Below are positions 1-64,000 of a stretch of 64,000 bases of DNA, one piece after another (positions within the stretch are counted from its first letter, which is position 1; every line of letters begins with the position of its first letter). Where the stretch lies: IMG/VR virus record IMGVR_UViG_3300036853_000446, positions 124,001 through 188,000 of that record, one strand, 5' to 3'. Under the pieces are notes generated by a model. It saw nothing but the letters and a program-made list of their open reading frames with translations, did not search any database and was not told the DNA's origin. The translations under genes and the position numbers were made by a program.

Positions 1-1892
1 AGGCGCAAACTCATTTCGGCTTCTGCATCCGTGAATGAAACCCTCGCGTCGTCGTCCACGCCGTAGATGCACACGCTCAGACAGTTTTCACGGATCGAGA
101 GAAGCTTCCCGACGTCGCCGTTGTAGATGCCCTTCTTGTAATCGTTCTTGATCACCATGAGGCGGTCCCCCACTCGAAAGTGCTGCTTCTCCCCTCGCCA
201 CTCGGCGGCGCCCGGTGGATTCAGCACCTGGCGCAGCGCAGCGTTGAGGGCGTCGACGCCGACGACGCCGCCGTATTTTGCCGAAAGGACCTGAAAGTTC
301 TCGTCCCGTCCCTTCAATTTCTCCGCCATGCGGACGATGCAGTTCTGAATCTGCTTGGCGTCGTTCATCGCGACGAATTTAAATTCGGAATCGCCCTTGG
401 GATCCCCGAGTTCGGGCATCTCGCCGTTATTGATTCGGTGGGAGTTGCTGACGATGCCCCCCTCGCTCGACTGCCTAAAGATCCGAGTCAGGTTGACTCG
501 CGGAAGGGAGTCGCACGCGGCCAGCTCTTTGAGGACGTTGCCCGGGCCAACGGACGGCAGCTGCGCGGAATCTCCCACGAGAACGAGGATGGTGTCGGGA
601 CGCAGCGACTCGAGGAGGCGGTAAATCAATTCCTGGTCGACCATGGAAACCTCGTCGACGATGACGGCGTCGATCACGAATCGGTTGTGGAAATCGAATT
701 TCCAAACCGATCCATCGTATCCGAGCGCCCTATGGATGGTGGACGCGGGGTAGCCCGTGATGCGTGAGAGGCGTTTCGAAGCGATGCCCGTGGGGGCCAT
801 GAGAACGAACGAGATACGGGACTCTTCGAAAAGTCGAACGAGCGCCCGCACGGAGGTCGACTTGCCGGTGCCGGGCAAGCCGGTGATGACGAGGACCCTC
901 GATTTCGACAGGCCTTGAACGACTCCCTTTTGAGCCTCGGACAATTCGAGCTGCGTCGTTCGCTGAAACTCTACCAGGAACGGACTCAGATCGACCGCCA
1001 ACGTGGCAGGACTGAGGAGTTCGGCGATTCGCTTTGCGGAGACCCGCTCGTATTCAAAATACTCCGGCAAGTAAACTCGAGACGCGCCGTCGACGATGAC
1101 AGCCCCCTGTTCTGCGAGCGCCTCGAGCGCTAACGAATAGTTTCCCAGGACCGGCTCCTCGCACGGAATGTCTGCAGCGACCTTCGGGATATCGCCGGGC
1201 CTGAGGAACAAGTGCCCACTCCGAGTCGCATGATCGAGACTCCACAGGACAGCCCCGCCCACTCGCCGCGGATCCGACGCGCTGACGCCCACGCTCAGAG
1301 CGAATTCGTCCGCCTTTACAAAGCTGAAGCCCGGAAGCTGCATCAGCCGGTAGGGATTGTCCTTCAGGAGGCTCCCCGCGTCCGACCCGAATTTCTGCAC
1401 GGCAGCTTCGATGTCTGACGCCGGTATGCCTCTCAACAGATGCGAGAGCCCACATGTGGCGATCGCCTGCTCCCAGCCCAGCAGCGTCGCCTGGAGATCT
1501 GCCCGATTGCCCGCGCTGACCTCGGCCAGTACCGTTGCCGGCGTTTTCAAGGCTTCGATGACTTTAGTCTCGTAGCGCATGCAGATCGCGTGCACCGAGG
1601 CGCTGTCGGCACCTCGGATACAATTACTAAAGAAGATCTGGAAACCCGGTCGATGATTGAACCATGGCTCCCAGGTGTGGATCTTGAACTGTCGCCCGAA
1701 TTTCTTGTGCTGAGTCCAATCGCCCCAGAGATGAATCGGCGCGCCCGACATCAACCGGGTAATACCAAACAAGTGGCCACGCGCCGTCCACGACATCTTT
1801 CCTTCCACCATCTCGTCGAGGACGAGAACGACCACGAAGAAGGAACCGCTCTGAAAGATGACCTTTGCGACGGCGCCGCAGAGTTCCGTCAC
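1..1892 (-). CDS. recD2: RecD2-like SF1B helicase (C-terminus runs off window start)
   Basis: Hand translation: GTG start overlapping ligase stop; N-terminal WGDWTQHKKFGRQF and NPYRL..GFSFVKAD, Walker A GLPGTGKST, VIVDEVSM, GDSAQLPSVGPG, IFRQ. Confidence 0.92.
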   Translation of the reverse strand, partial: MTELCGAVAKVIFQSGSFFVVVLVLDEMVEGKMSWTARGHLFGITRLMSGAPIHLWGDWTQHKKFGRQFKIHTWEPWFNHRPGFQIFFSNCIRGADSASVHAICMRYETKVIEALKTPATVLAEVSAGNRADLQATLLGWEQAIATCGLSHLLRGIPASDIEAAVQKFGSDAGSLLKDNPYRLMQLPGFSFVKADEFALSVGVSASDPRRVGGAVLWSLDHATRSGHLFLRPGDIPKVAADIPCEEPVLGNYSLALEALAEQGAVIVDGASRVYLPEYFEYERVSAKRIAELLSPATLAVDLSPFLVEFQRTTQLELSEAQKGVVQGLSKSRVLVITGLPGTGKSTSVRALVRLFEESRISFVLMAPTGIASKRLSRITGYPASTIHRALGYDGSVWKFDFHNRFVIDAVIVDEVSMVDQELIYRLLESLRPDTILVLVGDSAQLPSVGPGNVLKELAACDSLPRVNLTRIFRQSSEGGIVSNSHRINNGEMPELGDPKGDSEFKFVAMNDAKQIQNCIVRMAEKLKGRDENFQVLSAKYGGVVGVDALNAALRQVLNPPGAAEWRGEKQHFRVGDRLMVIKNDYKKGIYNGDVGKLLSIRENCLSVCIYGVDDDARVSFTDAEAEMSLR

Positions 1893-3802
1893 GCGAGCAT
1901 GTCCAGGAATTGGTTCTCGGAGATGCAGGCAGTCCCATTCTTACGAGCGGCCAAAGCCTTGCCGGAGGTCGACTCGGGGTCGGACGTGACGAGGAAAGTC
2001 AGACCGGCGCCGACGGATTTCTTCACCTGGCCGCCCGCGTCCTTGACCATCTTCTCGAGAACGGGCCGCTTCTCGCTCATCCGCCCCGTAAAGCAGAACG
2101 ACTTGCCCGTGAGCGCGCCCTTCGACGGAGGCTTGATGGCCAACCCCGCCCGCTGCATCTCCCGCAAGAGAGTCTGGTTGCGCGCGAGCCACCCGACGAA
2201 GGATTGCGCCCTCTTGGGCCCCACGCCGCCGATCTTCTCGAGCTGCTCGACCGTGGCCACCGAGAGCGCCTCGAGCGAGTCGTAGCCAGCCCCGACGATG
2301 ACCTCCAACGTCGAGGTCGCACACAATGGGATGCCGAGCGCCCCGAGGAAGCTCTCGAGGGGCAGCGGCACGACGCTCCACAGCTGCTCTCGGGCCTTCC
2401 GTGCGGAAGCCGGGCCCATCCGCTCCAAAGCGGCCAAAGCCTGCTCCGAGAGGCCATAGAGGCCCGCCACGGTGGTTGCCAGGCCCTCTTGGACGACCTT
2501 CTCGATGAGAACGTCGCCCCACTCGAGGATACCCAGCTCCTTTACCCACCGCTTGAGCCGACCCTCCACCTGGGCGGGGCACTCCGCCGTATTCGGGCAG
2601 ACGAGATACTCGCCCTCCCACTCCGTCGGCGACCCGCATTCCGGGCACTGCGCCGGAGCAGGCGTCGTCTCGGCCTTGGGGTTATCGACGGCGACGATTC
2701 TCGGAATCACGTCGTTCGATCGCGTAATCGTGACCCGAGCCCCGATATAGAACCCGATCTGCCGAATATAGGCCCAGTTGTAGAGGCTCGCGCGACGCAC
2801 CGACGCCCCCAGCAGATTGACGGGGCGGACCTCTGCAACCGGAGTGATGCGACCTTGACCCCCGACTTGAGCGACGAGCCCCGTCGACGTCGTCGAGCGC
2901 GTGATGGGAGAGAACTTGAAGGCCACCGCTCCCCGCGGCCGCCCGTGAAGCTCCCCGAGCGAGGCCTGGTAGGCCAGGTCGTTGAAACGCACGACGAGGC
3001 CGTCGATCTCGTACGGGAGTTCGTCCCGGAGCGTCTGCTGATAGTCGACCCACAAATCCTGCGGCGTCTTGGCGCCAGGGACCATCGCCGTGACATACCA
3101 GTGGGGGTGTTTGAAGCCGTACCGCTCGAGCCACAGGAACTGGTCGGCGTCCTTGCCAAAATCGGGGCCATATACTTGGTAGAAATAGACATTCAGGTGC
3201 TCGCACCCTTTCCCGTCCAGACGCTTTGCCGTCCCCGCGGCGGTATTGCGCGCGTTCGAATTTGTCGGGAAATGCCGCGCCAGATCAGCCTTGTGCAGGA
3301 TAATCTCGCCACGCAGCGTGACCGGGCCGTCGTATTCCAGCCGCTTCAGAATGCCTTGCATGCGCGCGACGTTCGGCGTGATGGCCTCCCCCACGACACC
3401 GTCGCCTCGGGTGACGGCCTGCTGCAGACGACCCTTGTCAAAGGTTACGCTGATCGAGATCCCGTCGAGCTTCTCCGTGACGAGCAATTCCTCGAACGGA
3501 AGTCCGTCCATCGCTAGGCGGCTATGACTCGAGCGGCTGTGACTCGTAACCCAACCCGTGATCGCGTCGACGGACTGAATCTTGTCCAGGCTGCCCATCG
3601 GAATCGAATGCGGCGTCTTGGGCCACGCCGAGTCGGCCGGAACGGCGGCGCCGACGGCCGTTACTGCCGGCGAGTCAGCCTCTCGGGCAACGAGTTCGTC
3701 AACCAGCTCGTCGAACCGGGCGTCGTCCATGAGCGGGTGGCCATTGTAGTAGGCCTCCCTTGCTTCCTGGATTTGAGTCTCGAGGGCGATCGGACTAGCC
3801 AT
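1889..3802 (-). CDS. ligA: NAD-dependent DNA ligase
   Basis: EKLDG adenylation motif, TRGDG, LRGE, YEIDGLV, Zn finger CPECG..CPNTAEC, HhH, BRCT; start set at MASPIAL. Confidence 0.97.
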   Translation of the reverse strand: MASPIALETQIQEAREAYYNGHPLMDDARFDELVDELVAREADSPAVTAVGAAVPADSAWPKTPHSIPMGSLDKIQSVDAITGWVTSHSRSSHSRLAMDGLPFEELLVTEKLDGISISVTFDKGRLQQAVTRGDGVVGEAITPNVARMQGILKRLEYDGPVTLRGEIILHKADLARHFPTNSNARNTAAGTAKRLDGKGCEHLNVYFYQVYGPDFGKDADQFLWLERYGFKHPHWYVTAMVPGAKTPQDLWVDYQQTLRDELPYEIDGLVVRFNDLAYQASLGELHGRPRGAVAFKFSPITRSTTSTGLVAQVGGQGRITPVAEVRPVNLLGASVRRASLYNWAYIRQIGFYIGARVTITRSNDVIPRIVAVDNPKAETTPAPAQCPECGSPTEWEGEYLVCPNTAECPAQVEGRLKRWVKELGILEWGDVLIEKVVQEGLATTVAGLYGLSEQALAALERMGPASARKAREQLWSVVPLPLESFLGALGIPLCATSTLEVIVGAGYDSLEALSVATVEQLEKIGGVGPKRAQSFVGWLARNQTLLREMQRAGLAIKPPSKGALTGKSFCFTGRMSEKRPVLEKMVKDAGGQVKKSVGAGLTFLVTSDPESTSGKALAARKNGTACISENQFLDMLA

Positions 3803-4079
3803 GGCTCGACCCGCCTTTCGACAAATCCTCGAACGTAACCGCGTGGACCTCTTGGGCCTCGTCCGCATTGATGCGCTCGGCGTGAGCCTCGAGCGCGCCA
3901 GCGAACGCGATGGTGAACCGCACGGCATGCCCGACGTACTCGGGCAAGATGTCCTCCAGACGGACCACCTTGCCTTCCTCCGTGTCGTCGTCCGCGCAGT
4001 GAATCTGATAGGTGTCGTCGAGTGGGTCGCGCTCGAGGACACCCTCGAGCAGCTCGCCCAAGCCGAGAATCTTGGTCAT
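3795..4079 (-). CDS. hypothetical protein
   Basis: Co-directional ORF overlapping ligA start; CGGTGTA motif 11 nt upstream. Confidence 0.7.
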   Translation of the reverse strand: MTKILGLGELLEGVLERDPLDDTYQIHCADDDTEEGKVVRLEDILPEYVGHAVRFTIAFAGALEAHAERINADEAQEVHAVTFEDLSKGGSSHG

Positions 4080-4169
4080 CGGTGCGCAGTACACCGGAGA
4101 CGAGGCACCTTCCTGTTCAGCGCCGCGGGTTTAGCTTCGTGGAACGCGCCGCTACGGATTCACCCTCAT

Positions 4170-4724
4170 TTAGGTGCGGATAACACGGAGAGCGTCGAGT
4201 TGCTTCATTGTAGCATTCAGGTCTTCATACATGCGAATCGTCTGAGACGACGCACCCTGTGCGCGCAGAATGGTATCATGGTTGACGCCCTCGCCAAGAG
4301 CGGGCGAGGGGTCCTTCCATTCTGGCAACTCATGCGCCACGTCGATCATCCGCGAAACGTCGTGAAATCGATACTTGTGATGCACCTTCTCGAGAAGCTC
4401 GACGTCGTAATCCGATAGCTCGCTATCGCCAGGCTCCTGACCCGTCAGCATCACGTCGCATTCGTCGGTGCGAAAACACGCATTCCACGACTCAGATTGG
4501 GGTGCCTTGCCATCGATGTAGTCGAGGACCGTACTCGGTACAGGTCCGTTCTTTAGGTTGACCACCGAGCCGCCCGTGATGGGCATCCCCGTTTCCAACA
4601 GTGATTGGCGGTCGGCAAGGTGCAGTAATCCGAGCAGCTTCGTACGGTTCAGACGGCCGCCGGCCTTACACAGAAGGACCCCCGCGGCTTGCGCCGTTCG
4701 AAGCGGTTGAAAACGGAACTGCAT
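4170..4724 (-). CDS. Panacea/SocA-like (DUF4065) antitoxin-domain protein
   Basis: TKLLGLLHLADRQSLLETGMPITG..KNGPV, ELPEW motifs; SD GGGAGG. Confidence 0.8.
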   Translation of the reverse strand: MQFRFQPLRTAQAAGVLLCKAGGRLNRTKLLGLLHLADRQSLLETGMPITGGSVVNLKNGPVPSTVLDYIDGKAPQSESWNACFRTDECDVMLTGQEPGDSELSDYDVELLEKVHHKYRFHDVSRMIDVAHELPEWKDPSPALGEGVNHDTILRAQGASSQTIRMYEDLNATMKQLDALRVIRT

Positions 4725-4825
4725 GAAACCTCCCGTGTAATCTATGCGGTTTCGAAGGGAGCACAATGACCAAGCAGACGACGAAGCCATGCCCGCCGGT
4801 TCGGCCAGCCCTTTCCGCGCCGATG

Positions 4826-5032
4826 TCATTCAGCGAGCCGACGAAACAGCTCGGCATGCACGCAGAAGATCTTCTCTTTGGCGGCTTCAAAACGCGCCCG
4901 TTTCACAGCGTCCGCCCGGCTCGACTCCTCGTCGGATGGCTCGACCGGGCGCAGATTCGCGCCCCGGTCAGAGACCACGTGTGCGACCCCGAGCGAGCCA
5001 GGATCGGTGGGGGGTCGACTCGACGGTTTCAA
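4826..5032 (-). CDS. small hypothetical protein
   Basis: TTG start overlapping upstream stop (TTGA). Confidence 0.4.
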   Translation of the reverse strand: MKPSSRPPTDPGSLGVAHVVSDRGANLRPVEPSDEESSRADAVKRARFEAAKEKIFCVHAELFRRLAE

Positions 5033-5271
5033 GTCTTCCGCCTCAGCGCATTCAAAATGTGCATCACGTCGTTCCCGGTGGCGCCCGAGTAGAGGCGCCG
5101 CCCCGAGCGCGCGAGTTCTTGATCGCCTCCCACGGACTGACTCAGGAACGGATACGACGTCTCGTCTCCGCGCGAGATGTCCCATCCCTTGATTGCCCGC
5201 CACACGGCCTCGAATTGCGGCGACGCCAGGTCGGCTTGCGTTGGATCCGGGTATTCCGTTGAATCACTCAT
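5029..5271 (-). CDS. hypothetical protein
   Basis: MSDSTEYP start with GAAAGGAAAG SD; CGGTGTA motif upstream. Confidence 0.65.
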   Translation of the reverse strand: MSDSTEYPDPTQADLASPQFEAVWRAIKGWDISRGDETSYPFLSQSVGGDQELARSGRRLYSGATGNDVMHILNALRRKT

Positions 5272-5323
5272 ATCTTTCCTTTCAAATAAACAGACTTGTC
5301 GTTCGTTGTACACCGGGTTCGCC

Positions 5324-7279
5324 CTAACGCACCGGGCAGACCCCGTTCTGGCATTCGTCGAGACCTTGCAGCGTCTCCATGTCCCCCGCGTGCACGAGCG
5401 GGTGGTCGTGTCGAATGGTCCGGTACAGCGCCCCGTACGTCCCCTCGTCGATAGCCTCATAGGGCGCCTGGGCGTAGCCGTGGGCCTTGGGCAGGCAAGA
5501 GGTGCTCTTGAGCTGCGGGACAAATTCCTTCAGGCACGCGGCCAGTTCGTCTCGCTCCGTCTCGGCGTCAAAGTTCAGCGTGGCGGACACGGCATTGTCC
5601 GCCCAATACCGCTGGACGTATGCCTGTCGCTCGAACTGACCTCGCAACGTCTCCGACCCCTTCGAGCCACGCGCGTGAGGGGCTCGCATCGGGAATGAGA
5701 AAACCCAAGTATGCCCACTCGTATCGTAGACATCCTCCTCGAACGGCACACGGGCCTCGATCATGGCCGCGGCCATAGGGTCATTCTTCGCAATGCGCGT
5801 CCGTCGAATGTAAAACGGGGCGTGCGGCGCGTGAATGCCCGGAGAGCTGCCATTCAGTAGCGATATCGTTCCACTCGGCTTCGTCGTGGTGATGGCGTTG
5901 GGACGATTGACGCGGAGTTCGTCGGCGTATGAGTTCGCCTCCGCTCGACAAGCCGAAAACCACTCACTCAACATCTCGGGGGACGAGTCGAAATCGCAGA
6001 CTCCCCCAAGCCCCACGCCGAGCCGCATGTTCTTCCGGCGAATGGCGTCCGACTGCTCGTCCAACAAGGGGGCGAGCCGCTGGCGCATCGCGTACCTCGT
6101 CTGGAGTCGGAAGGCGAGCGTCCCATCCGTGTCGGAATTGAACTTAGCCGGGAATATTTCAGCCAGGTTGCAGCTCTCCCTGTCATGGAGGGGTAGCTCA
6201 CCACAGGGGTTTATGCCCGTCGCGCCCGGGTCTGTCTCCCAAATCTTGGCGAGGTTCAGAATGCCGGGTTCGCCGAATTTGATGTTGTCCTCGACCAGGC
6301 TCGCCCAGTCAAAGTTCGCGATCTCATCGTTCGACCTGAACACGATGCTGTTGTTGCTCGTGTGGCGATGACTGATGACGGCCCCGTAGTCCTTCTTCGC
6401 GTCCCTGAACTCCCGATCGGTTGCGTCCCCGAGGACAATCAAAGCAGATCTGCGTACATTGCCGCTCTTGATGCACAGGCCGATGTGGTTGGTGATATCC
6501 AGGCACTCGACGCTACCGAGGCGACGCCCCTCTGCCCCTCGGATGATGTTCCACGTTGCCCTCAGGAGGTTGGACAAAGGCCCCGGGCCGCACGCAATGC
6601 CGCCAAACGTCTTGATGGCAGCTCCCCGCCGCCGAACGCCCGAGACGTCGATGACGAGGTCGCAACCCTCGTACGCGGCGATCAGGGTACGGCGCAGCGA
6701 CTCAATCCAACCTTCTCGGGAGTCCGCGACGCGATACGTAGGCGTCGAGCCATTGAGATAGCCGGGGCCCTCCGGCTTGACCTCGAGCACGTTCTCGTGT
6801 GAGCCGTCGCACCAGACGGCAAAGCGCGCCGCGGCCCGCTCGACAACCGGCAGCGAATCGATGCTCCCCAGACCGACCCCAACGCCACCCCCGAGCATGA
6901 GTTGGTCGGCAACCCAGCACCAATCCAAGTAATTGTTGAGCGTCGTACTCCAGCAGTTATACCTCGCCGCCGCCGGGATGCCCTCCACCCCGCCCGTCCA
7001 AAGACCCCGCCCCGGGGGCAAAGCCTGCCCAGTCCAGAACAGATGAAAAAGCAGCTCGGCTTCCCTCCGATGCACCCCGGGAGCCTCCGAGGCGTTGCCT
7101 TCGATGACTCGCCGGATCGTACCGGTCCACGTCTCGACGTTCCCGCGGCAATACTTCGTGAGATACGTGGAGCGCGCGAGCAACGATTCGAACGGATCCC
7201 CCTTCTTTCTGTACGGCGACAGGAAATCCTCACTCAATCGGAACCGAGTTGCTCGGGGTGCTGTAACGACAATCTCCAT
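5324..7279 (-). CDS. nrdJ: Class II (adenosylcobalamin-dependent) monomeric ribonucleotide reductase
   Basis: PPGRGLW, YNC, GINPCGE, TKPSGTISLL, C-terminal CQNGVCP. Confidence 0.93.
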   Translation of the reverse strand: MEIVVTAPRATRFRLSEDFLSPYRKKGDPFESLLARSTYLTKYCRGNVETWTGTIRRVIEGNASEAPGVHRREAELLFHLFWTGQALPPGRGLWTGGVEGIPAAARYNCWSTTLNNYLDWCWVADQLMLGGGVGVGLGSIDSLPVVERAAARFAVWCDGSHENVLEVKPEGPGYLNGSTPTYRVADSREGWIESLRRTLIAAYEGCDLVIDVSGVRRRGAAIKTFGGIACGPGPLSNLLRATWNIIRGAEGRRLGSVECLDITNHIGLCIKSGNVRRSALIVLGDATDREFRDAKKDYGAVISHRHTSNNSIVFRSNDEIANFDWASLVEDNIKFGEPGILNLAKIWETDPGATGINPCGELPLHDRESCNLAEIFPAKFNSDTDGTLAFRLQTRYAMRQRLAPLLDEQSDAIRRKNMRLGVGLGGVCDFDSSPEMLSEWFSACRAEANSYADELRVNRPNAITTTKPSGTISLLNGSSPGIHAPHAPFYIRRTRIAKNDPMAAAMIEARVPFEEDVYDTSGHTWVFSFPMRAPHARGSKGSETLRGQFERQAYVQRYWADNAVSATLNFDAETERDELAACLKEFVPQLKSTSCLPKAHGYAQAPYEAIDEGTYGALYRTIRHDHPLVHAGDMETLQGLDECQNGVCPVR

Positions 7280-7289
7280 GGGAATCCTC

Positions 7290-8261
7290 TCACGCGGCTA
7301 AAGACAGGACAGCAAGCTCGACCAAGGTGCGTTTGGACGGGGCAGCCCCTTTAATCTGGACTTCTAGATCACATAGATTCTTCATATGGTTCAGGAGCTG
7401 AGCCGCGGTGTGCTTCTGCACCGAGACCAACTCCCGTTGCACTCGATACGGGTGCAAGCCCAAGGCACTGGCGATCGCCTCCGGGCGCTGCTGCCGATCG
7501 AGTAAACTTCGCATCAGCAGCGTCTGCTCGAGCTGCTTCATCATGGACGCGACGATGGGAACGAGCGCCTCATCGCCCCGGTCTTGAAAGAGCATCGAGA
7601 CGGCCTGCATCGCGCGCTTTGGGTCCTTTGCAAAAGCCGCCTCCGAGACGTCCCACGGCGCCACGGCAACGCGCTTGGCGCATAAAGACAGGACGAGATC
7701 CTTCGAGATTTGGCCACCCTTCTCGACCAAGAAGGACGCCTTTCGCATCTCGTTGACCATGCAGTCCGTGCGCTCCCCGTGAACCTTGAAAAGCACGTCG
7801 AACGCGACATCAGCCAGGATCAGTCCGAGCAGAGAGGCCTCCTTTACGATGCGCTCTCTAATCTTCTCCTTCTCCCACGGCTTGAAGCGCAGATGCTCCA
7901 CGACGCGACCCAGCTTCCCGACATCGGCCCAGCCCTTGGCGAGACGCGCCGAACGGCAAATGGCAACGAGAAGGGCCGATTGATCCTGCGGGGCGCGTTC
8001 GGCAAAATATGCCTCGAGCGCCCCGTTCACCTTGACCTTATCGGCGTTGTCGACGACCACGACAATGCCGCCATCGTCAGAGATGGGCAGGTCCCCCAGA
8101 GCCGAGACGATGCCGTCTTCGGTCACGCTCTCGCCGTCGAGACAGGTCACGAATCGATCGCGCCACCGGAGTGCGCGAGTCAGCTCTCGATCGAGGAGGT
8201 AGGTCTCCTCGCCGTAGAAGACGTTGAAGACATGGAAGATACGCGACTGCTTGCTGGCCAC
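7290..8261 (-). CDS. holA: DNA polymerase III delta subunit-like (clamp loader)
   Basis: FYGEETYLLD N-terminus, LGLHPYRVQ, LCDLEVQIKG typical of HolA. Confidence 0.85.
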   Translation of the reverse strand: MASKQSRIFHVFNVFYGEETYLLDRELTRALRWRDRFVTCLDGESVTEDGIVSALGDLPISDDGGIVVVVDNADKVKVNGALEAYFAERAPQDQSALLVAICRSARLAKGWADVGKLGRVVEHLRFKPWEKEKIRERIVKEASLLGLILADVAFDVLFKVHGERTDCMVNEMRKASFLVEKGGQISKDLVLSLCAKRVAVAPWDVSEAAFAKDPKRAMQAVSMLFQDRGDEALVPIVASMMKQLEQTLLMRSLLDRQQRPEAIASALGLHPYRVQRELVSVQKHTAAQLLNHMKNLCDLEVQIKGAAPSKRTLVELAVLSLAA

Positions 8262-8273
8262 GGTTCGATCCCC

Positions 8274-9194
8274 TCAACCGCAGACTGAGGCCAGCGCGGC
8301 CTTCAGATGAAATGAGAGATTGATGGAAGACTGCGCGCGCTCTCGCAAGCTCCTCAACTCGGCGAGCAGTCCGTGCACCGCAAACCTTTTGAGCTGAGTT
8401 TGCAGACGACGAAGTGCATCGATGGCGTCCACGTTCATGACCTTGTTCGGAGCCACATCAATCACCGCGAGGTCCTGGAGCAGTTGCCGCAGGAAGCGGA
8501 TCGCCAGAGGCAGATCGGTCACGTCGTTCACTGCTGAAAACGTGCCGAACAAGTCTTTCGTCGCGGCCAAACTCAGAATGCCGATCATCTCATCTCTCAT
8601 GGTCAACTGACCGGACACGAGGCACCGTATGGCGCGTCCCAGCGAGCCCTCAGCGATACGCGCACACACAAGTGCTTTCGTCTCATCATCCGTGTATTGC
8701 CGCAGTTTGGACAGAATCAGTTCCTCAGGGATTCTTCGGTAGGAAACGACAGCGCATCGAGAACGGATCGTCGGAATCACGGTCTCGAGCTGCTCACTGA
8801 GCAAGAAGAAGCGCACCTTGGCGGGAGGCTCTTCCAGCACTTTCAACAAAGCATTTGCGGCCGCGCTCGTGAGCCTGTTCGCGCCGTCGATGACGAAGAA
8901 TTTCCACGGCGCCCATGACGGCAACGTTTGGGTCTCGTCGATCAAGCCCCTGATGGAATCAACCTTGATGTCCTTGTCATCTTCCACTTCAACAACACGG
9001 AAATCGGGGTGATGCCCGGCTTCCAACGCATAGTGCTGGCTCTCCTCGAAGACCGTTTTTGCAGCCTCGACGATCGACAGCCGCCGGCCCGTCCCCTCTT
9101 CGCCGATCAGAAGAAGCGGGAGCGCAAATGTCCCCTCGGCTACCTGTCGAAGGTAGAAGACTCCTTCAGGTTGTCCGAGCACTGACTCCAGCAC
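8274..9194 (-). CDS. holB: DNA polymerase III delta-prime subunit-like
   Basis: GEEGTGR, HPDF, AANALLKVLEEPP, TIRSRC. Confidence 0.9.
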   Translation of the reverse strand: MLESVLGQPEGVFYLRQVAEGTFALPLLLIGEEGTGRRLSIVEAAKTVFEESQHYALEAGHHPDFRVVEVEDDKDIKVDSIRGLIDETQTLPSWAPWKFFVIDGANRLTSAAANALLKVLEEPPAKVRFFLLSEQLETVIPTIRSRCAVVSYRRIPEELILSKLRQYTDDETKALVCARIAEGSLGRAIRCLVSGQLTMRDEMIGILSLAATKDLFGTFSAVNDVTDLPLAIRFLRQLLQDLAVIDVAPNKVMNVDAIDALRRLQTQLKRFAVHGLLAELRSLRERAQSSINLSFHLKAALASVCG

Positions 9195-9355
9195 AATCAG
9201 CCTCCAATGAATCGTCGACACCGGATGGTTCGACGCGGACGAGCATCACGACGCGGCGATACGCCCCGCGGATCTCACGGACGAAGCGATACGGCTCGCG
9301 GCCGCTCGGGTGCATGGCTTTGCTCGTACACCGAGCGAAGCACCTTCATCGCGAA

Positions 9356-10189
9356 TCAGGTGCTGAATGTTGCGGCGACGCGCCCCTGCTCGACGAGAAA
9401 ATCGTGAATGATCGAGTATGGCTTATCGCACTGCAGCTTGCGCTCGAGCGTCATGCGCAAGGCCAACGCAAACTGAGACTCGACCTTTTCCGCATCGCGG
9501 CACATGAACCAGTAGTTCGACCCCGTAAAATTCTTCACGTAGTCTAAGACGACCGCCTCGGGCACCAAAGCGCTGCGGAGCCACATATAGATGGCCAGGT
9601 TCATCGTGTAACCACGCACCTCCCAATGCGTGCGCCCCTTCGATGCCCACGGCCCGAGGCACACGAGACCAGCGAGCAACACGAACGTCCACCAGCCCGC
9701 GATGAAGATCGAGAGCGCCAACGAGCCCAGAGTAACGAGACCCAAAAAGATCCAGAAGAGAATGCCCGGTCTCGTATCTCTCGCCCCTCGAAGCAATGCC
9801 AGGATGATATACCCGACGAGGAACGCCGCAATGGGCAGGGGGCTCCCGACGACCGCGTGAAGGATGAAGAATGGGATGGCCCAGATTTGAGGTGCCGCAT
9901 AACCGAGTTGAAACCGCGCGCCCGCTTCACGTGAGTCATACATGTGCACGAACTCGTGCGAAAGCGTGACGATGCTCCGGTCAGGCTGTCCGTCGTAACG
10001 TAACCGCGACGGAAAGTAGGCAGTTGACCCGAGAGTTGTCGTGAACACGGTCATGAACGTCGGATTGATTGGACGCATGAGCAGGCCGAGCGCGCGCATG
10101 AGCAACGATTCATCCTTGAACCGGACTTTGAAGGACGGGATCTCCTTCTCTAGCTTTTGCTCGAGCGCCCGGAGGGTTTCCAAGCTCAT
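9356..10189 (-). CDS. Putative HExxH zinc peptidase with inserted membrane segments
   Basis: SHEFVH motif, three to four hydrophobic helices, distal WEVRGY. Confidence 0.6.
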   Translation of the reverse strand: MSLETLRALEQKLEKEIPSFKVRFKDESLLMRALGLLMRPINPTFMTVFTTTLGSTAYFPSRLRYDGQPDRSIVTLSHEFVHMYDSREAGARFQLGYAAPQIWAIPFFILHAVVGSPLPIAAFLVGYIILALLRGARDTRPGILFWIFLGLVTLGSLALSIFIAGWWTFVLLAGLVCLGPWASKGRTHWEVRGYTMNLAIYMWLRSALVPEAVVLDYVKNFTGSNYWFMCRDAEKVESQFALALRMTLERKLQCDKPYSIIHDFLVEQGRVAATFST

Positions 10190-10219
10190 AGAGTCTCCAA
10201 GCTCACAGCGTCTCCAAAC

Positions 10220-10405
10220 TCATAGATGCTGCATGTCCATCTTTCCGCCGACCCGAACTGTGCGCGAGGTGTTGCATTTCACGCAACGATAGAGGCGCGT
10301 CCCCGGCGCGTAGGCGACCTCAACCACCTGAATCGAGTCGCATTTCGGGTTTGTGCACTTCATGAAAACTGGTTTTGGATCGGCGGCGGCTTTGGGAGCT
10401 GTCAT
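10220..10405 (-). CDS. small Zn-ribbon protein
   Basis: CTNPKC and CVKC pairs. Confidence 0.6.
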   Translation of the reverse strand: MTAPKAAADPKPVFMKCTNPKCDSIQVVEVAYAPGTRLYRCVKCNTSRTVRVGGKMDMQHL

Positions 10406-10782
10406 GTGGGCACCTTGTCTGTAAAGAGAAGCCCGAGAATTCCTTGGACTCTGAGATAGAGTGGGTCTCGGGCGTCGACGGTCGAAGACGAAAACCGCAC
10501 CGTGTCGAGAGGCCGCACGGCAGACTCCACGGGCACGAGGCGACTCGTGAGTGTCTCGTCTTTGATGAATGGCAGAATGCGCGCCCAGTCGCTCCGCGGG
10601 ACGGTGACGTTCATGCCGCGCCCGTTGATCTGCACGTAGGCGGAGCCCGCGAGTCGAATGACTCGAGTCGTCGCGTGCCCACGCATCAGAGACGTAAGGG
10701 CTCGCGCCAAGTCTCGCAAGTCGACGTCGAGTATCTGGGACGGCAGCTTGCGCCCCTGAACTCTCGTGAGGCCGTTATCCAC
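10402..10782 (-). CDS. hypothetical protein
   Basis: ATGA overlap with downstream gene. Confidence 0.6.
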   Translation of the reverse strand: MDNGLTRVQGRKLPSQILDVDLRDLARALTSLMRGHATTRVIRLAGSAYVQINGRGMNVTVPRSDWARILPFIKDETLTSRLVPVESAVRPLDTVRFSSSTVDARDPLYLRVQGILGLLFTDKVPT

Positions 10783-10808
10783 CTCCTACGCGGGCGATAG
10801 AAGGAAAG

Positions 10809-12404
<1,596 letters not shown>

Positions 12405-12794
12405 TCAATTTCCCTTCCGAGTACATGGAATGCCATACACCGCCGCGACCTCCACGGGATCGAGGTCCTCGGGATCAGCTATTGTTGACTGCGCGTAACG
12501 GGAAACAGACACCATCGTGGGCCTTGGAGACGAGAAATCCCAACGCGAGCCGGGCGGCGGGGGCGGATGGCCTTTCAACCACAGGTGGCCATAGACGGCG
12601 TAAAGAGCCATCCGTCTATCGACGTGTTCGACCGCGTGCAGAACGTCTTGCGTGGGCTCGACAGATTCGACGCGCGCAAACCACCCGCCATCCAGCCATT
12701 CGCAGACGAATCTCGAACGTTCGGGTATATGAGCGACAATCGCGCGCTCGATTTCGTCGTCGGTCCAAGAGAGGAGTTCGTCAGGCGGTTGCAA
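12405..12794 (-). CDS. hypothetical protein
   Basis: Abuts groEL start; co-directional. Confidence 0.6.
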
Positions 12795-12819
12795 GGCTCA
12801 AAGAGCTGAACCACAAATG

Positions 12820-12856
12820 AAAAAAGCCCCGAGAGGCGTTTCCGTCCCTCGGGGTC
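12820..12856 (-). terminator. Rho-independent terminator after vWA gene
   Basis: CCCCGAG/CTCGGGG stem followed by a T-tract on the minus strand. Confidence 0.75.
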
Positions 12857-12888
12857 TGTGACAGGATCCTGGTTTGTCCGTGGTTTCT

Positions 12889-14400
12889 TTACTTGCCCGA
12901 CGCGGCGGGCTCCACTTCTACGCTCGGGTCTTTGGTCGCGGGCGTCGGGATGACGACGTTGGTCGCAGGGTTCGGCCCGACGAGAGGCTCGGAAGTTGAC
13001 TCGCTCGTGAAGGCCGTCGAATACGCCGCCTGCGCCGAATTCCCGAAGGCCCCATTGCACGTTGCCTTCATGTTCTGGAGTTCGACCTGTGCGACCGAGT
13101 CGTAGCTCGCGACGCCCGCGGAGCGGAGAATACCCTGGCCCATGCTCTTGAGGTATCCTCGGCTCCCGGTGTAGCTCGCTGCATTGCCCATGAAATCGGC
13201 CATGTTGGAGGCCACGTGGGCCTCTGCCACAAGACCTTTGAGCTGCAGGCCTCGCGAGAAATCTGCCAGCTTCGACTGAGCCACCCGATAATCTCCACGA
13301 TTGGCGTCGGCTTCGGCCTCGCGCTGCACGACCGCGAGCTGGTGCAAGGAGACGATTTCGTCGACCGTAGGGGTAGGCGCTTTCTGCGCTTCGTCGGGAC
13401 TCACGAACCGCATCTTGGCGGCCGCCGTCGCCTCCTCCGAAGCCTTTTCCCCCTCCTGCGTGATCCGGCGACAAGTCGCCTTCACGTTGAAGAGCGTGAA
13501 ATCCCGCGGCAGCGCCTTGTCCTGCTTCTTGACGCTGCACTCGAGCACGATGTGCCGCGTCTCTTCGGCCAAAATATCGCCAACCTCGATCGTGACCTCG
13601 GTGATCTCCGCGACACTGGTGACGCCCGTGACACCGGCGGCCGGCGCCTTGTCGGGCCCGAGCAGAGTCACGACCTTCTCGACGGTGTGGCCGTTGCGTG
13701 GCTCGATGACGAGACGGAGGTCCGAGGCGTAGGTCGAGAGCAGGCCACCCAACTCCCGCCCAAACGCCGCCAGAGCGTCGTCCGCATTCTGCACGTAGGC
13801 GTAGTTTCCCTTGCCGAGCTGGCTGAGTTCGGTCAGCAAGTCTTGATCGCACGTGGTTCCCTCTCCGTACCCGAAGAAGCTCATCGAGTGCGAGCCCACG
13901 TGTTTTGCCACGAGACCCTTGATGCTGGTCGCATCGGTGACGCCCGATGTCGGCTGCCCGTCGGTAAAGAAAATCGCTCGCTGCAGAACGTTCGGCGGCA
14001 AGTCGAGGTCGCCGATCTTCGCGAGTGACGACACGATGCTGTCCGAAAAGTTCGTCCCCGCGCTGGCCCACAACTCGTCAATCGCCTTCAGCAGGCGCGT
14101 CTTGAGTTCGGGCGTCACGGGGCCCGGCTTGACCATGGTGCAGACCTGGGAATTGAACGTGATGAGGCCCGAATAGTCCCCCACCTTGAGTTGCTCGACG
14201 AGCTTTCTGCACGCCTGCTTGGCATACTCGAGCTTCCGTCCCTGCATGCTGCCCGAGACGTCGACAACGGGCAGAATGCAGATCCTCGGCCGCCGACTGA
14301 CCCAGTCGATGGCCGGCGCCTCGACGGTCAAGAGCAGATGAACCGTGTTGTCCTTCTCGTGATCAACCGTCTCGTAATCGAACTGCGCTGACAATTTCAT
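12889..14400 (-). CDS. von Willebrand factor A domain protein
   Basis: MIDAS DVSGSM, AGTN, FFTDG, FFGYG. Confidence 0.9.
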   Translation of the reverse strand: MKLSAQFDYETVDHEKDNTVHLLLTVEAPAIDWVSRRPRICILPVVDVSGSMQGRKLEYAKQACRKLVEQLKVGDYSGLITFNSQVCTMVKPGPVTPELKTRLLKAIDELWASAGTNFSDSIVSSLAKIGDLDLPPNVLQRAIFFTDGQPTSGVTDATSIKGLVAKHVGSHSMSFFGYGEGTTCDQDLLTELSQLGKGNYAYVQNADDALAAFGRELGGLLSTYASDLRLVIEPRNGHTVEKVVTLLGPDKAPAAGVTGVTSVAEITEVTIEVGDILAEETRHIVLECSVKKQDKALPRDFTLFNVKATCRRITQEGEKASEEATAAAKMRFVSPDEAQKAPTPTVDEIVSLHQLAVVQREAEADANRGDYRVAQSKLADFSRGLQLKGLVAEAHVASNMADFMGNAASYTGSRGYLKSMGQGILRSAGVASYDSVAQVELQNMKATCNGAFGNSAQAAYSTAFTSESTSEPLVGPNPATNVVIPTPATKDPSVEVEPAASGK

Positions 14401-14641
14401 TGTTTGATTCTCCCAAATCGAGTGGCGTCCTCGACGCGGAACCTAGGACAGAGGTTCCCAAATCTCAGACTCATTCAATTCCGTCCTCAGCGTCCCAAAC
14501 CCCCGAGAGGGCGCGGACTAACCTGTACACCCGCAACACGGAGTCCGTCTTGCGGGCACACGACGAAGAATCCAAACCCATGACGGCGCGATTCCCCATG
14601 ACGTACGGTAACGGTCAGGCGACGAGGCGTCAAGACGCACG

Positions 14642-14920
14642 ATGACCGTCGATGAACGAGCCCTTTACGAAGCTGAGCGATGGTTTCGAGCCAAACTGCG
14701 CGGAGACAGCGCGCTCGTGGAGAGCGAGATCGGTCTCTTCACCGTGATGGCCGAGCGACAGGTCGCGAGCACGGATTTCTACATCCCCCGGGAACCGTCG
14801 ACGCAAGGGTACCTCGACCCTTTCGCAGACAGCCCGCTCATCACGCTGCCGCCGCCTTCGAGCGCCGCTCAGCGGGACTGGATCCAGCTGTCGAAAGCCT
14901 CGCTGCGACCGAGGCGCTGA
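14642..14920 (+). CDS. hypothetical protein
   Basis: ORF converging on bidirectional terminator. Confidence 0.55.
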   Translation: MTVDERALYEAERWFRAKLRGDSALVESEIGLFTVMAERQVASTDFYIPREPSTQGYLDPFADSPLITLPPPSSAAQRDWIQLSKASLRPRR

Positions 14921-14933
14921 AACGACAAAACGC

Positions 14934-14977
14934 AAAAAGGTCGGTCCCCGTTCTTTTTCGAGAGGACCGGCCTTTTT
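14934..14977. terminator. Bidirectional terminator
   Basis: AAAAAGGTCGGTCC...GGACCGGCCTTTTT between convergent ORFs. Confidence 0.75.
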
Positions 14978-14996
14978 GGAAATTGCTGGAAGAACG

Positions 14997-15581
14997 TCAC
15001 GCAGCGAGATACGGCAGCCATTCCGCCGGAGCATTGGACAACTGGATCATCGGCTCACTCATGGGAAGCGTCCGGGGACGCAACGGCGCATTCAGCAGCC
15101 GCAACCCCGCTTGAGCCGGCGTTCGATTTGCCTTTGCAGAATTACAGGGCCAGCACGACGCCACGACATTTTCCCAAACAGTCCTCCCACCTTGAGAACG
15201 TGGCACCACGTGATCATAGTTCAACTTCGACGCAGGAAATCGAAGCCCACAGTACTGGCAGCGATGCTTATCCCGCGCGTAAACGTTGACCTTGCTGAAC
15301 TTGACTCCCGTCTTTACTGGCTTGATATGCCGCATGAGCACGGCCACCGCGGGCACCTTGACCTCGATCGATTCGACGTCGGTCCCGATCACCTGCCGCA
15401 GCGCGAGCGCCAGTTCAGGAAACGACCGTAACGTCCCGCGATCGATGTGGGCGAGAATCTCATCGTACTGAGCCACGACCTGGATCTTGCCGCCAAACAT
15501 GCGGGTCACGGCCTCCTTCCAATCGACAACTTCATGCGGCGTGAACGACTGATTGAGTATAAGCGTTTGCGTAAAAGACAT
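14997..15581 (-). CDS. HNH endonuclease (McrA-like)
   Basis: TLILNQSF, VYARDKHRCQYCG, DHVVPRSQGG..WENVVASCWPCN. Confidence 0.92.
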   Translation of the reverse strand: MSFTQTLILNQSFTPHEVVDWKEAVTRMFGGKIQVVAQYDEILAHIDRGTLRSFPELALALRQVIGTDVESIEVKVPAVAVLMRHIKPVKTGVKFSKVNVYARDKHRCQYCGLRFPASKLNYDHVVPRSQGGRTVWENVVASCWPCNSAKANRTPAQAGLRLLNAPLRPRTLPMSEPMIQLSNAPAEWLPYLAA

Positions 15582-15615
15582 TGAGGCACCTTCCATGACG
15601 AGGGCCACCAATGTC

Positions 15616-16197
15616 TCAACGATGGGTGGGTTGATGCACCTGTCGAGGAATGGAGCCCAAAGTTTCGACCAGAGCCTTGTTGGCCTGGCGCTTGGCAGGG
15701 TCGAGATTCTTCGACACCTTCTGATAGTAGGGATGCTCGAGCCACTCCGCGTACGGCGTGTTGCCCCTAATTTTATTGCACTTTTTGCACGACGAAAGAA
15801 GGTTGTCTTTTGTACTCGGGCCTCCATGCTCCCAAAGGATGAGATGGTCGACGGTGAGGGGCACGTGGTCATTCCCACAATATTCGCAGCTAAATTTGGC
15901 GCGCCGGTACACCTCCCACGCCACGCCCTGCGAGATGTGGCGTTGACTCTTCCGGACGATTGCCTTGGTAATGGTGCCGTCAGAAGCCTTCGACAGGACC
16001 TGCGTCTCGAGCAGATCCGTCTGCCGGAGAAACCGCGTCCAGTCGTCGAGGTTCATGTCGAGATTCACGACGGGAAGCCCATCGGCATTCTCATCAGGGA
16101 ACAGGGCGAGATACACCTTGCCGCCACCGATGTATGCGACGCCGGCCATCAGGATCGTGTGCCCGAACTCGAGCAGCCCGATTTCATCAATTCGCAT
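15616..16197 (-). CDS. HNH endonuclease with N-terminal extension
   Basis: CEYCG..TVDHL..HGG..NLLSSCKKCN. Confidence 0.85.
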   Translation of the reverse strand: MRIDEIGLLEFGHTILMAGVAYIGGGKVYLALFPDENADGLPVVNLDMNLDDWTRFLRQTDLLETQVLSKASDGTITKAIVRKSQRHISQGVAWEVYRRAKFSCEYCGNDHVPLTVDHLILWEHGGPSTKDNLLSSCKKCNKIRGNTPYAEWLEHPYYQKVSKNLDPAKRQANKALVETLGSIPRQVHQPTHR

Positions 16198-16248
16198 CCG
16201 CTCCCACCCTTTCAAGATTTAGCTCCCGCAAAGTCTCCATCATTCTTG

Positions 16249-16331
16249 TACTCGGAAGAGGACTCGAACCTCCACGTCTCTAAGGACACTGGAACCTAAA
16301 TCCAGAGCGTCTACCATTCCGCCACCCGAGT
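16249..16331 (-). tRNA. trnL: tRNA-Leu(TAG)
   Basis: Cloverleaf, CTGGA-TT TAG GT-TCCAG, long variable arm. Confidence 0.9.
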
Positions 16332-16539
16332 ATTTTGGGAAGATCAAACAAGTACCGAGTACATACTCACTCATCCGACGCCGACTTTATCGCTGCGGTA
16401 ACTTCAGCAATTTGACCCGCTAAGCGCTTATCACTGCGTCTCATTACGTACGAAGTAGCTCCAATGCCTCTCGACACTGCCATGCTGCGCTCGATCTTCC
16501 CACGGTGCGAGGGCCCGAAGGCCCGTCACCGCTTCGACG

Positions 16540-17049
16540 CTAATCAAAAAGAGAAGCGTCTAAGTCCTCCATGTCGACCTTGTGGGCGTTGCCCACGGCG
16601 ATGACCTCCCGCAGCAAGGCAAGCTCGCGATCGATCTGCTCCGTCCGGGCGCTCGCGTCATCGATCGAAATCTGCCGCTCTTGCCGCACGACGCCCGGGT
16701 CTTGCGTGCGCTCGTCGTCGAAGAGTCCCCGCTCTTTGATGGTCGCGGCGCTGCGCCACGTTTTCTCGATGCGCCCGAGGCCACCGATTCGCTTGACGCA
16801 TTCGAGCAGAGTCACTCGCCCCTTGCCCGGTACCTCGACACGCACCGCCAGATTGTAGCGCGTTTGCGCAACCTGAAGGATCGAGATATTCTCTTCCGCA
16901 TCTCGAACCCTCTTGATCACCTGGTCCGGCGTCGCCTTGACCTCGTCCGGAAACTTCTTCAACGAATCCTTGAACTGACTCGCCGCCGTCTCGCGCCGCA
17001 GCGTCTGTCGACGCAGGGCTTCACGCAGCTTATACCCTGTTACTTCCAT
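16540..17049 (-). CDS. Coiled-coil protein, DIP1984-like
   Basis: KLREAL N-terminus, Q..QTRYN..V pattern; family assignment from memory; CGGTGTA upstream. Confidence 0.6.
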   Translation of the reverse strand: MEVTGYKLREALRRQTLRRETAASQFKDSLKKFPDEVKATPDQVIKRVRDAEENISILQVAQTRYNLAVRVEVPGKGRVTLLECVKRIGGLGRIEKTWRSAATIKERGLFDDERTQDPGVVRQERQISIDDASARTEQIDRELALLREVIAVGNAHKVDMEDLDASLFD

Positions 17050-17151
17050 AATTTCCTCTCCACGAACCGGGGCTCTCGATCTGCAATACACCGGCGGAGG
17101 GGGAGTCCAGATCCCCCTCCGCCGATTTGTTCCGAAGCCCAGCGCGAGCCC

Positions 17152-17985
17152 CTAAACTCCGAACTCGCCCCGGCGCTCCGTGACGAACCCGACATAGAAG
17201 GCAGCATCCCGATGGGCCTCGACTCGGCCCTCGACGACGGCCTTTTCGATGGCGGCCTTGAGGTCCCCGAGCCGCTTGCTCGGGGCGATACCGAACGCCG
17301 CCATGAGAGCGTCACCGAGTCCCTTCGGCAGGGGTGGCACGATGGCATCCCGGGCCGCGATGTCCTTGGCCCGCTCCGCCAATTGATGAAGCCTCTCATG
17401 ATGCTTCTCGCGCTTGTGGGCGTGTTTGGTCGTGATATCGGCACGTGCCACGAGAAGGACCCGGTCGAAATGCTCGCCCAATTCCTTCTGCAGCCGACGC
17501 ACGGCGCTGTCGGTCCAATCGGACTGGTAGGCCTCGACCAGGCCAAGGCTCCGCACGACGGCGTGGGCCTCATGCAGCACGTCAGCATCGACGAGCCTCG
17601 TCCGAGCTAAAGCCCGCCGGAGCAGGCTCGCGCTCACGAACTCGTGCTGGTGAAAGCTCACCTTCCCCGTCGCGCGGGAAAGCGTCGAAACCTTTCCCAC
17701 GTCGTGAAAGAGCGCCGCCCACCGGAGGCTCGGCTGAGCCTTGGTTTGCCTCACCACCTGCTTCGTGTGGGCCCAGAGGTCCTTGTGCCCCTGGCCCTGG
17801 CCGCCGAAGCCGACCATCGCCTGGACTTCCGGCAGCGTCTCGCCGAGCACGCCCGAGGTCTGAAGCGACTCGAGCCCCTCGTCGACGTGCGTGCCCATCA
17901 AGACGCGAGTCCATAGCTCGCGCGCAGATCCCCGGACGGATCCGTGGCGCGCTTCCGACACCAATACGGCTTCCTCTAAAGTCAT
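17152..17985 (-). CDS. HD-domain protein resembling the C-terminal part of CCA-adding enzyme, without the NTase head
   Basis: HKDLWAHT, LRWAALFHDVGK, SFHQHE, WTDSAVRR, RADITT. Confidence 0.85.
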   Translation of the reverse strand: MTLEEAVLVSEARHGSVRGSARELWTRVLMGTHVDEGLESLQTSGVLGETLPEVQAMVGFGGQGQGHKDLWAHTKQVVRQTKAQPSLRWAALFHDVGKVSTLSRATGKVSFHQHEFVSASLLRRALARTRLVDADVLHEAHAVVRSLGLVEAYQSDWTDSAVRRLQKELGEHFDRVLLVARADITTKHAHKREKHHERLHQLAERAKDIAARDAIVPPLPKGLGDALMAAFGIAPSKRLGDLKAAIEKAVVEGRVEAHRDAAFYVGFVTERRGEFGV

Positions 17986-18010
17986 GGGGATCTCCTGTCG
18001 TGTATTGTGT

Positions 18011-18096
18011 TGGTACCCGAGGAGGGATTCGAACCCTCAATGCCTCGCGGCACCGCATTTTAAGTGCAGGTGGCTATTCCGTTCGCCTACTCGGGC
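18011..18096 (-). tRNA. trnL: tRNA-Leu(TAA), encoded CCA
   Basis: CTGCA-CT TAA AA-TGCGG, TTCGAAT. Confidence 0.88.
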
Positions 18097-18165
18097 AAAG
18101 TTTGCTTCGTCTCTACGCCACGTAACGCTTCCTCTTGTGAGCCATCACGTTGAAAGGAGATGCGG

Positions 18166-18672
18166 ATGACACTGACCCATGATTATGACCGCCGCTGGCT
18201 AAAGACGGCTGCGGCACGCCTTCCTGGCAGCCTATTTTATCACGGAACAGCAAGTGACTTTGATGCGTTTGACCTATCTGCTTCCGGCGCACGTGACTTC
18301 GGAGACTTTGGGTTCGGAGTATATTTGACCCCCAGTACTACGATGGCTCGAGGATATGCCTATGCCAGCGCAAAGCGGACACACGGTGAACCTAAAGTCC
18401 TCACCGTCAGTGTGCGTCTCCACAACACAGCTGATTTTGACGACCCGAAACTACAGAGCCAGATCGCTGAAACGCTGGCTATTCCATTTCCTCACAAGGC
18501 GTTGACAACCGGTACACGACAGACACGCCCTCGCTCTGAGGCAATAGCTATCACGGACTACGTGCGCGCTTTGGGTTATGACAGTGGCCTCGCACGCAAT
18601 GGAAAGGAACTCGTTGTCTATGATCCCCGCGCGATAACGATTGAGTCCGTGCAACCGGCGTCCGAAGCCTAG
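18166..18672 (+). CDS. ADP-ribosyltransferase-like protein with HDYDRR leader
   Basis: YHGT, GFGVYLT, A..YA, GYDSG, ELVVYDP. Confidence 0.75.
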   Translation: MTLTHDYDRRWLKTAAARLPGSLFYHGTASDFDAFDLSASGARDFGDFGFGVYLTPSTTMARGYAYASAKRTHGEPKVLTVSVRLHNTADFDDPKLQSQIAETLAIPFPHKALTTGTRQTRPRSEAIAITDYVRALGYDSGLARNGKELVVYDPRAITIESVQPASEA

Positions 18673-18679
18673 GGAGCAA

Positions 18680-18710
18680 CGGCTATGCCATTCGCCTACC
18701 CGGGCAAAGT
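18680..18710 (-). pseudogene. 5-prime fragment of a tRNA-Leu (duplicate of the 18011-18096 start)
   Basis: ggctatgccattcgcctacccgggcaaagtt vs ggctattccgttcgcctactcgggcaaagtt. Confidence 0.7.
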
Positions 18711-18767
18711 TCTATCGAAACACAGCCGTGCACTGATTACCGCCGCGCGGTGTAAGGGCCTTGTCAG

Positions 18768-19538
18768 ATGCCTCGTGATCGACTCCGCCCATTCTTCTGC
18801 TATTTCGGTGGCAAGTGGCGTGAGGCTTTGAAAAGCTATCCTGAACCTCGATACGGGACCATCATCGAGCCCTTCGCGGGTGCGGCGGGATTTGCGGCGC
18901 GCTACGCAACTCGCAAAGTAATCCTGTGCGAGATTGACCCCATCATCGCAGCAGTATGGCGGTACCTAATCAAGGTGACGGCCAAAGAGATCTTATCTCT
19001 GCCCGATCTCGTATCGGAAGAGACAGTGGACAATTTGATAGTCAGTCAGGAGGCCAAATGGTTGATTGGCTTTTGGCTCAATAAGGGCACTTCAGGTCCT
19101 CGCAAGAGTCCCTCGACATGGATGCGATCGAATGTTCGGCCGAAGTCATACTGGGGCGCTCATATTCGACAGATCCTGGCATCGCAGGTTGATTCCATCC
19201 GGCACTGGGAAATCCACAACTGCAGCTACGTTGATTGCCCGACCCCACTCGAAGCAACTTGGTTCGTCGACCCTCCCTACGAGGTCGCGGGGCAAGCCTA
19301 CAGATTTGGCTCCAAACAGATCGACTATCAGCATCTCGGTGATTGGTGCCAAACAAGACCCGGACAAGTCATCGTTTGCGAGAACGAAGGAGCAACCTGG
19401 CTTCCTTTTCAGGACCTCGCAAGTGTGAAGGCGAGCCCCAGATCCATTGCGCCAAACCGCCGCTCCAAGGAGGTTTGTTGGTTGAGCACGTTTGAAGAGG
19501 ATGCATACCTGCAAGCCTTCATGCGAGGCGTCGTATGA
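18768..19538 (+). CDS. Dam-like N6-adenine DNA methyltransferase
   Basis: YFGGK, EPFAG, FVDPPY. Confidence 0.85.
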   Translation: MPRDRLRPFFCYFGGKWREALKSYPEPRYGTIIEPFAGAAGFAARYATRKVILCEIDPIIAAVWRYLIKVTAKEILSLPDLVSEETVDNLIVSQEAKWLIGFWLNKGTSGPRKSPSTWMRSNVRPKSYWGAHIRQILASQVDSIRHWEIHNCSYVDCPTPLEATWFVDPPYEVAGQAYRFGSKQIDYQHLGDWCQTRPGQVIVCENEGATWLPFQDLASVKASPRSIAPNRRSKEVCWLSTFEEDAYLQAFMRGVV

Positions 19539-19550
19539 ATACGGTGGCCT

Positions 19551-21851
19551 TCAAATCGCCACCTCGATTTCCTTCATCGTAACCGTCCCTTGAATGTCTT
19601 TGCCGTCGAGCCCTTGGATCGTAAGGCTGTTTTCATCGAGGCTGGTGAACTCCGTGAACCAGATTTGACCGACGATGACTGCCATTCGAATCTGGCTCAC
19701 CTGATGAAGCAGGTCTCGCACTCTGCTCTTCGCATCCGCTGCCTGCCCCTCGAGCCACGCCTTGAAGGCCTTTTCCGGATCGGCGGCCTTCGCGTACACG
19801 CTGGAGGCGAGGAAGTCGTCGACCTCGTTCACGAAAGGCGCCATGAGTGACGAGCTGGCCGTATGCTTGCCCGACGCGATCCGCGTCTGGACGTCCTTCA
19901 GGGTCGGCAACGTGCTGAGGCCTTTGAGCGCGACGTGCAGCTCTTTACCGATGTAGACGTCCTGAGCCTTGGCTTGCTTGCCCTTGGGTCCAAACCCGCT
20001 GTAGTCGGTGATGCCCTGTTCCTTGAGCCACTCGGCGCCGTCCGCGCCGTACAGGACCTTGAAGCCGTCGCTCGCCCGCCTCTCGAACCGGTCCTTCAGA
20101 TAGGTGTTGTAAACCTTCTGTCCAGCCCTCGCGATCGTCAGCTCGTATTCGAGTTCGAAGAACCGCTTGGCGCTAGTCGCTTGCACCATGGCGCGGTTGA
20201 TGATCGGCAGCTCGCGGAGATTTATCGAGAGGACACCGGGCGACACGACCTGAACCGCAGTGGCGGGGATCTTTGCCTTCTTCAGCTTTTGCACCGTGTC
20301 GTCGGTGAGCTTCAACGGCAGCGTCTCGACATTGACCAAGCCGTCACGGATGATCGCGTAGTTTCGATAGGTAAACGTCGGGAAGACGTCGGGGACCTTG
20401 GGAAGCTCACCCCCTTTGCGGTCCTTCAGATTGACGGTGCCCTCGCGTCGCACCTGCACCGAGACATTCGGCCGTTCCTCGTTATAGATGAGCGCGCCGA
20501 CGGGCACCCCGTCGGGCATGGGCGTGGCTTCGAACTTCAGAGGCGCAATTCCCGTCTCGATGTCCGCAAGTCGTGTCTTCAGGTTATCGAGAAGGATGCC
20601 CTTGGCGACTTTCATCTCGCGCCTGATCTCGTCGACCTCCTTCTGTTCCTCCGCGGTCAGACCCGCGTCCTGGACCCGCTGACGGCCGATCCGATTGTAT
20701 TTGAACAGGTCCGAGTCGAGCAGCAGCCGGTTTCCTTCGTCCTCGCTGATGATCCTGAGCAGATCGAGCACCGTGAAAGCATTCTCGTCGGGAACCGCCT
20801 CGGCGTCATAACCCTGCTGGTACCGGAGCCACGGGTCGAAGCAGGCGAGCGTTGCCTCCTCGACAAACGCGGCGTACTTCTGCTTTCCGAAACAACCCGA
20901 CCAAAGTCTGATGAGCCGCACATCGCCGATGGTCTTCAGCAGCTTGAGCACGACGTCTGTCGCCATGCGCTGGCCGTAGAGGGCCACTGCCGCGTAAGCT
21001 GCGGCGATACTGCTCTCGTAGGTGGCGTGGGCGAAGTCAATCCTCACTGGCTCCCCCTTCCCCTCCACCGCAGGTGACAGGTACCAAACCTCGTCGACCT
21101 GCTGAGGTACCGTGACCTTGCCGCCCTCGACCTTGAAGGTCAGCAACGTCGCCCCGTCGATCGCAAACGCAAACCCCTTGATTGCGTCGGCGTCCAAGTC
21201 GACCTCGATTCGCTTTGCCCCGAGCGGACGCTTCTGCATCGCGGCCTCAAAGGCGGGCTCGTACTTCTTGAAATCCTCGTTGAGGATGAGCGCGCCGCCC
21301 GCCGTCTCCGCCATGGAGACCATGAGCGGGTGGTTGCAATAGTAGCCGTACTCGACGAACGTGGCCGACGCGACCACGGGCACGACGTCCTCGACCGCCT
21401 TCAGGATCTGCGCCTGCGACCACTGGTTGTCATGTCCATCGGACATAAAGAAAAGCGAGCAGACGCCCTTTAGGCCGGCAGCGACCCGCTTCACCTCCTC
21501 CAGGGGCTCCTTGAACCCCGTGAGCCCCACCGGCTTGAGCCAGCGGTCAATCGCCTTGTTGATGTCGCTCAGGTCCTTCAGGCTGGCAACGGGCTCGCCC
21601 TTGACCAAAGTGCCGAATTCGCCCTTACCCGAGAACCAAATCAGGCTGAGGGTGTCCCCCTCGGCAATGAGCCGAGGGAGCTTGTCCTTGAGCTGCGTGC
21701 GGATGAGTGGCAGATCCCCGTACATGCTGCCGGAAACATCGATCGCGACCAAATGGTTGGTCGGTTGCGGTGCGAGCTTCGCGCTGGCGGATCGAGGGAC
21801 CGCAACCGACACCAATTCGAATGGGCTGACCGAGTAGGCTGTCTTGGACAT
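19551..21851 (-). CDS. Large vWA-domain protein
   Basis: AIDVSGSM, FMSDG; long C-terminal region unassigned. Confidence 0.8.
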   Translation of the reverse strand: MSKTAYSVSPFELVSVAVPRSASAKLAPQPTNHLVAIDVSGSMYGDLPLIRTQLKDKLPRLIAEGDTLSLIWFSGKGEFGTLVKGEPVASLKDLSDINKAIDRWLKPVGLTGFKEPLEEVKRVAAGLKGVCSLFFMSDGHDNQWSQAQILKAVEDVVPVVASATFVEYGYYCNHPLMVSMAETAGGALILNEDFKKYEPAFEAAMQKRPLGAKRIEVDLDADAIKGFAFAIDGATLLTFKVEGGKVTVPQQVDEVWYLSPAVEGKGEPVRIDFAHATYESSIAAAYAAVALYGQRMATDVVLKLLKTIGDVRLIRLWSGCFGKQKYAAFVEEATLACFDPWLRYQQGYDAEAVPDENAFTVLDLLRIISEDEGNRLLLDSDLFKYNRIGRQRVQDAGLTAEEQKEVDEIRREMKVAKGILLDNLKTRLADIETGIAPLKFEATPMPDGVPVGALIYNEERPNVSVQVRREGTVNLKDRKGGELPKVPDVFPTFTYRNYAIIRDGLVNVETLPLKLTDDTVQKLKKAKIPATAVQVVSPGVLSINLRELPIINRAMVQATSAKRFFELEYELTIARAGQKVYNTYLKDRFERRASDGFKVLYGADGAEWLKEQGITDYSGFGPKGKQAKAQDVYIGKELHVALKGLSTLPTLKDVQTRIASGKHTASSSLMAPFVNEVDDFLASSVYAKAADPEKAFKAWLEGQAADAKSRVRDLLHQVSQIRMAVIVGQIWFTEFTSLDENSLTIQGLDGKDIQGTVTMKEIEVAI

Positions 21852-21904
21852 GAGCCCCCGGTACACCGGAGGCCCATGCCCTCTGTTCGATCCCCCCTAC
21901 GCCT

Positions 21905-22120
21905 TCAGTGGCGTCGAGATCGACGCAGCGTTGCCAGCGAGATGACGTGCCATCTGCTCTCGCAATCCTCGACGCCTTCCTTAAACTTCAAGTAACTCGC
22001 CTGCTCTTGAGGCGTCAGCAAACGCCCGTTACGGGTCCCGTCGGTAGTGCGGAGCGAGCACATGTGGCAATGCCCCTTGATTCCGCCCCGGCGACGGCGT
22101 CTGCGCTTGTAATGAGCCAT
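21905..22120 (-). CDS. small basic hypothetical protein
   Basis: SD AAGGAAAGGGA; CHMC. Confidence 0.45.
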   Translation of the reverse strand: MAHYKRRRRRRGGIKGHCHMCSLRTTDGTRNGRLLTPQEQASYLKFKEGVEDCESRWHVISLATLRRSRRH

Positions 22121-22263
22121 TCGAGATCCCTTTCCTTACCGGCGTCACCGGCGTGGTTGGGATCTCGTCTCGGCAAACCGAGCATATGGCGAATGGGCGA
22201 GACATTTAGCGGAAGCATACGAGTGCGTCCGGAGGAATCAAGTTCTGAGGTCCCGGTTCCGGT

Positions 22264-22893
22264 TCAGTGGATGAGCTTCGCGATGTCCTGCCAGGTTTCG
22301 AGTTCTGCTCTCCAACGCCCGATATCTTCTTCGGTCGTACGATTCTCGCCGTTGATGGTGATGCTGATCCCACCCGCTGCCGCCCGAGCCAAGTACTTGA
22401 GCTTCAACTTGGCGACGTCGCGGAGGATCCCGAAATCGGCCTGAGGAAAATCCTTAATAAACTCCAGGACTTCAGACTCCTTCGAATACATGCCAAGCCC
22501 TGCCCACTGAACGTGCTTCTGGGAATCGAGGTACATGACGCCCGCTAGGTCCATGTACGTGCTGGCCTTCGGCTTGTTCCATCGCCCCGTCTTCGGATTT
22601 TCCGTCTGGCTCATGAAGCGGAAGCCCTTTTTCGGCTTCATTTCGAGCCAGTACCGGATCTTGCACCGCAGCTTGAAGCTGTACGGGTAGTCGTCGACGT
22701 TGTACGCCGTCTGCTCGCTGTCGTGGCCGTAGAGCGGCGTGCCACGACTCGCCACCCTTGCTCCCGCGACGCGCTCGGCCAGACCGAGAAGCTCGCTCGC
22801 GAGTCGCTGCCGCTCGGGATGGCGAGTCTGAGCGTACGCGAGGATTTCGTGAAGCTCACGGGTCAGGTGCTCGGGGCTGGCAATTTTCTGCAT
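22264..22893 (-). CDS. KIASP-leader protein
   Basis: MQKIASPEHLTRELHEILAYAQ..PER..LA..L..LAERVA. Confidence 0.8.
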   Translation of the reverse strand: MQKIASPEHLTRELHEILAYAQTRHPERQRLASELLGLAERVAGARVASRGTPLYGHDSEQTAYNVDDYPYSFKLRCKIRYWLEMKPKKGFRFMSQTENPKTGRWNKPKASTYMDLAGVMYLDSQKHVQWAGLGMYSKESEVLEFIKDFPQADFGILRDVAKLKLKYLARAAAGGISITINGENRTTEEDIGRWRAELETWQDIAKLIH

Positions 22894-22994
22894 CGGTGAT
22901 CTCGCTCTCCTCGTAACGGAGACCATCAAACGAAAACTGCCCGGTGCTGCCTGCCCGTCCGACGAGCACGCAGGTCGACGGCACCGCTCCCAAC

Positions 22995-23324
22995 CTAAAG
23001 CAGATTTGCGCCGCTGGATGCAGCTGCCTCGACGGGATGACCTTCGAAATAGAAGGAGACCGTACCCGGCGCGTTGGATTGAATCCGAGTCAGCCCCAGG
23101 CGGAGCAGGCTCTTCATGTCGTCGCCCATCACGGAAAGGTTGTTGTTCACCTTCGCCGTGAGCATGTGAATCTGATCCTGGACGAAATATTTGTGCTCGA
23201 GAATCTTCGTTGGCGCCAGGTTGCTCACGAAACGCCCGAGGTGGCTGAGCTTTGGTGGAAGCGGATAGTCTCCGCTCCCGTAGGAATTGTCTGCTGCCGC
23301 GATGCGCTCGTAGGAGTAGGTCAT
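22995..23324 (-). CDS. hypothetical protein with YSYER leader variant
   Basis: MTYSYERIAAA; TCGTTTTATCG 13 nt upstream. Confidence 0.7.
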   Translation of the reverse strand: MTYSYERIAAADNSYGSGDYPLPPKLSHLGRFVSNLAPTKILEHKYFVQDQIHMLTAKVNNNLSVMGDDMKSLLRLGLTRIQSNAPGTVSFYFEGHPVEAAASSGANLL

Positions 23325-23347
23325 GTCCTGCAGCTCCGATAAAACGA

Positions 23348-24010
23348 TCAGTGGTAGTCGACCTTCACACCGAGGGTCGCCCATGTCTTGCGAAACATGT
23401 CCAGGCTAATGAAGCGCCGCGCCCGCTCGTGGTTATCCCGCATCCAAGCGTAGAAGGTCTGCGCGTCCCGCTTCTTCTGCGGGTGGTAAGACGTGTCTTG
23501 GAAGAAGCCCGGCTTTCCGGGCGGCCCCTCCATGGCATGGTGATCGGTGATCCGGAAATCCAAGGGAGACGACACGACTTCGATGTAGCCCTTGTCACGT
23601 TGCGGGATCCGGAACTCGAAACTCTCCCCGTTCGGCTCGACGTCGATCGCCCTCAGGTCGGTCATCTCGATGGATATCTCCGTCGGAAAGTCCACTTGAA
23701 CGTCTGTGATAAACCGACAAATCGCGTCGAACCCGCCGCGGGACCCCTCGTCTACGAAAAACCCGCCCATACGCGCAAACCACTCATCGTGTTTGCCCTG
23801 ATACGAGTACGTCAACATAACCGTCATCTCGCGGCATTTCTTCCCGCGCTTCCCGGCATCCGTCAGGTCTGTGACGCGGAGCGAGTCGCTGTACCGGTGA
23901 ACCCGCACCTGGTCGTTCTGAAAGGTCTTGCCGAGCGGCAAACTGCCGGCCGTCAGGTAACGGCGGGCAACACGGTACCGCTGGACGACGCGGGCGACGA
24001 GAGAGGCCAT
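23348..24010 (-). CDS. hypothetical protein with RVV.RY / VARRYL leader
   Basis: MASLVARVVQRYRVARRYLTAG. Confidence 0.75.
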   Translation of the reverse strand: MASLVARVVQRYRVARRYLTAGSLPLGKTFQNDQVRVHRYSDSLRVTDLTDAGKRGKKCREMTVMLTYSYQGKHDEWFARMGGFFVDEGSRGGFDAICRFITDVQVDFPTEISIEMTDLRAIDVEPNGESFEFRIPQRDKGYIEVVSSPLDFRITDHHAMEGPPGKPGFFQDTSYHPQKKRDAQTFYAWMRDNHERARRFISLDMFRKTWATLGVKVDYH

Positions 24011-24042
24011 AACGGTCATGGGACGACAATAGAAAAAATCGG

Positions 24043-24111
24043 GGCTGCGGCGGGGAATCGAACCCCTCAAACCCCCTTCACAGAGGGGCCCACTTCCAAA
24101 GTAACCGCAGC
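24043..24111 (-). tRNA. trnH: tRNA-His(GTG), shortened D-arm
   Basis: GCTGCGG/CCGCAGC acceptor, CCCCT-CT GTG AA-GGGGG, TTCGATT. Confidence 0.6.
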
Positions 24112-24121
24112 ATACACCGAG

Positions 24122-24194
24122 TCAGAGTGGGAAGACTCGAACTTCCAACCCCTTGGCCCCCAGCCAAGTGCTCTGCCAATTGAGCTACACCCTG
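24122..24194 (-). tRNA. trnP: tRNA-Pro(GGG)
   Basis: CTTGG-CT GGG GG-CCAAG. Confidence 0.9.
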
Positions 24195-24306
24195 AGAATC
24201 CCATGCAGCCGCCGTTGAAGGCCGTCTGCATGGGTGGGATCGTCGTTCTTGGGCGCGACGATCCAGCGAGCCGTACGGGGATGGACCCAAGTCCATACGG
24301 CTCTCG

Positions 24307-24391
24307 AGGAAGGCGGAGGTATCGATCCCCAGACCCTTGCGAGTCCCCTTCGTTCAGCAAACGAGGCCAGCACCTTGCTGGTTCACCTTCC
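24307..24391 (-). tRNA. trnS: tRNA-Ser(GCT), A54 T-loop
   Basis: CTCGT-TT GCT GA-ACGAA, long variable arm, ATCGATA loop. Confidence 0.75.
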
Positions 24392-24409
24392 GAATGTCCT
24401 TCACCTTCG

Positions 24410-24482
24410 CGCCCCCGGCAGGACTCGAACCTGCGTCACCGAGCTTCGGAAACTCGTGCCTCATCCACTAGGCTACGGAGGC
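24410..24482 (-). tRNA. trnR: tRNA-Arg(CCG)
   Basis: CGAGT-TT CCG AA-GCTCG. Confidence 0.9.
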
Positions 24483-24571
24483 ATTGTGAAACGAAGGATC
24501 GAACTCCGACCTCTGCATTCCAACTGAAATACGGCCCCTCCTTGCGGATCTTCTTTTGAAGAACCGCGTGC

Positions 24572-24901
24572 ATGATCCACGACTACCAGCGACGCACGTC
24601 CGGTCAGCAACGATACGATGCACTCATCAGACAAATCGTCTCCGAGGTAGACGACGTCACCGAACCGGTCAAGCGGGTTGTCACGAAACTTCCAAGGCTC
24701 ATCGACACATTGGAAGAACTGGTCGAAAACGACGACGAGCTGAGGTCAACAGATCCCCGGGGTGGCAAACGGTACGGAATCGATCAGGTTCTCACGGAAA
24801 TGCGTAAGAGGCTCGAAGCGGTCAAGGATGCAACGACCGACCTCGAATGGGCGTACGACGAGCTAAACAATCGCTTCCAAAAGAACGTCCCGCGCACCTA
24901 A
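24572..24901 (+). CDS. helical protein with HDYQRR leader
   Basis: MIHDYQRR; TCTTTTGAAG 11 nt upstream. Confidence 0.75.
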   Translation: MIHDYQRRTSGQQRYDALIRQIVSEVDDVTEPVKRVVTKLPRLIDTLEELVENDDELRSTDPRGGKRYGIDQVLTEMRKRLEAVKDATTDLEWAYDELNNRFQKNVPRT

Positions 24902-24910
24902 CCAAGTCAG

Positions 24911-24982
24911 CGTCCCCGGAAGGAGTCGAACCTTCGTCGTGCCTTTAGGAAAGGCCCACTCTATCCATTGAGCTACGGGAAC
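24911..24982 (-). tRNA. trnR: tRNA-Arg(CCT)
   Basis: GGCCT-TT CCT AA-AGGCA. Confidence 0.85.
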
Positions 24983-24988
24983 AAAGCG

Positions 24989-25075
24989 CAGAGAGCTGAG
25001 GTAACGATCCCCACACCCTTACGAGTGCCAATCCGCGTCCGACGGATGCCCGAACCTCTCGGGGGTTAACTCTCC
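24989..25075 (-). tRNA. trnS: tRNA-Ser(GGA), atypical (C33, ATCGTTA T-loop)
   Basis: ATCCG-TC GGA CG-CGGAT, long variable arm. Confidence 0.6.
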
Positions 25076-25081
25076 AAACAG

Positions 25082-25154
25082 TCTGGGCGGCCCGACTTGA
25101 ACGGGCAACCTCCGCGCCCCAAACGCGGCACTCTACCAATTGAGCTACGCCCAG
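25082..25154 (-). tRNA. trnP: tRNA-Pro(TGG)
   Basis: CCGCG-TT TGG GG-CGCGG. Confidence 0.92.
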
Positions 25155-25168
25155 ATTAAACTTCGGCC

Positions 25169-25534
25169 ATGGCTGGCGACCGATTCATCTACTTCGAAGA
25201 TCGTGTGCCGACACACGAGGAGATCCGCACAATCCTCGAGAACTACCTCGGCGGCTGTGGCACCGTCACCGAGCCCCAACCGAACTGGTGGATGATCGAC
25301 CTGCCCGGTCGCAACACCTCGACCTTCAAGGGGATCCAAGGAAGCGGGCCCGACGTCTTCACGGACCCCGACTTTGACGTGCGGTGGATCGAGGTCATCT
25401 TCCAGCGAACCGCCGGGCTCCCGCCTTCGCTCGACGTCCTGACCCGCCACGCCGACAGCTTCACGGGTGACGTCGCCAGCTCGTTGGCGCGCACGTTTGC
25501 GGCCTTCTTCCGCGGACGGCTCGAAGACACCTGA
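25169..25534 (+). CDS. hypothetical protein
   Basis: Clean ORF between tRNA and convergent gene. Confidence 0.65.
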   Translation: MAGDRFIYFEDRVPTHEEIRTILENYLGGCGTVTEPQPNWWMIDLPGRNTSTFKGIQGSGPDVFTDPDFDVRWIEVIFQRTAGLPPSLDVLTRHADSFTGDVASSLARTFAAFFRGRLEDT

Positions 25535-25606
25535 GTCAATGACTCGCCTTCCTCTCGAAAAGGAGGACCCGCTCGAGAAAGACCCGCCTGAGGAATATGT
25601 GCAGTC

Positions 25607-26140
25607 TCACTGGTTATCGTACCGGCAGCTCGCGCAATCGGAGTCGCGCGGCTCATCTTCGATGCTGCCACAGCTGCACCCCGTCCAGCGGCCATGTGAG
25701 TGTGACCGTGAACCAGATGAACCCGATGAGCCAGACGAGCCCCCCGTGCCGACAGTGAATAGCCAGACGCTACGGTCGGTCCAGATCAAACGACCCAGTG
25801 TCACCTTCGAAGTCTGACCGCTCTTCTTGCGTACCGTGACTTGGTCCCCGGGACTACCAACGCTCGTCAGCCGAACGCCCCACGATCCGTCACGCAGCTT
25901 GGCCCACGTGGCATCTTCGCCGCCTCGACCAAGCTTGGTCATCCGCCGAATCTCGGCCTCGCTCGGCTCCGGGCCCTCGACGTAAGGGCCCTTCGATGCC
26001 ACCTCGTCCTGTGCCATCAGATCGTCAGCAAGGCGCCCGAGCTTCCTTGCCAGCTTGACCCTCGACGGGCTCGACGATTGGCAATAGGCGAGAATGCTCT
26101 TCAAACCGTCCTGCAGGTGCCGTGGCGAGCGGATCTTCAT
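25607..26140 (-). CDS. KIASP-leader protein, GS-linker and Cys-rich tail
   Basis: MKIRSPRHLQDGLKSILAY..PSR..LA..L..LA; C-terminal CSCG..CASC. Confidence 0.8.
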   Translation of the reverse strand: MKIRSPRHLQDGLKSILAYCQSSSPSRVKLARKLGRLADDLMAQDEVASKGPYVEGPEPSEAEIRRMTKLGRGGEDATWAKLRDGSWGVRLTSVGSPGDQVTVRKKSGQTSKVTLGRLIWTDRSVWLFTVGTGGSSGSSGSSGSRSHSHGRWTGCSCGSIEDEPRDSDCASCRYDNQ

Positions 26141-26215
26141 AATCCATGGCGTGCATCAAAAGAAATCTCGCGGAGAGAGACCGATTTGGAAGCGGAGCAT
26201 CCGGAGATTTCGAAG

Positions 26216-26428
26216 CTAGAACAGCCACATCGAATGGGAGATGGCCAGCATCCCGCATCTCGAGCACGAGGCGGACGACATTGCGCCTCCGTCTTCGTAG
26301 ATCTCCTCCACGCCCTCCCCGTCCCAAACGTGCCCGCAGGGACCACCTTTCGAGCATTCGCAAGCGCACTTCGCGTTGCCGGCGCCGCACGAGTGGATCA
26401 GCACGGGATCTTCAGTCGAATCTGCCAT
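26216..26428 (-). CDS. small Cys-rich protein
   Basis: Seven Cys plus His; CGGTGTA 10 nt upstream. Confidence 0.6.
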   Translation of the reverse strand: MADSTEDPVLIHSCGAGNAKCACECSKGGPCGHVWDGEGVEEIYEDGGAMSSASCSRCGMLAISHSMWLF

Positions 26429-26482
26429 GTGAGGATGTACACCGCGTCCCGCCGGTAATCCATTTGTCGTTCCATACGGATC

Positions 26483-26644
26483 ATGCTCATTGCAGTCATC
26501 CCGCTGGTTTTCACAATCGTTGGCCTGCTCATGTGGGTGCTCGCCTCGAACCCCCTCATCAAAGAAGCCGGCAGAATCATCTTCTTCGCCGCCTTTCTCG
26601 CGCTGATGTTTGCGTTCTCGAGCAAGACGCTGAGCGTCGGCTAA
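26483..26644 (+). CDS. 53-aa two-TM membrane protein (below ORF-track cutoff)
   Basis: MLIAVIPLVFTIVGLLMWVLASNPLIKEAGRIIFFAAFLALMFAFSSKTLSVG; TCCATTTGTCG upstream. Confidence 0.6.
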   Translation: MLIAVIPLVFTIVGLLMWVLASNPLIKEAGRIIFFAAFLALMFAFSSKTLSVG

Positions 26645-26711
26645 CCGGGCTCTGCTGACACCGCACGCGCGCCACATCACGGGTATCGCGCAGCGGGTCG
26701 CGGAACACGAG

Positions 26712-26784
26712 TCAAGATGGGGAGACTTGAACTCCCAACCCCTCCGCCCCGAACGGAGCGCTCTGCCAATTGAGCTACATCTTG
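26712..26784 (-). tRNA. trnP: tRNA-Pro(CGG)
   Basis: CTCCG-TT CGG GG-CGGAG. Confidence 0.92.
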
Positions 26785-26785
26785 G

Positions 26786-26858
26786 CGTCCCCGGAAGGAC
26801 TCGAACCTTCAATCGCCGGTTCCGCAAACCGGTGCTCTATCCATTGAGCTACGGGGAC
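26786..26858 (-). tRNA. trnR: tRNA-Arg(GCG)
   Basis: CCGGT-TT GCG GA-ACCGG; A20 in D-loop. Confidence 0.9.
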
Positions 26859-26864
26859 AAATCG

Positions 26865-26947
26865 TGCTGTCGAGAGGACTTGAACCTCCAAGGAGTTGCC
26901 CCCACCCGTACCTCAAACGAGCGCGTCTGCCTTTCCGCCACGACAGC
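26865..26947 (-). tRNA. trnL: tRNA-Leu(GAG)
   Basis: CTCGT-TT GAG GT-ACGGG, long variable arm. Confidence 0.88.
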
Positions 26948-26978
26948 ATAAACTTTTGATTGCCCACCACCGGGCAAG

Positions 26979-27527
26979 ATGAAGATGCATGACGCCCTCC
27001 TCGAGGACCTCCTGGACCACCGGCTCAACCCTTGTTACGACAAGATCCCCGGTTCTCCCTCGTATGTCCTGATTGACGACAACGCCGTAGAGATCAAGGC
27101 CCCCGTCCGCGTGTTTGTTCCGATGACAGAGGTCACCGACGACGTCGAGGAAAGAACGCTGCTTCTGATCAAGATGGCTGCCGAGAACGGAAGCATCGGC
27201 ATCGAGTGGGATGGATCGTTTCTATCGATCCACAATCATTTCGACACCGTGCATCTACCCTTCGACGTGGTCGTAAAGAATCCTGAGACCAAGATTGATC
27301 TCCCTCCAGACATCAAATACATCAAGCACCGAGATGTGACAGCCGACCGCTTTTACTGTCTCACGCGCAGCGATTTACTCGGGCGACTTCCGCGGTGCCC
27401 CGGCACTATCGCGCACGGTCTCAAGAGCCCAGACAAGCTCGGCTTTCTGATATTTAACCCGAAAGGGATCTTGACCGTCTTCTTCGAGCCGCAAGCGAAA
27501 GCCGTCGATATTCAGGCTCAGGCGTGA
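26979..27527 (+). CDS. hypothetical protein
   Basis: Clean 182-aa ORF between tRNAs. Confidence 0.6.
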   Translation: MKMHDALLEDLLDHRLNPCYDKIPGSPSYVLIDDNAVEIKAPVRVFVPMTEVTDDVEERTLLLIKMAAENGSIGIEWDGSFLSIHNHFDTVHLPFDVVVKNPETKIDLPPDIKYIKHRDVTADRFYCLTRSDLLGRLPRCPGTIAHGLKSPDKLGFLIFNPKGILTVFFEPQAKAVDIQAQA

Positions 27528-27537
27528 GCAAGAGAGG

Positions 27538-27619
27538 CGGAAGGCGGAGGAATCGAACCACGTAGCTTTCACTACCCCCAGTTTTCAGGACTGGTTTACC
27601 ACCGCTGGCGGCGCCTTCC
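27538..27619 (-). tRNA. trnS: tRNA-Ser(TGA), C33
   Basis: CCAGT-CC TGA AA-ACTGG, long variable arm. Confidence 0.7.
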
Positions 27620-27674
27620 ATAGACTCTGTGCGCTGCATTCGTCTGCCGGAACTATTTGTCGCCCGGCATCTGT

Positions 27675-28376
27675 ATGACAGCCATACTGCGCGACAAGAC
27701 GACCGTTACGGATGTCAGGCTTGCGCGGCTTCGACAATTCGACGAGCGTTCCAAAGGCTACCCCATCCGCGACATGGTGAAAGGCAGGCTACCCCGCAGC
27801 TTTACCTGGGCCTGTTCACAGCACCTCGACCAAGGCCAAGAAGGCGCATGTGTTGGCTTCGCGCTCGCTCACGATCTCATCGCCAAGCCCGCCCCTGTCA
27901 GAGGCATCACCGCGGAGTTCGCGCGCGAGAAGATTTACTGGCAAGCGCAGCGGGACGATCAGTGGGAAGGCGGCGCTTATCCCGGTGCCACGCCCCAATA
28001 CGAGGGGACCAGCGTCCTCGACGGCGTCAAGGCCATTCAGAAACTGGGCTACATCACGGGGTACCGGTGGGCGTTTAGCCTCGACGACGTCGTCAAGACC
28101 GTCAGCCATTTCGGCCCGATGGTCCTCGGCGTCAACTGGTACGACGGGATGTTCGACACCCACTCTTGTGGGTACCTGCATCTCGCCGGTGCTCTCGCAG
28201 GCGGCCACGCGATTCTCTGCAAAGGCGTCAACATCGCCGCGCGATTCTTCATCCTTCACAACTCGTGGGGATCGAAGTGGGGCGTCAAAGGCGATGCCAA
28301 GATCTCCTGGGAGGACGTCGAGCGTCTTCTCCACGAGGGCGGCGAAGCCTGCGTCCCGGTGCGACGAGCCACTTAG
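27675..28376 (+). CDS. Papain-like (C1) cysteine peptidase
   Basis: DQGQEGACVGF, GGHAIL, HNSWG. Confidence 0.9.
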   Translation: MTAILRDKTTVTDVRLARLRQFDERSKGYPIRDMVKGRLPRSFTWACSQHLDQGQEGACVGFALAHDLIAKPAPVRGITAEFAREKIYWQAQRDDQWEGGAYPGATPQYEGTSVLDGVKAIQKLGYITGYRWAFSLDDVVKTVSHFGPMVLGVNWYDGMFDTHSCGYLHLAGALAGGHAILCKGVNIAARFFILHNSWGSKWGVKGDAKISWEDVERLLHEGGEACVPVRRAT

Positions 28377-28450
28377 TACAGGGCGCCGGATTCGAACCGC
28401 GCCACCACGGCGCTGTCATCGCCAGCCAGTCTCTAGACTGGATGCCCTGC
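28377..28450 (-). tRNA. Atypical tRNA-Val(GAC)-like
   Basis: GCAGGGC/GCCCTGT acceptor, TGGCG-AT GAC AG-CGCCG, palindromic D-arm CCAGTCT-AG-AGACTGG. Confidence 0.5.
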
Positions 28451-28456
28451 AAGAAG

Positions 28457-28531
28457 CGCCCCCGGGAGGATTCGAACCCCCAACCTTGGCGATAGAAGCG
28501 CCTTGCTCGATCCAAATTGAGCTACGAGGGC
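28457..28531 (-). tRNA. trnR: tRNA-Arg(TCT)
   Basis: AGGCG-CT TCT AT-CGCCA. Confidence 0.87.
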
Positions 28532-28540
28532 AGATCGATT

Positions 28541-28990
28541 CTACGGCACGGTCACGCAGCGCACCTCGAGGCGCGCCTCATCAAACATCGCCTTTGCGGT
28601 TCGAAAGCCCTCCCCCCAGACCGGGTCGTCAAAATCAGGAGGGCTCGTGACGAGCGCCTTGATCCCGACCTGAACGATACCTCGCGCGCAGTCCACGCAC
28701 GGGAACAGCGTCGAGACGTACAGGGTGCAACCGTCGAGGCTCACGCCAACCCGCGCCGCGTTAAAAATGGCGTTACGCTCGGCGTGCTCAGTCCAGGCGT
28801 ACTTGGCAGGTCGCTCGTGCCGAGCCTCGACGGTGTCGTCGATGCCTCGCGGGAAGCCGTTATAGCCCGTCGCGCGCACCTCCTGATGGGGCCCGACGAC
28901 AACGCAGCCGACCTGCCTCGAGCGATCCTTGCTCCACCCAGCCAGCTGCTGGGCAAGCGCCATGAACTTGCGGTCCCAATTCGGGGTCAC
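28541..28990 (-). CDS. dCMP deaminase
   Basis: SKD..VGC, GYNGFP, HAERNAI, PCVDC. Confidence 0.93.
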   Translation of the reverse strand: MTPNWDRKFMALAQQLAGWSKDRSRQVGCVVVGPHQEVRATGYNGFPRGIDDTVEARHERPAKYAWTEHAERNAIFNAARVGVSLDGCTLYVSTLFPCVDCARGIVQVGIKALVTSPPDFDDPVWGEGFRTAKAMFDEARLEVRCVTVP

Positions 28991-29014
28991 GGGACCTGTT
29001 ACACCGGCGCATCG

Positions 29015-29422
29015 TCAGATTTCGAGTTTCAGCTCCACGACCCCGAGCGCCCGCTGGGCCTCCTCAAAGACCGCCTTCACATCGGAGGTGGGGCCCTTCA
29101 ACTCGAAGTCGATATTGCATCGGCAGACGAAACGCCCTTCGATTGTACTGAACATCGGCTCCGATTTCGAGACCACGCGATGCCGATGTGACATCAACCC
29201 CAGGGTGAGAAACATTCCCGACAGCTCGTGAACGTCGTTCGAGACAAACCGCAACGTGTCCGAACAGGATTGAATGTTGCCCTGAACGGTGCCGGCCGCG
29301 GAGACCTCGAGCAAGTACCGGTCAGGACCCAACTTTTTGATGGTGAGTTCGTACGGGTCGAAACTGTTCCCGACCATCGCCAGCTTCCGGCTTGCTACCC
29401 TTCTGGCGATGTGACTCGTCAC
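29015..29422 (-). CDS. hypothetical protein with RRVASR leader
   Basis: MTSHIARRVASRKLA; TCTCTTGTGC 14 nt upstream. Confidence 0.7.
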   Translation of the reverse strand: MTSHIARRVASRKLAMVGNSFDPYELTIKKLGPDRYLLEVSAAGTVQGNIQSCSDTLRFVSNDVHELSGMFLTLGLMSHRHRVVSKSEPMFSTIEGRFVCRCNIDFELKGPTSDVKAVFEEAQRALGVVELKLEI

Positions 29423-29472
29423 GTGGGTAGACGCGGCACAAGAGAATCCTCAACGCGAATGTTTAAGAGGAG

Positions 29473-29543
29473 TGCCCCGGGCCCGAGTCGAACGGGCGCC
29501 TCTCGATTTTCGGACGAGTGCTCTACCACTGAGCTACCGAGGC
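29473..29543 (-). tRNA. trnF: tRNA-Phe(GAA), C33
   Basis: CTCGT-CC GAA AA-TCGAG. Confidence 0.88.
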
Positions 29544-29600
29544 CTTCTGCTTCGGATGCGACCGCCGAAGCTCGGCGAGATCTGACGCGAGCAAGAACGG

Positions 29601-29685
29601 TGGCTTCAGGAGGGACTCGAACCCTCAACGTCACGATGGACTCCGGATTTTGAATCCGGCGCGTCTGCCATTCCGCCACTGAGCC
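29601..29685 (-). tRNA. trnL: tRNA-Leu(CAA)
   Basis: CCGGA-TT CAA AA-TCCGG. Confidence 0.9.
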
Positions 29686-29718
29686 AAAACTATCGATTAA
29701 CGGTGTAACCAACACCCG

Positions 29719-30177
29719 ATGCCCATCAGCGACGACCTCCGCCAAGCCATGTCTGAAGGCAGGCTGGGTCGCGAGCACATCGTCTTCATAAATCCAGAAG
29801 ACTTCCGCCAACTGAGGACGGAGCTGATCGCTTTCGACGAAACGCCGGACAGAGCCACGATCTACGGATTCGAGGTCTTCGCTACCACCCTTCAAGATCG
29901 GGGGAGCATCCGCATCATTGAGCGGGCCGTCTTTGCTCCGATGACGCCCCTGAGAATGCCTCTGACGTCACCTCCCAGCATTGTCGTCCATCCCTCAAAC
30001 GTCGATGCATTACACACATCGGTCGACGGCTTCCGTCTGCCGATCGGCATCCTCACATCGGGCGCCTTTTCGAGCCCGATCTTCATCCCGGGCAGCGACC
30101 TCGGCGAGGTGCTCGTCGCCAAGGCAACGCCGGACCCGAAAACCCTCTGGGAGCTGCTCGATGAAGACGACGAGTGA
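29719..30177 (+). CDS. hypothetical protein
   Basis: CGGTGTA 12 nt upstream. Confidence 0.65.
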   Translation: MPISDDLRQAMSEGRLGREHIVFINPEDFRQLRTELIAFDETPDRATIYGFEVFATTLQDRGSIRIIERAVFAPMTPLRMPLTSPPSIVVHPSNVDALHTSVDGFRLPIGILTSGAFSSPIFIPGSDLGEVLVAKATPDPKTLWELLDEDDE

Positions 30178-30183
30178 ACAGAG

Positions 30184-30257
30184 TACGGGACCAGGGGCTC
30201 GAACCCTGAACCTTCGGTTTGTAGGACCGACGCTCGAACCAATTGAGCTAGCCCCGC
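30184..30257 (-). tRNA. trnV: tRNA-Val(TAC), C33
   Basis: TCGGT-CC TAC AA-ACCGA. Confidence 0.88.
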
Positions 30258-30265
30258 GTATAAAG

Positions 30266-30350
30266 TGCTCAGGAGAGGACTCGAACCTCCACGTCTCTAG
30301 GACACCGTCTTCTGAGAACGGCGCGTCTCGCCAAATTCCGCCACCTGAGC
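30266..30350 (-). tRNA. trnL: tRNA-Leu(CAG)
   Basis: CCGTT-CT CAG AA-GACGG. Confidence 0.9.
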
Positions 30351-30372
30351 ATTTCAAAAACAAAGAACGGCG

Positions 30373-30443
30373 TCGCGACGGGGGGATCTCGAACCCCAAC
30401 GCAGCAAAGGTTTATGGAGCCCACTGTTCCCTGAATCGTCGCG
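30373..30443 (-). pseudogene. Degenerate tRNA (CAT-like)
   Basis: Perfect CGCGACG/CGTCGCG acceptor and T-arm, but poor D and anticodon stems. Confidence 0.5.
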
Positions 30444-30453
30444 TTTTTGGGCA

Positions 30454-30528
30454 GAGCCCCCGGTCGGAATCGAACCGACGACTTCTCGCTTACAGGGCGA
30501 GCGCTCTTACCAGCTGAGCTAAAGGAGC
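30454..30528 (-). tRNA. trnT: tRNA-Thr(TGT), C33
   Basis: CTCGC-CC TGT AA-GCGAG. Confidence 0.87.
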
Positions 30529-30534
30529 ATGAAG

Positions 30535-30610
30535 AAGCGGGCCCAGGGAGTCGAACCGCTGGTGTCTTCGGGTTATGGGCCCGATGTAGAAGCCGTTTTA
30601 CGCGCCCGCT
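30535..30610 (-). tRNA. trnM: tRNA-Met(CAT), initiator-like, C33
   Basis: TCGGG-CC CAT AA-CCCGA (three G-C pairs); atypical D-arm. Confidence 0.65.
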
Positions 30611-30612
30611 AG

Positions 30613-30685
30613 AGCCGACAGCCAGAGTTGAACTGGCCTGGTCCTACTTACGAAGTAGGTGCATTCCCACGATTGCTATGTCGGC
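30613..30685 (-). tRNA. trnT: tRNA-Thr(CGT)
   Basis: CCTAC-TT CGT AA-GTAGG. Confidence 0.85.
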
Positions 30686-30691
30686 ATGTTT

Positions 30692-30767
30692 TGGAGCGAA
30701 CGAGGGGACTCGAACCCCCAACATCCACCTCGGCAAGGTGGCACTCTACCAGTTGAGTTACGTTCGC
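30692..30767 (-). tRNA. trnG: tRNA-Gly(GCC), encoded CCA
   Basis: CCACC-TT GCC GA-GGTGG. Confidence 0.93.
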
Positions 30768-30774
30768 AGAATCT

Positions 30775-31053
30775 TTAGTGGGCAGCCTCGATGCCCCCGA
30801 GCGCCCGCTCAAAGAGACTCTGGTAGCGGCGAAACAGCCCAGCGATGTCTTGGCAGTCGCTGTCAAACGACTTCGCCTCCTCAGGCAGCTCGACCTGCAT
30901 CCGAGTCTTCATCTCCTCGGCTTCGCCCGGCGCGAGGCCAGCATCCTCGATCAGGTGAAAGTCGTTGCAGCCAGGGTTGGCGAACTCGTCGCCGGCCCAG
31001 TCGAGCAGAACGACGAGCACTTTGAGGTCTGAAAGCTCGAGGTTGATTTGCAT
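30775..31053 (-). CDS. acidic hypothetical protein
   Basis: CGGTGTA 10 nt upstream. Confidence 0.65.
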   Translation of the reverse strand: MQINLELSDLKVLVVLLDWAGDEFANPGCNDFHLIEDAGLAPGEAEEMKTRMQVELPEEAKSFDSDCQDIAGLFRRYQSLFERALGGIEAAH

Positions 31054-31075
31054 CCCGAGCCATACACCGACGAGC

Positions 31076-31273
31076 TTAGCCCCCGAGCGCTCTCCTCACG
31101 TCGGCGGCAAGCCGTGATTCGGGAGAGTCTGCATGCAGCGGCTCCGAGAGGATCTGCTGCGCTCGGGCAATGCGCCCGGCCTGGTCGTCTATGATGCGGA
31201 GGGCTTTCGGGCCGTGCGACATCATCGCCCATGCTTCGCGCTCCTCGTCCGTCAATGTTTCGGTGTCGGCCAT
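31076..31273 (-). CDS. small hypothetical protein
   Basis: MADTET start with AGTAGGA SD. Confidence 0.5.
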   Translation of the reverse strand: MADTETLTDEEREAWAMMSHGPKALRIIDDQAGRIARAQQILSEPLHADSPESRLAADVRRALGG

Positions 31274-31294
31274 GTCAGTCCTACTCAACGGACA

Positions 31295-31882
31295 TCAAAT
31301 CCTCAGGACGAAAACCATGAGGGTGTTGTAAGCATCCGGCGCGAGCTTGAGAATGGCCATCATGGTTATTGCCGCCCCTTGCTCGTACGCATCAGCAGCC
31401 AGATTGGTGATGAGCCCATTCTTCGAGGCGTAAAGTTCGTCACCGGCGAAGTAGGTGAGCACCTCGCCGGAGTTTAGGTCGAACGTCTCCCACAACGAAT
31501 TCGCAAACGTGCCACCGTCCGCGTAATAGGATGCTTCGCCCGAAGCGATGCCCGGCGTGTTTTCGAACGGCACCCCGCGCGCGTCCGCAATGAAGAGCCC
31601 AAGGGGCCTGACTCTCGGATTGTACGCTGCTGGGGGACCGCCCACGGAGCCGTTGGCGACGTCAGGGCGTGTGCACGCAACCGTGCCACCGAGAACGCCG
31701 CGCGTCTTGACCCCCGATAATGTCGTCGAGACGTGGGTCAGGATATTAGGTGGGTTGGTCTGCGTCAGCGCGTCCGGCGTGTACGGCTCACCGGTGACGC
31801 GAATCCCAGAAATATAGAGCGGCTGGATGCGCCTCTGGGTTTCGGCGTAGTCTCCGGAGCTTTGACCGATTTGCAACGGCAT
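31295..31882 (-). CDS. Putative capsid decoration/cement-like structural protein
   Basis: PLGLF..FENTPGIASG..YET-like..TY..GDELYASKNGLIT beta-rich pattern; assignment by resemblance only. Confidence 0.55.
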   Translation of the reverse strand: MPLQIGQSSGDYAETQRRIQPLYISGIRVTGEPYTPDALTQTNPPNILTHVSTTLSGVKTRGVLGGTVACTRPDVANGSVGGPPAAYNPRVRPLGLFIADARGVPFENTPGIASGEASYYADGGTFANSLWETFDLNSGEVLTYFAGDELYASKNGLITNLAADAYEQGAAITMMAILKLAPDAYNTLMVFVLRI

Positions 31883-31915
31883 ACCCGTTGAACCGTCACA
31901 AATGAAAAAGCCAGG

Positions 31916-31992
31916 TGGTAGGCCCGCCCGGATTCGAACCGAGAACAACCCGGGTATGAGCCGGGGACTCTAACCGATTGAGCTACAGGCCC
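31916..31992 (-). tRNA. tRNA-Met/Ile2(CAT), encoded CCA
   Basis: CCCGG-CT CAT AC-CCGGG. Confidence 0.85.
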
Positions 31993-31998
31993 GAAATG

Positions 31999-32283
31999 TC
32001 AGATTGACTCTGTGCCGTCACGGTCATCTTTCTCGACTTGAGGATCTAGGGGCTCTTCGGCTTCTTCGTCGGCCTCATCCTCCTCCTCGTCCTCATCCTC
32101 CTCGTCTTCTTCATCATCATCCTCCTCGTCTTCATCTTCCTCGTCGCCGTCGTCCTCGTGATCCTTTTCCGCGGGCTCCGCGTCATCGTCGTCCTCATCG
32201 ATGGCATCGGGGTCGTCGAGTTCAAACTCCGGATCTGCGGCGGACTCGGTCTTTGGTGTGGCAAGCACTGAGGATTGCTTCAT
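31999..32283 (-). CDS. Extremely acidic low-complexity protein
   Basis: Long D/E runs (DDGDEEDEDEEDDDEEDEEDEDEEEDE). Confidence 0.65.
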   Translation of the reverse strand: MKQSSVLATPKTESAADPEFELDDPDAIDEDDDDAEPAEKDHEDDGDEEDEDEEDDDEEDEEDEDEEEDEADEEAEEPLDPQVEKDDRDGTESI

Positions 32284-32329
32284 TCCCCGCCCTTACGACC
32301 CGGAGACGGAAGACCTTAGACCGAAATTG

Positions 32330-32403
32330 TGGAACACCGGGGAGTCGAACCCACGCACAACCCGTTTATCAGACGAGTCAGGTCAACCGGACCGTCGTGT
32401 TCC
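32330..32403 (-). tRNA. trnI: tRNA-Ile(GAT), atypical D-arm
   Basis: CTCGT-CT GAT AA-ACGGG; GGAACAC/GTGTTCC. Confidence 0.7.
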
Positions 32404-32436
32404 TCTCGGCAGAAGGTGCTGGTGTATCTGCGACCG

Positions 32437-33378
32437 ATGATGACACCAGATGAAGCGCAGCGAGCGCTGTACGAGGCGGGATTCTACTCGCGGTGGGAGG
32501 ACAGGCGCCTCGTCGGCGGCACCCATTACAAGCCCGGCAATCCGGGCGTCTTCGAGGGCAAGACCTTCAGCGTCACGCTCCTACGGCTCGGGGTGTGCGA
32601 GGCACAGATGACGGATTTCGACCAACAGACGACCGTCCTCAGAGAGGGCGACCAGGGGCAACAAGATCTAGGCGGCATCGTCCAGCGAATCATTACGCTG
32701 CTCGGGCGTGACACGGGCGAGCCACCCAAGGTGCCCCTCTGGGCCGCCGTGCAGCTCGGCCAGGTTGCGCCCCACGTGACCTCGGAGGTCGAAGCCCTGA
32801 GCACGCTCCTGTGGCCCCTGGGGCTTCCGGAGGTCACGCAAGAGCCGCCACTCGCGGGACTCTCCGAAGAACAGCGACTCGCGCTTCCCGCTCCGAATGC
32901 GGCGACACGGACCTCGAGCCACGACACCTGGCGGCCTCCCGTCGTTGGCGACACTGCCAAAGCGGAGGCTCGTGAAGCGTCGCCCAGTACCCGGCGGCGC
33001 TCGTACGGAAGCGGGCCCATTCTAAACAGCCCGCACCTCATGCGGACCTTTCATTGGGCTCCGCTCGTTGCAAAAGCCAACTGGTCGACGAGGCTTCGCC
33101 CCGTCAAGTGTTTCAAGCCTCTGGCAATGCCTTACGAAACGGACCTGATCCGGTTCATGAGCACGACGCGCCAGATTCTCGACGTCCTCCCCGAATGGCT
33201 CGAACTCATCGTCTTCTCGACGGAGCCCGTCGACGGAAAGCTCACCGCCTGCTTTCTCGCGAGCAAGGCCGACCCTCCCGAGATCGCGAAGCCCGAATGG
33301 CTCGTCGCTCTTGCCTCCGAAGGCGAACGCTTGTTCCAAAGCACCGAAGCCAAACTGTCCGGCATCAGCCGCCGATAA
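32437..33378 (+). CDS. hypothetical protein
   Basis: TGGTGTA 11 nt upstream of ATG. Confidence 0.65.
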   Translation: MMTPDEAQRALYEAGFYSRWEDRRLVGGTHYKPGNPGVFEGKTFSVTLLRLGVCEAQMTDFDQQTTVLREGDQGQQDLGGIVQRIITLLGRDTGEPPKVPLWAAVQLGQVAPHVTSEVEALSTLLWPLGLPEVTQEPPLAGLSEEQRLALPAPNAATRTSSHDTWRPPVVGDTAKAEAREASPSTRRRSYGSGPILNSPHLMRTFHWAPLVAKANWSTRLRPVKCFKPLAMPYETDLIRFMSTTRQILDVLPEWLELIVFSTEPVDGKLTACFLASKADPPEIAKPEWLVALASEGERLFQSTEAKLSGISRR

Positions 33379-33401
33379 ATCTCTTATCCCCATTCGATTT
33401 C

Positions 33402-34325
33402 ATGCGCATCGCCAACACCCGAGATTTTCAGGTTGCCCTCCTGCAGGTGATCCGTCACGCGAACCAACCGCATCCTTCCCGCGGCGCGATTGCCGAACGA
33501 CTCGAAAGTCTAGGTGAGCGGCTCGGCGCACGGAAGGCGCCCGCAAAAGAGCCCAAGGCTCCAGGCTCACGGTTACGGAAGAAGAAAGACGCGCCGCCGA
33601 TAGGGCGCCAAGTCCTGGTGAACATCGCTCAGAAAGAAGCGCAGCAGCTCGACTATCTGAAGATGACGCTCGCGGGGGCCGTCTCCGAAGTAAAGAAAGA
33701 GGTCAAGGAGATTCGGGAGGGGATCGAACGGCTCCAAGAGGATGCCAAGCTCGACGACAAGGAACTCTCCAAGGCTGACGTCGATGAGAAGTGGGCGGCC
33801 AATGACTACTTTTCGGGGATGCTCCTCGATTCGATCATCAACGCCGTGGATTTTCTGGCGGGCACGCTAGAGGACCACGAGAACATCACCCAAGAGACCG
33901 AGTTGGCCAAGGCCGTGCGGGACTTCCAGAAGAAGATTCCCGACGAGGGTACCTGGCCCAAGGGCAAGGGCGAGAAGCAATTCAACGAGGTCATCAAGGC
34001 GCTCAGTAGCGCCGCCGCCATGGTACCCACGGGGCTGAGCAAGCCGAGCGAGTTGACCAAGCTCCGCGAAGTCTTCGAAGGGATCGCCGACATAGCCAAG
34101 CTCATGACCGGCAAGTCCGTCAGCGTACCGAAGATCCCCAAAGCCCTTGACCCAGAAGACCCCCGACAGCTCGGCTTTGGCTTCTCAGCTTCCAGCCGCC
34201 GGATCGCCAGCACGGCTGAACTCAAGGGTCAGCTCGATGCGATCTGGCAGGCGTCCAGTGAGCCTCATCCGTCACGACAGGCGCTCGGCGCAGCGCTCTT
34301 CAACATCGCCAGTAGCCTCCGCTGA
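33402..34325 (+). CDS. Protein with KIASP-type module at both termini
   Basis: N: MRIANTRDFQVAL..HPSR; C: RRIASTAELKGQL..HPSRQALGAALFNIAS. Confidence 0.8.
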   Translation: MRIANTRDFQVALLQVIRHANQPHPSRGAIAERLESLGERLGARKAPAKEPKAPGSRLRKKKDAPPIGRQVLVNIAQKEAQQLDYLKMTLAGAVSEVKKEVKEIREGIERLQEDAKLDDKELSKADVDEKWAANDYFSGMLLDSIINAVDFLAGTLEDHENITQETELAKAVRDFQKKIPDEGTWPKGKGEKQFNEVIKALSSAAAMVPTGLSKPSELTKLREVFEGIADIAKLMTGKSVSVPKIPKALDPEDPRQLGFGFSASSRRIASTAELKGQLDAIWQASSEPHPSRQALGAALFNIASSLR

Positions 34326-34343
34326 ACGGAGGCTTCCACCCAA

Positions 34344-34416
34344 TGGCACGGCAGGGGGGAATCGAACCCGACCTTCTGGAGTTTTGGAGGCTCCATTACA
34401 ACCTTTGCTCTGCCGT
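34344..34416 (-). tRNA. trnW: tRNA-Trp(CCA), encoded CCA, atypical D-arm
   Basis: GGAGC-CT CCA AA-ACTCC; ACGGCAG/CTGCCGT G CCA. Confidence 0.7.
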
Positions 34417-34443
34417 ATGAAAACGAGAGTTTGACCTCGTTTG

Positions 34444-34515
34444 AGTCCCCGGTGGGAATCGAACCCACGCTCGCGGTTTTGCAGACCACAGCCTTGACCA
34501 CTTGGCTACGAGGAC
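34444..34515 (-). tRNA. trnC: tRNA-Cys(GCA)
   Basis: GTGGT-CT GCA AA-ACCGC; U73. Confidence 0.9.
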
Positions 34516-34519
34516 AGAA

Positions 34520-34801
34520 TCATTTCAACTTCGCGTCACACGGACCCGGAAGCACGGAGAACTCGCCGGAAACACCCGGGCTCGGGATCGTCGGTCGGCT
34601 CTCCTCATTCTTGAAATCCTCGTGATCCTTTTCGAGTGCCAGGAGGAGGTCTTCGACGTGGGGCCACATTGATTTGGCGTGCTCAATTGCACGATGCGGC
34701 GGCATGGTCTCCCCGAGATTTCTAAAGCAGTGCAGCGCGTAGAGCACACTCTTTCGCTCGTCCGCAGAGAGGGACGAGAACCACCGACCAACGTGCGTCA
34801 T
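34520..34801 (-). CDS. hypothetical protein
   Basis: MTHVGRWF start. Confidence 0.5.
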   Translation of the reverse strand: MTHVGRWFSSLSADERKSVLYALHCFRNLGETMPPHRAIEHAKSMWPHVEDLLLALEKDHEDFKNEESRPTIPSPGVSGEFSVLPGPCDAKLK

Positions 34802-34820
34802 GACCTGATCATCAGACACG

Positions 34821-35147
34821 TCATCGAATCTCCAGATCGACGTCCGGAGACTGTTCTGGACCCGGGCCCGGCATCGTCGGCGTGCTCGCGAGACATTCGC
34901 GTGCCGGCCGGAGCTGCTGACGCCGAACCCACGTGTTCCGGGCATCCGCAGACAACAGCTCGTCGAGCAGCCCACGAACGACGTGAAGGGACAGACTCTT
35001 CTCTGCGCCCGCCTTCTCGGCCGCGTCGAGGATGGTCCGCAGATGCATCCCGAAATGGAAGGCGTCGTCGCCGCGCAGGAAGAGGCCTGGCCAGTCCGAG
35101 CCGAACACGACGGACCCGGACTCGATGCGGGGCTCGGAATCACCCAC
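34821..35147 (-). CDS. hypothetical protein
   Basis: DWPGLFLRGDDAFHF segment; start uncertain. Confidence 0.55.
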   Translation of the reverse strand: MGDSEPRIESGSVVFGSDWPGLFLRGDDAFHFGMHLRTILDAAEKAGAEKSLSLHVVRGLLDELLSADARNTWVRRQQLRPARECLASTPTMPGPGPEQSPDVDLEIR

Positions 35148-35328
35148 GGTCGACCCCAGCGGCTTCCATCGCCTCATCGAAGGCCCTGCAGGCATCTAGG
35201 AAGGCCCGCGAGACTTGCACGAGCGGAAGGTCTTCCGGAAGGCTCTTCAGGATAAATTCGGCGCACTCCTCGTCAGACCAGGTGCGATTGTCCAGCGCCC
35301 GAAACTCTTCCAACGTCAATTTCTCCAT
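35140..35328 (-). CDS. small hypothetical protein
   Basis: CGGTGTA 14 nt upstream, GAAAGG SD. Confidence 0.6.
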   Translation of the reverse strand: MEKLTLEEFRALDNRTWSDEECAEFILKSLPEDLPLVQVSRAFLDACRAFDEAMEAAGVDRG

Positions 35329-35350
35329 GGTGCCTTTCACGTACACCGAG

Positions 35351-35423
35351 TGGAGCCGGGGAGCATCGAACTCCCAGCCTCTCGCTTGCAGGGCGAGCGC
35401 TCTCCCACTTGAGCTACGGCCCC
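35351..35423 (-). tRNA. trnA: tRNA-Ala(TGC), C33
   Basis: G3:U70; CTCGC-CC TGC AA-GCGAG. Confidence 0.9.
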
Positions 35424-35504
35424 GAAATGCTTTGCCAATTACCCGATGCGATAGCACCAGATCTCAAAAACTTCTTTTGATGTGATATCCTTTTCAGAGG
35501 AAGC

Positions 35505-36140
35505 ATGCACGACTACGATAGACGCAGACTCGCCGCGGCGGAGACCACCGAAACCGTTACAAACATCCACTGGATGTACGTGGAGCACGAGAAGATCGCG
35601 CAGCGCGCCCTGATCGACCATCAAGCAAGACTCGGCAAGATCGAAACGAAGACACTGATCCGGGAAAACGTAATACGCCTCACAGGCACCACGACGGACG
35701 GCAGGACCTTCCGGATTGAAACGACCTTCTTTGTCAAGGAGATGATCGTTCAGTCCGAGACGCGAACGATCGTCGAAGGGACCGTGTCCATGGGACCGGT
35801 CCCCGATGTACTTCCAAGAGTGGAAGCTTCCGTCTCGAAGCTCTTGCAGGGTTTGACGAGTCTTGGGCTCGAAAAGCGCGACTACTTCAACTTTGCGAAA
35901 GGATGGGCCCACATCGCCCACGACATTGAGGCTTGGCGTCGTGGTGATGTCGTGAACACAAAGGGTTTGCGGTCGAGCTTGAGCTATCTCGTAAAGGAAA
36001 CCAAAAACCTCACCGACAAGCTACGAAGCACGTTCCCGGCAGGCGAGTTGCCTAAAGAGCAGCGGCAGCTCATCGATCTACTCGAGGAGGCCAGCAAAGC
36101 CCTCGGGGCCGCCGCGCGTGGTATTCCAGATATTGGTTGA
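35505..36140 (+). CDS. hypothetical protein with HDYDRR leader
   Basis: MHDYDRRRLAAA; TCTTTTGATG upstream and AGAGGAAG SD. Confidence 0.8.
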   Translation: MHDYDRRRLAAAETTETVTNIHWMYVEHEKIAQRALIDHQARLGKIETKTLIRENVIRLTGTTTDGRTFRIETTFFVKEMIVQSETRTIVEGTVSMGPVPDVLPRVEASVSKLLQGLTSLGLEKRDYFNFAKGWAHIAHDIEAWRRGDVVNTKGLRSSLSYLVKETKNLTDKLRSTFPAGELPKEQRQLIDLLEEASKALGAAARGIPDIG

Positions 36141-36141
36141 T

Positions 36142-36170
36142 TGGTGGAGCCGAAGGGGATTTGAACCCCC
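36142..36170 (-). pseudogene. 3-prime fragment of tRNA-Ala (T-arm + CGGCTCCACCA)
   Basis: GGGGGTTCAAATCCCCTTCGGCTCCACCA directly after tRNA-Glu CCA. Confidence 0.7.
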
Positions 36171-36175
36171 AAACA

Positions 36176-36252
36176 TGGTGTCCCGTGCCGGATTCGAACC
36201 GACGTTACCGCCTTGAGAAGACAGCGTACTGGGCCATCTATACGAACGGGAC
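36176..36252 (-). tRNA. trnE: tRNA-Glu(CTC), encoded CCA
   Basis: CTGTC-TT CTC AA-GGCGG. Confidence 0.85.
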
Positions 36253-36312
36253 AAATAGAACGTGACCGATGCCAGCCGAGCGTGCAAGCTTCCGAGGAGC
36301 ACCAAGGTCATG

Positions 36313-36383
36313 CAGCCCCGCGGAGAATCGGACTCCGACTGCTCGCTTGAAAGGCGAGTCTCATACCCTTAGAGGACGGGGCC
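36313..36383 (-). tRNA. trnE: tRNA-Glu(TTC), TCCG T-loop
   Basis: CTCGC-CT TTC AA-GCGAG. Confidence 0.8.
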
Positions 36384-37556
36384 TTACAGAGAATCCATGA
36401 ACTGCTGCAGCGCCCGGGGGAGAGGCTTCCCGAGCACCACGGCCAGGAAGGACTCGGCAAAGTTTTCCTCCCACGATGTCGCCCCGTAGTCGGAAGCATA
36501 AACGCCGCTCTGATGCTCAGACACCGGAAACTCGACGTCGCCCGACACGTTCTTCATGGCGATCGCGTCGTGCAGGGCCTGCCAGACGCCGCTTTCCTTC
36601 TCGTCTCGGAATCGCTTGAGCAAGGGGATCTGCTTTCGCATCACCTCGCGCGGTGTTCTCTCCGCGTATTCACGGCTGCGCGGCGAGATGATGGTGTCCG
36701 GGTCATCCGGGTACTCCTCGCGCTGATGCAGCTCGAAGAGTTTCATGTATTCGTCGGCCGCCTTTTGACGCTCGGCCGGGGTAAACACGATCGTCTCGCC
36801 CTTCTCGTGAATCTTGTGGAAGCGTTCGAACTTCTCACCGCGGATGAATTTCGTGTGGTAGCGATGCCCGAATTCGTGGATGAGGGTCAGCACGCTGTTG
36901 CGTTCTGGCGTCGCGTACATGCTGAGCGTGATGGTGTCGGTCGCGTGGGCGTACGAGCCAGCCACGAGCCCACCCGAGCCAGGCCGCGGGTCATATGTGC
37001 CTGAAGGACGAAGGTCCTTGCGAATGAAGACCTTGCCGTAGAGAACCTCTGGGAACCTTCGGTGGACCAGTTCACTCGCTTTGTCGAGCGTCGCGACGGC
37101 TTCCGCCGTATCCGTTACGCCCTCTAGCGGGATGATCCGGAAAGGGCCGTGTTTGAACTCGTCGGCCTCGTCCCGCATCAGCTCCTGCACTTTAGGCAAG
37201 CCCTCGTCCAGCTGACGAAACCAATGATCAAACCACTGTTGGCCAATCGAGTAGAGGTCACGATGATGCTGAATGCCATAGATGGCATTGAACACTTCCT
37301 GAAGCTTTCCGACGAATTCCATGAAGAATTCCCTATCAGCGTGGTCGAGGTCAGGTAGCCATTCGGTGCGGACACTCAGGCGGTCACCGCCTAGGAAGAA
37401 CACCCCGAGGATCTTGCCAAAGGCACGAAACTCGTCCTCTGCCTGCTTCCACTTCTCGCCACGAATGAGGCGCTCGATTCCCTCGAGCATCGGGGCCAGT
37501 TGCGTCCGAGCGAGAAAACGTCGAACGACATTGGCGACCAGCGGTTCCAGCATCAT
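36384..37556 (-). CDS. Zincin metallopeptidase (anthrax-LF/MPTase-like) with V.RRFL leader
   Basis: LIHEFGHRYH, SDYGATSWEENFAESF; MLEPLVANVVRRFLAR. Confidence 0.8.
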   Translation of the reverse strand: MMLEPLVANVVRRFLARTQLAPMLEGIERLIRGEKWKQAEDEFRAFGKILGVFFLGGDRLSVRTEWLPDLDHADREFFMEFVGKLQEVFNAIYGIQHHRDLYSIGQQWFDHWFRQLDEGLPKVQELMRDEADEFKHGPFRIIPLEGVTDTAEAVATLDKASELVHRRFPEVLYGKVFIRKDLRPSGTYDPRPGSGGLVAGSYAHATDTITLSMYATPERNSVLTLIHEFGHRYHTKFIRGEKFERFHKIHEKGETIVFTPAERQKAADEYMKLFELHQREEYPDDPDTIISPRSREYAERTPREVMRKQIPLLKRFRDEKESGVWQALHDAIAMKNVSGDVEFPVSEHQSGVYASDYGATSWEENFAESFLAVVLGKPLPRALQQFMDSL

Positions 37557-37582
37557 TCAGGCTAATCCATTAAAAGAGGATG

Positions 37583-37653
37583 AGCCCCCACCGGGAATCG
37601 GACCCGGACCTGCCGAATACCAATCGACTGCTCGACCTTCGAGCTATGAGGGC
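37583..37653 (-). tRNA. trnT: tRNA-Thr(GGT), TCCG T-loop
   Basis: GTCGA-TT GGT AT-TCGGC. Confidence 0.85.
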
Positions 37654-37658
37654 AAGTG

Positions 37659-38099
37659 TCATCTGCCGAACGGGCGGTGCTTCTGCTTCCAGAGTGCCTC
37701 CGCCGCGTCGGTATGTGAGGTTGCCGGGCGGAACTTCTGCCCTGAAATGCGCTCCGCCCAGGCGTACATCGCGGTCGCGAGCCCCTGCCGGCGAAACTCG
37801 GGATCGACCTCGATGGCCCCCTCGAAATCTTTCTCCGATGGGTCGCCGTTCCAAGGCCCATAGAACAGGTCGCCCACGACGCGCTCCCCATCGTCTGATG
37901 GTACCGTCGCAAGGATACTAAAGTCGTCGAAATCCGAAGACGGTTTACGTCGCCAGTAGAGGGTAAAGTCTTTGAACGTTGTCTCGCGTATGAACTTCGA
38001 TTTCTCCCGAGGGAAGTCCTTCGTCTTGGCCCGCCACTTCTCGGGGTTGTCGCTGAGACTGGCGAGATATCGCTGGGCAACGCGCGACAGTGTCGACAT
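37659..38099 (-). CDS. GNAT acetyltransferase with RVAQRYL leader
   Basis: IEVDPEFRRQGLATAMY motif A; MSTLSRVAQRYLAS. Confidence 0.8.
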   Translation of the reverse strand: MSTLSRVAQRYLASLSDNPEKWRAKTKDFPREKSKFIRETTFKDFTLYWRRKPSSDFDDFSILATVPSDDGERVVGDLFYGPWNGDPSEKDFEGAIEVDPEFRRQGLATAMYAWAERISGQKFRPATSHTDAAEALWKQKHRPFGR

Positions 38100-38106
38100 G
38101 GGATCT

Positions 38107-38949
38107 TTAGGCGGGGACGGTCTCATCCGACCTGTTCTCGACGCCGAGTCGGTCCCATCTTACCGTGAAGCCGTGCCCCGGCTTGTACTCGAGATACTGT
38201 TTCGCCACAAGCCAGGCGAGCCTCAGGACGAGCGTGATGGGTAGCGCGGCGAACGTTCCGAAGCCGAGCTGCGCAAAAAGCCCGCCGATCGCCGACTCGG
38301 GCATCGACGCGAGCAACTCCACGAGCGAGATACCCCCGGTGAAGCCCGCGACGATGCCGGGAATGTCCCAGGTGATCTCCAGGACCGAGATCCAGACGTA
38401 GATGTAAATGGCCGCGTAAACGGGCCGCCTCAGGGTCGGGATGTGCTTCCGAAACAGGTTGTCGATCGTCTCCGCGCCTTCACGAATCTTCGACAGTGCG
38501 CGCTGCAGCCACGGCACATCTTTAACCAGACGGCGGATGAGGTCGGTCAGTCCGGGCATCTTGTGCTGGTCGATGAAGAAGAGACTCAAAGGCAAATGCG
38601 ACGTCGCCTTGTGCAGCACGCTCATCAGGGCGCGCTTACCCTCGGCCATGGCGTCCTTGATGCCCCTGACCAGATTGGGCAGGCTCGCGTCCTCCAGGCC
38701 GAGGCCGCGCTTGATGGCAGCCCACGCCTCGGGCGCGCGTTTGAAGAGCCCGACAAGGCGCGAGACAGCGCTCGTGATCCCGGCGACGACTTCTTTTGAC
38801 GACGCGGTACGGGTCTCCCAGGCGGCCTCGACGAGGGCAACGAGCGCCCCTCTCGGCGGCAGACGGGAGGCAACACGCCCCGTTGGATAGGCCCGTTCGA
38901 CGGCGAGCCGGATGAAATACCGGTCCCTGACTCTCAGGCTGATGTCCAC
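38107..38949 (-). CDS. hypothetical protein, hydrophobic C-terminus, RVRDRY leader
   Basis: MDISLRVRDRYFIRLA..GRVAS. Confidence 0.7.
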   Translation of the reverse strand: MDISLRVRDRYFIRLAVERAYPTGRVASRLPPRGALVALVEAAWETRTASSKEVVAGITSAVSRLVGLFKRAPEAWAAIKRGLGLEDASLPNLVRGIKDAMAEGKRALMSVLHKATSHLPLSLFFIDQHKMPGLTDLIRRLVKDVPWLQRALSKIREGAETIDNLFRKHIPTLRRPVYAAIYIYVWISVLEITWDIPGIVAGFTGGISLVELLASMPESAIGGLFAQLGFGTFAALPITLVLRLAWLVAKQYLEYKPGHGFTVRWDRLGVENRSDETVPA

Positions 38950-38998
38950 GTCAGTGGCCGGCGGATAAGTGAAAGCGGCGCCTCCGAATCGTGCGGAG

Positions 38999-39069
38999 CG
39001 CCCCGTATGGAAATCGAATCCATCTCATCCGCGAGACAGGCGGACTGCGACCCCAGTCGCATCACGGGC
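38999..39069 (-). tRNA. trnD: tRNA-Asp(GTC)
   Basis: TCCGC-CT GTC TC-GCGGA; ATGGA-TTCGATT-TCCAT; G73. Confidence 0.7.
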
Positions 39070-39205
39070 GAAACGTAGGCGAGAAGGAGGAAGTCAAAGG
39101 AGGCCGTCAACCGCGTCGCCGCCGCATACCTCAGTCAGTTCACGCTTTCGAGCGGTGGGCATGATTTTCGACGCCGAGCTTATCCATTTGTAACGGCCTC
39201 TTCTC

Positions 39206-39697
39206 GTGAACAAGATCGCGAGCGCCGGGGAGCTGCAGTCAGAGTTGAGACGGCTCCTGAACGAGGCGGTTGCACCGGGAGTCTCCCGCCGCGCAATGGC
39301 CGCCGAGCTGGTTGCGCTCGCCGGTCGGGTGGCGCGCGACAGGCCCTATCCCGAGCAGGACGTGCGCGGATCGGGCGAGTGGGCCGTCTATTTCGAGACC
39401 GAGGCACCGAAGACGATCCATCGGTGGAAATTTCACACCCAGGCGCAGGCGACGGACGAAGCCAAGAAAGCTCAGAAGGAGCAAGGCGGCTTCGTCACGG
39501 TCATGCGCAAGGGCCTCGACGTCGTCGAGGTGGGCCCCGGCGGCAAGGTCACGAAGAACGCCACGGTTCTGAACGTGGTGGCGCGCTACGTGGCTCGACA
39601 AATACCAACAATCAGAACAATTGCGGACAGCTCCGAATCCTGGGCTCGAACCAGGGACCTACGTGTTAACAGCACGTCGCTCTACCAACTGAGCTAA
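39206..39697 (+). CDS. KIASP-leader protein
   Basis: MNKIASAGELQSELRRLL..SRRAMAAELVALAGRVA; C-terminal NVVARYVAR. Confidence 0.8.
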   Translation: MNKIASAGELQSELRRLLNEAVAPGVSRRAMAAELVALAGRVARDRPYPEQDVRGSGEWAVYFETEAPKTIHRWKFHTQAQATDEAKKAQKEQGGFVTVMRKGLDVVEVGPGGKVTKNATVLNVVARYVARQIPTIRTIADSSESWARTRDLRVNSTSLYQLS

Positions 39698-39703
39698 TCC
39701 GGA
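39631..39703 (-). tRNA. trnN: tRNA-Asn(GTT)
   Basis: ACGTG-CT GTT AA-CACGT. Confidence 0.93.
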
Positions 39704-39717
39704 AAAAGGCCACCTCA

Positions 39718-39969
39718 TTGATGAATGGCGTCGAGTTGCAGAACCTCGGAACCGCTCGTGTCGAAGTAGGCGACGGACTCAAAATCGCCTCGATCGCAGA
39801 TATTGCAGCAACTGATGGTCATCTCAACTGCCAAGGGCGGGTCGTACTTGGCGCGCTCCACCCGAAGCGCGTTTCCGCACCCTTCACACCTGATGTGGAT
39901 GTGCGTTCTCGACGCTGACTCTCTCGCCGAGGCGGTCTCCGCTTTCGTCATGTCGGCGAGGCGCTTCAT
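39718..39969 (-). CDS. small Zn-finger protein
   Basis: CEGC, CNIC; TGGTGTA 12 nt upstream. Confidence 0.6.
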
Positions 39970-39989
39970 TTGGTGAAGATTACACCAGG

Positions 39990-40260
39990 TGCTGCGGCTC
40001 GTCATCACGACGATTAGGTGTGATGCGGGGCCCCCACGGCCAAGATCTTCCGACCCTGGACGTGAGGACCCCGCCTCACGGACAAACCAGGAGAGGTGTC
40101 CACTGTTCTTCCACCGACTGCCAATCGGTGCCCGGACGACCGGGGGCCGAGACGGCCAGAGCCCGCGCCATTGCGGGGGTGTGCATCTCGCGTTTCTCCG
40201 GGGCCTAAACCCCGGCGAACGTGGCACCAAGTCCTGTTCAAATTTTCAAAGATCAAAACC
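39990..40260 (-). ncRNA. Candidate multi-hairpin ncRNA within tRNA array
   Basis: Five consecutive hairpins between 40062 and 40157; no credible ORF. Confidence 0.35.
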
Positions 40261-40276
40261 CATGAAGGGTTCGAAG

Positions 40277-40347
40277 TTCAGGCACTAGGATTCGGACCTA
40301 GATATCGGCTTTCAGAGAGCCGCGTCTTACCGTTGGACGATGCCTGA
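40277..40347 (-). tRNA. trnQ: tRNA-Gln(CTG), TCCG T-loop
   Basis: CGGCT-CT CTG AA-AGCCG. Confidence 0.87.
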
Positions 40348-40352
40348 ATAGG

Positions 40353-40424
40353 TTCGGGAACTCGGAATCGAACTGAGATTCACGGCTTCAAAGGCCGGTG
40401 TCCTACCAATTGGACGATTCCCGA
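40353..40424 (-). tRNA. trnQ: tRNA-Gln(TTG)
   Basis: CCGGC-CT TTG AA-GCCGT. Confidence 0.87.
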
Positions 40425-40495
40425 ATGACATTAGTTGCACCACTGCAACACTGACTTTAGATACACGTTTCTCTGACGCCGACGATCGTCGGCAG

Positions 40496-40566
40496 TGGTT
40501 CCCCAGAGGATCGAACTCTGATCGATCGGTTAAGGGCCGATTGCTCTACCGTTGAGCTAGGAAACC
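40496..40566 (-). tRNA. trnK: tRNA-Lys(CTT), C33
   Basis: ATCGG-CC CTT AA-CCGAT. Confidence 0.88.
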
Positions 40567-40577
40567 GCTTGATGCGG

Positions 40578-40650
40578 TGGGTGCGGCGAGCCACGATCTC
40601 GCATCGTTCGGTTTAAAGGACCGACGCTCTGCCAATTGAGCTACACACCC
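40578..40650 (-). tRNA. trnK: tRNA-Lys(TTT), C33, ATCGTGG T-loop
   Basis: TCGGT-CC TTT AA-ACCGA. Confidence 0.82.
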
Positions 40651-40731
40651 ATGAGGGTTGCGATAGCTAGGCTTGCGTTTGAGACGCCATCGTTGAGTCA
40701 TGATCGAAGACCCCTTTCCTTGTTTGGGGTG

Positions 40732-40816
40732 TGAGTCCGTGAAGAATTGAACTTCTTAGGCCTAAAGCCGCGACGTTTACAGCGTCGCCCGTGTCCCAGC
40801 ACGCTCATCCGGACCC
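40732..40816 (-). tRNA. trnY: tRNA-Tyr(GTA)
   Basis: GCGACG-CT GTA AA-CGTCGC, long variable arm. Confidence 0.75.
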
Positions 40817-40892
40817 AATGATTTCAGCTTGTTTGATGCTGCTTCGTTCAAACTCAGATGTGAGGGCGCCTTCGAATTGCGCCCCAGAAACG

Positions 40893-40925
40893 AAAAACCC
40901 GCCACTTCTTCAGAAGGGCGGGTTC
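40893..40925 (-). terminator. Terminator upstream of tRNA array
   Basis: AACCCGCC/GGCGGGTT stem followed by TTTTT on the minus strand. Confidence 0.6.
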
Positions 40926-41420
40926 GGGTTGGTCTCTTCGACCAGATCCTACTACCGCCCTACGTACCCATCTCCTGGCTCGGACCCGCGAAATTGCGAA
41001 TGGAGACGGGGCTTTCATGCTTCGGCGTACGGCCGTCCGCGCACAAATCGCGACCAGCGAGGTCTGCGCCGACGCCATACACGCTATACCCTTGTGCACA
41101 CCACGACTCGCCAGCCGCGAGGGCTGTTCCGAGTATTGGTGATTTGGGGGCGAGGGCGAACATGGGAGGTCTCGTTGACGGTATGTATCGGATCGAGAGG
41201 GGTCGAGAGAATGAGTCTCGGTCCCCGCGCATATGTCTTACGGCCACGAAAGGGAGCTTGCAAGGGGGAAAATGGATTTTGTTTTGCTCTCGTCCTGAGC
41301 CACCGAACACCTTAGCCACCGAACAACGGCTGACCGATCACATCGCCCACCGTGGTCAGGCGGAGGGCACTCATGCTCAGATCGAAATCATGCGTCAGCA
41401 CCGGACGGAGGCCATCCGGG

Positions 41421-42065
41421 TCAGATGCTCGCCTGTGTGATGAGCATCTCGCCGTCGAAGCCCGTCTCGGTCACGTTGCCCGTCGTGAGGTAGAGTGGCT
41501 GGAAGGGAACCCACGGCGCGAGCGGGACCGTGACGAGGCTCGACTCCGGCATGGCGACGTCGTTCATGGTCACCGACACGTGGTGCACGCCGCTGATCGG
41601 ACGGGCGGCTCCCCACGCGACCGTCATGTGGATGAGCGCGCCCTGAGCGAAGCCCGCCATGGTCGTAGCGGCCCACGCGGCGACGGTTATCCCGCCCACG
41701 TCGTGGACGCTACCGACGGCCTGACCCGCGGCGTTGACCCCGAGCGTAATCAAAGGTGCGACGGTCGTTGCATAGGCCGACTGCGCGATCACGATACTGT
41801 GAGCGCCACTGCCCATCGTGAACCAGACGTCGAGCGTACCGCGCGCCGCGCCCACTCTCGGACCCACCTGAGGGTCGACCAGGTTGAAGCGCCCGTTGCC
41901 CCTTGCCACGAACGACTGCCCCGCGAGAATCGGGTACGACCGCAAAGGTGCCATCGAGTTGCCGCGCCACGAGGCCGCGCTCGCGGTGATACTCGCGACG
42001 GGGGTGCCCTGCCGGAAGTCCACTAAGCGGCCGGGGATCGAGGGGGAAACGGTCGAGGTGATCAT
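41421..42065 (-). CDS. Beta-rich LamG/ConA-like putative structural protein
   Basis: GTLDVWF, IHMTVAW, VSVTMND, FDGEM pattern. Confidence 0.5.
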   Translation of the reverse strand: MITSTVSPSIPGRLVDFRQGTPVASITASAASWRGNSMAPLRSYPILAGQSFVARGNGRFNLVDPQVGPRVGAARGTLDVWFTMGSGAHSIVIAQSAYATTVAPLITLGVNAAGQAVGSVHDVGGITVAAWAATTMAGFAQGALIHMTVAWGAARPISGVHHVSVTMNDVAMPESSLVTVPLAPWVPFQPLYLTTGNVTETGFDGEMLITQASI

Positions 42066-42100
42066 GCGCTGAGCGAGCGGACAAAAGGAAAGCGCACCGC

Positions 42101-42808
42101 TTACGACGCTACTTCCCATCTGTCCGTACTCAGATAGTCGTTTAGGCGGAACCGGAACATGGGGTAATCCCCATCTTTGGCGCCGATGAACGACGACGAC
42201 GTGACCTTTGTGACAAGCCAGATGCTGCCATTCCCGACGCCCTCACTATACCAAGAGGCATCGACGCATTTAACCTTCATCCCTGGAGTCAGCTTCGGCT
42301 TGTCCACCAGGCCACTCCACTCAAAATACTCCGGTAACTGCTGGCGAATTTCCTTCTCCAACTGGTCCTTCGTGTAACTTCGGCCGCCGGTTGCCCTCGC
42401 GAGAGCGCCACTCCACTCGGGCACTTCAAACAGAGGGACGATAAACGCGACGTCTTCTTCATACCAGTAATAACCCCCCTTTAGTTCGCCGATGCGGCGC
42501 GCAGCCGGACTCAACAACTTACGGGCGACGCCGCTAGCGACACCAAGGCCGCCGTGGCCTGGGGTGCTCACCCACCGGACGCCGCGCGCGATCTCGTCAA
42601 CGGTCTGAGCGGCGCCCCACGGTGTTGATGGCCCGGAGCCGTCAGGGAACTGCTTGCTCGCGGCTTCGACATCATGCCCGGCGACACGGTAACTCAGATG
42701 CCTCAAAGCAGCAGCCAAACGCGCTCGTGACGGATTGGGGGTGCGAGCGAGCCTAATGACCGCGGCTAGCTCAGCTTGAAGCTCAATTGCGTTACTGATC
42801 TTCTGCAT
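42101..42808 (-). CDS. KIASP-leader protein
   Basis: MQKISNAIELQAEL..NPSRARLAAALRHLSYRVA; cargo TPWGAAQ..WYEED. Confidence 0.8.
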   Translation of the reverse strand: MQKISNAIELQAELAAVIRLARTPNPSRARLAAALRHLSYRVAGHDVEAASKQFPDGSGPSTPWGAAQTVDEIARGVRWVSTPGHGGLGVASGVARKLLSPAARRIGELKGGYYWYEEDVAFIVPLFEVPEWSGALARATGGRSYTKDQLEKEIRQQLPEYFEWSGLVDKPKLTPGMKVKCVDASWYSEGVGNGSIWLVTKVTSSSFIGAKDGDYPMFRFRLNDYLSTDRWEVAS

Positions 42809-42871
42809 TTTGAGGAGAGCCCTTTCCCATCCAACGGAACATCAATGGATTCACAGACCGAAAGTGAATCC

Positions 42872-43165
42872 ATGATTACGCCGTCCCTCTTCACGGTGGG
42901 AGAACTGGTGAAATGGTTCGTCTATATCCTCGAGAGCGAGACGACCGCGCTCACATACACGGGGGCAACCACGAACTTCCCCCGACGGCTCCGGCAACAC
43001 AACGGCGAACTGATCGGCGGGGCCCGCTCGACCTTTCGGGGCCGCCCGTGGAAGCTCTTCCATCTCGAAGGGCCGATGGGAAAGTTCGAAGCGCTTCAGC
43101 GCGAGTACGCGATCAAACGGATGTCGAGGGCAAAAAAGCTCGCGCTCGGACCGCCCGAAGGCTGA
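42872..43165 (+). CDS. GIY-YIG (SLX1-like) nuclease
   Basis: FVYILES..TYTGAT..RRLRQHNGE..GGAR..RPWKL. Confidence 0.88.
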   Translation: MITPSLFTVGELVKWFVYILESETTALTYTGATTNFPRRLRQHNGELIGGARSTFRGRPWKLFHLEGPMGKFEALQREYAIKRMSRAKKLALGPPEG

Positions 43166-43182
43166 CGGTACGGCTACAAAAC

Positions 43183-43548
43183 CTACGCCCTCGGCTTGAT
43201 CTTCATCAGAGCCTGGTGAAAGTCATCGGCTGCGTGCTGGATGATTATGGCCGCCGGGACGTGATCACGGCTGATCTTCTGCACGCCGAGCGCCAGCCAA
43301 CCCAGGCACTCATAGATGTTGTTGGCCGTCTGATCCCCCTTGGCCGCCTTCTTGAGGTCGGCGACGGCCTTCTCGATATCCGCCAGTGCATCCTTCGGCG
43401 GCGCCGGTTCGTCGACCGCAGCCACGACGCGGTTGGCCAAGCCCTCGAGGAGGACGGCAATCTTCCTTCGGGAGCAACCGTCGGTGACCTGCGCGAGGAC
43501 CCGTCGAATTTCGGTCTGCAATTGTTGAGGTGTTGCGATCTCGGGCAT
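43183..43548 (-). CDS. KIASP-leader protein
   Basis: MPEIATPQQLQTEIRRVLA..SRRKIAVLLEGLANRVVAA. Confidence 0.78.
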   Translation of the reverse strand: MPEIATPQQLQTEIRRVLAQVTDGCSRRKIAVLLEGLANRVVAAVDEPAPPKDALADIEKAVADLKKAAKGDQTANNIYECLGWLALGVQKISRDHVPAAIIIQHAADDFHQALMKIKPRA

Positions 43549-43651
43549 TGGCGAATTCCTCAACGATCCAACGTCAATCAAAGGTTCCTCGACGACTTGC
43601 GATCCTCGCAGATCGACCTTGTCGGGACCCTCGAGAAAAGCCAGCCGCGTG

Positions 43652-43996
43652 TCACGCCACGTGCCGCGGTCGATCGGGACGACGGATCTTCGTGGGCCCG
43701 ATCAATTTGTTTCGAGCGTCGAGCCGAGCCAGCACGTCAGCAACGGGGTCCCTGACGGCCAACTCCGCCCGAGAAGCGAGCCGGGCCCGAATCCGCGCCT
43801 CCCTGCGCCCGCATTCCTCCGTCTTCGCGTAAGCATCGTCCTGCCTCAACCGGCGCATCCCCTCTCGGCTGCTTTTTCGGGAGCACAGCCGGCAACGGCT
43901 CTGGAGCCCCGAGGGACGGTCCCGACGGGCATTGAAGTCCTCTGCTGGGAGGTCCTCGAGACAGCGAGAGCAGCGCGGCACCGGTAGACGATACAC
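43652..43996 (-). CDS. Zn-finger protein (endonuclease VII N-terminal-like)
   Basis: CSRC..F..R..R.SGLQSRCRLC; no catalytic domain seen. Confidence 0.55.
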   Translation of the reverse strand: MYRLPVPRCSRCLEDLPAEDFNARRDRPSGLQSRCRLCSRKSSREGMRRLRQDDAYAKTEECGRREARIRARLASRAELAVRDPVADVLARLDARNKLIGPTKIRRPDRPRHVA

Positions 43997-44452
43997 CTCT
44001 CGAGTTCACCACGATATCGAGAGGGGATGTTCAGGAGGTCGGTCACGACCTCACACGACCCCGCACCGCTGGAGGTAGGGGCGGACACCTATCCTTGAAG
44101 AAAGGGTGCTCTTCAACGTTTCACGATTCACAACAAGTTACTCACAGTGACACCACACCCACACTGGGGTCTCACGGTCAAATCGCGCTCACCGAGAATC
44201 CTCAACCTTTGGGTTAACACCAGGTGCGAAAAACGCCCTCACCGTGGAGAGAACCTCCAAATAGGTCAGGCCGCGTCGCGTGACGCTGTCATCGGCTCAT
44301 CCAGTAGCCATCGATGCCGGTCGTTCTCTCATGACCGTGTTCGTCGAGATAGGAGAAGTACCGAGCCTTTACCTCGAGAACGGTCTGTCGCTCGACGTGG
44401 ACTTTGCCCGGGTCGCCGTGGCCATGCCGGTAGTCGCTCTACAGGTTCACGA

Positions 44453-44794
44453 TCAGCCTTTGCTTTTCTTGACCTTAACGATGTTCTTCTCGCTGGCGAT
44501 GTCGGGGGTGCCATGACGACCGCCCATGTTGAGGACCCATCCAGCGGGACCCTTCATCACGGCCTTGCCCGTATGTTCCTTGCCAAAGCGGTCGACGATC
44601 GTCACCCGATCGCCCCGGCCGATGCTGTCAACCAGGGCCTCGGGATCGTCGGAGGCTTCCTTGCCGATGACCTCATTCGCCAGGCGTTGTAGCTCGGAAG
44701 CGATCCGGGATCGGGATGGCCTCGCCGAGCGGGCATACGCGAGCAAGTCGTGAAGATCAGACTGGAGTTCCTGAGGTGAAGCGATCTTGTTCAT
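44453..44794 (-). CDS. KIASP-leader protein with small SH3-like cargo
   Basis: MNKIASPQELQSDLHDLLAYARSARPSRSRIASELQRLA; GDRVTIVDRFG. Confidence 0.82.
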   Translation of the reverse strand: MNKIASPQELQSDLHDLLAYARSARPSRSRIASELQRLANEVIGKEASDDPEALVDSIGRGDRVTIVDRFGKEHTGKAVMKGPAGWVLNMGGRHGTPDIASEKNIVKVKKSKG

Positions 44795-44993
44795 GTGATG
44801 ATGACCCTCAGACCTTCTGAGACCACAAATGAAATCTGCGCCTCATAGGGCGCCCGAGCCAAGTCGGATGAAGTCTCTTGGCGCTGAACTACTTGGACCG
44901 AAGCCAGTCCAACTTCTCTTCGTCGCCAGGGGTCGGCGTTCGCGCTCGTCCTTTCACAGTCAGGCCTGAAGACCGTAAGATGAAACCGGTCCG

Positions 44994-45749
44994 TCAACCA
45001 CGGTCCATCTCGGTTTCCAATCGCTTGATGAAGTCCGCAGTAGGCATCCCGCGGATGTCCAGAAACAGCGAATCTTCGTTCAGGTAGACCGCTTGTGCCT
45101 TAAACCAGACGGTGTTGTCGCGGTCGTTCCGTCGCTTTGCCCACGGCACCTTCAAGTTCGGCTTCACCTGCCAACCGTGTTGAGGCAGCTCTTGCAGGAT
45201 ACGGGCGCGGGCATCCGGATACTTCTCGTGGCGGAGGTCGCCGGGCAGGCTCTGCTTGCGATCCTTCTCTACGCGGCGACGCTCGGGTCCCAGTTCTTTC
45301 GCACGGTCCCGAATCTTCTGCCCGTCAGCCCGCTCCTGCTCCCTCTGGCGCTTCATCGACTCGATCTGCTGCTCGAGCACTCGCTCGGCGCGTTGCCGTT
45401 CACGCTCGTCGTCCCGATCCTTCTCCTCGAGCACCTCGGGAATCTCGAACTTGGCGACGAAGGCGGCATCCAGGATCTGTGCAGCGTCGCCGTTTCCGTG
45501 ATTTTGCGCCTTCTGGACGGCTCTCCACCGAGCGGCGTCTACTTCGTCGGGACTAGGCCGAGCCCCGGATGGGAAGCCGAGAAGCTTGAGGGCCACCTCG
45601 TATTTTTGATGGTGAGTGCTCGCAAGCCTACTGGCCAAGCTCCGCAGATGTGTGGCGATCCTTTTCCGCGAAGGGGTGCCTGTCCGCGTATACGCAAGAA
45701 CGGCTCGAAGTTCGTCCTGCAGCTCGGTAGGGGATGCAATTTTCTTCAT
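44994..45749 (-). CDS. KIASP-leader protein with degenerate J-like segment
   Basis: MKKIASPTELQDELRAVLAY..PSRKRIA; LKLLGFPSGARPSPDEV without HPD. Confidence 0.8.
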   Translation of the reverse strand: MKKIASPTELQDELRAVLAYTRTGTPSRKRIATHLRSLASRLASTHHQKYEVALKLLGFPSGARPSPDEVDAARWRAVQKAQNHGNGDAAQILDAAFVAKFEIPEVLEEKDRDDERERQRAERVLEQQIESMKRQREQERADGQKIRDRAKELGPERRRVEKDRKQSLPGDLRHEKYPDARARILQELPQHGWQVKPNLKVPWAKRRNDRDNTVWFKAQAVYLNEDSLFLDIRGMPTADFIKRLETEMDRG

Positions 45750-45788
45750 GAGACTCCTCTCTCCCGAGGTCCACAAATCGAATAATCG

Positions 45789-46445
45789 TTGATTCCGCTG
45801 GCTTGGTGGATGATCCCGGCCCAGGTCCAAACCCAGCTCGAGGCCGCGAGCGTCGCCGTTCGGCGCCAAGCCCATGGTCGACGGCGCGCCTCGAAGGCCT
45901 TCTCGTCGGCCATCTGCGGCGACGAATGGGACGGCTTCATCGAGCAGTGGGCGCCCGTCTGCTACGCCTTCGTGGCGGAGGCCCTGGGCCCTTACGCGAC
46001 CGAGCCCGCTTCCCAGGTTCTAGCCCTGAGTGACGCCTCGCACTCAGCCGGTGCCAATGCCTCGTTCGAACTGGGGTCCGGCCAGGTCCGACTCTCACCG
46101 AGCATCGTGCGGGGCAAGCCGGGGATCACGCTCGAGAAGCTCACACACGAGTTTACCCACGGGGCGCTCGCCGCCTTCCCCGAGGGTGACATGTTCTATG
46201 AGGAGGGATTTTGTGACTACTCCGTCTGGGTCATGGCCCACGCACCCATCTGGGGGATGCACCGCCAGGACATGATCGACGCCGCGGCGTTCAACATCGC
46301 GTGCCGCCGGGATCGAGCCATGCGAGATCTGTCGGACTACGACCGGAAGCGGTGGGCGGGCGGCGTCTTCTGCTCGGCGATGCATGGGCCCTGGATTATC
46401 GCCAAGCTCAAGATGCGCAAACTCGAGGGAACCCTCTACTGGTGA
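45789..46445 (+). CDS. Putative HExxH metallopeptidase
   Basis: THEFTHG..EEGFCDY. Confidence 0.65.
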   Translation: MIPLAWWMIPAQVQTQLEAASVAVRRQAHGRRRASKAFSSAICGDEWDGFIEQWAPVCYAFVAEALGPYATEPASQVLALSDASHSAGANASFELGSGQVRLSPSIVRGKPGITLEKLTHEFTHGALAAFPEGDMFYEEGFCDYSVWVMAHAPIWGMHRQDMIDAAAFNIACRRDRAMRDLSDYDRKRWAGGVFCSAMHGPWIIAKLKMRKLEGTLYW

Positions 46446-46456
46446 GAACCTCAGTT

Positions 46457-46711
46457 ATGCACAGCTACGACTACGACCGTCGCGTTTGGCCCAGGCTCGC
46501 TTCTACCGAATGGTCATGGAAGCCCGTATCTGGACCGCCCGGCACGGGGTACGTTACGAGCAATGGCCGCGCAGTTCTCCACAAGCAGGGTCGAGATTGG
46601 TTCCTCACCCTCGACGGTAAAGACCACCCGATCCACTCCCGCAAACCGGGCTTTGATCACGCCGAGACGATCCTACAGCGCGAGCTTGGACGTGGCTACG
46701 ACCGCCACTGA
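46457..46711 (+). CDS. small protein with YDYDRR leader
   Basis: MHSYDYDRRVWPRLAS. Confidence 0.72.
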   Translation: MHSYDYDRRVWPRLASTEWSWKPVSGPPGTGYVTSNGRAVLHKQGRDWFLTLDGKDHPIHSRKPGFDHAETILQRELGRGYDRH

Positions 46712-47078
46712 TCGCGAGCACATATCCCGGATTTTACTCATCGATGACGAGGATCTCATCGTGCGAGCCGTGCGTCGGATGCTCGAGGCCGAGACTCAAT
46801 TCGAGATCTGCTCCGCCTGTGACGGTGAGACCGGCCTCGTGGCATTTGAAACGGAGCCCCCGTTCGACGTCCTGATCACGGACATCCATCTACCGGATAT
46901 GTCTGGCACCACGCTAGCTCGAAAGCTTCGCATTCTGAAGCCGGACCTGAAGATCATTTTCATGTCGGGCGCCATCCCAACCGATATCGATCCGTCGGCG
47001 GGAACCCTAACGAAGCCCTTCCGCCACGATGACCTGATGCACGCTTTGGAAAACGCTTTGGAGTCAAGACGTCTCTAG
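46692..47078 (+). CDS. Single-domain CheY-like response regulator receiver
   Basis: ILLIDDE, LITDIHLPDMSG, IIFMSG, TKPF; start uncertain. Confidence 0.88.
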   Translation: MATTATDREHISRILLIDDEDLIVRAVRRMLEAETQFEICSACDGETGLVAFETEPPFDVLITDIHLPDMSGTTLARKLRILKPDLKIIFMSGAIPTDIDPSAGTLTKPFRHDDLMHALENALESRRL

Positions 47079-48077
47079 GTATCGGGCCGCCACGCGCCGA
47101 CTCGCGTTCGTGCGACGGTCGATCAAGGTGGCCGCGTGCTCGAACGTGCTCGCGTCCCATTCGTCCCAGTGGGGTAAACTCGCCAAGGCCACCTTACGGC
47201 TTCTCAAGACCTCGAGGACCTGTTCCACGGCATCCTCGACCGTGGCACTGATGCCCTTCACGTCGCAGTCCGTGGAGAACTGCGCGTAGAAATCTCGGAA
47301 AGAGTCAATTATATCGCGGCATTTGAAGACGGCATCTTCTAGGCGCGACGGGACCACCGCGGCGTCGTCATCGCTACTGACCGAAAGGGCGAGCAGCTCG
47401 TTGAGGCGTCCCGACTCTTTATCGAGTTCCTTGTACACGTCCATATACTTGCCGAACTCCACGCAAAGGCTTGTCAGACCCACGACGCTGATCAGCTTTT
47501 TTGCCGCGGTCGTGCGTTTGCTCAAACCTTTCAGTTTGGAACTCGCCCGTGACGCCTGCTCCAAGACGGCTTTTGAGCCTCGGACGATGTCCTGCATGCG
47601 CCGCTGTCTCTTGCCGGTCGTCGTCTTGACGGCCAACTCCGCAAAGTCGTGCAGCTCGTCCACGGTGTCAGCAAAGTCGTCCTTGAGATATTCACGCAGA
47701 TCGACCCGCCAGGAAAGATAGAGATGGCTGATTTCTCTGACCGTCCTCTCGAAAGCGGTCGTGGCACGTTGCTTGGCCTCTTTGATGGTGGCCAAGTCGA
47801 TGCGCCGCTGACTCGTGTCCGTCCCCACCTCCGTACGGTCGTTGACCCGCTTGCCCTCGAGGACCTCTTTGGCCACGTTGATCTCGACCATCATCGTTGG
47901 GCTCCCACCGCGGTCGGGATGGTGCTCTTTAGCTTTCGATTTCCACGCCTTGTTGATCTCGGCATCCGAGGGGCTCGAGCCAGGCGGGAAGCCGAGCACG
48001 TCCTTGGCCTCCTCGAGCGTCATTGCCGTCCGGAGCCATCGGGCGGCGGTCTGGTAAGCGTCATGGCGGTGTGGCAT
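47064..48077 (-). CDS. DnaJ J-domain protein with AARWL leader and RVAARYL tail
   Basis: AKDVLGF..INKAWKSKAKEHHPDRGG. Confidence 0.85.
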   Translation of the reverse strand: MPHRHDAYQTAARWLRTAMTLEEAKDVLGFPPGSSPSDAEINKAWKSKAKEHHPDRGGSPTMMVEINVAKEVLEGKRVNDRTEVGTDTSQRRIDLATIKEAKQRATTAFERTVREISHLYLSWRVDLREYLKDDFADTVDELHDFAELAVKTTTGKRQRRMQDIVRGSKAVLEQASRASSKLKGLSKRTTAAKKLISVVGLTSLCVEFGKYMDVYKELDKESGRLNELLALSVSSDDDAAVVPSRLEDAVFKCRDIIDSFRDFYAQFSTDCDVKGISATVEDAVEQVLEVLRSRKVALASLPHWDEWDASTFEHAATLIDRRTNASRRVAARYLETS

Positions 48078-48185
48078 GGATCCTCGTAAGGACACGGCCT
48101 ATAAGAGGTTCCGACGCTCAGAACCCTGGGGACGGCGCCTCCACGGCTCTAGCTTTTCGCGTCCACGGCCGGCGTGCAGGTCGCC

Positions 48186-48530
48186 TCAACGCTTCAAGCT
48201 CAACACGAGCCTCAACCCCGAATCCAGATCTTGAATCTGACGCTTTGGCAGTGTCCCGATCCGCTTGTCAAAGAGCGACTTGTCGATGGTCATGACCTGG
48301 CACACCAGGATGACGGAGTCCTTCTTCAGACCACTCGTTTTCGTGTCGAGTCGGACATTGCCCACAGCAAGAGCGCGCTGCAGATTGGACGTGATGGGAG
48401 CAACCATCACGGTCGAAAGGCGACTGTCGGTCAATAAATCATCCTGCACTATGACAACCGGACGTTCGAACGCGGGAGCCGACCCTTTGGGCTCGCCGAG
48501 ATCGACATACCAGATCTCACCACGCTTCAT
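48186..48530 (-). CDS. mazF: MazF/PemK-family endoribonuclease toxin
   Basis: KRGEIWYVDL..RPVVIVQ..VAPITS..CQVMTIDK. Confidence 0.92.
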   Translation of the reverse strand: MKRGEIWYVDLGEPKGSAPAFERPVVIVQDDLLTDSRLSTVMVAPITSNLQRALAVGNVRLDTKTSGLKKDSVILVCQVMTIDKSLFDKRIGTLPKRQIQDLDSGLRLVLSLKR

Positions 48531-48766
48531 TCCTCGGTCCAATCGACCGCCAGCAAGGCCTTGCGGGCAGCTTGGCGCCGCAGCTCGTCCTCGTCGCCGT
48601 CCGCAAATGCCGCGTCATAGGACGCCTTGACGCTCGCTTCGAGGCTGGTCGCCAGGTACGCTTTGACCGCCCGCGTGAAGAACTCGCTCCGAGACATGCC
48701 GAGCTGCGCAGCGGTCGCTTCCGCTTCCTCGAATACCTCGTCCGGAATCGAGATTGCAGTCTTCAT
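48527..48766 (-). CDS. Ribbon-helix-helix antitoxin
   Basis: MKTAISIPDEVF..LGMSRSEFF; ATGA overlap with toxin. Confidence 0.88.
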   Translation of the reverse strand: MKTAISIPDEVFEEAEATAAQLGMSRSEFFTRAVKAYLATSLEASVKASYDAAFADGDEDELRRQAARKALLAVDWTEE

Positions 48767-48773
48767 CGACCGA

Positions 48774-48791
48774 GTATAACTCCAGTTATAC
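48774..48791. promoter_or_regulatory. TA operator palindrome
   Basis: GTATAAC-TCCA-GTTATAC just upstream of antitoxin start. Confidence 0.75.
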
Positions 48792-48864
48792 CTCCCGTCA
48801 AGGCGGGCGACGCTGCCAAAAGCGGCCCACCGAGGCTTGAGCCCAACGTGAGGCTCTCCTTGCC

Positions 48865-51843
48865 TCACTCTCCGCGGCCCATGGCGAAATCATGCAGGTC
48901 TTCCGCGTCCTTCTTCTCCTGGTCCTGCCGCATGACGATCTCGAGGCGCCGCACGGCCTCCGCGTGGTTCGTCGGGTCGCGCTCCATGCCGATGAAATGC
49001 ATCCCCTCGAGCACGGCCGCGTGGAGCGTAGTACCCGAGCCGGCGTACATGTCCAGCACCGTGCCGCCTTTTTGTGTGACGAGCTTGACCAACCATCTGA
49101 TGAGCGCCAAGGGCTTCAACGTGGGGTGTTGAATTTCGAACTCGCCGCAGCCGGCTTCTTTACGGTTGGCCTTCGGAATATAGCGGAATGGCACGCCGCC
49201 CTGCGCGTCGAACTGAGTAAAGAACCGATCCACGCCGCCCTCGTCCGTGAGCCGGGTTCCGGCTTTGAACTGAAAATCAGCCATGTCCGTTCCCCTTTCC
49301 GCTAAGCCCTTGTTTTCAGTCGAGCCACCATTCGGGTGATGTCCTGACTCGACCCCCTGCTCCCGTAGCGCCCTGACGGGGCATCCTTCCACGCAAATCC
49401 AGTCTTCTACCGTTTCCAGGCCGTCGGGACCCGCGTAGCGCTGACTAGGCGTTTCCTTGGGCTGCCACCCGTCGTCGTTCATTATTCCGAGGGCCTCTAA
49501 CCGCCGCTTGCCACCGGGTGGGGTTTTGACGTCCTTCAGCCCGACGCGCTCACAGCCCGGGGCGTGAATGAACACAGCGTTCGGAGGCCATCTGCCTTTG
49601 CTAGCATCCTCGTCGGATTTGTCGGCCTCGAACTGGGTGAAGAAGCGAGAAGCACCGCCGGCATCCTGGTACGTGACATGATCATGCGCAGCCTGTGCAC
49701 CATCTGAGAAGGCGCCATTCTTCCCCTCGTAATTGAAATCGACGTGAACTTCCGAGGGGTCGTTGTTTGGGGAAGTGTATGAGCTGCGACGCTCGCCGCT
49801 CTGATCGTCGAGGGCCTTCACCGGACATCCTTCCACGCAGATCCAGTCGGCCACTTCCTCCTTCCCATCGAATCCAGCGTAACCGAGTTCGTCGCCTTCG
49901 ATGATGTTGTCCCCGTGCCACCCCCCTGTGTAGCCTGCCTTTGTACGGCCTTTACCCGTACAAAGAGACTTAGTGGTCACACGCTTAATGCCGACGCGCT
50001 GGCACCCCGCTCGACCTTCAACGTCTGGGACGTGTTCGAATACGGCGTTCGAAGGCCACCTGCCTTTGCTCTGGTCCTCGTCGGGTTTGTCGGCTTCGAT
50101 TTGGGTAAAAAACCGCGAGGCGCCCCCCTCATCGTCGTAGAGGGGGCCCTGGGTGTTGTGACCGAGATCCCCTCGTGTGTAACCACCACCACGGCTGTAC
50201 GTGGTTGGATAGTTGCCCGAGGATCGCCGATTACCGCTCTGATCGTCGAGGGCCTTCACCGGACATCCTTCCACGCATTCCCAGGCCTCCGTCTCTTCAA
50301 GGCCGTCCGAACCAACGTGGCTCGTTGTCTGCTGGTACTCAAAGCTCCCGTAGACGACCCTCGAGGGGGCCACATACTTCTTGTCCGGTACAGGTTCGCC
50401 TTTGGCTGCCGCCGCATGTGAACCTTTGATCCTCTTCGACCCGATGCGCTGGCAACCCGGGCGTCCGTCAGCATCGGGGACGTGCTCGAGCAGGACGTTG
50501 CTCGGCCACCTACCTTTGCTCGCATCCTGAGAATCTGCCTCGATCTGCGTGAAGAACCGCGAGGCCCCGCCGGCATCCGCGTAGACTTTGCTCAGGTGCG
50601 TTCGCTCCCCGAGGAACGTGGACGTAGGGTTCATCTCCGTGCCCGGGTGCTCGTGGCTCACGTCCGGGTCCGCGCGCCCCGTCAGCGTGCTCGGCCGATC
50701 GCCGCTCATGGCGTCTAGGGCACGTACAGGGCATCCTTCGGCGCATTCCCAGGCCTCGACCGTTTCGTTGCCGTCGTCATCGCCATAGCCACCACCACGT
50801 TCCTGAACCTGTGGCTGCCAGCCATCGTCGTTCATTTTGCCCAACGCACTATGCCGACGAGTTCCCTGCATGATGGCCGCAACCTTTTTTGACCCGACAC
50901 GCTGGCAACTCTCGGAATGTTCGAGCACGACGTTGCTCGGCCACCTTCCGCCGGCCTTGACCTCGTTGGCGCCGCTGAGGTCGCTGTCGTTCTTCCACGA
51001 TTTATCCCGGCTGCCGCCCTTCTCACGGATGGCATCGACGCCCTTCTTGTGGGTCTCGAAATCTTCCTGCGAGGCGTGCCGCACGCGGGTGGCGTCGATG
51101 TTGAGCCCGCCCGTCCCGTGCTTCAGGACGTTCGACGCGAGCGTGCCCTCGAGCGGCTTGCGGAAGACCAAAATTGGCTCAAATGCAGGCTTGAGTCCAC
51201 TCCCCCACCCAGACCAATGTTTGGCCTCGTCGGATGCTGGCGCGTACTGGTGGTGATATTTCTCGACCTGCTCTGGGTCCTTCATCCAAGGCCGAGAGAA
51301 CCCCACAGCGTGAGGGCCCGATTCGGAGAGATTTACGACGCTAGAGTTGTTACCCCGATCAGCAAATTCCTCGTGACCCGGCTTGATCCCAACCAGCTGC
51401 GTGCGCGTCTTCCCGAACCGATTGTCGATGCCTTTGCTTATATCATGGCTCTTTGGCATGCCCTGACCCTGAATCCATTGCAATATCGGATAGTTACGAC
51501 CGATCGTGTCGCGGCATTCGAACCCCGCCATTCGAAGCCCGATGCTAATCAGGTCGAACGTTCTTGTTCCTCCGAACGAGAGCACGTGACCGCCGGGCTT
51601 GAGCACGCGGTAGACCTCGCGCCAAACGGCAACGCTCGGAATGCTCCATTTTTGGCCCATGAAGTCATTTCCAGTGTCGAGCGTGCATCCGAGCACGTAC
51701 GCAAAGATGTCCTCCGGCGACGGGTCCTTGTTCCCGAGCCCATATGGCGGATCTACAACGGTGGCATCTATTGAATCCGAAGGAAGGTCACGGAGAAGGT
51801 CGAGACAATCACCGAGAAGAATCTGATCGAGAGGGAGGTCCAC
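48865..51843 (-). CDS. Beta-class N4/N6 DNA methyltransferase, 992 aa, with internal repeats
   Basis: DPPYG N-terminal; HPTLKP..LDMYAGSGTT C-terminal. Confidence 0.9.
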   Translation of the reverse strand: MDLPLDQILLGDCLDLLRDLPSDSIDATVVDPPYGLGNKDPSPEDIFAYVLGCTLDTGNDFMGQKWSIPSVAVWREVYRVLKPGGHVLSFGGTRTFDLISIGLRMAGFECRDTIGRNYPILQWIQGQGMPKSHDISKGIDNRFGKTRTQLVGIKPGHEEFADRGNNSSVVNLSESGPHAVGFSRPWMKDPEQVEKYHHQYAPASDEAKHWSGWGSGLKPAFEPILVFRKPLEGTLASNVLKHGTGGLNIDATRVRHASQEDFETHKKGVDAIREKGGSRDKSWKNDSDLSGANEVKAGGRWPSNVVLEHSESCQRVGSKKVAAIMQGTRRHSALGKMNDDGWQPQVQERGGGYGDDDGNETVEAWECAEGCPVRALDAMSGDRPSTLTGRADPDVSHEHPGTEMNPTSTFLGERTHLSKVYADAGGASRFFTQIEADSQDASKGRWPSNVLLEHVPDADGRPGCQRIGSKRIKGSHAAAAKGEPVPDKKYVAPSRVVYGSFEYQQTTSHVGSDGLEETEAWECVEGCPVKALDDQSGNRRSSGNYPTTYSRGGGYTRGDLGHNTQGPLYDDEGGASRFFTQIEADKPDEDQSKGRWPSNAVFEHVPDVEGRAGCQRVGIKRVTTKSLCTGKGRTKAGYTGGWHGDNIIEGDELGYAGFDGKEEVADWICVEGCPVKALDDQSGERRSSYTSPNNDPSEVHVDFNYEGKNGAFSDGAQAAHDHVTYQDAGGASRFFTQFEADKSDEDASKGRWPPNAVFIHAPGCERVGLKDVKTPPGGKRRLEALGIMNDDGWQPKETPSQRYAGPDGLETVEDWICVEGCPVRALREQGVESGHHPNGGSTENKGLAERGTDMADFQFKAGTRLTDEGGVDRFFTQFDAQGGVPFRYIPKANRKEAGCGEFEIQHPTLKPLALIRWLVKLVTQKGGTVLDMYAGSGTTLHAAVLEGMHFIGMERDPTNHAEAVRRLEIVMRQDQEKKDAEDLHDFAMGRGE
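49200..50950 (-). repeat. Four tandem ~140-150 aa modules in the methyltransferase
   Basis: GRWP(S/P)N x4, WxCxEGCPV x4, GGASRFF x3 plus GGVDRFF. Confidence 0.9.
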
Positions 51844-51880
51844 CCCGGCTCATACACCGGCGGGCGCGCGCCACCGTTCG

Positions 51881-52072
51881 TCAGACTTCCGATTCGACTT
51901 TTCGTTTGCCCCTGCGCGACCCAAGGCGATCGATGATGCGAACCGCCATGACGCCGAAGGCGAAGCCGTAGAGGCTCGTGACCCCGATGGCCGCCACCGT
52001 CTGGTAGTCACCGGTGCCGATGAAGTACCCGACGTTGGCCGTGAAGCTCGCGATGTAGCCGACCTTGAGCAT
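51881..52072 (-). CDS. small membrane protein
   Basis: Two hydrophobic segments, basic tail; start uncertain. Confidence 0.45.
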   Translation of the reverse strand: MLKVGYIASFTANVGYFIGTGDYQTVAAIGVTSLYGFAFGVMAVRIIDRLGSRRGKRKVESEV

Positions 52073-52215
52073 CGAGACCGGCGGCGGCGCTCGAAGCCAC
52101 GACCACCGGCGGACCTTCAGCTCCCCGGGCTTCTTCGTCTCCTTGGCGCGCCGTCTCACCCGGAGGCTGAGGGGCACGCGCAAGGGGCTTCCACGGCGGC
52201 TCCAGCGATGCACCC

Positions 52216-52557
52216 CTACTCCGAAAGGCTCAGGTGCGCGCGCAGAAACCGACCCAGCTCGCTCTCAGCGCCAGGCTCGTCCAACGCAATGACCCGCTCG
52301 ACGAACTCATCGGAGCCGAGTCTCGCAAAGAGCAGCCTCACCTCGCGGGCTCCGAGGTCAAACCTGGCTGAGCCCTCCCACTGCGGGGCGGACCACTCGG
52401 CTCGGACGTACCCTTCCGGCGTCGGGTACACGTACGGCGTCGGCAGCTTCTCCCGGTCGACCACAGCGCCGAGCTGCTCGCCAACCCAGGCGAGCTGACC
52501 GCGGTCGTAGACGCTGCCGTCGCCGTCGAGCCACCCGGGCTCGAGCACAGCCAGCAT
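52216..52557 (-). CDS. hypothetical protein
   Basis: GWLDGDG..VYPTPEGYVRAEW; start uncertain. Confidence 0.5.
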   Translation of the reverse strand: MLAVLEPGWLDGDGSVYDRGQLAWVGEQLGAVVDREKLPTPYVYPTPEGYVRAEWSAPQWEGSARFDLGAREVRLLFARLGSDEFVERVIALDEPGAESELGRFLRAHLSLSE

Positions 52558-52624
52558 TTCGAGCTGCTGAGGAATGGGAATTCTACAGCCTTGCCGGTGA
52601 GCCGGGGCATGGTATTCCTTCATC

Positions 52625-52897
52625 ATGGCCAGGAATACCCCGTTTCCCACAACGGCGGAGCAAAGATTGAGACTCCCCGGGTTCGTCGCCGACATGCTGT
52701 CGGCGGGGCTCGATGAGGACCTCATCACCAAGGCCTCCGAGCTGGCGAACGTCGACCAGGGGATTTTTGAACTCTTCGAGTTGTGGACGGAATCCGAAGC
52801 CGACCCGGCCGAGCGGGCTCTCATCGTTGCCGACATGCAGGACCTGCTCGACGCACAGTCCCGCCCGATCGCGATCTGGAGCCTAGCGGCGGAATGA
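52625..52897 (+). CDS. hypothetical protein
   Basis: ATGA overlap with next gene. Confidence 0.55.
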   Translation: MARNTPFPTTAEQRLRLPGFVADMLSAGLDEDLITKASELANVDQGIFELFELWTESEADPAERALIVADMQDLLDAQSRPIAIWSLAAE

Positions 52898-53481
52898 GTA
52901 TAGTCGCCGCCACGATGGCGCGCGATCGGCAGAATCCTGGGCCCGTGATGAACCGTAAAGAGCGGCGGCGACTCAAGGTCACCCACGGGCAGCAGCTCGA
53001 CCGGATGCTGGCCGAACGAAAGTGTGCGGCGTGCACGGGATGCTGCACGGTGCTGGCCATTGAGGAACTCGATAAACCTGCGGGTGTTCCCTGTCAGCAC
53101 CTCAGTAGCGACGGCGGGGGCTGCGGCATCTACGAGACCAGGCCCAAAGCCTGTCGCGAGTACGACTGTGGTTGGCGGCTAGGTGTCGGCACGCTCGAGC
53201 AGAGGCCCGACCGCATGGGCGTCGTGATGAGCCCGATCGCCCCGGGCTTACCGGGCCACCCGGGTGCAGTCGTGCACGAGCTGTGGCCGGACGCTTTCGA
53301 CGATGCCCAGGCGTTTTTGGCAGACGTGGCGCGGGGCTTGGTTCTGCTTCTCATCCGCGATGATCTCATCAAACGAGTGATGGGACCCGAGGACAGGATT
53401 CACGGCATGAAGTCCGAGATGGAAGTGCTTCGTCGATTGAACGCAGAGACGCGGGCGGCTAAAGGGCTCGGCACCAAGTAG
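52894..53481 (+). CDS. YkgJ-family CxxCxxCC Zn/Fe-chelating protein
   Basis: CAACTGCC..CQHL..CGIYETRPKAC..YDC. Confidence 0.85.
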   Translation: MSIVAATMARDRQNPGPVMNRKERRRLKVTHGQQLDRMLAERKCAACTGCCTVLAIEELDKPAGVPCQHLSSDGGGCGIYETRPKACREYDCGWRLGVGTLEQRPDRMGVVMSPIAPGLPGHPGAVVHELWPDAFDDAQAFLADVARGLVLLLIRDDLIKRVMGPEDRIHGMKSEMEVLRRLNAETRAAKGLGTK

Positions 53482-53530
53482 GGCGCGCCAGGATAATGTC
53501 TCTATCAGGCGTCACCTTGTCGAGAAGGTG

Positions 53531-54826
53531 ATGAACAGAAAGGCAATGGCATTGAAGGTCGCGCGGGCGTGGTTGCGACGTGCTGCGGTCGTGCCCGATG
53601 ACCTCTTTGATCGATATTCACATCAATTGAAGGGGATCCTTTCCGGTCCCACCTCAGGGCCACGCAGCGTCGCACAGATGATTCGCAAGGGCATCGAGCC
53701 GTTGTTCCATCAGTTCGTGCATGATCTCCGCGAGACTGGGCTTACACGAAACCTCCTCGCGCATGTCGTTCGCAATCTCAATGCCGACCTGAAGATCCTG
53801 AAAGAGATTGAGACGAACCTCGAAAACCTGCACATCGCAATGACCTGCCCGCAGGGTGACGACAAATATTTGCCCGAGCACGAGATCAAGTGCCGCCTTG
53901 CCAGTGTGTTGAAAGATTGGTTCGACAACAGCGTCAAAACAATCGACCAAGCCCTTTTAGAGAACTGGTCGGTACGCTCCATAGGTGCAACCGGCCTCGT
54001 TGACCAGATCCTGAAGCAGGCCAGCCCGAAAGAATTGTCGATGCTCGGGGCTGTTGCGAACGGAGATGAGTCGACGGAGGTCCTTCAGCAACTGCGCGCC
54101 TTCAACGTGCGCGCTGTCGACCCCCTCGCCAAGAAACTCGTCATCAAAAACTGGCTCGGCGACGACAATTGGTGGCTCGGCCTGTTTGACCAAGTGAAGC
54201 GTAATCTCACCCACGAATCCGCCACCGATAGACCCGATGAGCAATTCGACCTTCACGGGATGAAGGTCGTCGTCGACGACGATACGGTGAACGCGGCTGA
54301 TATCCGTGCCTATGTTAAATACTTCGATATCGCCTATCAGAGCCTGAAGTCGAGGCGACTCCACTCGGCGTGGTACGGCGACATACTGATCGATTGCAAA
54401 GGCTGCGGGGGAGTCATCGATACGGGCGCAAATATTGGTGGCCACTTCAACGTCGGAAAGGATCAGGTCACGATCTTTGCTCGACCCGGCCCGACGATCA
54501 GCTACATTGTGGTACATGAGCTTGGACACCGGTACTGGTTCAAGAGCTTGTCGCGAGGCCAGCGCGGCAAGTTCGAATCCCTCGTAAAGGTGAAGGGCGA
54601 CGGCGCCAAGCCGGTCCTTCCCGTCTCTGACTACGGTGCTTCAAACATCGACGAAGCGTTTGCCGAGGCATTCGCCTGGTATGTCCTCCGCCGGAAGATG
54701 AACGCCGATCAAGAGGCTTCATTCAAGGCGGTCCTGCTCGACAAGGATCGCCGCTCCGTCACGTCCAAAACGGCGTCGAGATCGACGAGCGCCGCAAGAC
54801 GAGTCAGACGACCTCGATCTTCCTGA
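53531..54826 (+). CDS. Zincin metallopeptidase (LF/MPTase-like) with KVARAWL leader
   Basis: VVHELGHRYW, SDYGASNIDEAFAEAF. Confidence 0.8.
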   Translation: MNRKAMALKVARAWLRRAAVVPDDLFDRYSHQLKGILSGPTSGPRSVAQMIRKGIEPLFHQFVHDLRETGLTRNLLAHVVRNLNADLKILKEIETNLENLHIAMTCPQGDDKYLPEHEIKCRLASVLKDWFDNSVKTIDQALLENWSVRSIGATGLVDQILKQASPKELSMLGAVANGDESTEVLQQLRAFNVRAVDPLAKKLVIKNWLGDDNWWLGLFDQVKRNLTHESATDRPDEQFDLHGMKVVVDDDTVNAADIRAYVKYFDIAYQSLKSRRLHSAWYGDILIDCKGCGGVIDTGANIGGHFNVGKDQVTIFARPGPTISYIVVHELGHRYWFKSLSRGQRGKFESLVKVKGDGAKPVLPVSDYGASNIDEAFAEAFAWYVLRRKMNADQEASFKAVLLDKDRRSVTSKTASRSTSAARRVRRPRSS

Positions 54827-55604
54827 CCTTCACATTCCGTGGGTTGAACACGGCGATCTCCGGCACGCCTTGGACGAGGTTGGTGCCGTAGAAAAAGACC
54901 GAGTCATACCCTTTTGATCGCGCTTTACGAGCCTGGCTCGTGCTCTTCGTGACCAGCGGATTGCTGACAGTCACCGCCACCGTATAGACCTTCGGGCGGT
55001 ACGTTTTAGAATCCAGGCCGAGCGCGTCGAGGTTGTCATAAACATAGTCGGGAGCGCCCGTAGAGGAATTCATCAACTCGTCGAGCACCGAGTCCGTCTC
55101 GGACCCGAGGGGCTTCACTTTGCTGCCGATGATGTATGCGGCCAGGTCGCTCACGGCGTTGGGGTCGACGCCGAGGTAGTCCTCGAAGCCGACGAGGTCG
55201 ACATGTCCCTCTCCCGGGCCCGGATTCTCTCGCCAGAAACCGGCATCCTGGAGGGCGCGCGTCCACCCGCCGTCTCCGTGCTCGACGAGCATCTCGAGGA
55301 ATCTGCCGGCGGCCGGTTTCCTCCGCTTCAGGTCCGCGACGATCGTGGGCGAGAAGCCTATGTTACGGTTCGCGTAGGCGTACTCGCCGGCAACCCGCTT
55401 GCTCGGGGTCAGGAAGATCCCTCTGCCGTAATAGCTGTCGACCAGTTCGTCGCGGCTCTGACCCATGTCGAAGCTGCGAAAGAGCCGCGTCGTGCCGTGG
55501 TAAAGGGTCACCGGATGGCCCGTGCGAAGGCCCTCCAGATGGTACTCGACGAGAGGATCTACGGTCTCGCGCGCGACCCGGCGATCGTAATCGTAGGCCA
55601 GCAC
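54804..55604 (-). CDS. ADP-ribosyltransferase-like protein with YDYDRR leader
   Basis: LYHGT, GRGIFLT, A.EYA, GYDSV, EIAVFNP. Confidence 0.75.
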   Translation of the reverse strand: MLAYDYDRRVARETVDPLVEYHLEGLRTGHPVTLYHGTTRLFRSFDMGQSRDELVDSYYGRGIFLTPSKRVAGEYAYANRNIGFSPTIVADLKRRKPAAGRFLEMLVEHGDGGWTRALQDAGFWRENPGPGEGHVDLVGFEDYLGVDPNAVSDLAAYIIGSKVKPLGSETDSVLDELMNSSTGAPDYVYDNLDALGLDSKTYRPKVYTVAVTVSNPLVTKSTSQARKARSKGYDSVFFYGTNLVQGVPEIAVFNPRNVKVRKIEVV

Positions 55605-55608
55605 GGCT

Positions 55609-56577
55609 TCAAACCAAGAGCTGGAGAAGGTCCCGCTCCGATGGCAAGAGCAGCACCTTGCCGAGCGCCCCGCGGTCGACGGCGAGCTTCAGACGCTCGA
55701 TGACCTCGTCGTCCAGATACTGCTTCGCCAGGTTCCGCATGAGGCTACGGCGCTCGCCGTTCTTGTTGAGCCAAGCGAGATACCGCGATCGATTCATCCC
55801 GCCTTCGCCCCCGCTCCGATGACTCGCGTCGTTCCAGGCCGCGATAATCTGCTCCTCCGTCATGCCGCCGGCTTTGCCCTCGATATAGATCCAGGCCCAG
55901 GGCTCGCCTGCCGGGCCGAGCAACAGGGGGTTGCTCTTGAACTTCCGCTCGATCTCGTTCCACAGGGCCCTGTCGTCCGGTCTCGGTTCGTGCTCGTGGT
56001 GCACGCTGTCGCCGAATTCCGGGTCGTCACGGATCTCCTGCCGTCGTGACCGGCTGATGAGGACGTCCTTGATGCGCATCGTAAATCCGTTGGCCATGTA
56101 GTGAATGGCCTGGCCCACGTTGTTATCCCCGGAGAGCGCGTGTCTCTGAAGCATCGCCGTATAATTGTTCCAGGCCTCCTCCACGACGGGCAGCGGGATC
56201 TTCCGCTTGCCGGCCATCGAGAGACTAAAGATGCGCGAGCCAATGGCATTAGCGATCGGCCTGAGCTTCGACAGCGTGTTGTGTTTGATGAAGGGTCGCA
56301 GCTCTTCGATGGTCTTGCCTTCGATATCGCCCGGCGTGCCCGCCTCCTCCATGCTGATGAGCGCCTGCAGCCCGATCGACAGGTTCATGTCGTCCCGGGT
56401 GAAGGCCCGTCGGATGAACGCTCGTCGGGTGAGAGCCTTGTGGGTGGATACCTCCCGGGTCGAGGCCTCTCGCAGGAACGCCTGAACGATGCTGGCGATC
56501 CGGACTCGCACCGGCACGGCGGCCAGAATCGTTCGAGATAGCTGCAGGGCGTCGGAGGCGAGCGCTTGGCGGGTCAT
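55609..56577 (-). CDS. Possible divergent sigma-factor-like protein with RIAS..FLREAS N-terminus
   Basis: Region-2-like VEEAW..AIHYM...RIKDVL..RSRR; region-4-like GMTEEQII; weak resemblance. Confidence 0.45.
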   Translation of the reverse strand: MTRQALASDALQLSRTILAAVPVRVRIASIVQAFLREASTREVSTHKALTRRAFIRRAFTRDDMNLSIGLQALISMEEAGTPGDIEGKTIEELRPFIKHNTLSKLRPIANAIGSRIFSLSMAGKRKIPLPVVEEAWNNYTAMLQRHALSGDNNVGQAIHYMANGFTMRIKDVLISRSRRQEIRDDPEFGDSVHHEHEPRPDDRALWNEIERKFKSNPLLLGPAGEPWAWIYIEGKAGGMTEEQIIAAWNDASHRSGGEGGMNRSRYLAWLNKNGERRSLMRNLAKQYLDDEVIERLKLAVDRGALGKVLLLPSERDLLQLLV

Positions 56578-56601
56578 GCCATCAGCGCTCCAACAAAGAC
56601 T

Positions 56602-57720
56602 TTACGCGAGCTGAGACTGCTGCTGCTCCTGCTCTTTGGCCCGGCGTTTGATGTCGACCAAACTCTCTGCGGAGATTGCCTCACTCGCCAGCGTGTCTTC
56701 CCACGCGAGGTCAGCGTCATCCCGGCGAAGCGTCCGCACTCGTTGGTTGTCTTGAATGCAGGCGCCGTCGTTCAAGACGATCTCTTTATTGGATTTACGA
56801 TCGAGGGTCCGGAACAGGTTCCGCAGGTTATTCTCTACGATGCGCTGAAAATAGCGGGCAAAATTGACCTCCGTGACGCAGGCCGACGGCAGCACCCGAA
56901 CGCCGCGCTCTTTGAAATACCCGGACTCGTCGAGGACTCGAATATCGTCGCTGCGGTAGACGGCGTCGAGGGTCGTCGAGGCCCCCTTCACGGGGTTGGG
57001 CGCCTTGTCATAAGTCGCCATCATGGCTTGCCACTCGGGCCAATCGATACCGAGAAAGTCGAGCACCTCCTCCGTATCGAGCTGTGCGGGCAGGCGCTTG
57101 GCCGCCGATCGCATGAACTTCATGACAATATTGCCGCCAAAGATCTTGGTCCAATTGTCGCTGATCGCATCCTCGAGGGTCGTCCCGTATTTGAGGCGAT
57201 AACCGATGATCTTGGCGAGCTTTCCCGCGTATCTGGCCTCGAGTTGCGTCGGGGTTTGCGGCAGGTGCAGTGGCACATCGAACACGAAACCCTGCTCGAG
57301 TTCTTCGACAAGTTTCTTCGTCTCGGCAACGATAAAAACATCCAACCCGGGTATCACCGATTTCAGGAAGCCCTTCTTGGCCGCCCGAATAAACACCAGC
57401 TCCCGGGACTCGAGAAGGAGATCGACATCAGAGAAACGATACCTGCTCGAGCTGAGCGAGTGCGAGCCCTCGACGGGTACCGAGAGGGCCTCCCAGCGCC
57501 AGCGAATTGTGTTTGACCAGGTCGAGAGGGTGATCCCGAGATAGGCGATGGCCTGATCGCGCGTAATGATCTCCGGGCGCCGAAACGTGCGAAGCACCCC
57601 TCGGTACCAGAGATGGTGGGCGATCTGCCACGTGCGCCAAACGTCGCAGGCGGCCGCCTTCTCGATGGTCGCCCCGTAGAGCCTCAACAACTCATCAACG
57701 TCCCTCGGCAGACCGCGCAT
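56602..57720 (-). CDS. Hypothetical regulator: two HTH-like repeats and sigma2-like segments
   Basis: DQAIAYLGITLSTW and EEVLDFLGIDWPEW; FARYFQRIVENNLRNLFR. Confidence 0.5.
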   Translation of the reverse strand: MRGLPRDVDELLRLYGATIEKAAACDVWRTWQIAHHLWYRGVLRTFRRPEIITRDQAIAYLGITLSTWSNTIRWRWEALSVPVEGSHSLSSSRYRFSDVDLLLESRELVFIRAAKKGFLKSVIPGLDVFIVAETKKLVEELEQGFVFDVPLHLPQTPTQLEARYAGKLAKIIGYRLKYGTTLEDAISDNWTKIFGGNIVMKFMRSAAKRLPAQLDTEEVLDFLGIDWPEWQAMMATYDKAPNPVKGASTTLDAVYRSDDIRVLDESGYFKERGVRVLPSACVTEVNFARYFQRIVENNLRNLFRTLDRKSNKEIVLNDGACIQDNQRVRTLRRDDADLAWEDTLASEAISAESLVDIKRRAKEQEQQQSQLA

Positions 57721-57883
57721 CGGTGAATGACCTCCCGTGGGTGGTGTACCAACCCACATGTTCTTCACCCCTCCGAGCCCCACGACGATGTCCTTCGACC
57801 GTCGCGTTCCCACTTGTCACCGGGATGATGGTGAGCACCACACGTATCCGAACTCGTCGGAGCCCGTCAACACAAACTCGAGC

Positions 57884-58447
57884 ATGAGTGAAATCGACAA
57901 GGTCATGGCAGAGGGACGCGCACTCACGCGATCACTCGCGGTGATCGAAACAGGGGCCTCGATCGCGGACGCACGACTCTCCTGTTTGGTTTGCCTCGAG
58001 CAGCATGTTGCCAACAGTGTGGAAACCATTGCGATCGACTGTGCGCTTCGGAAGATCTGTGGATTGGCTTCGACAACATACAAAGACGCACACCTCTCCG
58101 AGGCGCCCACCTCTTTGGAAGAGTTTCTCCTCCACGAGGGAGTGGTTCGTTGGCTCGAGTGGGCGACCAATGAACCGTCGACCCTCATGTTGGTCGAGCC
58201 CCAGGGAACCCGGAGCGTCAGTGTGTTGGACCGAATGGCCCTGACGCAGTGGATCGAGGGCGTGGAGCATCTGCGGCGCGGCAACGAAACGGAGGCGCAG
58301 CGGTATTTCCGCCGCGCCGTCACGCTCGGACGATCCTACGGGACGCCGAGCAACCCGGTCATCCAGTGGACGTACGCCGCGAGTTTCTTCCCCGAGCTTG
58401 ATTCCAACCCTCAGGACAGTTCTCCACAGACTGTGGGGGACTTGTGA
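57884..58447 (+). CDS. hypothetical protein
   Basis: MSEIDK start; alternative ATG at 57758 lies 10 nt after TGGTGTA. Confidence 0.6.
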   Translation: MSEIDKVMAEGRALTRSLAVIETGASIADARLSCLVCLEQHVANSVETIAIDCALRKICGLASTTYKDAHLSEAPTSLEEFLLHEGVVRWLEWATNEPSTLMLVEPQGTRSVSVLDRMALTQWIEGVEHLRRGNETEAQRYFRRAVTLGRSYGTPSNPVIQWTYAASFFPELDSNPQDSSPQTVGDL

Positions 58448-58502
58448 TCTCACGTCTGGTCGATCTTTAGGTCCCAAGTCTTTAGGGACTTAGATCTCTA
58501 GA

Positions 58503-59036
58503 TCACTCGGCAGCCTCGGCGTAGCTCACTGTCGACTCGGCGTTTGAGACGTTGAGATCACGCCGTGCAACGCGCCGCCGTCTCTGAGCTTCGGCGTTTT
58601 GTCGACGGCGCTTTTCGAGACGCTCCGGGTCGGCTTTGATCTTCGCCCAACGGCTGGCGTCATATCCCGTTTCGCGAGCCCACTTGCGCTTGTTGATCTT
58701 GTCGAAAGGCTCAAAGCCGAAAAGGCATCTGCCCAGCGAACCGAGATCTTTTGCGAGAAGCCGCCCCTGTCGATAAGCCTTCACTTTCTGCCAGGCGATA
58801 TCCTTTTCCTCTTCGGTCGCGATCCGTGTCAAACCCAAATAGTATCCGCTGATTTCGTACCAGATCTCGACGGGAAGCTCGATGAGCGGGGTGTCCCTGA
58901 ACAAACTCTCGAGGCGCGCGATTTGCTTCGTCTGCCGTTCCGCTCTCGGGGTCTGGCTGTCCTGGACGACAAATCGTGGGGTGCCCATGAATCTTCGAGG
59001 TTGTCGCTCGGTTTTTGGAGTAGGCTTCGATCGCAT
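58503..59036 (-). CDS. basic hypothetical protein next to repeat region
   Basis: Arg/Lys-rich C-terminus. Confidence 0.6.
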   Translation of the reverse strand: MRSKPTPKTERQPRRFMGTPRFVVQDSQTPRAERQTKQIARLESLFRDTPLIELPVEIWYEISGYYLGLTRIATEEEKDIAWQKVKAYRQGRLLAKDLGSLGRCLFGFEPFDKINKRKWARETGYDASRWAKIKADPERLEKRRRQNAEAQRRRRVARRDLNVSNAESTVSYAEAAE

Positions 59037-59077
59037 TGTTCGTTCCTCGAACCGGCGGTCCCGCAAAGGCCGCCGGT

Positions 59078-59296
59078 TCACTTTTGTGATTGGTGTTTCT
59101 GTCCACGGAGATCCGTCGTCATGTGCGCCCGCACGCCGTCAGGCCCAACTGCAGCGAGCTGACGGAGGCCCATCCGAAACGCGAGACGAGCGAGACGGTG
59201 CCGGTGAAGGTAGGGGTGTTCGTCGGCGAGCTGGTCCATCAGTCGCGTCAGCTCAGCGTCGAGCTTCAGCGATTGGCGTTCGGTGGAAGTGCGCAT
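59078..59296 (-). CDS. RHH-like DNA-binding protein
   Basis: QSLKLDAEL..LMDQL..RHRLARLAF; CGGTGTA 11 nt upstream. Confidence 0.6.
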   Translation of the reverse strand: MRTSTERQSLKLDAELTRLMDQLADEHPYLHRHRLARLAFRMGLRQLAAVGPDGVRAHMTTDLRGQKHQSQK

Positions 59297-59559
59297 GTCC
59301 ACCGGTTACACCGAGTCCGCGGACCATTCTTTCGAGCACACGCACTTCGATAAACCCGAACGCCCATCTCCTCAGAGGTGTGTGGACGTCATGGGACGCC
59401 GCGCTCGACTGAACATCACCGGAGGCCACCCGGTCCCCTGGGTACGTCATCGAGCCGATCCGTTATCGACGAGGCCGGTCAATCACCATGTCGACGAGCT
59501 GGCACGGCCAAAACGGATTTTCTCCAGCCTCTTCAGCCGGCATTTCCCGGCCACTCGGC

Positions 59560-60263
59560 TGTCATCCCACCCATTAGATCCGTTTGTGTCGACAAAATGG
59601 AAAACGACAAAGAGGGAGAGTACCTGTGGGATGACACAGTAGGGATGACAGGGGAATGACAGGGGCGGATTGGAGGCCACCAAGATCATCTATGACGGGG
59701 GGATGACAACCAGTTGACCGGTATAAATGGGGGACAAATTGGATTGGATCGCGATCTGCTGAGGTGTGTCAAAACCAGTTGACCGGTGTGAATGGAGGTT
59801 TGGATTGGATCAGATCTGTAGAGGTGTGTCCAACCAATTAACCGGTAGGAAATGGGGTTTGGGTTGGACCACGATCCGCTGAGTCATACACAGTCAGCCT
59901 CATTGTCATCCCTACTCCATCATCCCGCATGTATCCCTCTTTGGTTATCGGGATGACACGGAGGACGGGAAGAACAGACGGAAGGAGCCCAAGGTATTGT
60001 CAACCAGTTGACCGGTGTGAGTGGTGTTTGGAAGGGATCGGATCGCGATCTGCATGCCCTACCAACCTCTCTGTCATCCCTACTCCATCATCCCGCATGT
60101 ATCTCTCTTTGGTTATCGGGATGACACGGAGGACGGCTGCGCCGCAGAAGGGAACGGAGGACAAAAGGCGGGTGGACGGACGACGCGAGCCCGAAGGAGC
60201 GAGCGGAGGGTGCTCTCAGACAAAAATCGGGCCCGTAGCGAGCCCGAAGGAGCGAGCGGAGGG
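59560..60263. repeat. Non-coding multi-family repeat region, origin-like
   Basis: AACCAGTTGACCGGT-type units x4; 65-bp direct repeat x2; GGGATGACA in both orientations; 26-bp direct repeat x2. Confidence 0.85.
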
Positions 60264-60527
60264 CGGTGGGTAGGGACCCGGCGCGCGCCCACATCACCAT
60301 ACACGGCCACGTCATGCGCGTCCGAGCCACACGGTGTCGCTCCGCCCCGGGATGCCATGTTGCCGGGCCGTAGCGACCCTCAGGCGCGTCTTTGACGGTG
60401 CCGCTCGCCGGAGACCCGGCGAAGGCCTCAGAGGCGCTCAGCTCTCCGCTTCCGGGCGAAGCCGCCCAACCGATCTTGGACGGAGATGTTCAGGGTTGAC
60501 CTGCGAGCCTGACAGGCTCAGGGTCTG

Positions 60528-60722
60528 ATGATGTCATCGCGTCAATCCGAGACCCCATTCGATCCGAAAGCTCGAGCCGCTGAGAAGCAGGCGTCAAGAG
60601 ACCGGGATGCGGCTGACTTGGCGTCCGGGGCAAAGACTCGTGAACAGCTATGGCGGGAGAACACATTGCTGCCAGCCCGGATGACGTCGTTCGACATTCG
60701 CTCGATTCCAGTTCCGGACTGA
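60528..60722 (+). CDS. small hypothetical protein
   Basis: ORF after repeat region. Confidence 0.5.
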   Translation: MMSSRQSETPFDPKARAAEKQASRDRDAADLASGAKTREQLWRENTLLPARMTSFDIRSIPVPD

Positions 60723-60773
60723 GCGCCGAGCGGCAGTGAGCAAGACCAAAGGTTTGTGGTAGGCTCGCGCCCA

Positions 60774-61097
60774 ATGATCTCGACGACGCGCCTCAAGCTC
60801 GACGACGTGAATGGACGACCGATGGTGCTCTTGAGCGACGTGCCGAGCCCTCTCCGAATCGGGGACCCATTGGGGCTGCGCTTCCGGATCGCGCGCCAGA
60901 ACGGCACCCGTCACGAGGTCCTCGACGTCAACGGGCAGTTCCGGGTGAGCGCCGTCGGCTTCGACCTCTCGGTGACGCCCCGCCGGCAGCTCCTGACGGT
61001 CGAGGCAATCGGCAAGCCGCCGACGTGGGTCAGCGTGAAGAAGCCGCCCTCTAGGGCCCCTCTAGGGCCCGCAATCAGCCCCCGCACCCCGGTATGA
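60774..61097 (+). CDS. beta-rich hypothetical protein
   Basis: Clean ORF. Confidence 0.6.
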   Translation: MISTTRLKLDDVNGRPMVLLSDVPSPLRIGDPLGLRFRIARQNGTRHEVLDVNGQFRVSAVGFDLSVTPRRQLLTVEAIGKPPTWVSVKKPPSRAPLGPAISPRTPV

Positions 61098-61103
61098 GGC
61101 GGC

Positions 61104-61493
61104 TCAGGCCCCCGAGCTACCGAGATCGGCGGTCAGCTTCCGGCTCGAGCGCAAGGACCCGTAGGCCAGAGCGATCTCCGACCGGATGAAGGCGACCGCC
61201 AGCATCAGGTCCTGAGGAGCAAAGCGCCGAACCGTGGCCTCGACCGGTTCGTCACCGGTCGTTGGGGATTCGCCCACGGCAAACCGGGCAATGGGCGCCC
61301 AACTGTGGACCACGATCATGTCCTGATGGGTGTCGCGCCCGAACATCACGACGTGCCGCAGACCCTCTGCCTCCAGGTGCGGGTACGTGACCAGGGCGGC
61401 CCAGCGCTTGTCCCCGGCGAAGTATGGGTACGTCTGTATTCGGATGTCATACATCTGAGACTTCTCGTCGAACTGCGCGAAGTCAGGCTCCAT
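61104..61493 (-). CDS. hypothetical protein
   Basis: MEPDFAQ start. Confidence 0.55.
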   Translation of the reverse strand: MEPDFAQFDEKSQMYDIRIQTYPYFAGDKRWAALVTYPHLEAEGLRHVVMFGRDTHQDMIVVHSWAPIARFAVGESPTTGDEPVEATVRRFAPQDLMLAVAFIRSEIALAYGSLRSSRKLTADLGSSGA

Positions 61494-61644
61494 GGTCCCG
61501 AGCACGCTGAGGAGCGGCAAGGCGTACCGATCGAGTCCAAAGGTAGGGTCAGCTAATCCAGAAGTCCGGGTCATACTTCTCAATACGGACGAGGGGATCA
61601 TTTTGACTCTACATTCGAAACGGGTCGCCGCTAAAGTCGCGACC

Positions 61645-62478
61645 ATGCCTGTCCCTCTCCCCGAGCTGCCCGCATCCCCTACGGTCGAAACGAGTCGAGA
61701 TTTTCTCGAAACCATCGACGGCGTCGCGGAGCGGGAAGCGCTCGCCGAACGGCTCATCAACGCCCACTCGAGGAGTGAGGTTGGCCTCGAGCGGGTGGCA
61801 GAGGCCGTCCTGTACGCCGAGCGACTCACGATTCCGCACGCGCCCGATCTCGGCGTGCTGGAGCGCATCCGAGCCCGTCATCGAGACGCCGCCATCGCAT
61901 GGGAAGCCGACATCCTCGAGCATTTCGAGCACCCCACCTTCCGCATGTTCGACAGCCTGTGGCAACTCCAATTCGGATTCACCTGCGAGTGCACCGAAGG
62001 TCCTGTTTTGCAGCGACCCGTCTCGATGGCTGCCCTCGAATTTCTCTCGCGGGCGGTTCAGGCTCTCATTGGAAGCCTGCCGCGGGTTGCTCTCGAGCCG
62101 CCTGGGTGGTTCCTCGCGCTGGACGAGCGAAATTACCCGTCCGTGGCAACCAAGTCGTTCCGCAGGAAGGAGAAGGGGGCGTGGCTTCGCGCCCGAGCCC
62201 TCCTGCATCAGATGCTCACGCGCGAGCAGCGCTGGAGTCTTCGGGCCTCGGGCGGCTTCCAAGTCCAGGGGCAAGACGGGCGCACCTACGAGGTCAGCAA
62301 GACCGCGGTGCGGCTCATCGTGGATGGGAAACCGCGCGTTTCCTACTGCATCCACCCTAAAGAGCGTTTGCCAGCCTATGACGTCATGCTGGCGCAGAAG
62401 CTTTTACTCGAGAGCAACGTCCAGCATTTTCTCGCTACCGCCAACGCGCGCGACCTCGACGCCGCTCGAGCTGGATGA
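61645..62478 (+). CDS. hypothetical protein
   Basis: C-terminal A..LL..L..Q..F.V..GRTY..CIHP..LP..DVMLAQKL.LE..FL..AN pattern. Confidence 0.65.
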   Translation: MPVPLPELPASPTVETSRDFLETIDGVAEREALAERLINAHSRSEVGLERVAEAVLYAERLTIPHAPDLGVLERIRARHRDAAIAWEADILEHFEHPTFRMFDSLWQLQFGFTCECTEGPVLQRPVSMAALEFLSRAVQALIGSLPRVALEPPGWFLALDERNYPSVATKSFRRKEKGAWLRARALLHQMLTREQRWSLRASGGFQVQGQDGRTYEVSKTAVRLIVDGKPRVSYCIHPKERLPAYDVMLAQKLLLESNVQHFLATANARDLDAARAG

Positions 62479-62637
62479 TGGCCCAGCATTTGCTTTAATG
62501 ACTCCACGTTTGAATCACCGGCGCCCCTCGTCTTGATCAAGAAGGGTGAACCGCCCTATCTGATCGGCGGCAATACGCGGCTGATGGCGTCGCGCGCGTT
62601 CGGAGCCAAGCCGAAGGTCTTAATGATTCGAGTCTAA
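62479..62637 (+). pseudogene. ParB/sulfiredoxin-like C-terminal fragment
   Basis: PAPLVL..YLIGGNTRLMA.R..G.KPKV; in frame after previous TGA, no start before the PAPLVL..GGNTRL motif. Confidence 0.5.
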
Positions 62638-62650
62638 ACCTCATGAGCCC

Positions 62651-63763
62651 CTACTTCCTTTTGGTCGGCTCGGGCTTTTTGGCGTCGGCTTCCACAGCGA
62701 GGGTTTCGGCAGCGGTCGAAATCGAAGCGGCGGCCTGTGCAATCGAATCGGCGGCCTGTGCAATAGACTCTGCCGCCTCGGTGCGGCCCGCTATATTGTC
62801 CGCTCGAGGTGGCTTGTTCGCCTTGAGCTTGGCTGTAGCAGGGCCCACTTTCACTTTAGCGGGGCCCACTAAGGTTGGCTCCGCCCTTATGACGGACGTC
62901 ACCGCGACAGGTTCCACTGTGATCGGCTTTACCACCTTGGCGGGCTCAGTCCTTATGGTCGGCGCCACTGCGGCGGGCGCCACTGCGACGGGCTCCACTG
63001 CGACGGGCTTGACCACCTTGGTGGGCTCTGCCCTTATGGTCGGCTCCACCACGGCGGGCTCCACTGCGACGGGCTCAACCACGGCGGGCTCCCGGGTCCA
63101 GCCTCCGGAAATCTGTAGCGAGGCATCTTCCTCGTTGTCCTGATTCCAACGACGGAGCACGGCGTTCGACAGCTTGACGGTTTCCGCGTGGATACTGTCC
63201 TCGACGTTCTGGGACCACGTGCCCAGGATGGCCAATCCAATGATGGACACGATTGCCGTGAACAAGCCGAACGCGGTGCAGTTCATGGCTTCGGAGATAC
63301 CCTCAGCGAGGATCCTCGATTTTTGCGTGTAGTCTACGCTCTCGGCACCCACGGAACCAAACGATTTTATGAGCCCCAGGATGGTCCCAAAGAGTCCGGA
63401 AAGCATTGCGAGATTCGCATAGAGGGCGAGGTACCGCACGCCCCGATGGATGAGCGGCAGCTCGTACAGCGCCACCTCGTCCATCCCCGCTTCGAAGGCT
63501 TTGATTCCGCGGGAGGCTCTCGCGAGTCCGCCGCGGGTGATGCGCCCAAGGGGCGTCTTGGCGGCTGCAGCAAGTCGAATGGCTCGGCTCCAGTCGCCGG
63601 CCTCGACGAGCTTCGTAATCGTTGCCGTAAAAACGTTGACCTCCTGATATGCCGAGAACAAGTAGAGGGTCTTCCAACAGAAGCCGTAAGCCACGGCGCC
63701 GAGCCAGAAAAGAATGGGCCACATCGCCCAGCCTCCCGCCCTGAAATGCTCGAGGAGGGTCAT
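62651..63763 (-). CDS. MotA/TolQ/ExbB proton-channel protein with repetitive Pro/Val/Ala tail
   Basis: GGWAMWPI, GLFGTILGLIKSF, GISEAMNCTAFGL; ~25-aa EP-rich repeats. Confidence 0.9.
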   Translation of the reverse strand: MTLLEHFRAGGWAMWPILFWLGAVAYGFCWKTLYLFSAYQEVNVFTATITKLVEAGDWSRAIRLAAAAKTPLGRITRGGLARASRGIKAFEAGMDEVALYELPLIHRGVRYLALYANLAMLSGLFGTILGLIKSFGSVGAESVDYTQKSRILAEGISEAMNCTAFGLFTAIVSIIGLAILGTWSQNVEDSIHAETVKLSNAVLRRWNQDNEEDASLQISGGWTREPAVVEPVAVEPAVVEPTIRAEPTKVVKPVAVEPVAVAPAAVAPTIRTEPAKVVKPITVEPVAVTSVIRAEPTLVGPAKVKVGPATAKLKANKPPRADNIAGRTEAAESIAQAADSIAQAAASISTAAETLAVEADAKKPEPTKRK

Positions 63764-63984
63764 ATCTCGAGAGCGTCCAGAAGCTCGCGGGCAAGATCCG
63801 CGTCGTCGACCGGCGAGGGCCGGGTATCGTAACCGCTTTCATGAAGCCGCGAGCCCACGGCGCCCCGGGCGTTGTCCCCCGTGTAGTGGCCCTCGTAGAG
63901 CAAGGGCTCTCCGACGATCGTGTGAAACCTGACCTGGCAGAAACGCATTTTCGGGAAGACCCGCACTGGGATCTGCGCCGTCAC
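63760..63984 (-). CDS. small hypothetical protein
   Basis: ATGA overlap with TolQ-like gene. Confidence 0.5.
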   Translation of the reverse strand: MTAQIPVRVFPKMRFCQVRFHTIVGEPLLYEGHYTGDNARGAVGSRLHESGYDTRPSPVDDADLARELLDALEI

Positions 63985-64000
63985 CTCCAGCGTGAACTGA

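Follow-up and report, generated by a model that had tools for sequence, protein, structure and literature searches.

The window, a 64,000-nt stretch of a 407,634-bp soil phage record (G000, 86% complete), carries a short motif, CGGTGTA, that recurs close before start codons. We are fairly confident that CGGTGTA forms the core of a -35-less promoter giving rise to leaderless mRNAs, transcribed by the host polymerase, both in this phage and in its relatives. In the proposed mechanism, the TA of the motif would lie at -12/-11 of the bacterial RNA polymerase holoenzyme, CGGTG would occupy the “extended -10” zone from -17 to -13, and transcription would start 10-11 nt past the motif’s A, at the first base (A or G) of the start codon. 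The resulting mRNA would have neither a 5' leader nor a Shine-Dalgarno sequence and would enter the leaderless translation route; copies at a greater distance from the start would yield an ordinary leader with a Shine-Dalgarno sequence. The core would be used about 75 times in the 408-kb phage, and likewise in relatives, with replication, nucleotide-metabolism, DNA-modification and chaperone genes and many small ORFs as predicted targets. Many replication-type genes are thus predicted to be expressed, probably, as mRNAs without a leader, and tRNA genes downstream of motif-led genes are probably driven as well.

Abundance and position of the motif

A sequence-only reading of the window had reported about 18 copies of [CT]GGTGTA. 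We counted 19 (16 CGGTGTA and 3 TGGTGTA; 14 on the minus and 5 on the plus strand), and those reported had been placed correctly. The expected number is 4.69 +/- 2.19, and none of 100 dinucleotide shuffles reached 19. A count of position and strand over the whole record, which that reading had proposed as a check, revealed a pronounced bias: CGGTGTA occurs 101 times vs 40 times for the reversed word, and 79 of the 101 copies are intergenic, with an intergenic share of 23% of the genome (p ~1e-31) and predicted genes covering 78% of it as used here. Among all 7-mers of the record, CGGTGTA ranks top for intergenic bias. An ATG or GTG that opens an ORF lies 8-14 nt 3' of the motif in 55-59 of the 101 cases (mode 9-10), vs an ORF start at this distance in 7.4% for 419 permuted 7-mers. 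Positions 2-7 (GGTGTA) are almost unchangeable, and C is preferred over T at position 1. De novo, GGTGTA was also the top hexamer upstream of predicted genes, with 32 occurrences vs 2.5 expected.

In the window, 13 of the 19 sites have an ATG or GTG 9-13 nt downstream, opening ORFs of 49-992 aa, which agrees with the earlier description of copies on the coding strand so close before starts that there is no room for a Shine-Dalgarno sequence. By a Markov coding score, 14 of the 18 ORFs behind the motif are the best of six frames; the remaining four, all small, are ambiguous.

Sites in the window and the genes behind them

Most sites stand directly before a start codon. On the minus strand, the copy at 4090..4096 has an ATG at 10 nt that opens a 94-aa ORF (3795-4079; first among the six frames with a coding score of 21.4), and this ORF leads into a NAD-dependent DNA ligase gene (1889-4042). 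Three small minus-strand ORFs with ambiguous coding signal follow the sites at 9327..9333 (ATG at 11 nt; 49 aa, 9166-9315), 26438..26444 (ATG at 9 nt; 70 aa, 26216-26428) and 59307..59313 (ATG at 10 nt; 72 aa, 59078-59296). The minus-strand site at 29000..29006 precedes a dCMP deaminase gene, as had been noted (GTG at 9 nt; 28541-28990), and tRNA-Arg follows. On the same strand, the site at 31063..31069 (ATG at 9 nt) leads a 92-aa ORF (30775-31053) and then five tRNA genes, and the TGGTGTA variant at 39981..39987 (ATG at 11 nt) leads an 84-aa ORF (39715-39969) and then tRNA-Asn. On the plus strand, we found ATG codons at 11 nt from the site at 29701..29707 (152-aa ORF, 29719-30177), at 10 nt from the TGGTGTA variant at 32420..32426 (313-aa ORF, 32437-33378) and at 9 nt from the TGGTGTA variant at 57742..57748 (229-aa ORF, 57758-58447), the last being divergent from a sigma-like gene. 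The motif had also been said to precede two methyltransferase genes. One is a 992-aa N6/N4 DNA methylase (48865-51843) whose GTG lies 9 nt from the minus-strand site at 51853..51859; the other, a 256-aa ORF (18768-19538) with its ATG 13 nt from the plus-strand site at 18748..18754, has only a weak D12 methylase match.

Three minus-strand sites lie farther from their genes. The copy at 5309..5315 is followed by a 37-nt leader with a purine-rich Shine-Dalgarno-like run and an 80-aa ORF (5029-5271), and the copy at 12436..12442 by a 31-nt leader with a Shine-Dalgarno-like GGAAGGG and the chaperonin gene (10809-12404; Cpn60, 7.7e-63) that had been read as groEL. Relatives of this chaperonin at 45-48% identity come from every phylum, so that it gives no taxonomic signal for the host. 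The copy at 17087..17093 has a 37-nt leader with GGAGAGG, a 169-aa ORF (16540-17049) and then tRNA-Leu. On its upstream side, this last site adjoins a 13-bp GC hairpin (17092-17124).

The reported association with a large vWA gene was not confirmed. No CGGTGTA stands immediately before the vWA-domain gene (12889-14400); the plus-strand copy at 13167..13173 lies antisense within it and is probably a chance copy, since chance alone should give about 40 copies in the genome. Likewise, the 766-aa gene (19551-21851) behind the minus-strand site at 21862..21868 (ATG at 10 nt) has no vWA match and encodes a conserved phage protein (phrog_2426).

Two minus-strand sites adjoin tRNA genes. The copy at 35342..35348 comes directly after tRNA-Ala and has an ATG at 13 nt (62-aa ORF, 35140-35328), and the copy at 24113..24119 lies between tRNA-Pro and tRNA-His, 1 nt 5' of tRNA-His, which it had been said to precede. 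At this last site, the usual geometry would put the transcription start inside tRNA-His, a poor fit that recurs in a relative (G003), where a copy is 5 nt from a tRNA-Gln. Overall, 7 of 132 tRNA genes have a motif at most 35 nt upstream, vs about one by chance; in two cases the distance is exactly 11 nt.

The proposed assignment to an early or middle promoter class fits as far as gene type goes: the motif-led genes are of early or middle type (helicase, ATPase, dCMP deaminase, methylases, ligase operon, chaperonin, tRNA region), and the baseplate/tail/portal block contains no motif. Inspection of the structural block by eye revealed no third (late) motif.

Promoter geometry

The distance from the motif’s A to the ATG or GTG is 9-11 nt in 51 of 64 start-proximal sites in G000, and in 85 of 110 and 70 of 78 such sites in the relatives G003 and G002. 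With the TA at -12/-11, a purine start would fall about 7 nt after the hexamer, and a -35 element is not required. The classical extended -10 element is TGnTATAAT, with TG at -15/-14; in GGTGTA, the TG abuts the TA and is one base closer, out of the classical register. In G002, the motif extends to TATGnT; a T would then fall on -7, and the ATG would begin with its A at +1. The would-be -7 T (motif +4) is present in 66% of the G002 sites, in 0 of 40 in G000 and in 6% in G003, and its avoidance in the latter two is unlike primary-sigma -10 hexamers. All three genomes favour a C at -1, just before the ATG.

Since the motif stands too near the start for a Shine-Dalgarno sequence, the mRNAs are predicted to be leaderless or nearly so, as had been proposed. 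The scarcity of Shine-Dalgarno-like runs, which occur in 2 of 35 motif-led genes vs 33% of all genes, is consistent with this prediction. About a dozen intergenic sites with long leaders do have such runs, and when a separate Shine-Dalgarno is present the motif lies 24-94 nt from the start. The motif is not itself a Shine-Dalgarno sequence: it is not purine-rich or GGAGG-like, and it also occurs before tRNAs.

The sequence-only reading had pointed to GAAC or GAAA 16-20 nt upstream of several copies and likened the arrangement to ECF-type -35/-10 promoters. Neither suggestion is supported, because the 252 pooled sites from three phages show no informative column upstream of motif position -1; in two of the three genomes, GAA[AC] is no commoner 12-22 nt upstream than in controls. 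Moreover, in 17 divergent gene pairs the start codons are 30-75 nt apart and the gap is filled by two back-to-back motifs, leaving no room for a -35, as in pairs only 30-39 nt apart. A scan of the window with a generic sigma-70 consensus gave chance-level results, TTGACK-N18-TA is not enriched genome-wide as a general early class, and hairpins or terminators are not enriched just upstream of the sites.

Conservation in relatives

Relatives at 43-50% protein identity have the same motif with the same spacing. In G003 (complete, 448 kb), a start lies at 8-12 nt in 80 of 137 sites (mode 9), and in G002 at 9-11 nt in 52 of 113 sites (mode 10). The motif is 2-4 fold over its reversed word in G001, G002, G003, G005, G006 and G007; no such enrichment was found in G004, G008, G010 and G012. 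G004 lacks a leaderless motif of this kind and relies on Shine-Dalgarno sites (GGAGGTGA) instead. Orthologues of the 766-aa gene have the motif at 9, 10, ~37 and ~75 nt, with a Shine-Dalgarno in the long leaders. A megablast of the phage collection gave no match, a search of sequencing runs recovered the sequence from its source DNA run and from no RNA run, and a literature search for the motif returned matches to primers only.

An ECF-like sigma factor, a second promoter class and other explanations of the motif

Divergent from the site at 57742, the window encodes a 372-aa ECF-like sigma protein (56602..57720, minus strand), which could read a phage promoter class. Its sigma region-2-like domain is interrupted by a winged-helix insert; region 4 is missing, and a further winged-helix module sits at the N-terminus. 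In G002, the orthologue passes Pfam Sigma70_r2 (29.3 bits, cut-off 24), that in G001 matches TIGR02937, and the Sigma70_r2 search of G000 gave a 13-bit chance match only. Residues 150-314 of the AlphaFold model align with more than 25 sigma region-2 domains at Z 5.5-7.6, values that helical bundles may reach by chance. Searches of the PDB, by Foldseek with the model and by a profile among its sequences, found nothing, and peptide patterns found no relatives in viral contigs.

Each of the three phages also has a separate, bipartite promoter class with a CGT-type -10, located 6-7 nt before the ATG: GGATCAA-N16-GTAC in G000 (consensus GGATCAAA ... CCGTACTC), CCGAAC-N16-CGTAGT in G002 and GTATAGA-N15-GCGTTAC in G003. 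This second class differs between phages along with the sigma protein (27% identity), whereas CGGTGTA is invariant, and in G002 it precedes the sigma gene itself. We infer that the ECF-like sigma more likely fits the bipartite class than CGGTGTA. An ECF-type bipartite promoter with CGGTGTA as its -10 half and this sigma as its reader therefore seems unlikely to us. This reading would accord with the presence of the protein and the domain matches of its family, with the motif-richness of all five genomes that have the family, and with the lack of clear enrichment in three complete genomes without it (G004, G011, G012). However, this co-occurrence is confounded by shared ancestry, the structural scores are within a range open to chance matches, and CGGTGTA lacks the AAC-type -35, the 16-17-bp spacing and the CGT-type -10 of ECF promoters, all of which argue against it together with the separate bipartite class.

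The motif could also act in RNA, as a non-Shine-Dalgarno ribosome-binding element at a fixed distance from the start, given that its 9-11-nt spacing resembles Shine-Dalgarno spacing and that motif-led genes lack a Shine-Dalgarno. We give this very little credence: in the divergent pairs, both promoters would be pushed into neighbouring coding regions, and the motif also stands far upstream beside a separate Shine-Dalgarno, occurs above chance before tRNA genes, and has promoter features in its TATGnT extension and TTGACC-N17 context. The divergent pairs pose the same difficulty for a cleavage or processing signal that trims transcripts to a leaderless state, or for an operator of a phage regulator laid over unrelated promoters. 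The strict conservation of the sequence and the two copies directly after tRNA 3' ends (24113, 35342) would suit either role, but no second conserved element could serve as the real promoter and hairpins are not enriched beside the sites, which makes both highly improbable. A promoter core without a -35 is the reading that we retain: the back-to-back pairs, the Shine-Dalgarno sequences in long leaders, the excess before tRNA genes, the TATGnT extension and the C at -1 all point to a -10-region promoter with leaderless mRNAs.

Candidate readers of the promoter

Searches for a phage RNA polymerase of the T7-like, N4-like or phiKZ/AR9-like kind gave no PF00940 or PF00562 match in the 86% of the genome represented by G000, with the PF00940 control matching nothing either, and the DFDGD catalytic motif is absent from the ORFs of G000 and G003. 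As no phage RNA polymerase was found, the polymerase is presumed to be the multisubunit enzyme of the host. Its likeliest guide would be a primary-type sigma of the host, perhaps once the need for -35 contacts has been lifted by a phage factor. The putative promoter of the G005 sigma-like gene, in which TTGACC is followed by 17 bp and then the TA of TGGTGTA, points to this primary-sigma type of -10 recognition. On the other hand, strict invariance over seven bases typifies a dedicated factor more than a housekeeping sigma. A further phage sigma, the kind of reader that the sequence-only reading had inferred, or the ECF-like sigma of the window could be alternative readers.

Candidate factors are the ECF-like sigma with its split region 2 and a 238-aa protein (G000 107861-108577) that consists of sigma region 4 alone. 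A possible, although rather doubtful, extension is that a split, non-canonical factor set reads CGGTGTA, e.g. the stand-alone region-4 protein together with a region-2-type module, contacting only -17 to -11, ignoring the -7 T and being tied to leaderless starts; the region-4 protein may then displace or replace region 4 of the host sigma. If so, this set would form, with the host-type promoter of the sigma gene and the ECF-like class, a three-tier programme that is sequence-readable in uncultured megaphages. Among the 40 conserved proteins that G000 shares with G002 and G003 but not with G004, considered as candidate readers, those scanned are unrelated to transcription (topoisomerase IB-like, dCTP deaminase, AAA ATPase, DUF1848, peptidase-like). 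We also considered RNA-guided transcription by a phage Cas12f-like protein and rejected it, as 39 spacers had no match to the phage’s own promoter regions.

Significance and comparison with known promoter systems

Huge phages are known almost solely from metagenomes. A motif this sharp would allow direct annotation of transcription units, of the start codons actually used and of numerous small genes across a clade of 300-450-kb soil phages. It predicts hosts that translate leaderless mRNAs efficiently, which would narrow the host search, and together with the candidate factors it offers a defined template for in vitro work.

T4 late promoters (TATAAATA) are recognised by gp55, a region-2-only sigma, together with gp33 and the sliding clamp. 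The motif resembles them as a single short, invariant element in the -10 region that has many uses and no -35 and would act with host core polymerase. However, T4 late mRNAs have leaders, no gp55-like protein turned up among the proteins identified here, and unlike the T4 late class the motif serves replication-type rather than structural genes. ECF sigma promoters combine a GGAAC-type -35, a 16-17 bp spacer and a CGT-type -10; the second class and the ECF-like sigma in the same genomes are comparable, whereas CGGTGTA itself has neither a -35 nor a CGT core. In Actinobacteria and Deinococcus, leaderless promoters carry a degenerate TANNNT about 7 nt before the start codon, with the -7 T kept. 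They share with our motif the TA-to-start geometry, a weak or absent -35 and the mix of leaderless and Shine-Dalgarno-led genes (for how common leaderless genes are, see PMC4633059), but ours has seven invariant bases, most of which precede the hexamer.

A layout of this kind is known from Thermus phages (P23-45 with a middle/late extended -10, Lalka27a with a late TAGGGT, and YS40), which have class-specific -10-only promoters and leaderless transcripts and in which the host polymerase is thought to be redirected by a phage factor (bioRxiv 10.64898/2026.04.20.719267; PMC7403470). Shared with these phages are a phage-specific, strongly conserved -10-region motif without a -35, a start (here predicted) that falls at a short, fixed distance 3' of the motif on the first base, A or G, of the start codon, and back-to-back promoters between divergent genes. 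Unlike in the Thermus phages, the conserved bases of the consensus, CGGTGTA, end with the TA and otherwise lie upstream of it; the downstream half of the hexamer is free, and the -7 T is avoided in two of three genomes. The phages concerned are uncultured soil phages of 300-450 kb and ~60% GC. The CGGTGTA consensus and its occurrence in this phage group are new, and they would extend the -10-only, leaderless layout of Thermus phages to unrelated and much larger phages.

Enrichment and position of the CGGTGTA motif

The motif YGGTGTA occurs 19 times in the window against 4.7 expected, a count attained by no shuffle. At 13 of the 19 sites, an ATG or GTG opening an ORF lies 9-13 nt downstream on the motif strand. 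Three further sites have 31-37-nt leaders with Shine-Dalgarno-like runs, that of the chaperonin gene among them; one copy adjoins tRNA-His and another lies antisense within the vWA gene. The whole record holding the window (G000, with the window at bases 124001-188000) is a linear virus record of 407,634 bp from a soil metagenome, with 60.5% GC and an estimated completeness of 86%. Here CGGTGTA occurs 101 times versus 40 for the reversed word, and 79 of the 101 copies are intergenic in a genome with 23% intergenic DNA, making it the top intergenic-biased 7-mer of G000 (p ~1e-31). An ORF start falls 8-14 nt downstream of 55-59 of these copies, versus 7.4% for 419 permuted words. The preferred distances are 9 nt (18 sites), 10 nt (16) and 11 nt (10). 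In an independent count, GGTGTA was the top-enriched hexamer upstream of predicted genes (32 versus 2.5 expected). Gene calls come from our own Markov model and cover 78% of the genome, and several of the small ORFs are putative. One-base variants lose the start association, save at base 1 (C > T > A). Two AGGTGTA variants possibly count as weak examples of the motif: one at 43992-43998 (minus strand) has a GTG 10 nt downstream that opens a 109-aa ORF of ambiguous coding signal, and one at 15908-15914 (minus strand) lies 29-35 nt upstream of the HNH nuclease gene.

These counts uphold the motif number and start-codon position described in the sequence-only reading. That reading had also proposed a GAAC or GAAA partner upstream, as in an ECF-type -35/-10 promoter, which was not borne out: GAA[AC] occurs 12-22 nt upstream of 19% of sites versus 9% of controls in G000, 6% versus 13% in G003 and 9% versus 10% in G002 (both related large phages), placing it outside the element. 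Upstream of position -1, itself weakly C, neither the flanks of 53 G000 sites nor those of 252 sites pooled across three genomes hold any information.

Conservation among relatives

A search with the 766-aa protein behind site 21862 returned 13 related contigs of large phages, at 43-50% identity. CGGTGTA exceeds its reversed control 2-4 fold in G001, G002, G003, G005, G006 and G007, is marginally enriched in G009 and G011, and shows no enrichment in G004, G008, G010 and G012. Two relatives were read whole or almost so: in G003 (complete, 447,761 bp) a start lies at 8-12 nt for 80 of 137 sites (mode 9), and in G002 at 9-11 nt for 52 of 113 (mode 10). G004 (376,674 bp, 51% GC) shares the 766-aa gene and a sigma region-4 protein with G000, uses strong GGAGGTGA ribosome sites, and has neither such a motif nor the sigma-like family discussed below, so that the predicted leaderless style is limited to a subclade.

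Genes served and genome content

Genes behind the motif include a helicase (46307), an ATPase adjoining DNA polymerase (372233), the dCMP deaminase, the methylases, the ligase operon and the chaperonin. No start-proximal copies were found for the baseplate, tail lysozyme, endolysin and portal region, and almost all listed copies in G003 fall within its first 260 kb. The early or middle class suggested from the sequence alone fits this distribution of replication-type and structural genes.

The window encodes an NAD-dependent DNA ligase, a chaperonin, a vWA protein, an HNH nuclease, a dCMP deaminase and two methylase-like proteins, along with 30 tRNA genes, every one on the minus strand within 16248-40650. 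It also carries DnaJ domain (47064-48023), ART-PolyVal ADP-ribosyltransferase domain (54804-55604) and MotA/ExbB-like proton-channel domain (62651-63763) genes, all on the minus strand, which are unusual phage accessory genes. A DNA-level search of the phage collection gave no close match; a 404-kb NCBI assembly is a relative within the same clade. Among the features of such huge phages, the survey of Al-Shayeb et al. (PMC7162821) mentions sigma factors, CRISPR arrays and numerous tRNAs; promoters are not reported there. In G000 there are seven CRISPR-like arrays. They total 47 repeats of two related 36-nt types and 39 spacers, with a period of ~73 nt, and include G000:C1 250,724-250,980; 259,833-260,521; 265,625-266,318; 291,605-292,869; 293,976-294,160; and 311,637-311,786. 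The largest begins 3 nt past the end of a 480-aa ORF (290160-291602) with a weak, below-cut-off Cas12f1-like TNB match (21.8 bits). The spacers matched nothing in G000 or three relatives.

Promoter versus translation signal

Five observations favour CGGTGTA as a promoter rather than a translation signal. Across three genomes, 17 divergent gene pairs have start codons only 30-75 nt apart, and each gap contains just two back-to-back motifs, 8-12 nt from their own ATG and in some cases overlapping as TACACCGGTGTA, leaving room for no other promoter. The motif also keeps its place before orthologues of the 766-aa gene as leader length varies, at 9 nt in G005, 10 nt in G000, ~37 nt in G002 and ~75 nt in G001, with the variant CGGTGTC 27 nt upstream in G003; all of the long leaders contain Shine-Dalgarno sequences, and G000 has about a dozen further long-leader sites. 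A Shine-Dalgarno-like run occurs in 2 of 35 motif-led genes, compared with 33% of all genes and 14% of random positions. A same-strand motif lies no more than 35 nt upstream of seven of the 132 tRNA genes (~1 expected), for two of them at exactly 11 nt. Finally, tRNA genes in the window often directly follow motif-led ORFs (sites 17087, 29000, 31063 and 39981), an arrangement that suggests co-transcription. Two motif copies (24113, 35342) lie directly 3' of tRNA ends. A 13-bp GC-rich hairpin at 17092-17124 touches the motif at 17087-17093, resembling a terminator and then a promoter; hairpins of this kind are not a general feature upstream of motif sites.

If the TA of the motif is taken as -12/-11, the ten bases from its A to the start codon would put +1 at the A of ATG. 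In G002 the motif runs on as TATGnT (T at +1, G at +2, T at +4), giving a T at -7 as in a normal -10 hexamer, which fits this geometry. C is preferred at -1 before ATG in all three genomes (G000, G002 and G003), in agreement with the tendency of RNA polymerase to start on a purine (+1) that follows a pyrimidine (-1).

A second putative promoter class and the candidate readers

G000, G002 and G003 each carry, in addition, a bipartite, ECF-like class (class 2), likewise predicted to be placed for leaderless starts. In G000 its consensus comprises GGATCAAA and CCGTACTC, with 16-17 nt from GATCAA to GTAC, then 7 nt and ATG (24 clean copies versus 5 for the reversed control); every copy lies outside the window, at G000:C1 ~210,600-330,000 and 387,700-392,900. 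The G002 form is CCGAAC-N16-CGTAGT, 6 nt, ATG (~30 copies) and the G003 form GTATAGA-N15-GCGTTAC, 6 nt, ATG (~10 copies).

Two sigma-related genes were found. The one in the window (56602-57720, minus strand) encodes a 372-aa sigma-like protein that itself matches no Pfam or PHROG family; its G002 orthologue (27% identity) passes Sigma70_r2 and its G001 orthologue matches TIGR02937. Residues 150-314 of its AlphaFold model (pLDDT 84) align to >25 sigma region-2 domains at Z 5.5-7.6, a range where helical bundles can match by chance, and Foldseek returned nothing. In an alignment of the five orthologues, a winged-helix insert separates region 2.1/2.2-like helices from those resembling regions 2.3/2.4. 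A region 4-like C-terminal helix-turn-helix is present in G001, G002, G003 and G005. In the G000 type, region 4 is missing and an additional winged-helix module stands at the N-terminus instead. Its 20 metagenomic relatives (42-63% identity) are all unannotated. The other gene (G000:C1 107861-108577, or L082:1117-1833, minus strand), next to a 5'-3' exonuclease gene, encodes a 238-aa protein with a sigma region-4 domain (Sigma70_r4, 2.3e-12; model Z up to 10.1 against region 4 of many sigmas) and a second helix-turn-helix, without region 2. It is strongly conserved, with 513 relatives, many on 300-490-kb contigs, and 46-54% identity among G000-G003; it occurs also in G004 and G008, both without the motif. 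Co-occurrence arguments are confounded by shared ancestry.

Pfam RNA polymerase families gave no match in the genome, and the universal DFDGD motif of multisubunit polymerases is absent from the ORFs of G000 and G003; we therefore infer that the host core polymerase would transcribe the CGGTGTA genes. The 372-aa ECF-like sigma is quite unlikely as the reader. Class 2 changes from phage to phage in step with this divergent protein and, in G002, precedes its gene. ECF sigma genes are usually autoregulated from their own promoter class, and we connect the sigma-like protein, with moderate confidence, to class 2 and not to CGGTGTA. A dedicated phage factor of another kind is a somewhat stronger but still unlikely alternative.

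We give about an even chance to a host primary-type sigma acting through TA and the CGGTG extension; a phage factor may first free it from the -35. Two features run counter to a plain primary-sigma reading: T at -7 is avoided in G000 (0/40) and G003, and the TG directly adjoins the TA, a position shifted by one base from the classical TGn. Upstream of the sigma-like gene, four phages (G000, G002, G003 and G005) have TTGAC(G/T/C), 17-18 bp and TA (window ~57846-57875, minus strand). In G000, G002 and G003 this is TTGAC(G/T)-N18-TA, which shows no genome-wide enrichment and resembles a host-type promoter serving an early gene. In G005 the TA is part of TGGTGTA, and TTGACC, 12 nt and TGGTGTA place a canonical -35 exactly 17 bp before TA, which also fits the geometry with TA at -12/-11. 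In P23-45, gp39 makes the -35 dispensable at extended -10 promoters (PMC7403470), and we speculate that the region-4-only protein could play a similar role at CGGTGTA.

Comparison with known systems

Our literature search found no report that connects leaderless genes to huge phages. Thermus phages provide the closest described cases, and T4 late promoters, which are -10-only, a further precedent. In Lalka27a the late promoters carry TAGGGT without variation and start six bases 3' of it; transcripts are mostly leaderless, and opposed promoters lie in short divergent intergenic regions (bioRxiv 10.64898/2026.04.20.719267). What sets CGGTGTA apart from the Thermus phage and T4 promoters is its consensus, the portion of the -10 region that is held constant, and the group of phages carrying it.

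What the first reader, a model, noticed from the sequence alone, without database searches (positions are those of the whole stretch)
18011..39703. tRNA fragments bracket inserted tagged genes: the array as a cassette landing pad
The ART gene 18166-18672 lies between tRNA-Leu(TAA) and a ~31-bp copy of its 5-prime end (18680-18710). The DYDRR gene 35505-36140 lies between tRNA-Ala and an orphan Ala 3-prime end (36142-36170). A T-arm-like remnant (GGAGTTCGATCCTTC, about 24487-24505) sits next to the 24572 gene. Stops at 36384 and 37659 abut tRNA 5-prime ends. No integrase is visible. Inference: effector cassettes with their own promoter and tag are gained and lost by recombination at tRNA homology.
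Basis: partly seen in the sequence, partly recalled or inferred. Interest (0 to 1): 0.62.

Follow-up and report, generated by a model that had tools for sequence, protein, structure and literature searches.

The report
Clipped tRNA genes beside phage cargo genes
In the tRNA gene cluster of a 407-kb soil phage, small opposite-strand genes that share an N-terminal peptide fill the gaps between tRNA genes. The partial tRNA copies next to them are real, but they look like scars of deletions and unequal recombination rather than integration sites.

Summary
The window is part of a 407,634-bp IMG/VR phage contig.

Six related metagenomic contigs keep the same tRNA order. The gaps between those tRNAs are empty or hold different opposite-strand genes, most starting with M-x-YDYDRR or RVARRYLA-like peptides.

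**Ala piece (36142-36170).** It matches the 3' end of a relative's intact tRNA-Ala at 26 of 27 bases. That tRNA overlaps the last codons of the relative's DYDRR gene. A second relative has the same gene in the same gap with both Ala tRNAs intact, so the window's piece is what remains of a clipped tRNA.

**Leu piece (18673-18711).** It is the 5' half of a second tRNA-Leu. It is closer to a relative's Leu(CAA) than to the neighbouring Leu(TAA). It is joined at the anticodon loop to an ADP-ribosyltransferase gene that is 3-5 codons shorter than its homologues.

**Mechanism.** Break positions inside tRNAs differ between cases (about 33, 46, 50 and 59), and no integrase was found. Nuclease genes of homing-endonuclease type sit in or beside these clusters. 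The landing-pad picture is therefore partly supported, but a mechanism based on tRNA homology is not shown.

The parts
15616..16215 (-). HNH endonuclease gene at the edge of the tRNA cluster, next to tRNA-Leu(TAG) 16248-16331. It is a candidate homing-type nuclease.
   Evidence: Pfam HNH 42.3 bits, E 8.6e-11. Relatives carry one to three HNH genes at this place.
17152..17985 (-). HD-domain protein, named poly(A) polymerase in JGI records. It is the conserved neighbour of tRNA-Leu and was used as the anchor to find relatives.
   Evidence: The tRNA-Leu to HD junction is kept in L004, L005, L007, L031, L033 and L036.
18011..18096 (-). Intact tRNA-Leu(TAA).
   Evidence: ARAGORN; Rfam tRNA 46.8 bits.
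18128..18143 (+). T-rich upstream box (TTCCTCTTGTGAGCC) 23 nt before the ART start. A Shine-Dalgarno-like AAAGGAG follows it.
   Evidence: It is 19/22 identical to the box in front of the 390-aa gene in L026 and L029. The box class occurs 17 times in the window against 7.4 +/- 2.7 in shuffles. Promoter function is inferred.
18166..18672 (+). ADP-ribosyltransferase gene (ART-PolyVal family) on the strand opposite the tRNAs. The N-terminus is MTLTHDYDRR. G+C is 0.54 and third-position G+C 0.51, against about 0.60 and 0.75 for the genome.
   Evidence: Seven of its eight nearest homologues extend 3-5 residues further at the C-terminus. Homologues in L008 and L009 are not near tRNAs.
18673..18711 (-). 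5' half of a second tRNA-Leu: 6 leader bases plus about positions 1-33, ending at the anticodon loop. It lies directly against the ART stop codon.
   Evidence: 28/31 to Leu(TAA) of the window. 25/26 to Leu(CAA) of L031 over positions 1-26 (E 1e-8), and 4 against 9 mismatches over 33 positions.
18768..19538 (+). DNA methyltransferase-like gene on the strand opposite the tRNAs, G+C 0.54.
   Evidence: PHROG 56, E 2.5e-16; weak Pfam MethyltransfD12. Homologues at 41-61% identity occur in 34 other viral contigs, most of 11-85 kb.
24487..24545 (-). Probable decayed tRNA. The T arm at 24492-24508 is intact and a D-arm-like stretch is present. There is no anticodon arm and the acceptor is unpaired.
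   Evidence: No relative was available for this stretch, so its origin was not identified.
24572..24901 (+). Tagged opposite-strand gene (MIHDYQRR, 109 aa, G+C 0.55). The T-rich box lies at 24551-24561. The stop codon is 8 nt from the 3' end of tRNA-Arg(CCT) at 24910-24982.
35350..35423 (-). Intact tRNA-Ala(TGC).
   Evidence: It is 88% identical to Ala(TGC) of L028.
35472..35482 (+). T-rich upstream box (TTCTTTTGATG) 22 nt before the start of the DYDRR gene.
35505..36140 (+). DYDRR-family gene (211 aa, MHDYDRR) on the strand opposite the tRNAs. Function unknown.
   Evidence: Thirteen representative homologues, nine of them starting MHDYDRR or MFDYDRR. The AlphaFold2 model has pLDDT 87.8 with a disordered first 27 residues. 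No match to a solved fold.
36142..36170 (-). Remains of a tRNA-Ala: T arm, acceptor 3' strand and CCA. It lies 1 nt from the stop of the DYDRR gene and 5 nt from tRNA-Glu(CTC).
   Evidence: 26/27 to Ala(TGC) of L046 positions 49-74. By gene order it stands where Ala(GGC) is in five relatives. An 8-nt repeat puts the stop codon just before it.
36176..37653 (-). Conserved backbone: tRNA-Glu(CTC) 36176-36252, tRNA-Glu(TTC) 36312-36383, the 390-aa gene 36384-37556 and tRNA-Thr(GGT) 37582-37653.
34346..34421 (-). tRNA-Trp(CCA) with an unusual D arm, not called by ARAGORN. It is part of the conserved scaffold.
   Evidence: 75-87% identical to L026, L028 and L029. It aligns with the called tRNA-Trp of L046 and shows compensatory changes in the anticodon stem.

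Best explanation
The tRNA cluster of this huge-phage lineage is a conserved scaffold of tRNA genes.

**Layout (shown).** The gaps between the tRNAs are filled exactly by small genes on the opposite strand. Each gene starts a few tens of bases from the 5' end of one tRNA. Each ends against, or overlapping, the 3' end of the next.

**Gene content (shown).** These genes belong to a shared pool. They carry interchangeable N-terminal peptides and a common T-rich upstream box, and they differ from relative to relative.

**Origin of the partial tRNAs (inferred).** The partial tRNAs are scars of this turnover. Unequal or illegitimate recombination between co-infecting relatives or sister copies, followed by deletions, clips a redundant tRNA. 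The piece packed against the neighbouring gene's end survives.

**Trigger (speculative).** The breaks may be started by free-standing homing-type nucleases (HNH in the window, PD-(D/E)XK in relatives), as shown for SegB in the T4/T6 tRNA cluster.

**Scarless exchange (plausible, not shown).** Whole gaps may also be swapped by ordinary homologous recombination in the conserved tRNAs.

No integrase is involved.
For: **Packing.** Nine of 10 opposite-strand genes start 14-81 nt from a tRNA-like 5' end. Seven of 10 end 0-11 nt from, or overlap, the end of a tRNA or tRNA piece.

**Variable gaps.** The tRNA order is conserved while the gaps are empty or differently filled. Similarity stops at the tRNA ends.

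**Ala piece.**
- In L046 the last six codons and the stop of the DYDRR homologue are the antisense of the 3' end of an intact tRNA-Ala.
- The window's piece matches that tRNA at 26/27, with one compensatory stem change.
- In L045 the same gene sits in the same gap with an intact Ala(GGC).

**Leu piece.** It is closer to Leu(CAA) of L031 than to the adjacent Leu(TAA), and the ART gene is 3-5 codons short.

**More scars in relatives.**
- L028 has a 25/26 copy of the 3' end of its own Ala(GGC) between two paralogous genes whose upstream regions are also alike.
- L046 has a 17/17 piece of another Ala(GGC) type 22 nt behind its own Ala(GGC), beside a PDDEXK_5 nuclease gene.

**tRNA turnover.** Ala(GGC) genes fall into three sequence types. 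One is nearer to Ala(TGC) genes than to the other Ala(GGC) types, and the two Ala genes of L046 are each other's closest relatives.

**Precedent.** SegB cuts within tRNA genes, and its cleavage sites share a motif that I read as the T-loop sequence. It produces tandem repeats of a tRNA plus a C-terminally shortened gene (PMC13096335).
Against: - The relatives are only 52-88% identical at the protein level, so no recent event is caught and the order of events is reconstructed rather than observed.
- Fragments can only be recognised inside tRNAs, so it cannot be said that breaks prefer tRNAs.
- No nuclease gene lies inside the window's cluster; there is only the HNH gene at its edge. No cleavage has been tested.
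- The near-identity of the fragments (25/26, 26/27) beside strongly diverged genes could instead mean that the pieces are kept by selection.
- Contig-level read data showed no variant lacking the ART gene.
Confidence: 0.58

Rival explanations
1. Genes with their promoter and tag are gained and lost by homologous recombination that uses tRNA sequence as the homology, and the fragments are the footprints of that process.
For: - tRNAs are the only stretches that stay alike at the DNA level between relatives.
- Paralogous tRNAs in one cluster share long identical ends, and in L046 they evolve together.
- The unit of Ala 3' end plus DYDRR gene sits behind Ala(TGC) in L046 but in the Ala(GGC) position in the window and L045.
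- Leu(CAA) of L031 shares 26/28 of its 3' end with Leu(TAA) of the window.
- Related precedents exist: recombination between repeated regulatory motifs shuffles genes in T4-type phages (PMC2839356), and phage recombinases act on diverged sequences (PMC2327257 and PMC3945230, listed).
Against: - Recombination within homologous tRNA stretches gives intact hybrid tRNAs, not fragments.
- Every fragment seen has a non-homologous joint on one side: the ART coding end, the 3' end of Glu(CTC), or a gene's upstream region.
- Break positions are scattered.
- No hybrid tRNA was demonstrated.
Confidence: 0.25
2. The fragments are kept because they have a function for the opposite-strand gene. They could carry its last codons and stop, or act as an RNA 3'-end hairpin or a processing signal. 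They would then travel with the gene as part of the unit.
For: - In L046 the gene's last six codons and stop are encoded by the antisense of the tRNA.
- Stop codons lie 0-11 nt from tRNA ends in 7 of 10 genes.
- The fragments are 96% identical to intact tRNAs, while the adjoining genes are 37-52% identical.
Against: - In the window an 8-nt repeat uncouples the reading frame from the fragment.
- The one change in the L028 fragment breaks a T-stem pair.
- Neither fragment folds better than shuffled sequence.
- No terminator-like site is found there.
- L045 has lost the piece and has another hairpin in its place.
Confidence: 0.12
3. The genes are small integrative elements moved by a tyrosine or serine integrase encoded elsewhere in the 407-kb genome or in the host, with tRNA genes as attachment sites.
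For: Imperfect direct repeats of a tRNA end around an insert are the classic signature of such elements (established knowledge; Leu case).
Against: - No integrase was found in the 40 ORFs tested.
- The Leu repeat is the 5' end, upstream of the intact gene, which is the reverse of the usual layout.
- Crossover positions differ (about 33, 46, 50 and 59).
- One junction lies inside a shortened coding sequence.
- The inserts are single genes of 0.3-0.6 kb.
Confidence: 0.04
4. The partial tRNA matches are chance similarities.
For: Short T-loop-like strings do occur by chance, about 5 per window on both strands in shuffles.
Against: E-values are 2e-5, 1e-8 and 6e-7. Both pieces lie on the tRNA strand inside the cluster, and relatives have intact tRNAs at the corresponding places.
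Confidence: 0.01

Closest known systems
SegB homing endonuclease in the tRNA gene region of T4 and T6 (PMC2330249; PMC13096335)
   Same: A free-standing nuclease gene lies in a phage tRNA cluster. It cuts inside tRNA genes, and its cleavage sites share a motif that I read as the T-loop sequence. Repair gives preferred inheritance of the region and tandem repeats whose joints lie between a tRNA and a C-terminally shortened gene. The L028 tandem unit and the shortened ART gene look like this.
   Different: The nucleases here are HNH and PD-(D/E)XK types, not GIY-YIG. None has been tested. In the window the nuclease gene is at the edge of the cluster, not beside the fragments. The events are old and fixed, not laboratory amplifications.
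[quoted passage not shown]
   Same: Small non-essential genes, each with its own regulatory motif, lie in a hypervariable region. Insertions, deletions and replacements between close relatives are bounded by repeated conserved motifs.
   Different: The repeated conserved elements here are tRNA genes plus a T-rich box, not promoter and stem-loop units. Recombination between them and mini-circles has not been shown.
Phage morons
   Same: Single genes with lower G+C and their own upstream signal sit between backbone genes and are present or absent among relatives.
   Different: They are confined to the gaps of a tRNA cluster, lie on the opposite strand, and share N-terminal peptides. A promoter and terminator have not been demonstrated.
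Integrase-borne islands and prophages at tRNA genes
   Same: A partial direct repeat of a tRNA lies next to foreign genes.
   Different: There is no integrase. The fragments have the wrong polarity, the break positions vary, and the inserts are single genes.
tRNA gene duplication, anticodon change and pseudogene remnants at rearrangement endpoints (known from organelle and bacterial genomes; from my own knowledge)
   Same: Partial tRNA copies mark the endpoints of rearrangements. Paralogous tRNAs change anticodon and are lost when redundant.
   Different: Here this happens in a virus, and it is coupled to the exchange of protein-coding cargo.

Membership tests
Integrase-mediated element at a tRNA attachment site | Integrase or recombinase gene in or next to the insert | tested here: not met
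   No such Pfam family in 40 ORFs of the cluster and the window. The rest of the 407-kb contig was not examined.
Integrase-mediated element at a tRNA attachment site | An intact tRNA at one end, with a displaced copy of its 3' part at the far end downstream of it | tested here: not met
   The Leu repeat is the 5' half and lies upstream of the intact gene. The Ala piece lies upstream of the intact Ala(TGC) and is not a copy of it: it matches Ala(TGC) of L046 at 26/27, while the window's own Ala(TGC) matches it over only about 10 bases.
Integrase-mediated element at a tRNA attachment site | The same crossover position at every site | tested here: not met
   Breaks are at about tRNA positions 33, 46, 50 and 59.
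Phage moron | Present or absent between conserved backbone genes in relatives | tested here: met
Phage moron | Base composition different from the genome | tested here: met
   G+C is 0.54-0.56 in 18166, 18768, 24572 and 35505, against about 0.60 for the genome.
Phage moron | Own promoter and terminator | tested here: inconclusive
   A shared T-rich box lies 10-23 nt upstream. No sigma-70-type promoter or intrinsic terminator was found. No transcript data exist.
Homing-endonuclease-driven exchange in a tRNA cluster (SegB-like) | Free-standing nuclease gene in or next to the tRNA cluster, varying among relatives | tested here: met
   HNH gene at 15616-16215, with one to three HNH genes in relatives. 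PDDEXK_5 genes lie beside Ala tRNAs in L029 and L046 only, with a weak match to PDB 2ost.
Homing-endonuclease-driven exchange in a tRNA cluster (SegB-like) | The nuclease cuts inside tRNA genes of relatives | not testable with these tools
   Needs a cleavage assay.
Homing-endonuclease-driven exchange in a tRNA cluster (SegB-like) | Tandem units with joints between a tRNA and a shortened gene | tested here: inconclusive
   L028 has a tandem unit that begins with a tRNA 3' piece, and the ART gene is shortened and joined to a tRNA half. A link to a nuclease is not shown.
PeSL-type modular shuffling | Repeated regulatory motif at both borders of the shuffled genes | tested here: inconclusive
   The T-rich box is seen upstream only. 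The other border is a tRNA end.
ART-PolyVal (PF18760) ADP-ribosyltransferases, for gene 18166-18672 | Profile match above the curated cut-off | tested here: met
   40.9 bits against 31.2. A conserved YHGT...GxG.YLTPS core is shared with homologues. Catalytic activity was not tested.
Integron gene cassette | An attC site on each cassette and an IntI integrase | tested here: not met
   No integrase and no repeated element downstream other than tRNA ends.

The most novel reading that the evidence does not exclude
In this clade of huge soil phages the tRNA cluster may serve as a dedicated exchange platform for a pool of opposite-strand cargo genes. Their short, interchangeable N-terminal peptides (M-x-YDYDRR, RVARRYLA-like, KIASP...L..EL) would act as address labels, for example for packaging into the virion and delivery with the DNA. 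That would fit the ADP-ribosyltransferase. Nuclease-triggered recombination at the tRNA scaffold would move label-plus-gene units between co-infecting phages.
Probability: 0.2. Interest if true: 0.8.

Novelty: new variant of a known kind. Interest (0 to 1): 0.55.

Why it matters
Huge phages carry the largest viral tRNA sets, and these are usually discussed only in terms of codon supply. Here the cluster also appears to be the most variable gene-content region. It holds a recognisable class of tagged genes, including an ADP-ribosyltransferase, wedged between conserved tRNAs.

If the scaffold and cargo arrangement is general, it offers a simple way to find fast-turnover genes that may act on the host in uncultivated phages. 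It would also extend the SegB and PeSL ideas from T4-type phages to a very different lineage. The interchangeable N-terminal peptides make a testable case for protein addressing in such phages.

Tried and rejected
- **Annotated phage genomes.** Megablast of 18000-26000 against them found nothing.
- **IMG/VR relatives.** Relatives found with the 771-aa and 390-aa proteins are only 31-50% identical and have no tRNA cluster at that place. They were of no use for gene-order comparison.
- **ART search in IMG/VR.** The ART profile found only the window's own contig.
- **L005 genes.** The opposite-strand genes of L005 in front of tRNA-Leu are not homologues of the ART or methyltransferase genes.
- **Rfam.** A permissive Rfam scan did not report the fragments. 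It did point to uncalled tRNA-like genes.
- **Read laying.** Both runs are held only as assembled contigs. No joint that skips the ART gene was seen, which is not evidence against one. One 342-nt contig is an 88% variant of the ART gene's 3' end, and its likeness stops at 18673.
- **Promoter and terminator scans.** Scans for sigma-70 promoters and intrinsic terminators around both genes were negative.
- **Fold search.** The confident model of the 211-aa protein matched no solved structure (best TM 0.29), so "effector" is unproven for that gene.
- **Homology across the Ala gap.** BLASTP found no homology between the 211-aa protein and the 192-aa family that fills the same gap in L026, L028 and L046. 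A profile comparison was prepared but not run.
- **Simple insertion into tRNA-Leu.** This was rejected because no 3' half lies between Leu(TAA) and the HD-domain gene; only 25 nt lie there.

Full report
**What the window is**

The window is part of IMGVR_UViG_3300036853_000446, a 407,634-bp viral contig from a soil metagenome. G+C is about 0.60. No annotated phage genome matches it at the DNA level. ARAGORN finds 30 tRNA genes, all on the - strand, between 16248 and 40650.

At least four more tRNA-like genes were missed by ARAGORN. One of them, 34346-34421, is a conserved tRNA-Trp(CCA) with compensatory changes in its anticodon stem.

**Check of the observation**

- **Leu.** A 28/31 copy of the first 25 bases of tRNA-Leu(TAA) (18011-18096) plus 6 leader bases lies at 18681-18711 (E 2e-5). 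The gene between them, 18166-18672 (+), is an ART-PolyVal ADP-ribosyltransferase.
- **Ala.** The gene 35505-36140 (+) begins MHDYDRR. It ends 1 nt from a T arm, acceptor 3' strand and CCA at 36142-36170. tRNA-Ala(TGC) at 35350-35423 lies on its other side.
- **T arm.** A perfect T arm at 24492-24508 (-) lies next to the gene at 24572, which begins MIHDYQRR.
- **Stop codons.** The stop codons at 36384 and 37659 lie 0 and 5 nt from tRNA 5' ends.
- **Integrase.** No integrase family matched any of the 40 window ORFs tested.

**Layout of the cluster**

Ten plausible genes lie on the + strand, opposite to the tRNAs. Nine start 14-81 nt from the 5' end of a tRNA or tRNA-like element. Seven end 0-11 nt from, or overlap, the end of the next one. 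Each gap is therefore filled almost exactly by one gene, tail to tail with a tRNA.

The three genes with the HDY[DQ]RR start have lower G+C (0.54-0.56), as does the methyltransferase-like gene 18768-19538. A T-rich box (TTCTTTTGATG or TTCCTCTTGTGA) lies 10-23 nt before the start codons of 18166, 24572, 35505, 36384-37556 (-) and 25607-26140 (-). This class of motif occurs 17 times in the window, against 7.4 +/- 2.7 in shuffles. The ART copy is 19/22 identical to the box in front of the 390-aa gene in two relatives. That it is a promoter is inferred. Scans for sigma-70 promoters and intrinsic terminators were negative.

**Relatives**

Protein searches with two anchor genes gave metagenomic contigs with the same gene order. 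The anchors were the HD-domain gene 17152-17985 and the 390-aa gene 36384-37556.

*Around the Ala tRNAs.* L026, L029 and L028 are 76, 71 and 69% identical in the 390-aa protein. L045 and L046 were found through the DYDRR protein. All keep the order Thr(GGT), 390-aa gene, Glu(TTC), Glu(CTC), gap A, Ala(GGC), gap B, Ala(TGC), a conserved 100-aa gene.

| Contig | Gap A (Glu(CTC) to Ala(GGC)) | Gap B (Ala(GGC) to Ala(TGC)) |
|---|---|---|
| L026 | HTH gene plus a 209-aa gene | two genes, both starting MAYDYDRR |
| L029 | HTH gene | 18 nt, no gene |
| L028 | a same-strand gene | two paralogues with an RVARRY/F start |
| L045 | a same-strand gene | a DYDRR gene |
| L046 | two same-strand genes | a 203-aa paralogue of the L028 genes |
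| window | nothing | the DYDRR gene |

DNA similarity to the window stops within about 4 nt of the tRNA ends.

*Around tRNA-Leu.* The junction between tRNA-Leu and the HD-domain gene is conserved. The gap before tRNA-Leu is 32 nt in L031. It holds two-component regulator genes in L004, two unknown genes in L005 and two small same-strand genes in L007.

**The Ala piece**

By gene order it stands where Ala(GGC) is in all five relatives. By sequence it is 26/27 identical to positions 49-74 of Ala(TGC) of L046. The match includes the unusual TTCAAAT loop, the encoded CCA and one compensatory stem change.

In L046 that tRNA is intact, and the last six codons and the stop of the DYDRR homologue (52% identical) are its antisense. 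In the window an 8-nt repeat places a stop codon just before the piece. In L045 the homologue (63% by BLASTP) lies in gap B with intact Ala(GGC) and Ala(TGC) on either side.

So the gene is an inherited resident of this neighbourhood, and the gene plus the tRNA 3' end form a linked unit. The window lost the 5' two-thirds of that tRNA, together with gap A, in a deletion that runs up to 5 nt from Glu(CTC).

**The Leu piece**

Aligned with relatives, it extends to 18673, about tRNA position 33. Over those positions it has 4 mismatches to the Leu(CAA) next to the HD-domain gene in L031, against 9 to the window's own Leu(TAA). Over positions 1-26 it matches Leu(CAA) of L031 at 25/26 (E 1e-8) and the window's Leu(TAA) at 22/25 over positions 1-25.

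It is joined directly to the ART stop codon. Seven of the eight nearest ART homologues run 3-5 residues further. No 3' half lies between Leu(TAA) and the HD-domain gene.

The simplest reading is that the order was once Leu(CAA-like), ART gene, Leu(TAA). A deletion or illegitimate joint then removed the 3' half of the first tRNA and the last codons of the ART gene.

The window has another Leu(CAA) at 29602-29685, so the loss would be tolerated. ART homologues at 60-64% identity in L008 and L009 are not near tRNAs. Methyltransferase homologues at 41-61% identity occur in 34 other viral contigs, most of 11-85 kb. Both genes therefore look like imports.

**More scars and tRNA turnover in relatives**

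- L028 carries a 25/26 copy of positions 50-75 of its own Ala(GGC) between its two paralogous genes. The upstream regions of those genes are also about 70% alike by eye. Together these form a tandem unit of tRNA 3' end, gene and upstream region.
- L046 carries a 17/17 piece of the L028-type Ala(GGC) 22 nt behind its own, different Ala(GGC). A PDDEXK_5 nuclease gene lies beside it.
- Ala(GGC) genes fall into three sequence types. One is nearer to Ala(TGC) genes than to other Ala(GGC) genes, and the two Ala genes of L046 are each other's closest relatives.
- The order of tRNA-Trp and tRNA-Cys is swapped between relatives.

tRNA genes in these clusters are therefore duplicated, change anticodon, get replaced and get clipped.

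**Mechanism**

*Shown:*
- a conserved tRNA scaffold with variable gaps;
- tight tail-to-tail packing of genes against tRNAs;
- partial tRNAs at junctions, with scattered break positions (about 33, 46, 50 and 59);
- at least one non-homologous side at each junction.

*Inferred:* the pieces are scars of unequal or illegitimate recombination and deletion. The part of the tRNA packed against the neighbouring gene survives.

*Speculative:* the breaks are started by homing-type nucleases. An HNH gene lies at the edge of the window's cluster. PDDEXK_5 genes lie beside Ala tRNAs in two relatives only. The PDDEXK_5 protein of L046 weakly matches PDB 2ost, which from my own knowledge is the homing endonuclease I-Ssp6803I.

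*Precedent:* SegB in T6 cuts within tRNA genes. Its cleavage sites share the motif RAWTSGAAC, which I read as the T-loop sequence on the opposite strand. It produces tandem repeats of a tRNA plus a C-terminally shortened gene (PMC13096335).

Scarless exchange of whole gaps by homologous recombination in the tRNAs is plausible. It would resemble PeSL shuffling in T4-type phages (PMC2839356). Nothing here demonstrates it.

**The tags**

In 664 kb of window and fetched loci, 16 reading frames start with the YDYDRR-type peptide. Eleven lie within 535 nt of a tRNA, and all eleven are on the strand opposite to it. Only 14% of the sequence lies within 700 nt of a tRNA. These loci are related to each other, so the counts are not independent.

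The peptide is conserved at the N-terminus of two unrelated families, the ART family and the DYDRR family. Codon choice differs between copies, so selection acts on the peptide rather than the DNA.

Homologous protein bodies carry different tags:
- The 192-aa family has MAYDYDRR in L026 and RVARRF/Y in L028 and L046.
- The body of window gene 39206-39697, which has a KIASA...L..EL start, is 72% identical to a gene in L046 that starts MPYDYDR.

In the model of the 211-aa protein the first 27 residues are disordered. What the tags do is unknown. An addressing role is a hypothesis only.

**Verdict**

This is a new variant of known kinds: phage hypervariable regions, morons and nuclease-associated tRNA clusters.

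The main limits are the distance of the available relatives and the lack of raw reads or transcripts.

Noticed in passing
window 27539-27619, 28377-28451, 30530-30605, 34346-34421 (all - strand): These are tRNA-like genes that ARAGORN does not call. The first is Ser(UGA)-like with a long variable arm and C at position 33 (Rfam tRNA-Sec model, 32 bits). The second is a decayed cloverleaf. The third is a CAU-anticodon candidate, also with C33. The fourth is tRNA-Trp(CCA) with an odd D arm, conserved in four relatives with compensatory changes.
   Followed up: partly
window 23348-24070(-), 29015-29422(-), 36384-37556(-), 37659-38126(-), 38107-38949(-); also 22264-22929(-), 25607-26140(-), 39206-39697(+): Two more N-terminal peptide classes recur on otherwise unrelated proteins. 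One is hydrophobic-x-RVAxRYLA-like and the other is KIASPxxLxxEL-like. Homologous protein bodies in relatives carry a different class, so the N-terminal modules look interchangeable.
   Followed up: partly
window 54804-55604 (-) and 46460-46711 (+): There is a second ART-PolyVal gene, with a large insertion in the domain, and a small reading frame. Both start with YDYDRR and both lie 6-14 kb outside the tRNA cluster.
   Followed up: partly
window 34346-34515; L026 5551-5704; L029 8948-9096; L028 11524-11720: The order of tRNA-Trp and tRNA-Cys is reversed in L026 and L029 compared with the window and L028.
   Followed up: no
window 24528-24567 (+): A nearly perfect 10-bp hairpin (GCGGATCTTC, loop TTTT, GAAGAACCGC) lies 4 nt before the start codon of the tagged gene at 24572. 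It contains that gene's T-rich box, and there is no Shine-Dalgarno sequence.
   Followed up: no
L036 3872-4228 and L037 3405-3759: More distant relatives carry a tmRNA gene just after the Leu tRNAs and the HD-domain gene. No tmRNA was found in the window.
   Followed up: no
L003 (JGI contig Ga0683568_0001160): A 78% homologue of the HD-domain protein, with an HNH gene, lies among genes that look bacterial (glycoside hydrolase 2, amidohydrolase, aspartyl-tRNA synthetase). This could be a chimeric assembly or an unusual phage region.
   Followed up: no
window 18516-18673: A 342-nt contig in the likely source sample is an 88% variant of the ART gene's 3' end. Its likeness stops at the ART stop codon and it runs on into different sequence. 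A second ART allele may therefore sit in another context in the same soil.
   Followed up: no
window 28541-28990 (-), 37659-38126 (-), 27657-28376 (+): The cluster also holds a dCMP/cytidine deaminase, a GNAT acetyltransferase and a papain-like peptidase fragment among its unknown genes.
   Followed up: no
window 40740-40756 (-): A T-arm-like hairpin (4 of 5 stem pairs) lies just beyond tRNA-Lys(TTT). It may be another uncalled or decayed tRNA.
   Followed up: no

What the first reader, a model, noticed from the sequence alone, without database searches (positions are those of the whole stretch)
18166..56577. Candidate modular virion-cargo system: about 20 unrelated proteins carrying shared address tags
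Seen: about 20 dispersed genes with unrelated bodies start with one of three recurring leaders (KIASP..ELQ, DYDRR, RVA.R[YFW]L). The bodies are 2 ART-like, 2 LF-like HExxH peptidases, a GNAT, 2 J-like, an SH3-like and unknowns. Many leaders end in x-x-A followed by S, A, G or M (RVA|S, EVA|S, EAA|S, KEA|S, RLA|S, KTA|A, YLA|S, RTA|M). Most genes share an AT-rich upstream motif with a capsid-decoration-like gene. Known: T4 internal proteins use an N-terminal capsid-targeting sequence removed by the prohead protease; ART, GNAT and MPTase domains are typical of phage polyvalent proteins delivered at infection. Inference: this is a deconstructed polyvalent system in which a portable tag routes any fused effector into the head for cleavage and ejection.
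Basis: partly seen in the sequence, partly recalled or inferred. Interest (0 to 1): 0.92.

Follow-up and report, generated by a model that had tools for sequence, protein, structure and literature searches.

The report
Portable address tags on huge-phage effectors
A 407-kb uncultured phage puts one of three short, conserved end-tags on about 20 otherwise unrelated small proteins; the tags recur in hundreds of proteins of related huge phages and mark the domain boundaries of their giant multi-enzyme "polyvalent" proteins, so they look like a shared docking or delivery code whose destination has not been shown.

Summary
The core observation holds and reaches well beyond the window.

- **K tag:** a 44-residue N-terminal helix-loop-helix on 8 window genes. 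An exhaustive profile search found it in 674 protein clusters, almost always at residue 1, with unrelated and unannotated bodies. It is absent from Pfam, PHROGs, PDB, GenBank phages, plasmids and, in effect, cellular genomes.
- **D tag (DYDRR):** heads 5 genes and occurs nowhere else in six frames.
- **R tag (RV[AV]xR[YF]L):** solid for 4-5 genes, doubtful for 3-4.

New findings:
- In related huge phages the R motif sits between the domains, and at the ends, of true polyvalent proteins (NUDIX, TopoIB, HExxH, LPD1).
- It heads at least 39 of 55 orthologues of the window's HExxH protein.
- It also heads a conserved small protein next to the large terminase gene.
- Tags can be N-terminal, C-terminal, tandem or swapped (D for R) on homologous bodies.

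So "portable tags on split polyvalent-type effectors" is well supported. Capsid loading, cleavage and ejection remain inference. The proposed x-x-A|S site is barely above chance, and the "capsid-decoration-like" gene has no support. The window comes from an uncultured phage, so no virion data exist.

The parts
22264..22893 (-). K-tagged gene, 209 aa; leader is residues 1-45, followed by a second RVAS
   Evidence: no Pfam or PHROG hit; upstream motif at 22926-22934 (67)
25607..26140 (-). K-tagged gene, 177 aa
   Evidence: Its body resembles P0004, which carries two K domains at its C-terminus instead, and the K-led L012:2651. Motif at 26156-26164 (67)
33402..34325 (+). Helical protein, 307 aa, with a K domain at both ends (N copy 33402-33536, C copy 34200-34322)
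   Evidence: AF2: H6-20/H27-42 at pLDDT 94-97, H270-285/H290-306. Orthologues P0002 and P0166-P0171 keep both copies
39206..39697 (+). K-tagged gene, 163 aa, with an R-type motif (VVARYV) near its C-terminus; the 3' end overlaps tRNA-Asn on the other strand
   Evidence: motif at 39183-39191 (67)
42101..42808 (-). K-tagged gene, 235 aa; body is DUF7007 (residues 61-165)
   Evidence: K-led orthologue at L010:9229-9942 (71)
43186..43548 (-). K-tagged gene, 120 aa, with a divergent leader
   Evidence: found by a profile that did not include it, E=3e-10
44453..44794 (-). K-tagged gene, 113 aa; body is a small beta-barrel (SH3/Sm-like)
   Evidence: motif at 44825-44833 (67)
44994..45749 (-). K-tagged gene, 251 aa; by eye the body starts with a J-like segment lacking HPD
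18160..18672 (+). D-tagged gene, 170 aa; ART-PolyVal domain at residues 26-157
24572..24901 (+). D-tagged gene (DYQRR), 109 aa, body unknown
   Evidence: motif at 24551-24559 (67)
35505..36140 (+). D-tagged gene, 211 aa; its homologue in another phage carries an R tag
   Evidence: motif at 35472-35480 (67)
46457..46711 (+). D-tagged small ORF, 84 aa; the weakest gene call of the set
54804..55604 (-). D-tagged gene, 266 aa; ART-PolyVal; last gene of a three-gene run
23348..24019 (-). R-tagged gene, 223 aa; two tandem R motifs at the N-terminus
   Evidence: motif at 24026-24034 (67)
36384..37556 (-). R-tagged HExxH (zincin-like) protein, 390 aa; a conserved gene of this huge-phage clade
   Evidence: at least 39 of 55 orthologues start with the R motif; homologue in LR745208.1 also R-led (116-119)
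37659..38099 (-). R-tagged GNAT acetyltransferase, 146 aa
   Evidence: best window hit of the independent R model
47064..48077 (-). J-domain protein, 337 aa, with a canonical R motif at its extreme C-terminus and a looser one at the N-terminus
38107..38949 (-). Loose R candidate, 280 aa (RVRDRYF, then GRVAS)
   Evidence: not recovered by the independent model
29015..29422 (-). Degenerate R candidate, 135 aa; its orthologue in L019 has a canonical R leader
53528..54826 (+). HExxH paralogue of 36384, 432 aa, with a loose R-like N-terminus
   Evidence: not recovered by the independent model
55609..56577 (-). Doubtful R candidate, 322 aa
   Evidence: only; no statistical support
12813..44833 (.). 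Eleven copies of the upstream motif TYCNWTTGW, 11-45 nt before gene starts: 12813, 22926, 24026, 24551, 26156, 26459, 31898, 35472, 39183, 42081, 44825. Probably a phage promoter.
   Evidence: related phages have other motifs before their K genes

Best explanation
**What is shown.** The window is part of the accessory region of an uncultured 407-kb phage. Its invasion-type effectors (ADP-ribosyltransferases, a GNAT, zincin-like peptidases, J-domain proteins and many unknowns) are encoded as separate small genes, each with its own promoter. Other phages fuse such domains into one giant polyvalent protein. Each small protein carries a portable terminal tag:
- **K:** a 44-aa helix-loop-helix hairpin followed by a flexible linker.
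- **R:** a 7-residue basic/aromatic motif.
- **D:** a lineage-specific DYDRR variant.

The tags are kept by selection on the protein and are interchangeable between bodies.

**What is inferred.**
- The tags act as docking modules for a shared phage-encoded partner.
- The most likely purpose is to gather these effectors for co-delivery: loading into the prohead in the manner of T4 capsid-targeting sequences or scaffold-type coat-binding hairpins.
- The R motif may also serve as the recognition or processing site of the conserved R-led HExxH peptidase.

The destination (capsid) and any cleavage are inferred, not shown.
For: - **The K tag is real and protein-level.** 69% of codons differ at positions where the amino acid is identical. 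AF2 gives a hairpin at pLDDT 93-97 followed by a low-confidence linker.
- **The K tag is widespread and specific to huge phages.** 674 clusters, 336 of them at E<=1e-10, nearly all matching at residues 1-45 with unrelated bodies. It lies on 10 other IMG/VR contigs of 93-448 kb, often several per locus. It has 0 hits in 50,697 GenBank phages and 72,556 plasmids, and 1 hit on a 2.6-kb contig among 185,579 genomes.
- **The tags are modular.** Copies occur at the N-terminus, the C-terminus and in tandem on related bodies. D and R are swapped between homologues.
- **Link to polyvalent proteins.** ART-PolyVal domains in the window. L015 encodes NUDIX-R-R-TopoIB-R-X-HExxH-R in one ORF. L010 encodes R-HExxH-LPD1-R-TopoIB, flanked by three more R-led genes including a Zeta-toxin-like kinase.
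- **The R leader is conserved** in at least 39 of 55 orthologues of 36384 down to 34% identity, and in LR745208.1.
- **The R motif occurs in the packaging module.** It heads a conserved roughly 125-aa protein next to TerL and occurs in a 1000-1300-aa neighbour.
- **Background.** Polyvalent effectors are packaged and injected, and their metallopeptidases are proposed to process them (PMC5512222). T4 CTS peptides of 10-20 aa route Alt and the internal proteins into proheads, and giant-phage paralogues share N-termini (PMC5694885).
Against: - No virion, proteomic or cleavage data exist for this uncultured phage.
- No head gene lies in the window, so no receptor can be named.
- The tagged genes sit among tRNAs and replication or accessory genes.
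- A K-led gene lies near TerL in only 1 of 14 TerL loci.
- Tags at C-termini and between domains do not fit a simple removable N-terminal propeptide.
- The proposed x-x-A|S site is near chance.
- K bodies are unannotated, so calling them 'effectors' is itself an assumption.
Confidence: 0.45

Rival explanations
1. The tags are processing or assembly marks and not capsid addresses. The R motif would be the site that the conserved HExxH peptidase recognises, either to cut polyvalent proteins into units or to hold split units together in a cytoplasmic complex, much like the docking domains of modular synthases. The K hairpins would be pairing domains. Delivery into the virion would not be involved.
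For: - R motifs sit exactly at domain boundaries and ends of polypeptides that contain an HExxH domain.
- The HExxH protein is conserved across the clade and is itself R-led.
- K domains occur at both ends of one protein and in tandem.
- PMC5512222 proposes metallopeptidase autoprocessing of polyvalent proteins.
Against: - An R motif 3-8 residues from the N-terminus, or 4-6 from the C-terminus, of a single-domain protein has nothing to release.
- K-tagged proteins almost never carry an R motif (1 of 171).
- No cleavage has been observed.
Confidence: 0.25
2. The K domain is a self-association or regulatory domain of a fast-diversifying family of small host-takeover proteins. The conserved N-terminus would be the working part (oligomerisation, or binding a conserved host hub such as a chaperone, RNA polymerase or the ribosome), and the variable C-termini would tune specificity. 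No trafficking would be involved.
For: - Each gene has its own promoter and lies among tRNA and accessory genes, like the early genes of large phages.
- The hairpin has more conserved hydrophobic positions than a lone two-helix unit needs.
- Leader-only proteins of 45-67 aa exist.
- Helix 2 weakly resembles coiled-coil tetramerisation helices.
- J-domain and GroEL genes lie nearby.
Against: - The bodies have different folds (beta-barrel, DUF7007, long helices), so they were fused on and did not diverge from one ancestor.
- The domain also works from the C-terminus.
- No host partner is indicated.
Confidence: 0.17
3. The K domain is a ribbon-helix-helix-like DNA-binding domain, and the K family are regulators or antitoxin-like proteins.
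For: It has the same size and a similar strand-P-helix-loop-SR-helix layout. A PSR N-cap resembles the RHH helix-B cap (by eye).
Against: - hhalign against the window's own RHH antitoxin gives probability 0.2%.
- Pfam finds that antitoxin but none of the K leaders.
- The putative strand has only about 4 residues.
- No toxin partners are present, and the bodies are enzymes or unrelated domains.
Confidence: 0.03
4. The leaders are chance resemblances, recent duplicates or a DNA-level repeat.
For: The loosest R candidates (55609, 53528, 38107) and the x-x-A|S 'sites' are at chance level.
Against: - K E-values are 1e-10 to 1e-29 in the window, with 674 outside clusters.
- Synonymous sites are saturated.
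- The D motif is found only at N-termini.
- The R leader is conserved across orthologues.
Confidence: 0.02

Closest known systems
T4 capsid-targeting sequences (internal proteins IPI-III, Alt) and the propeptides of phiKZ/SPN3US-type giant-phage inner-head proteins
   Same: - A short conserved N-terminal peptide is shared by otherwise unrelated proteins, one of which is an ADP-ribosyltransferase (Alt).
- It is portable to foreign cargo.
- Giant-phage paralogues keep identical N-termini while their bodies diverge (PMC5694885).
   Different: - The K tag is a folded 44-aa hairpin, not a 10-20-aa peptide.
- The tags also occur at C-termini, in tandem and between domains.
- No L/I-x-E or A/S-x-E protease motif is present.
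- There is no virion evidence.
- K is far more conserved across phages than any known propeptide.
Polyvalent proteins of phages and conjugative elements (Iyer et al. 2017, PMC5512222)
   Same: - The domain repertoire matches: ART-PolyVal, zincin-like HExxH peptidase, GNAT, and LPD1, NUDIX and Zeta-like kinase in relatives.
- They occur in phage genomes and have a predicted role at invasion.
   Different: - In the window the domains are split into single-domain genes, each with a tag.
- A recurring heptad motif at every domain boundary is not mentioned in that paper: 'linker' occurs 0 times and 'cleavage' is never used for such sites.
- TopoIB appears as a module.
Cargo-loading or encapsulation peptides of encapsulins and bacterial microcompartments, and the P22 scaffolding protein's C-terminal helix-loop-helix coat-binding domain (from general knowledge)
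   Same: - A short helical element at either terminus, joined to the cargo by a flexible linker.
- One element serves many cargos.
- The P22 domain is also a helical hairpin of about 40 aa with essential basic residues.
   Different: - No sequence or fold match was found.
- No shell partner has been identified.
- The phage context differs.
N-terminal trafficking domains of polymorphic toxins, including MuF-fused phage toxins (from general knowledge)
   Same: A conserved N-terminal module is followed by hypervariable C-terminal modules, with many paralogues.
   Different: - The K tag is much smaller.
- There are no immunity genes.
- The bodies are mostly not recognisable toxins.

Membership tests
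T4-type capsid-targeting sequence | N-terminal peptide of about 10-20 residues shared by cargo proteins | tested here: inconclusive
   The D and R tags fit in length and position. The K tag is 44 aa and folded, and both K and R also occur at C-termini and internally.
T4-type capsid-targeting sequence | Ends in a prohead-protease cleavage site and is removed | not testable with these tools
   The protease and its specificity are unknown. The proposed x-x-A|S is only 1.5-fold over background.
T4-type capsid-targeting sequence | Carriers are present in proheads or virions, and the tag alone is enough to package a foreign protein | not testable with these tools
   The phage is uncultured, and no relative exists among 50,697 GenBank phages apart from the unannotated LR745208.1.
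Polyvalent proteins (Iyer 2017) | 2-15 effector domains in one polypeptide | tested here: not met
   The window proteins have one recognisable domain each. The feature is met in relatives, L015:5334-8609 and L010:1187-4054.
Polyvalent proteins (Iyer 2017) | Characteristic domain repertoire (ART-PolyVal, MPTase, LPDs) | tested here: met
   PF18760 ART-PolyVal twice in the window. HExxH plus a downstream E motif twice, though with no Pfam MPTase hit. PF18796 LPD1 in L010.
Cargo-loading peptide / scaffold-type coat-binding hairpin | Terminal helical element plus a flexible linker, at either end of the cargo | tested here: met
   AF2 gives two helices at pLDDT 93-97 followed by a linker at pLDDT 47-68. 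Both N- and C-terminal copies exist.
Cargo-loading peptide / scaffold-type coat-binding hairpin | Binds the shell or coat protein | not tested
   No capsid gene is in reach, and no multimer prediction was available.
Ribbon-helix-helix | Profile similarity to RHH families | tested here: not met
   hhalign probability 0.2%. No Pfam RHH hit for the K leaders, while the window's antitoxin does hit RHH_1.
Any curated protein family (Pfam, PHROGs, PDB) | Significant match of the K leader | tested here: not met

The most novel reading that the evidence does not exclude
A clade of uncultured huge phages would use a general, programmable protein-addressing code. Any protein fused to a 44-aa hairpin (K) or a 7-residue motif (R/D) would be docked to one phage-encoded receptor and loaded into the capsid for co-injection. 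The same R motif would serve as the cut or dock mark that lets polyvalent proteins be fused and split freely in evolution. That would make hundreds of unannotated K-tagged proteins a catalogue of injected host-takeover and anti-defence factors.
Probability: 0.3. Interest if true: 0.92.

Novelty: new variant of a known kind. Interest (0 to 1): 0.8.

Why it matters
- **An undescribed protein family.** The K hairpin defines a large family (at least 674 clusters at 50% identity) that no database or paper I could search describes. Its leader is far more conserved than anything attached to it.
- **Testable hypotheses about polyvalent proteins.** The R motif gives polyvalent proteins a visible 'punctuation'. 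That makes the long-standing idea that they are processed or assembled into units directly testable, and it points to one conserved HExxH protein as the candidate enzyme.
- **Practical consequences if the tags are delivery addresses.**
  - They would flag, by sequence alone, the injected proteins of huge phages. These are a likely source of anti-defence and host-takeover factors.
  - They would offer a compact handle for loading foreign proteins into large capsids.

Tried and rejected
- **DNA and context searches.** Megablast of 20 kb against GenBank phages found nothing.
- **Searches that failed for technical reasons.**
  - Locus searches with the window-only K alignment A1 (viral contigs) and with A2 (genome contigs) failed because no stretch was conserved enough. 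A2 did work on viral contigs, and the tighter A4 was needed for genome contigs.
  - A homologue search seeded with the divergent leader of 42101 returned only the query itself.
- **Family and structure searches on the tags and bodies.**
  - PHROGs on tagged and untagged unknowns gave nothing useful.
  - A PDB sequence search with the K profile and Foldseek of both AF2 models gave no significant match.
  - The RHH hypothesis was rejected.
- **Proposed cleavage sites.**
  - A second RVA just after the K leader is not enriched among 132 representatives (4 seen, 2.9 expected).
  - x-x-A|S as a cleavage site was rejected as uninformative.
- **Link to head or packaging genes.**
  - A K-led gene lies next to TerL in L021 but in none of 13 other TerL loci, and its body has no homologue there.
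  - The proteins of 526 and 701 aa beside it gave no significant PDB sequence match (one weak E=0.03 hit for the 701-aa protein).
  - Contexts of other K and HExxH genes are accessory or replication regions, not head modules.
  - 'Capsid-decoration-like gene': 31295-31882 and 41421-42065 gave only weak hits.
  - My own guess that 18768-19538 is a Dam methylase was not borne out by Pfam.
The Pfam scan at E<=0.01 gave no family at all for the two HExxH proteins.
- **Out of reach.** I could not get to the rest of the 407-kb contig, including its capsid, portal and protease genes.

Full report
**Origin and setting**

The window has about 60% G+C and no close DNA relative among GenBank phages. A protein-seeded scan placed it on IMG/VR contig IMGVR_UViG_3300036853_000446, which is 407,634 bp long; the window is bases 124001-188000.

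- It carries 30 tRNA genes, all on the minus strand, between 16.2 and 40.7 kb.
- Pfam-identified genes: NAD-ligase, class II ribonucleotide reductase, DNA polymerase III delta and delta', a GroEL-type chaperonin, a vWA protein, dCMP deaminase, a MazF/RHH pair, a 992-aa DNA methylase, a response regulator and MotA/ExbB.
- A second, 771-aa protein shows only a vWA-like tblastn label and no Pfam hit.

This is an accessory and replication region of an uncultured huge phage. No head gene lies in it. I called genes with a self-trained codon model and checked the starts by hand.

**The K leader**

Eight ORFs begin with a roughly 44-residue domain (consensus M-x-K-I-A-S-P-x-E-L-Q ... L-A-Y ... P-S-R ... 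L-A-x-R-V-A).

- A profile built from seven of them found the eighth at E=3e-10, and nothing else in six frames scored below E=0.1.
- The protein at 33402-34325 has a second copy at its very C-terminus.
- At positions where two leaders share the same amino acid, 69% of codons differ. Conservation is therefore at the protein level and is not a DNA repeat or a recent duplication.
- AlphaFold2 gives two helices (about residues 6-21 and 27-43) at pLDDT 93-97, then a low-confidence linker, then the body.
- The bodies are unrelated to each other by blastp. Recognisable ones are DUF7007, a small beta-barrel, a J-like segment and a long helical protein.

**The K leader outside the window**

An exhaustive profile search of 1.84 billion representative proteins found 674 clusters at E<=1e-3, 336 of them at E<=1e-10.

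- In nearly all, the match covers residues 1-45 of a protein of 45-354 aa, and similarity stops right after ...L-A-D-R-V-A-[GA].
- The few 'internal' matches are preceded by a methionine and look like mis-called starts. P0004 is a genuine exception, with two tandem copies at its C-terminus. Its body resembles that of the N-terminally tagged window gene 25607.
- Of 150 representatives, only six have any Pfam hit, each to a different family.

The leader has no match in Pfam, PHROGs or PDB, by sequence or by fold. It has none in 50,697 GenBank phage records or 72,556 plasmids. It has one hit, on a 2.6-kb MAG contig, among 185,579 species genomes. It does occur on ten other IMG/VR contigs of 93-448 kb, often several copies per 20 kb and often inside tRNA arrays. 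A full-text search for the motif found nothing relevant.

**The D leader**

The pattern [DE][YFW][DQEN][RK]R occurs five times in the six-frame translation (about 1.6 expected by composition). All five lie at residues 3-10 of ORFs, and two of those ORFs are ART-PolyVal proteins. Three more D-led genes lie within 11 kb of a close relative, L019. The D leader was not seen in more distant relatives, so it looks specific to this lineage.

**The R leader**

The strict pattern RVAxR[YFW]L occurs at three N-termini and at one C-terminus, that of the J-domain protein. The motif is short, so I trained a model only on other phages. Its best window hits were:

- the GNAT gene 37659;
- the C-terminus of 47064;
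- the HExxH protein 36384;
- 23348, with two tandem copies;
- the C-terminal region of K-tagged 39206.

These are the flagged genes, though the E-values are only 0.02-0.6. Four further candidates (38107, 53528, 55609, 29015) are not supported statistically, although the orthologue of 29015 in L019 has a canonical R leader.

The strongest support is evolutionary. Of 55 orthologues of 36384, on contigs of up to 490 kb and down to 34% identity, at least 39 begin M-x(2-8)-R-V-x-x-R-[YF]-L. So does the homologue in the GenBank record LR745208.1. The public gene call for the window copy starts 22 residues too late and misses the leader.

**The link to polyvalent proteins**

This is the most informative new result.

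- In contig IMGVR_UViG_3300027985_000843, one ORF reads NUDIX, R-like motif, R motif, topoisomerase IB, R motif, unknown domain, HExxH, and then an R motif five residues from the stop. The preceding gene ends in an R motif, and the next gene is an R-led homologue of the window's HExxH proteins.
- In IMGVR_UViG_3300017991_000048, four adjacent genes are all R-led: a 102-aa protein; a 955-aa protein with HExxH, LPD1, an internal R motif and topoisomerase IB; a homologue of the window's D-tagged 35505; and a Zeta-toxin-like kinase. They are ordinary separate genes with their own starts and different stop codons.

LPD1 and ART-PolyVal are marker domains of the polyvalent proteins of Iyer et al. 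(PMC5512222). That paper proposes that such proteins are packaged or transferred at invasion and processed by their metallopeptidase domains. Its text does not mention a recurring boundary motif. The window's phage therefore encodes the split form of such a system, with the R motif at the module ends. The same body can carry a D tag or an R tag.

**The destination**

- **For a capsid link.** In 10 of 13 TerL loci of related huge phages, a conserved roughly 125-aa protein directly upstream of the large terminase begins M-S-D-D-x-L-x-L-R-V-A-A-R-F-L. A low-complexity protein of 1000-1300 aa a few kilobases downstream has one or two R motifs near residue 75-100. One K-led 305-aa protein lies between a sigma-like gene and an intein-bearing TerL.
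- **Against it.** That K gene is absent from the 13 other TerL loci. The neighbours have no annotation. Other K and HExxH genes lie in accessory or replication contexts.

Each tagged window gene has its own upstream motif, TYCNWTTGW. Eleven copies lie 11-45 nt before starts, including starts of untagged genes and of the chaperonin operon. Other phages have different motifs. This is probably a phage promoter of unknown timing. The 'capsid-decoration-like' gene could not be substantiated.

**Cleavage**

An alanine followed by S/A/G/M occurs at 3.8% per residue in tagged N-termini against 2.2-2.8% elsewhere, so one or two per leader are expected by chance. [RK][VIL]A[SAG] is enriched 10-30 fold, but it is part of the tags themselves: the K leader contains it three times, which suggests an internal repeat. 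A second RVA after the leader is not enriched in the wider family. Nothing here shows cleavage, and tags at C-termini or between domains do not behave like simple propeptides.

**Verdict**

'Virion cargo, cleaved and ejected' is the leading hypothesis but is untested.

- I put about 0.8 on the tags being docking or recognition modules for a shared phage partner.
- I put about 0.45 on that partner being the assembling capsid.
- The main rivals are processing or assembly marks for the conserved HExxH peptidase, and a self-associating domain of early host-takeover proteins.
- A ribbon-helix-helix reading was tested and rejected.

Noticed in passing
window 16248-40650: 30 tRNA genes, all on the minus strand, interleaved with the tagged small genes. 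Related phages show the same mix, with 17-31 tRNAs per 20 kb around their K genes.
   Followed up: partly
window 48186-48766 (-): A complete MazF/PemK toxin plus RHH antitoxin pair inside the phage, next to a 992-aa N6/N4 DNA methylase (48865-51843) that has a weak 4Fe-4S-like segment.
   Followed up: partly
window 39630-39703 against 39206-39697: tRNA-Asn on the minus strand overlaps the last 68 nt of the K-tagged gene on the plus strand.
   Followed up: no
window 10809-12821 (-): A GroEL-type chaperonin preceded by a 129-aa ORF, with the same upstream motif (12813-12821) as the tagged genes. J-domain proteins are also encoded, so the phage carries its own chaperone set.
   Followed up: partly
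window 36384-37556 and P0172: The public gene call for the HExxH protein starts 22 residues downstream and omits the R leader that at least 39 of 55 orthologues conserve. Automatic start calls may hide such tags.
   Followed up: yes
L015:5334-8609 and L010:1187-4054: Eukaryotic-type topoisomerase IB catalytic domains as modules of phage polyvalent proteins, each preceded by ...R-Y-(L)-x-x-K-(Y)-K-x-K-K-Q-V-P.
   Followed up: partly
L021:17001-20351; L029-L031 and L039 (TerL about 3.3 kb): The large terminase of these huge phages carries an intein with a LAGLIDADG domain in some genomes but not in others (match lengths of 3.3 kb against 1.9 kb).
   Followed up: no
L029-L040, about 8.8-9.4 kb (upstream of TerL): A conserved R-led, highly charged protein of about 125 aa that ends in a G5 run. 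It has no PHROG hit. Its position suggests a packaging role (small terminase?).
   Followed up: partly
window 31999-32283 (-): A 94-aa protein made up almost entirely of Asp/Glu runs. It could be a DNA mimic or a charge-balancing internal protein.
   Followed up: no
window 27657-28376 (+): A papain-family (C1) cysteine peptidase domain in an untagged 239-aa protein (E=3e-5).
   Followed up: no
window 46653-47078 (+), 62651-63763 (-): A stand-alone response-regulator receiver domain and a MotA/ExbB-type channel protein encoded by the phage.
   Followed up: no
P0064, P0014, P0139: Proteins of 45-67 aa that consist of the K leader and little else. They may be decayed genes, contig-end fragments or free competitors for the K receptor.
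   Followed up: no
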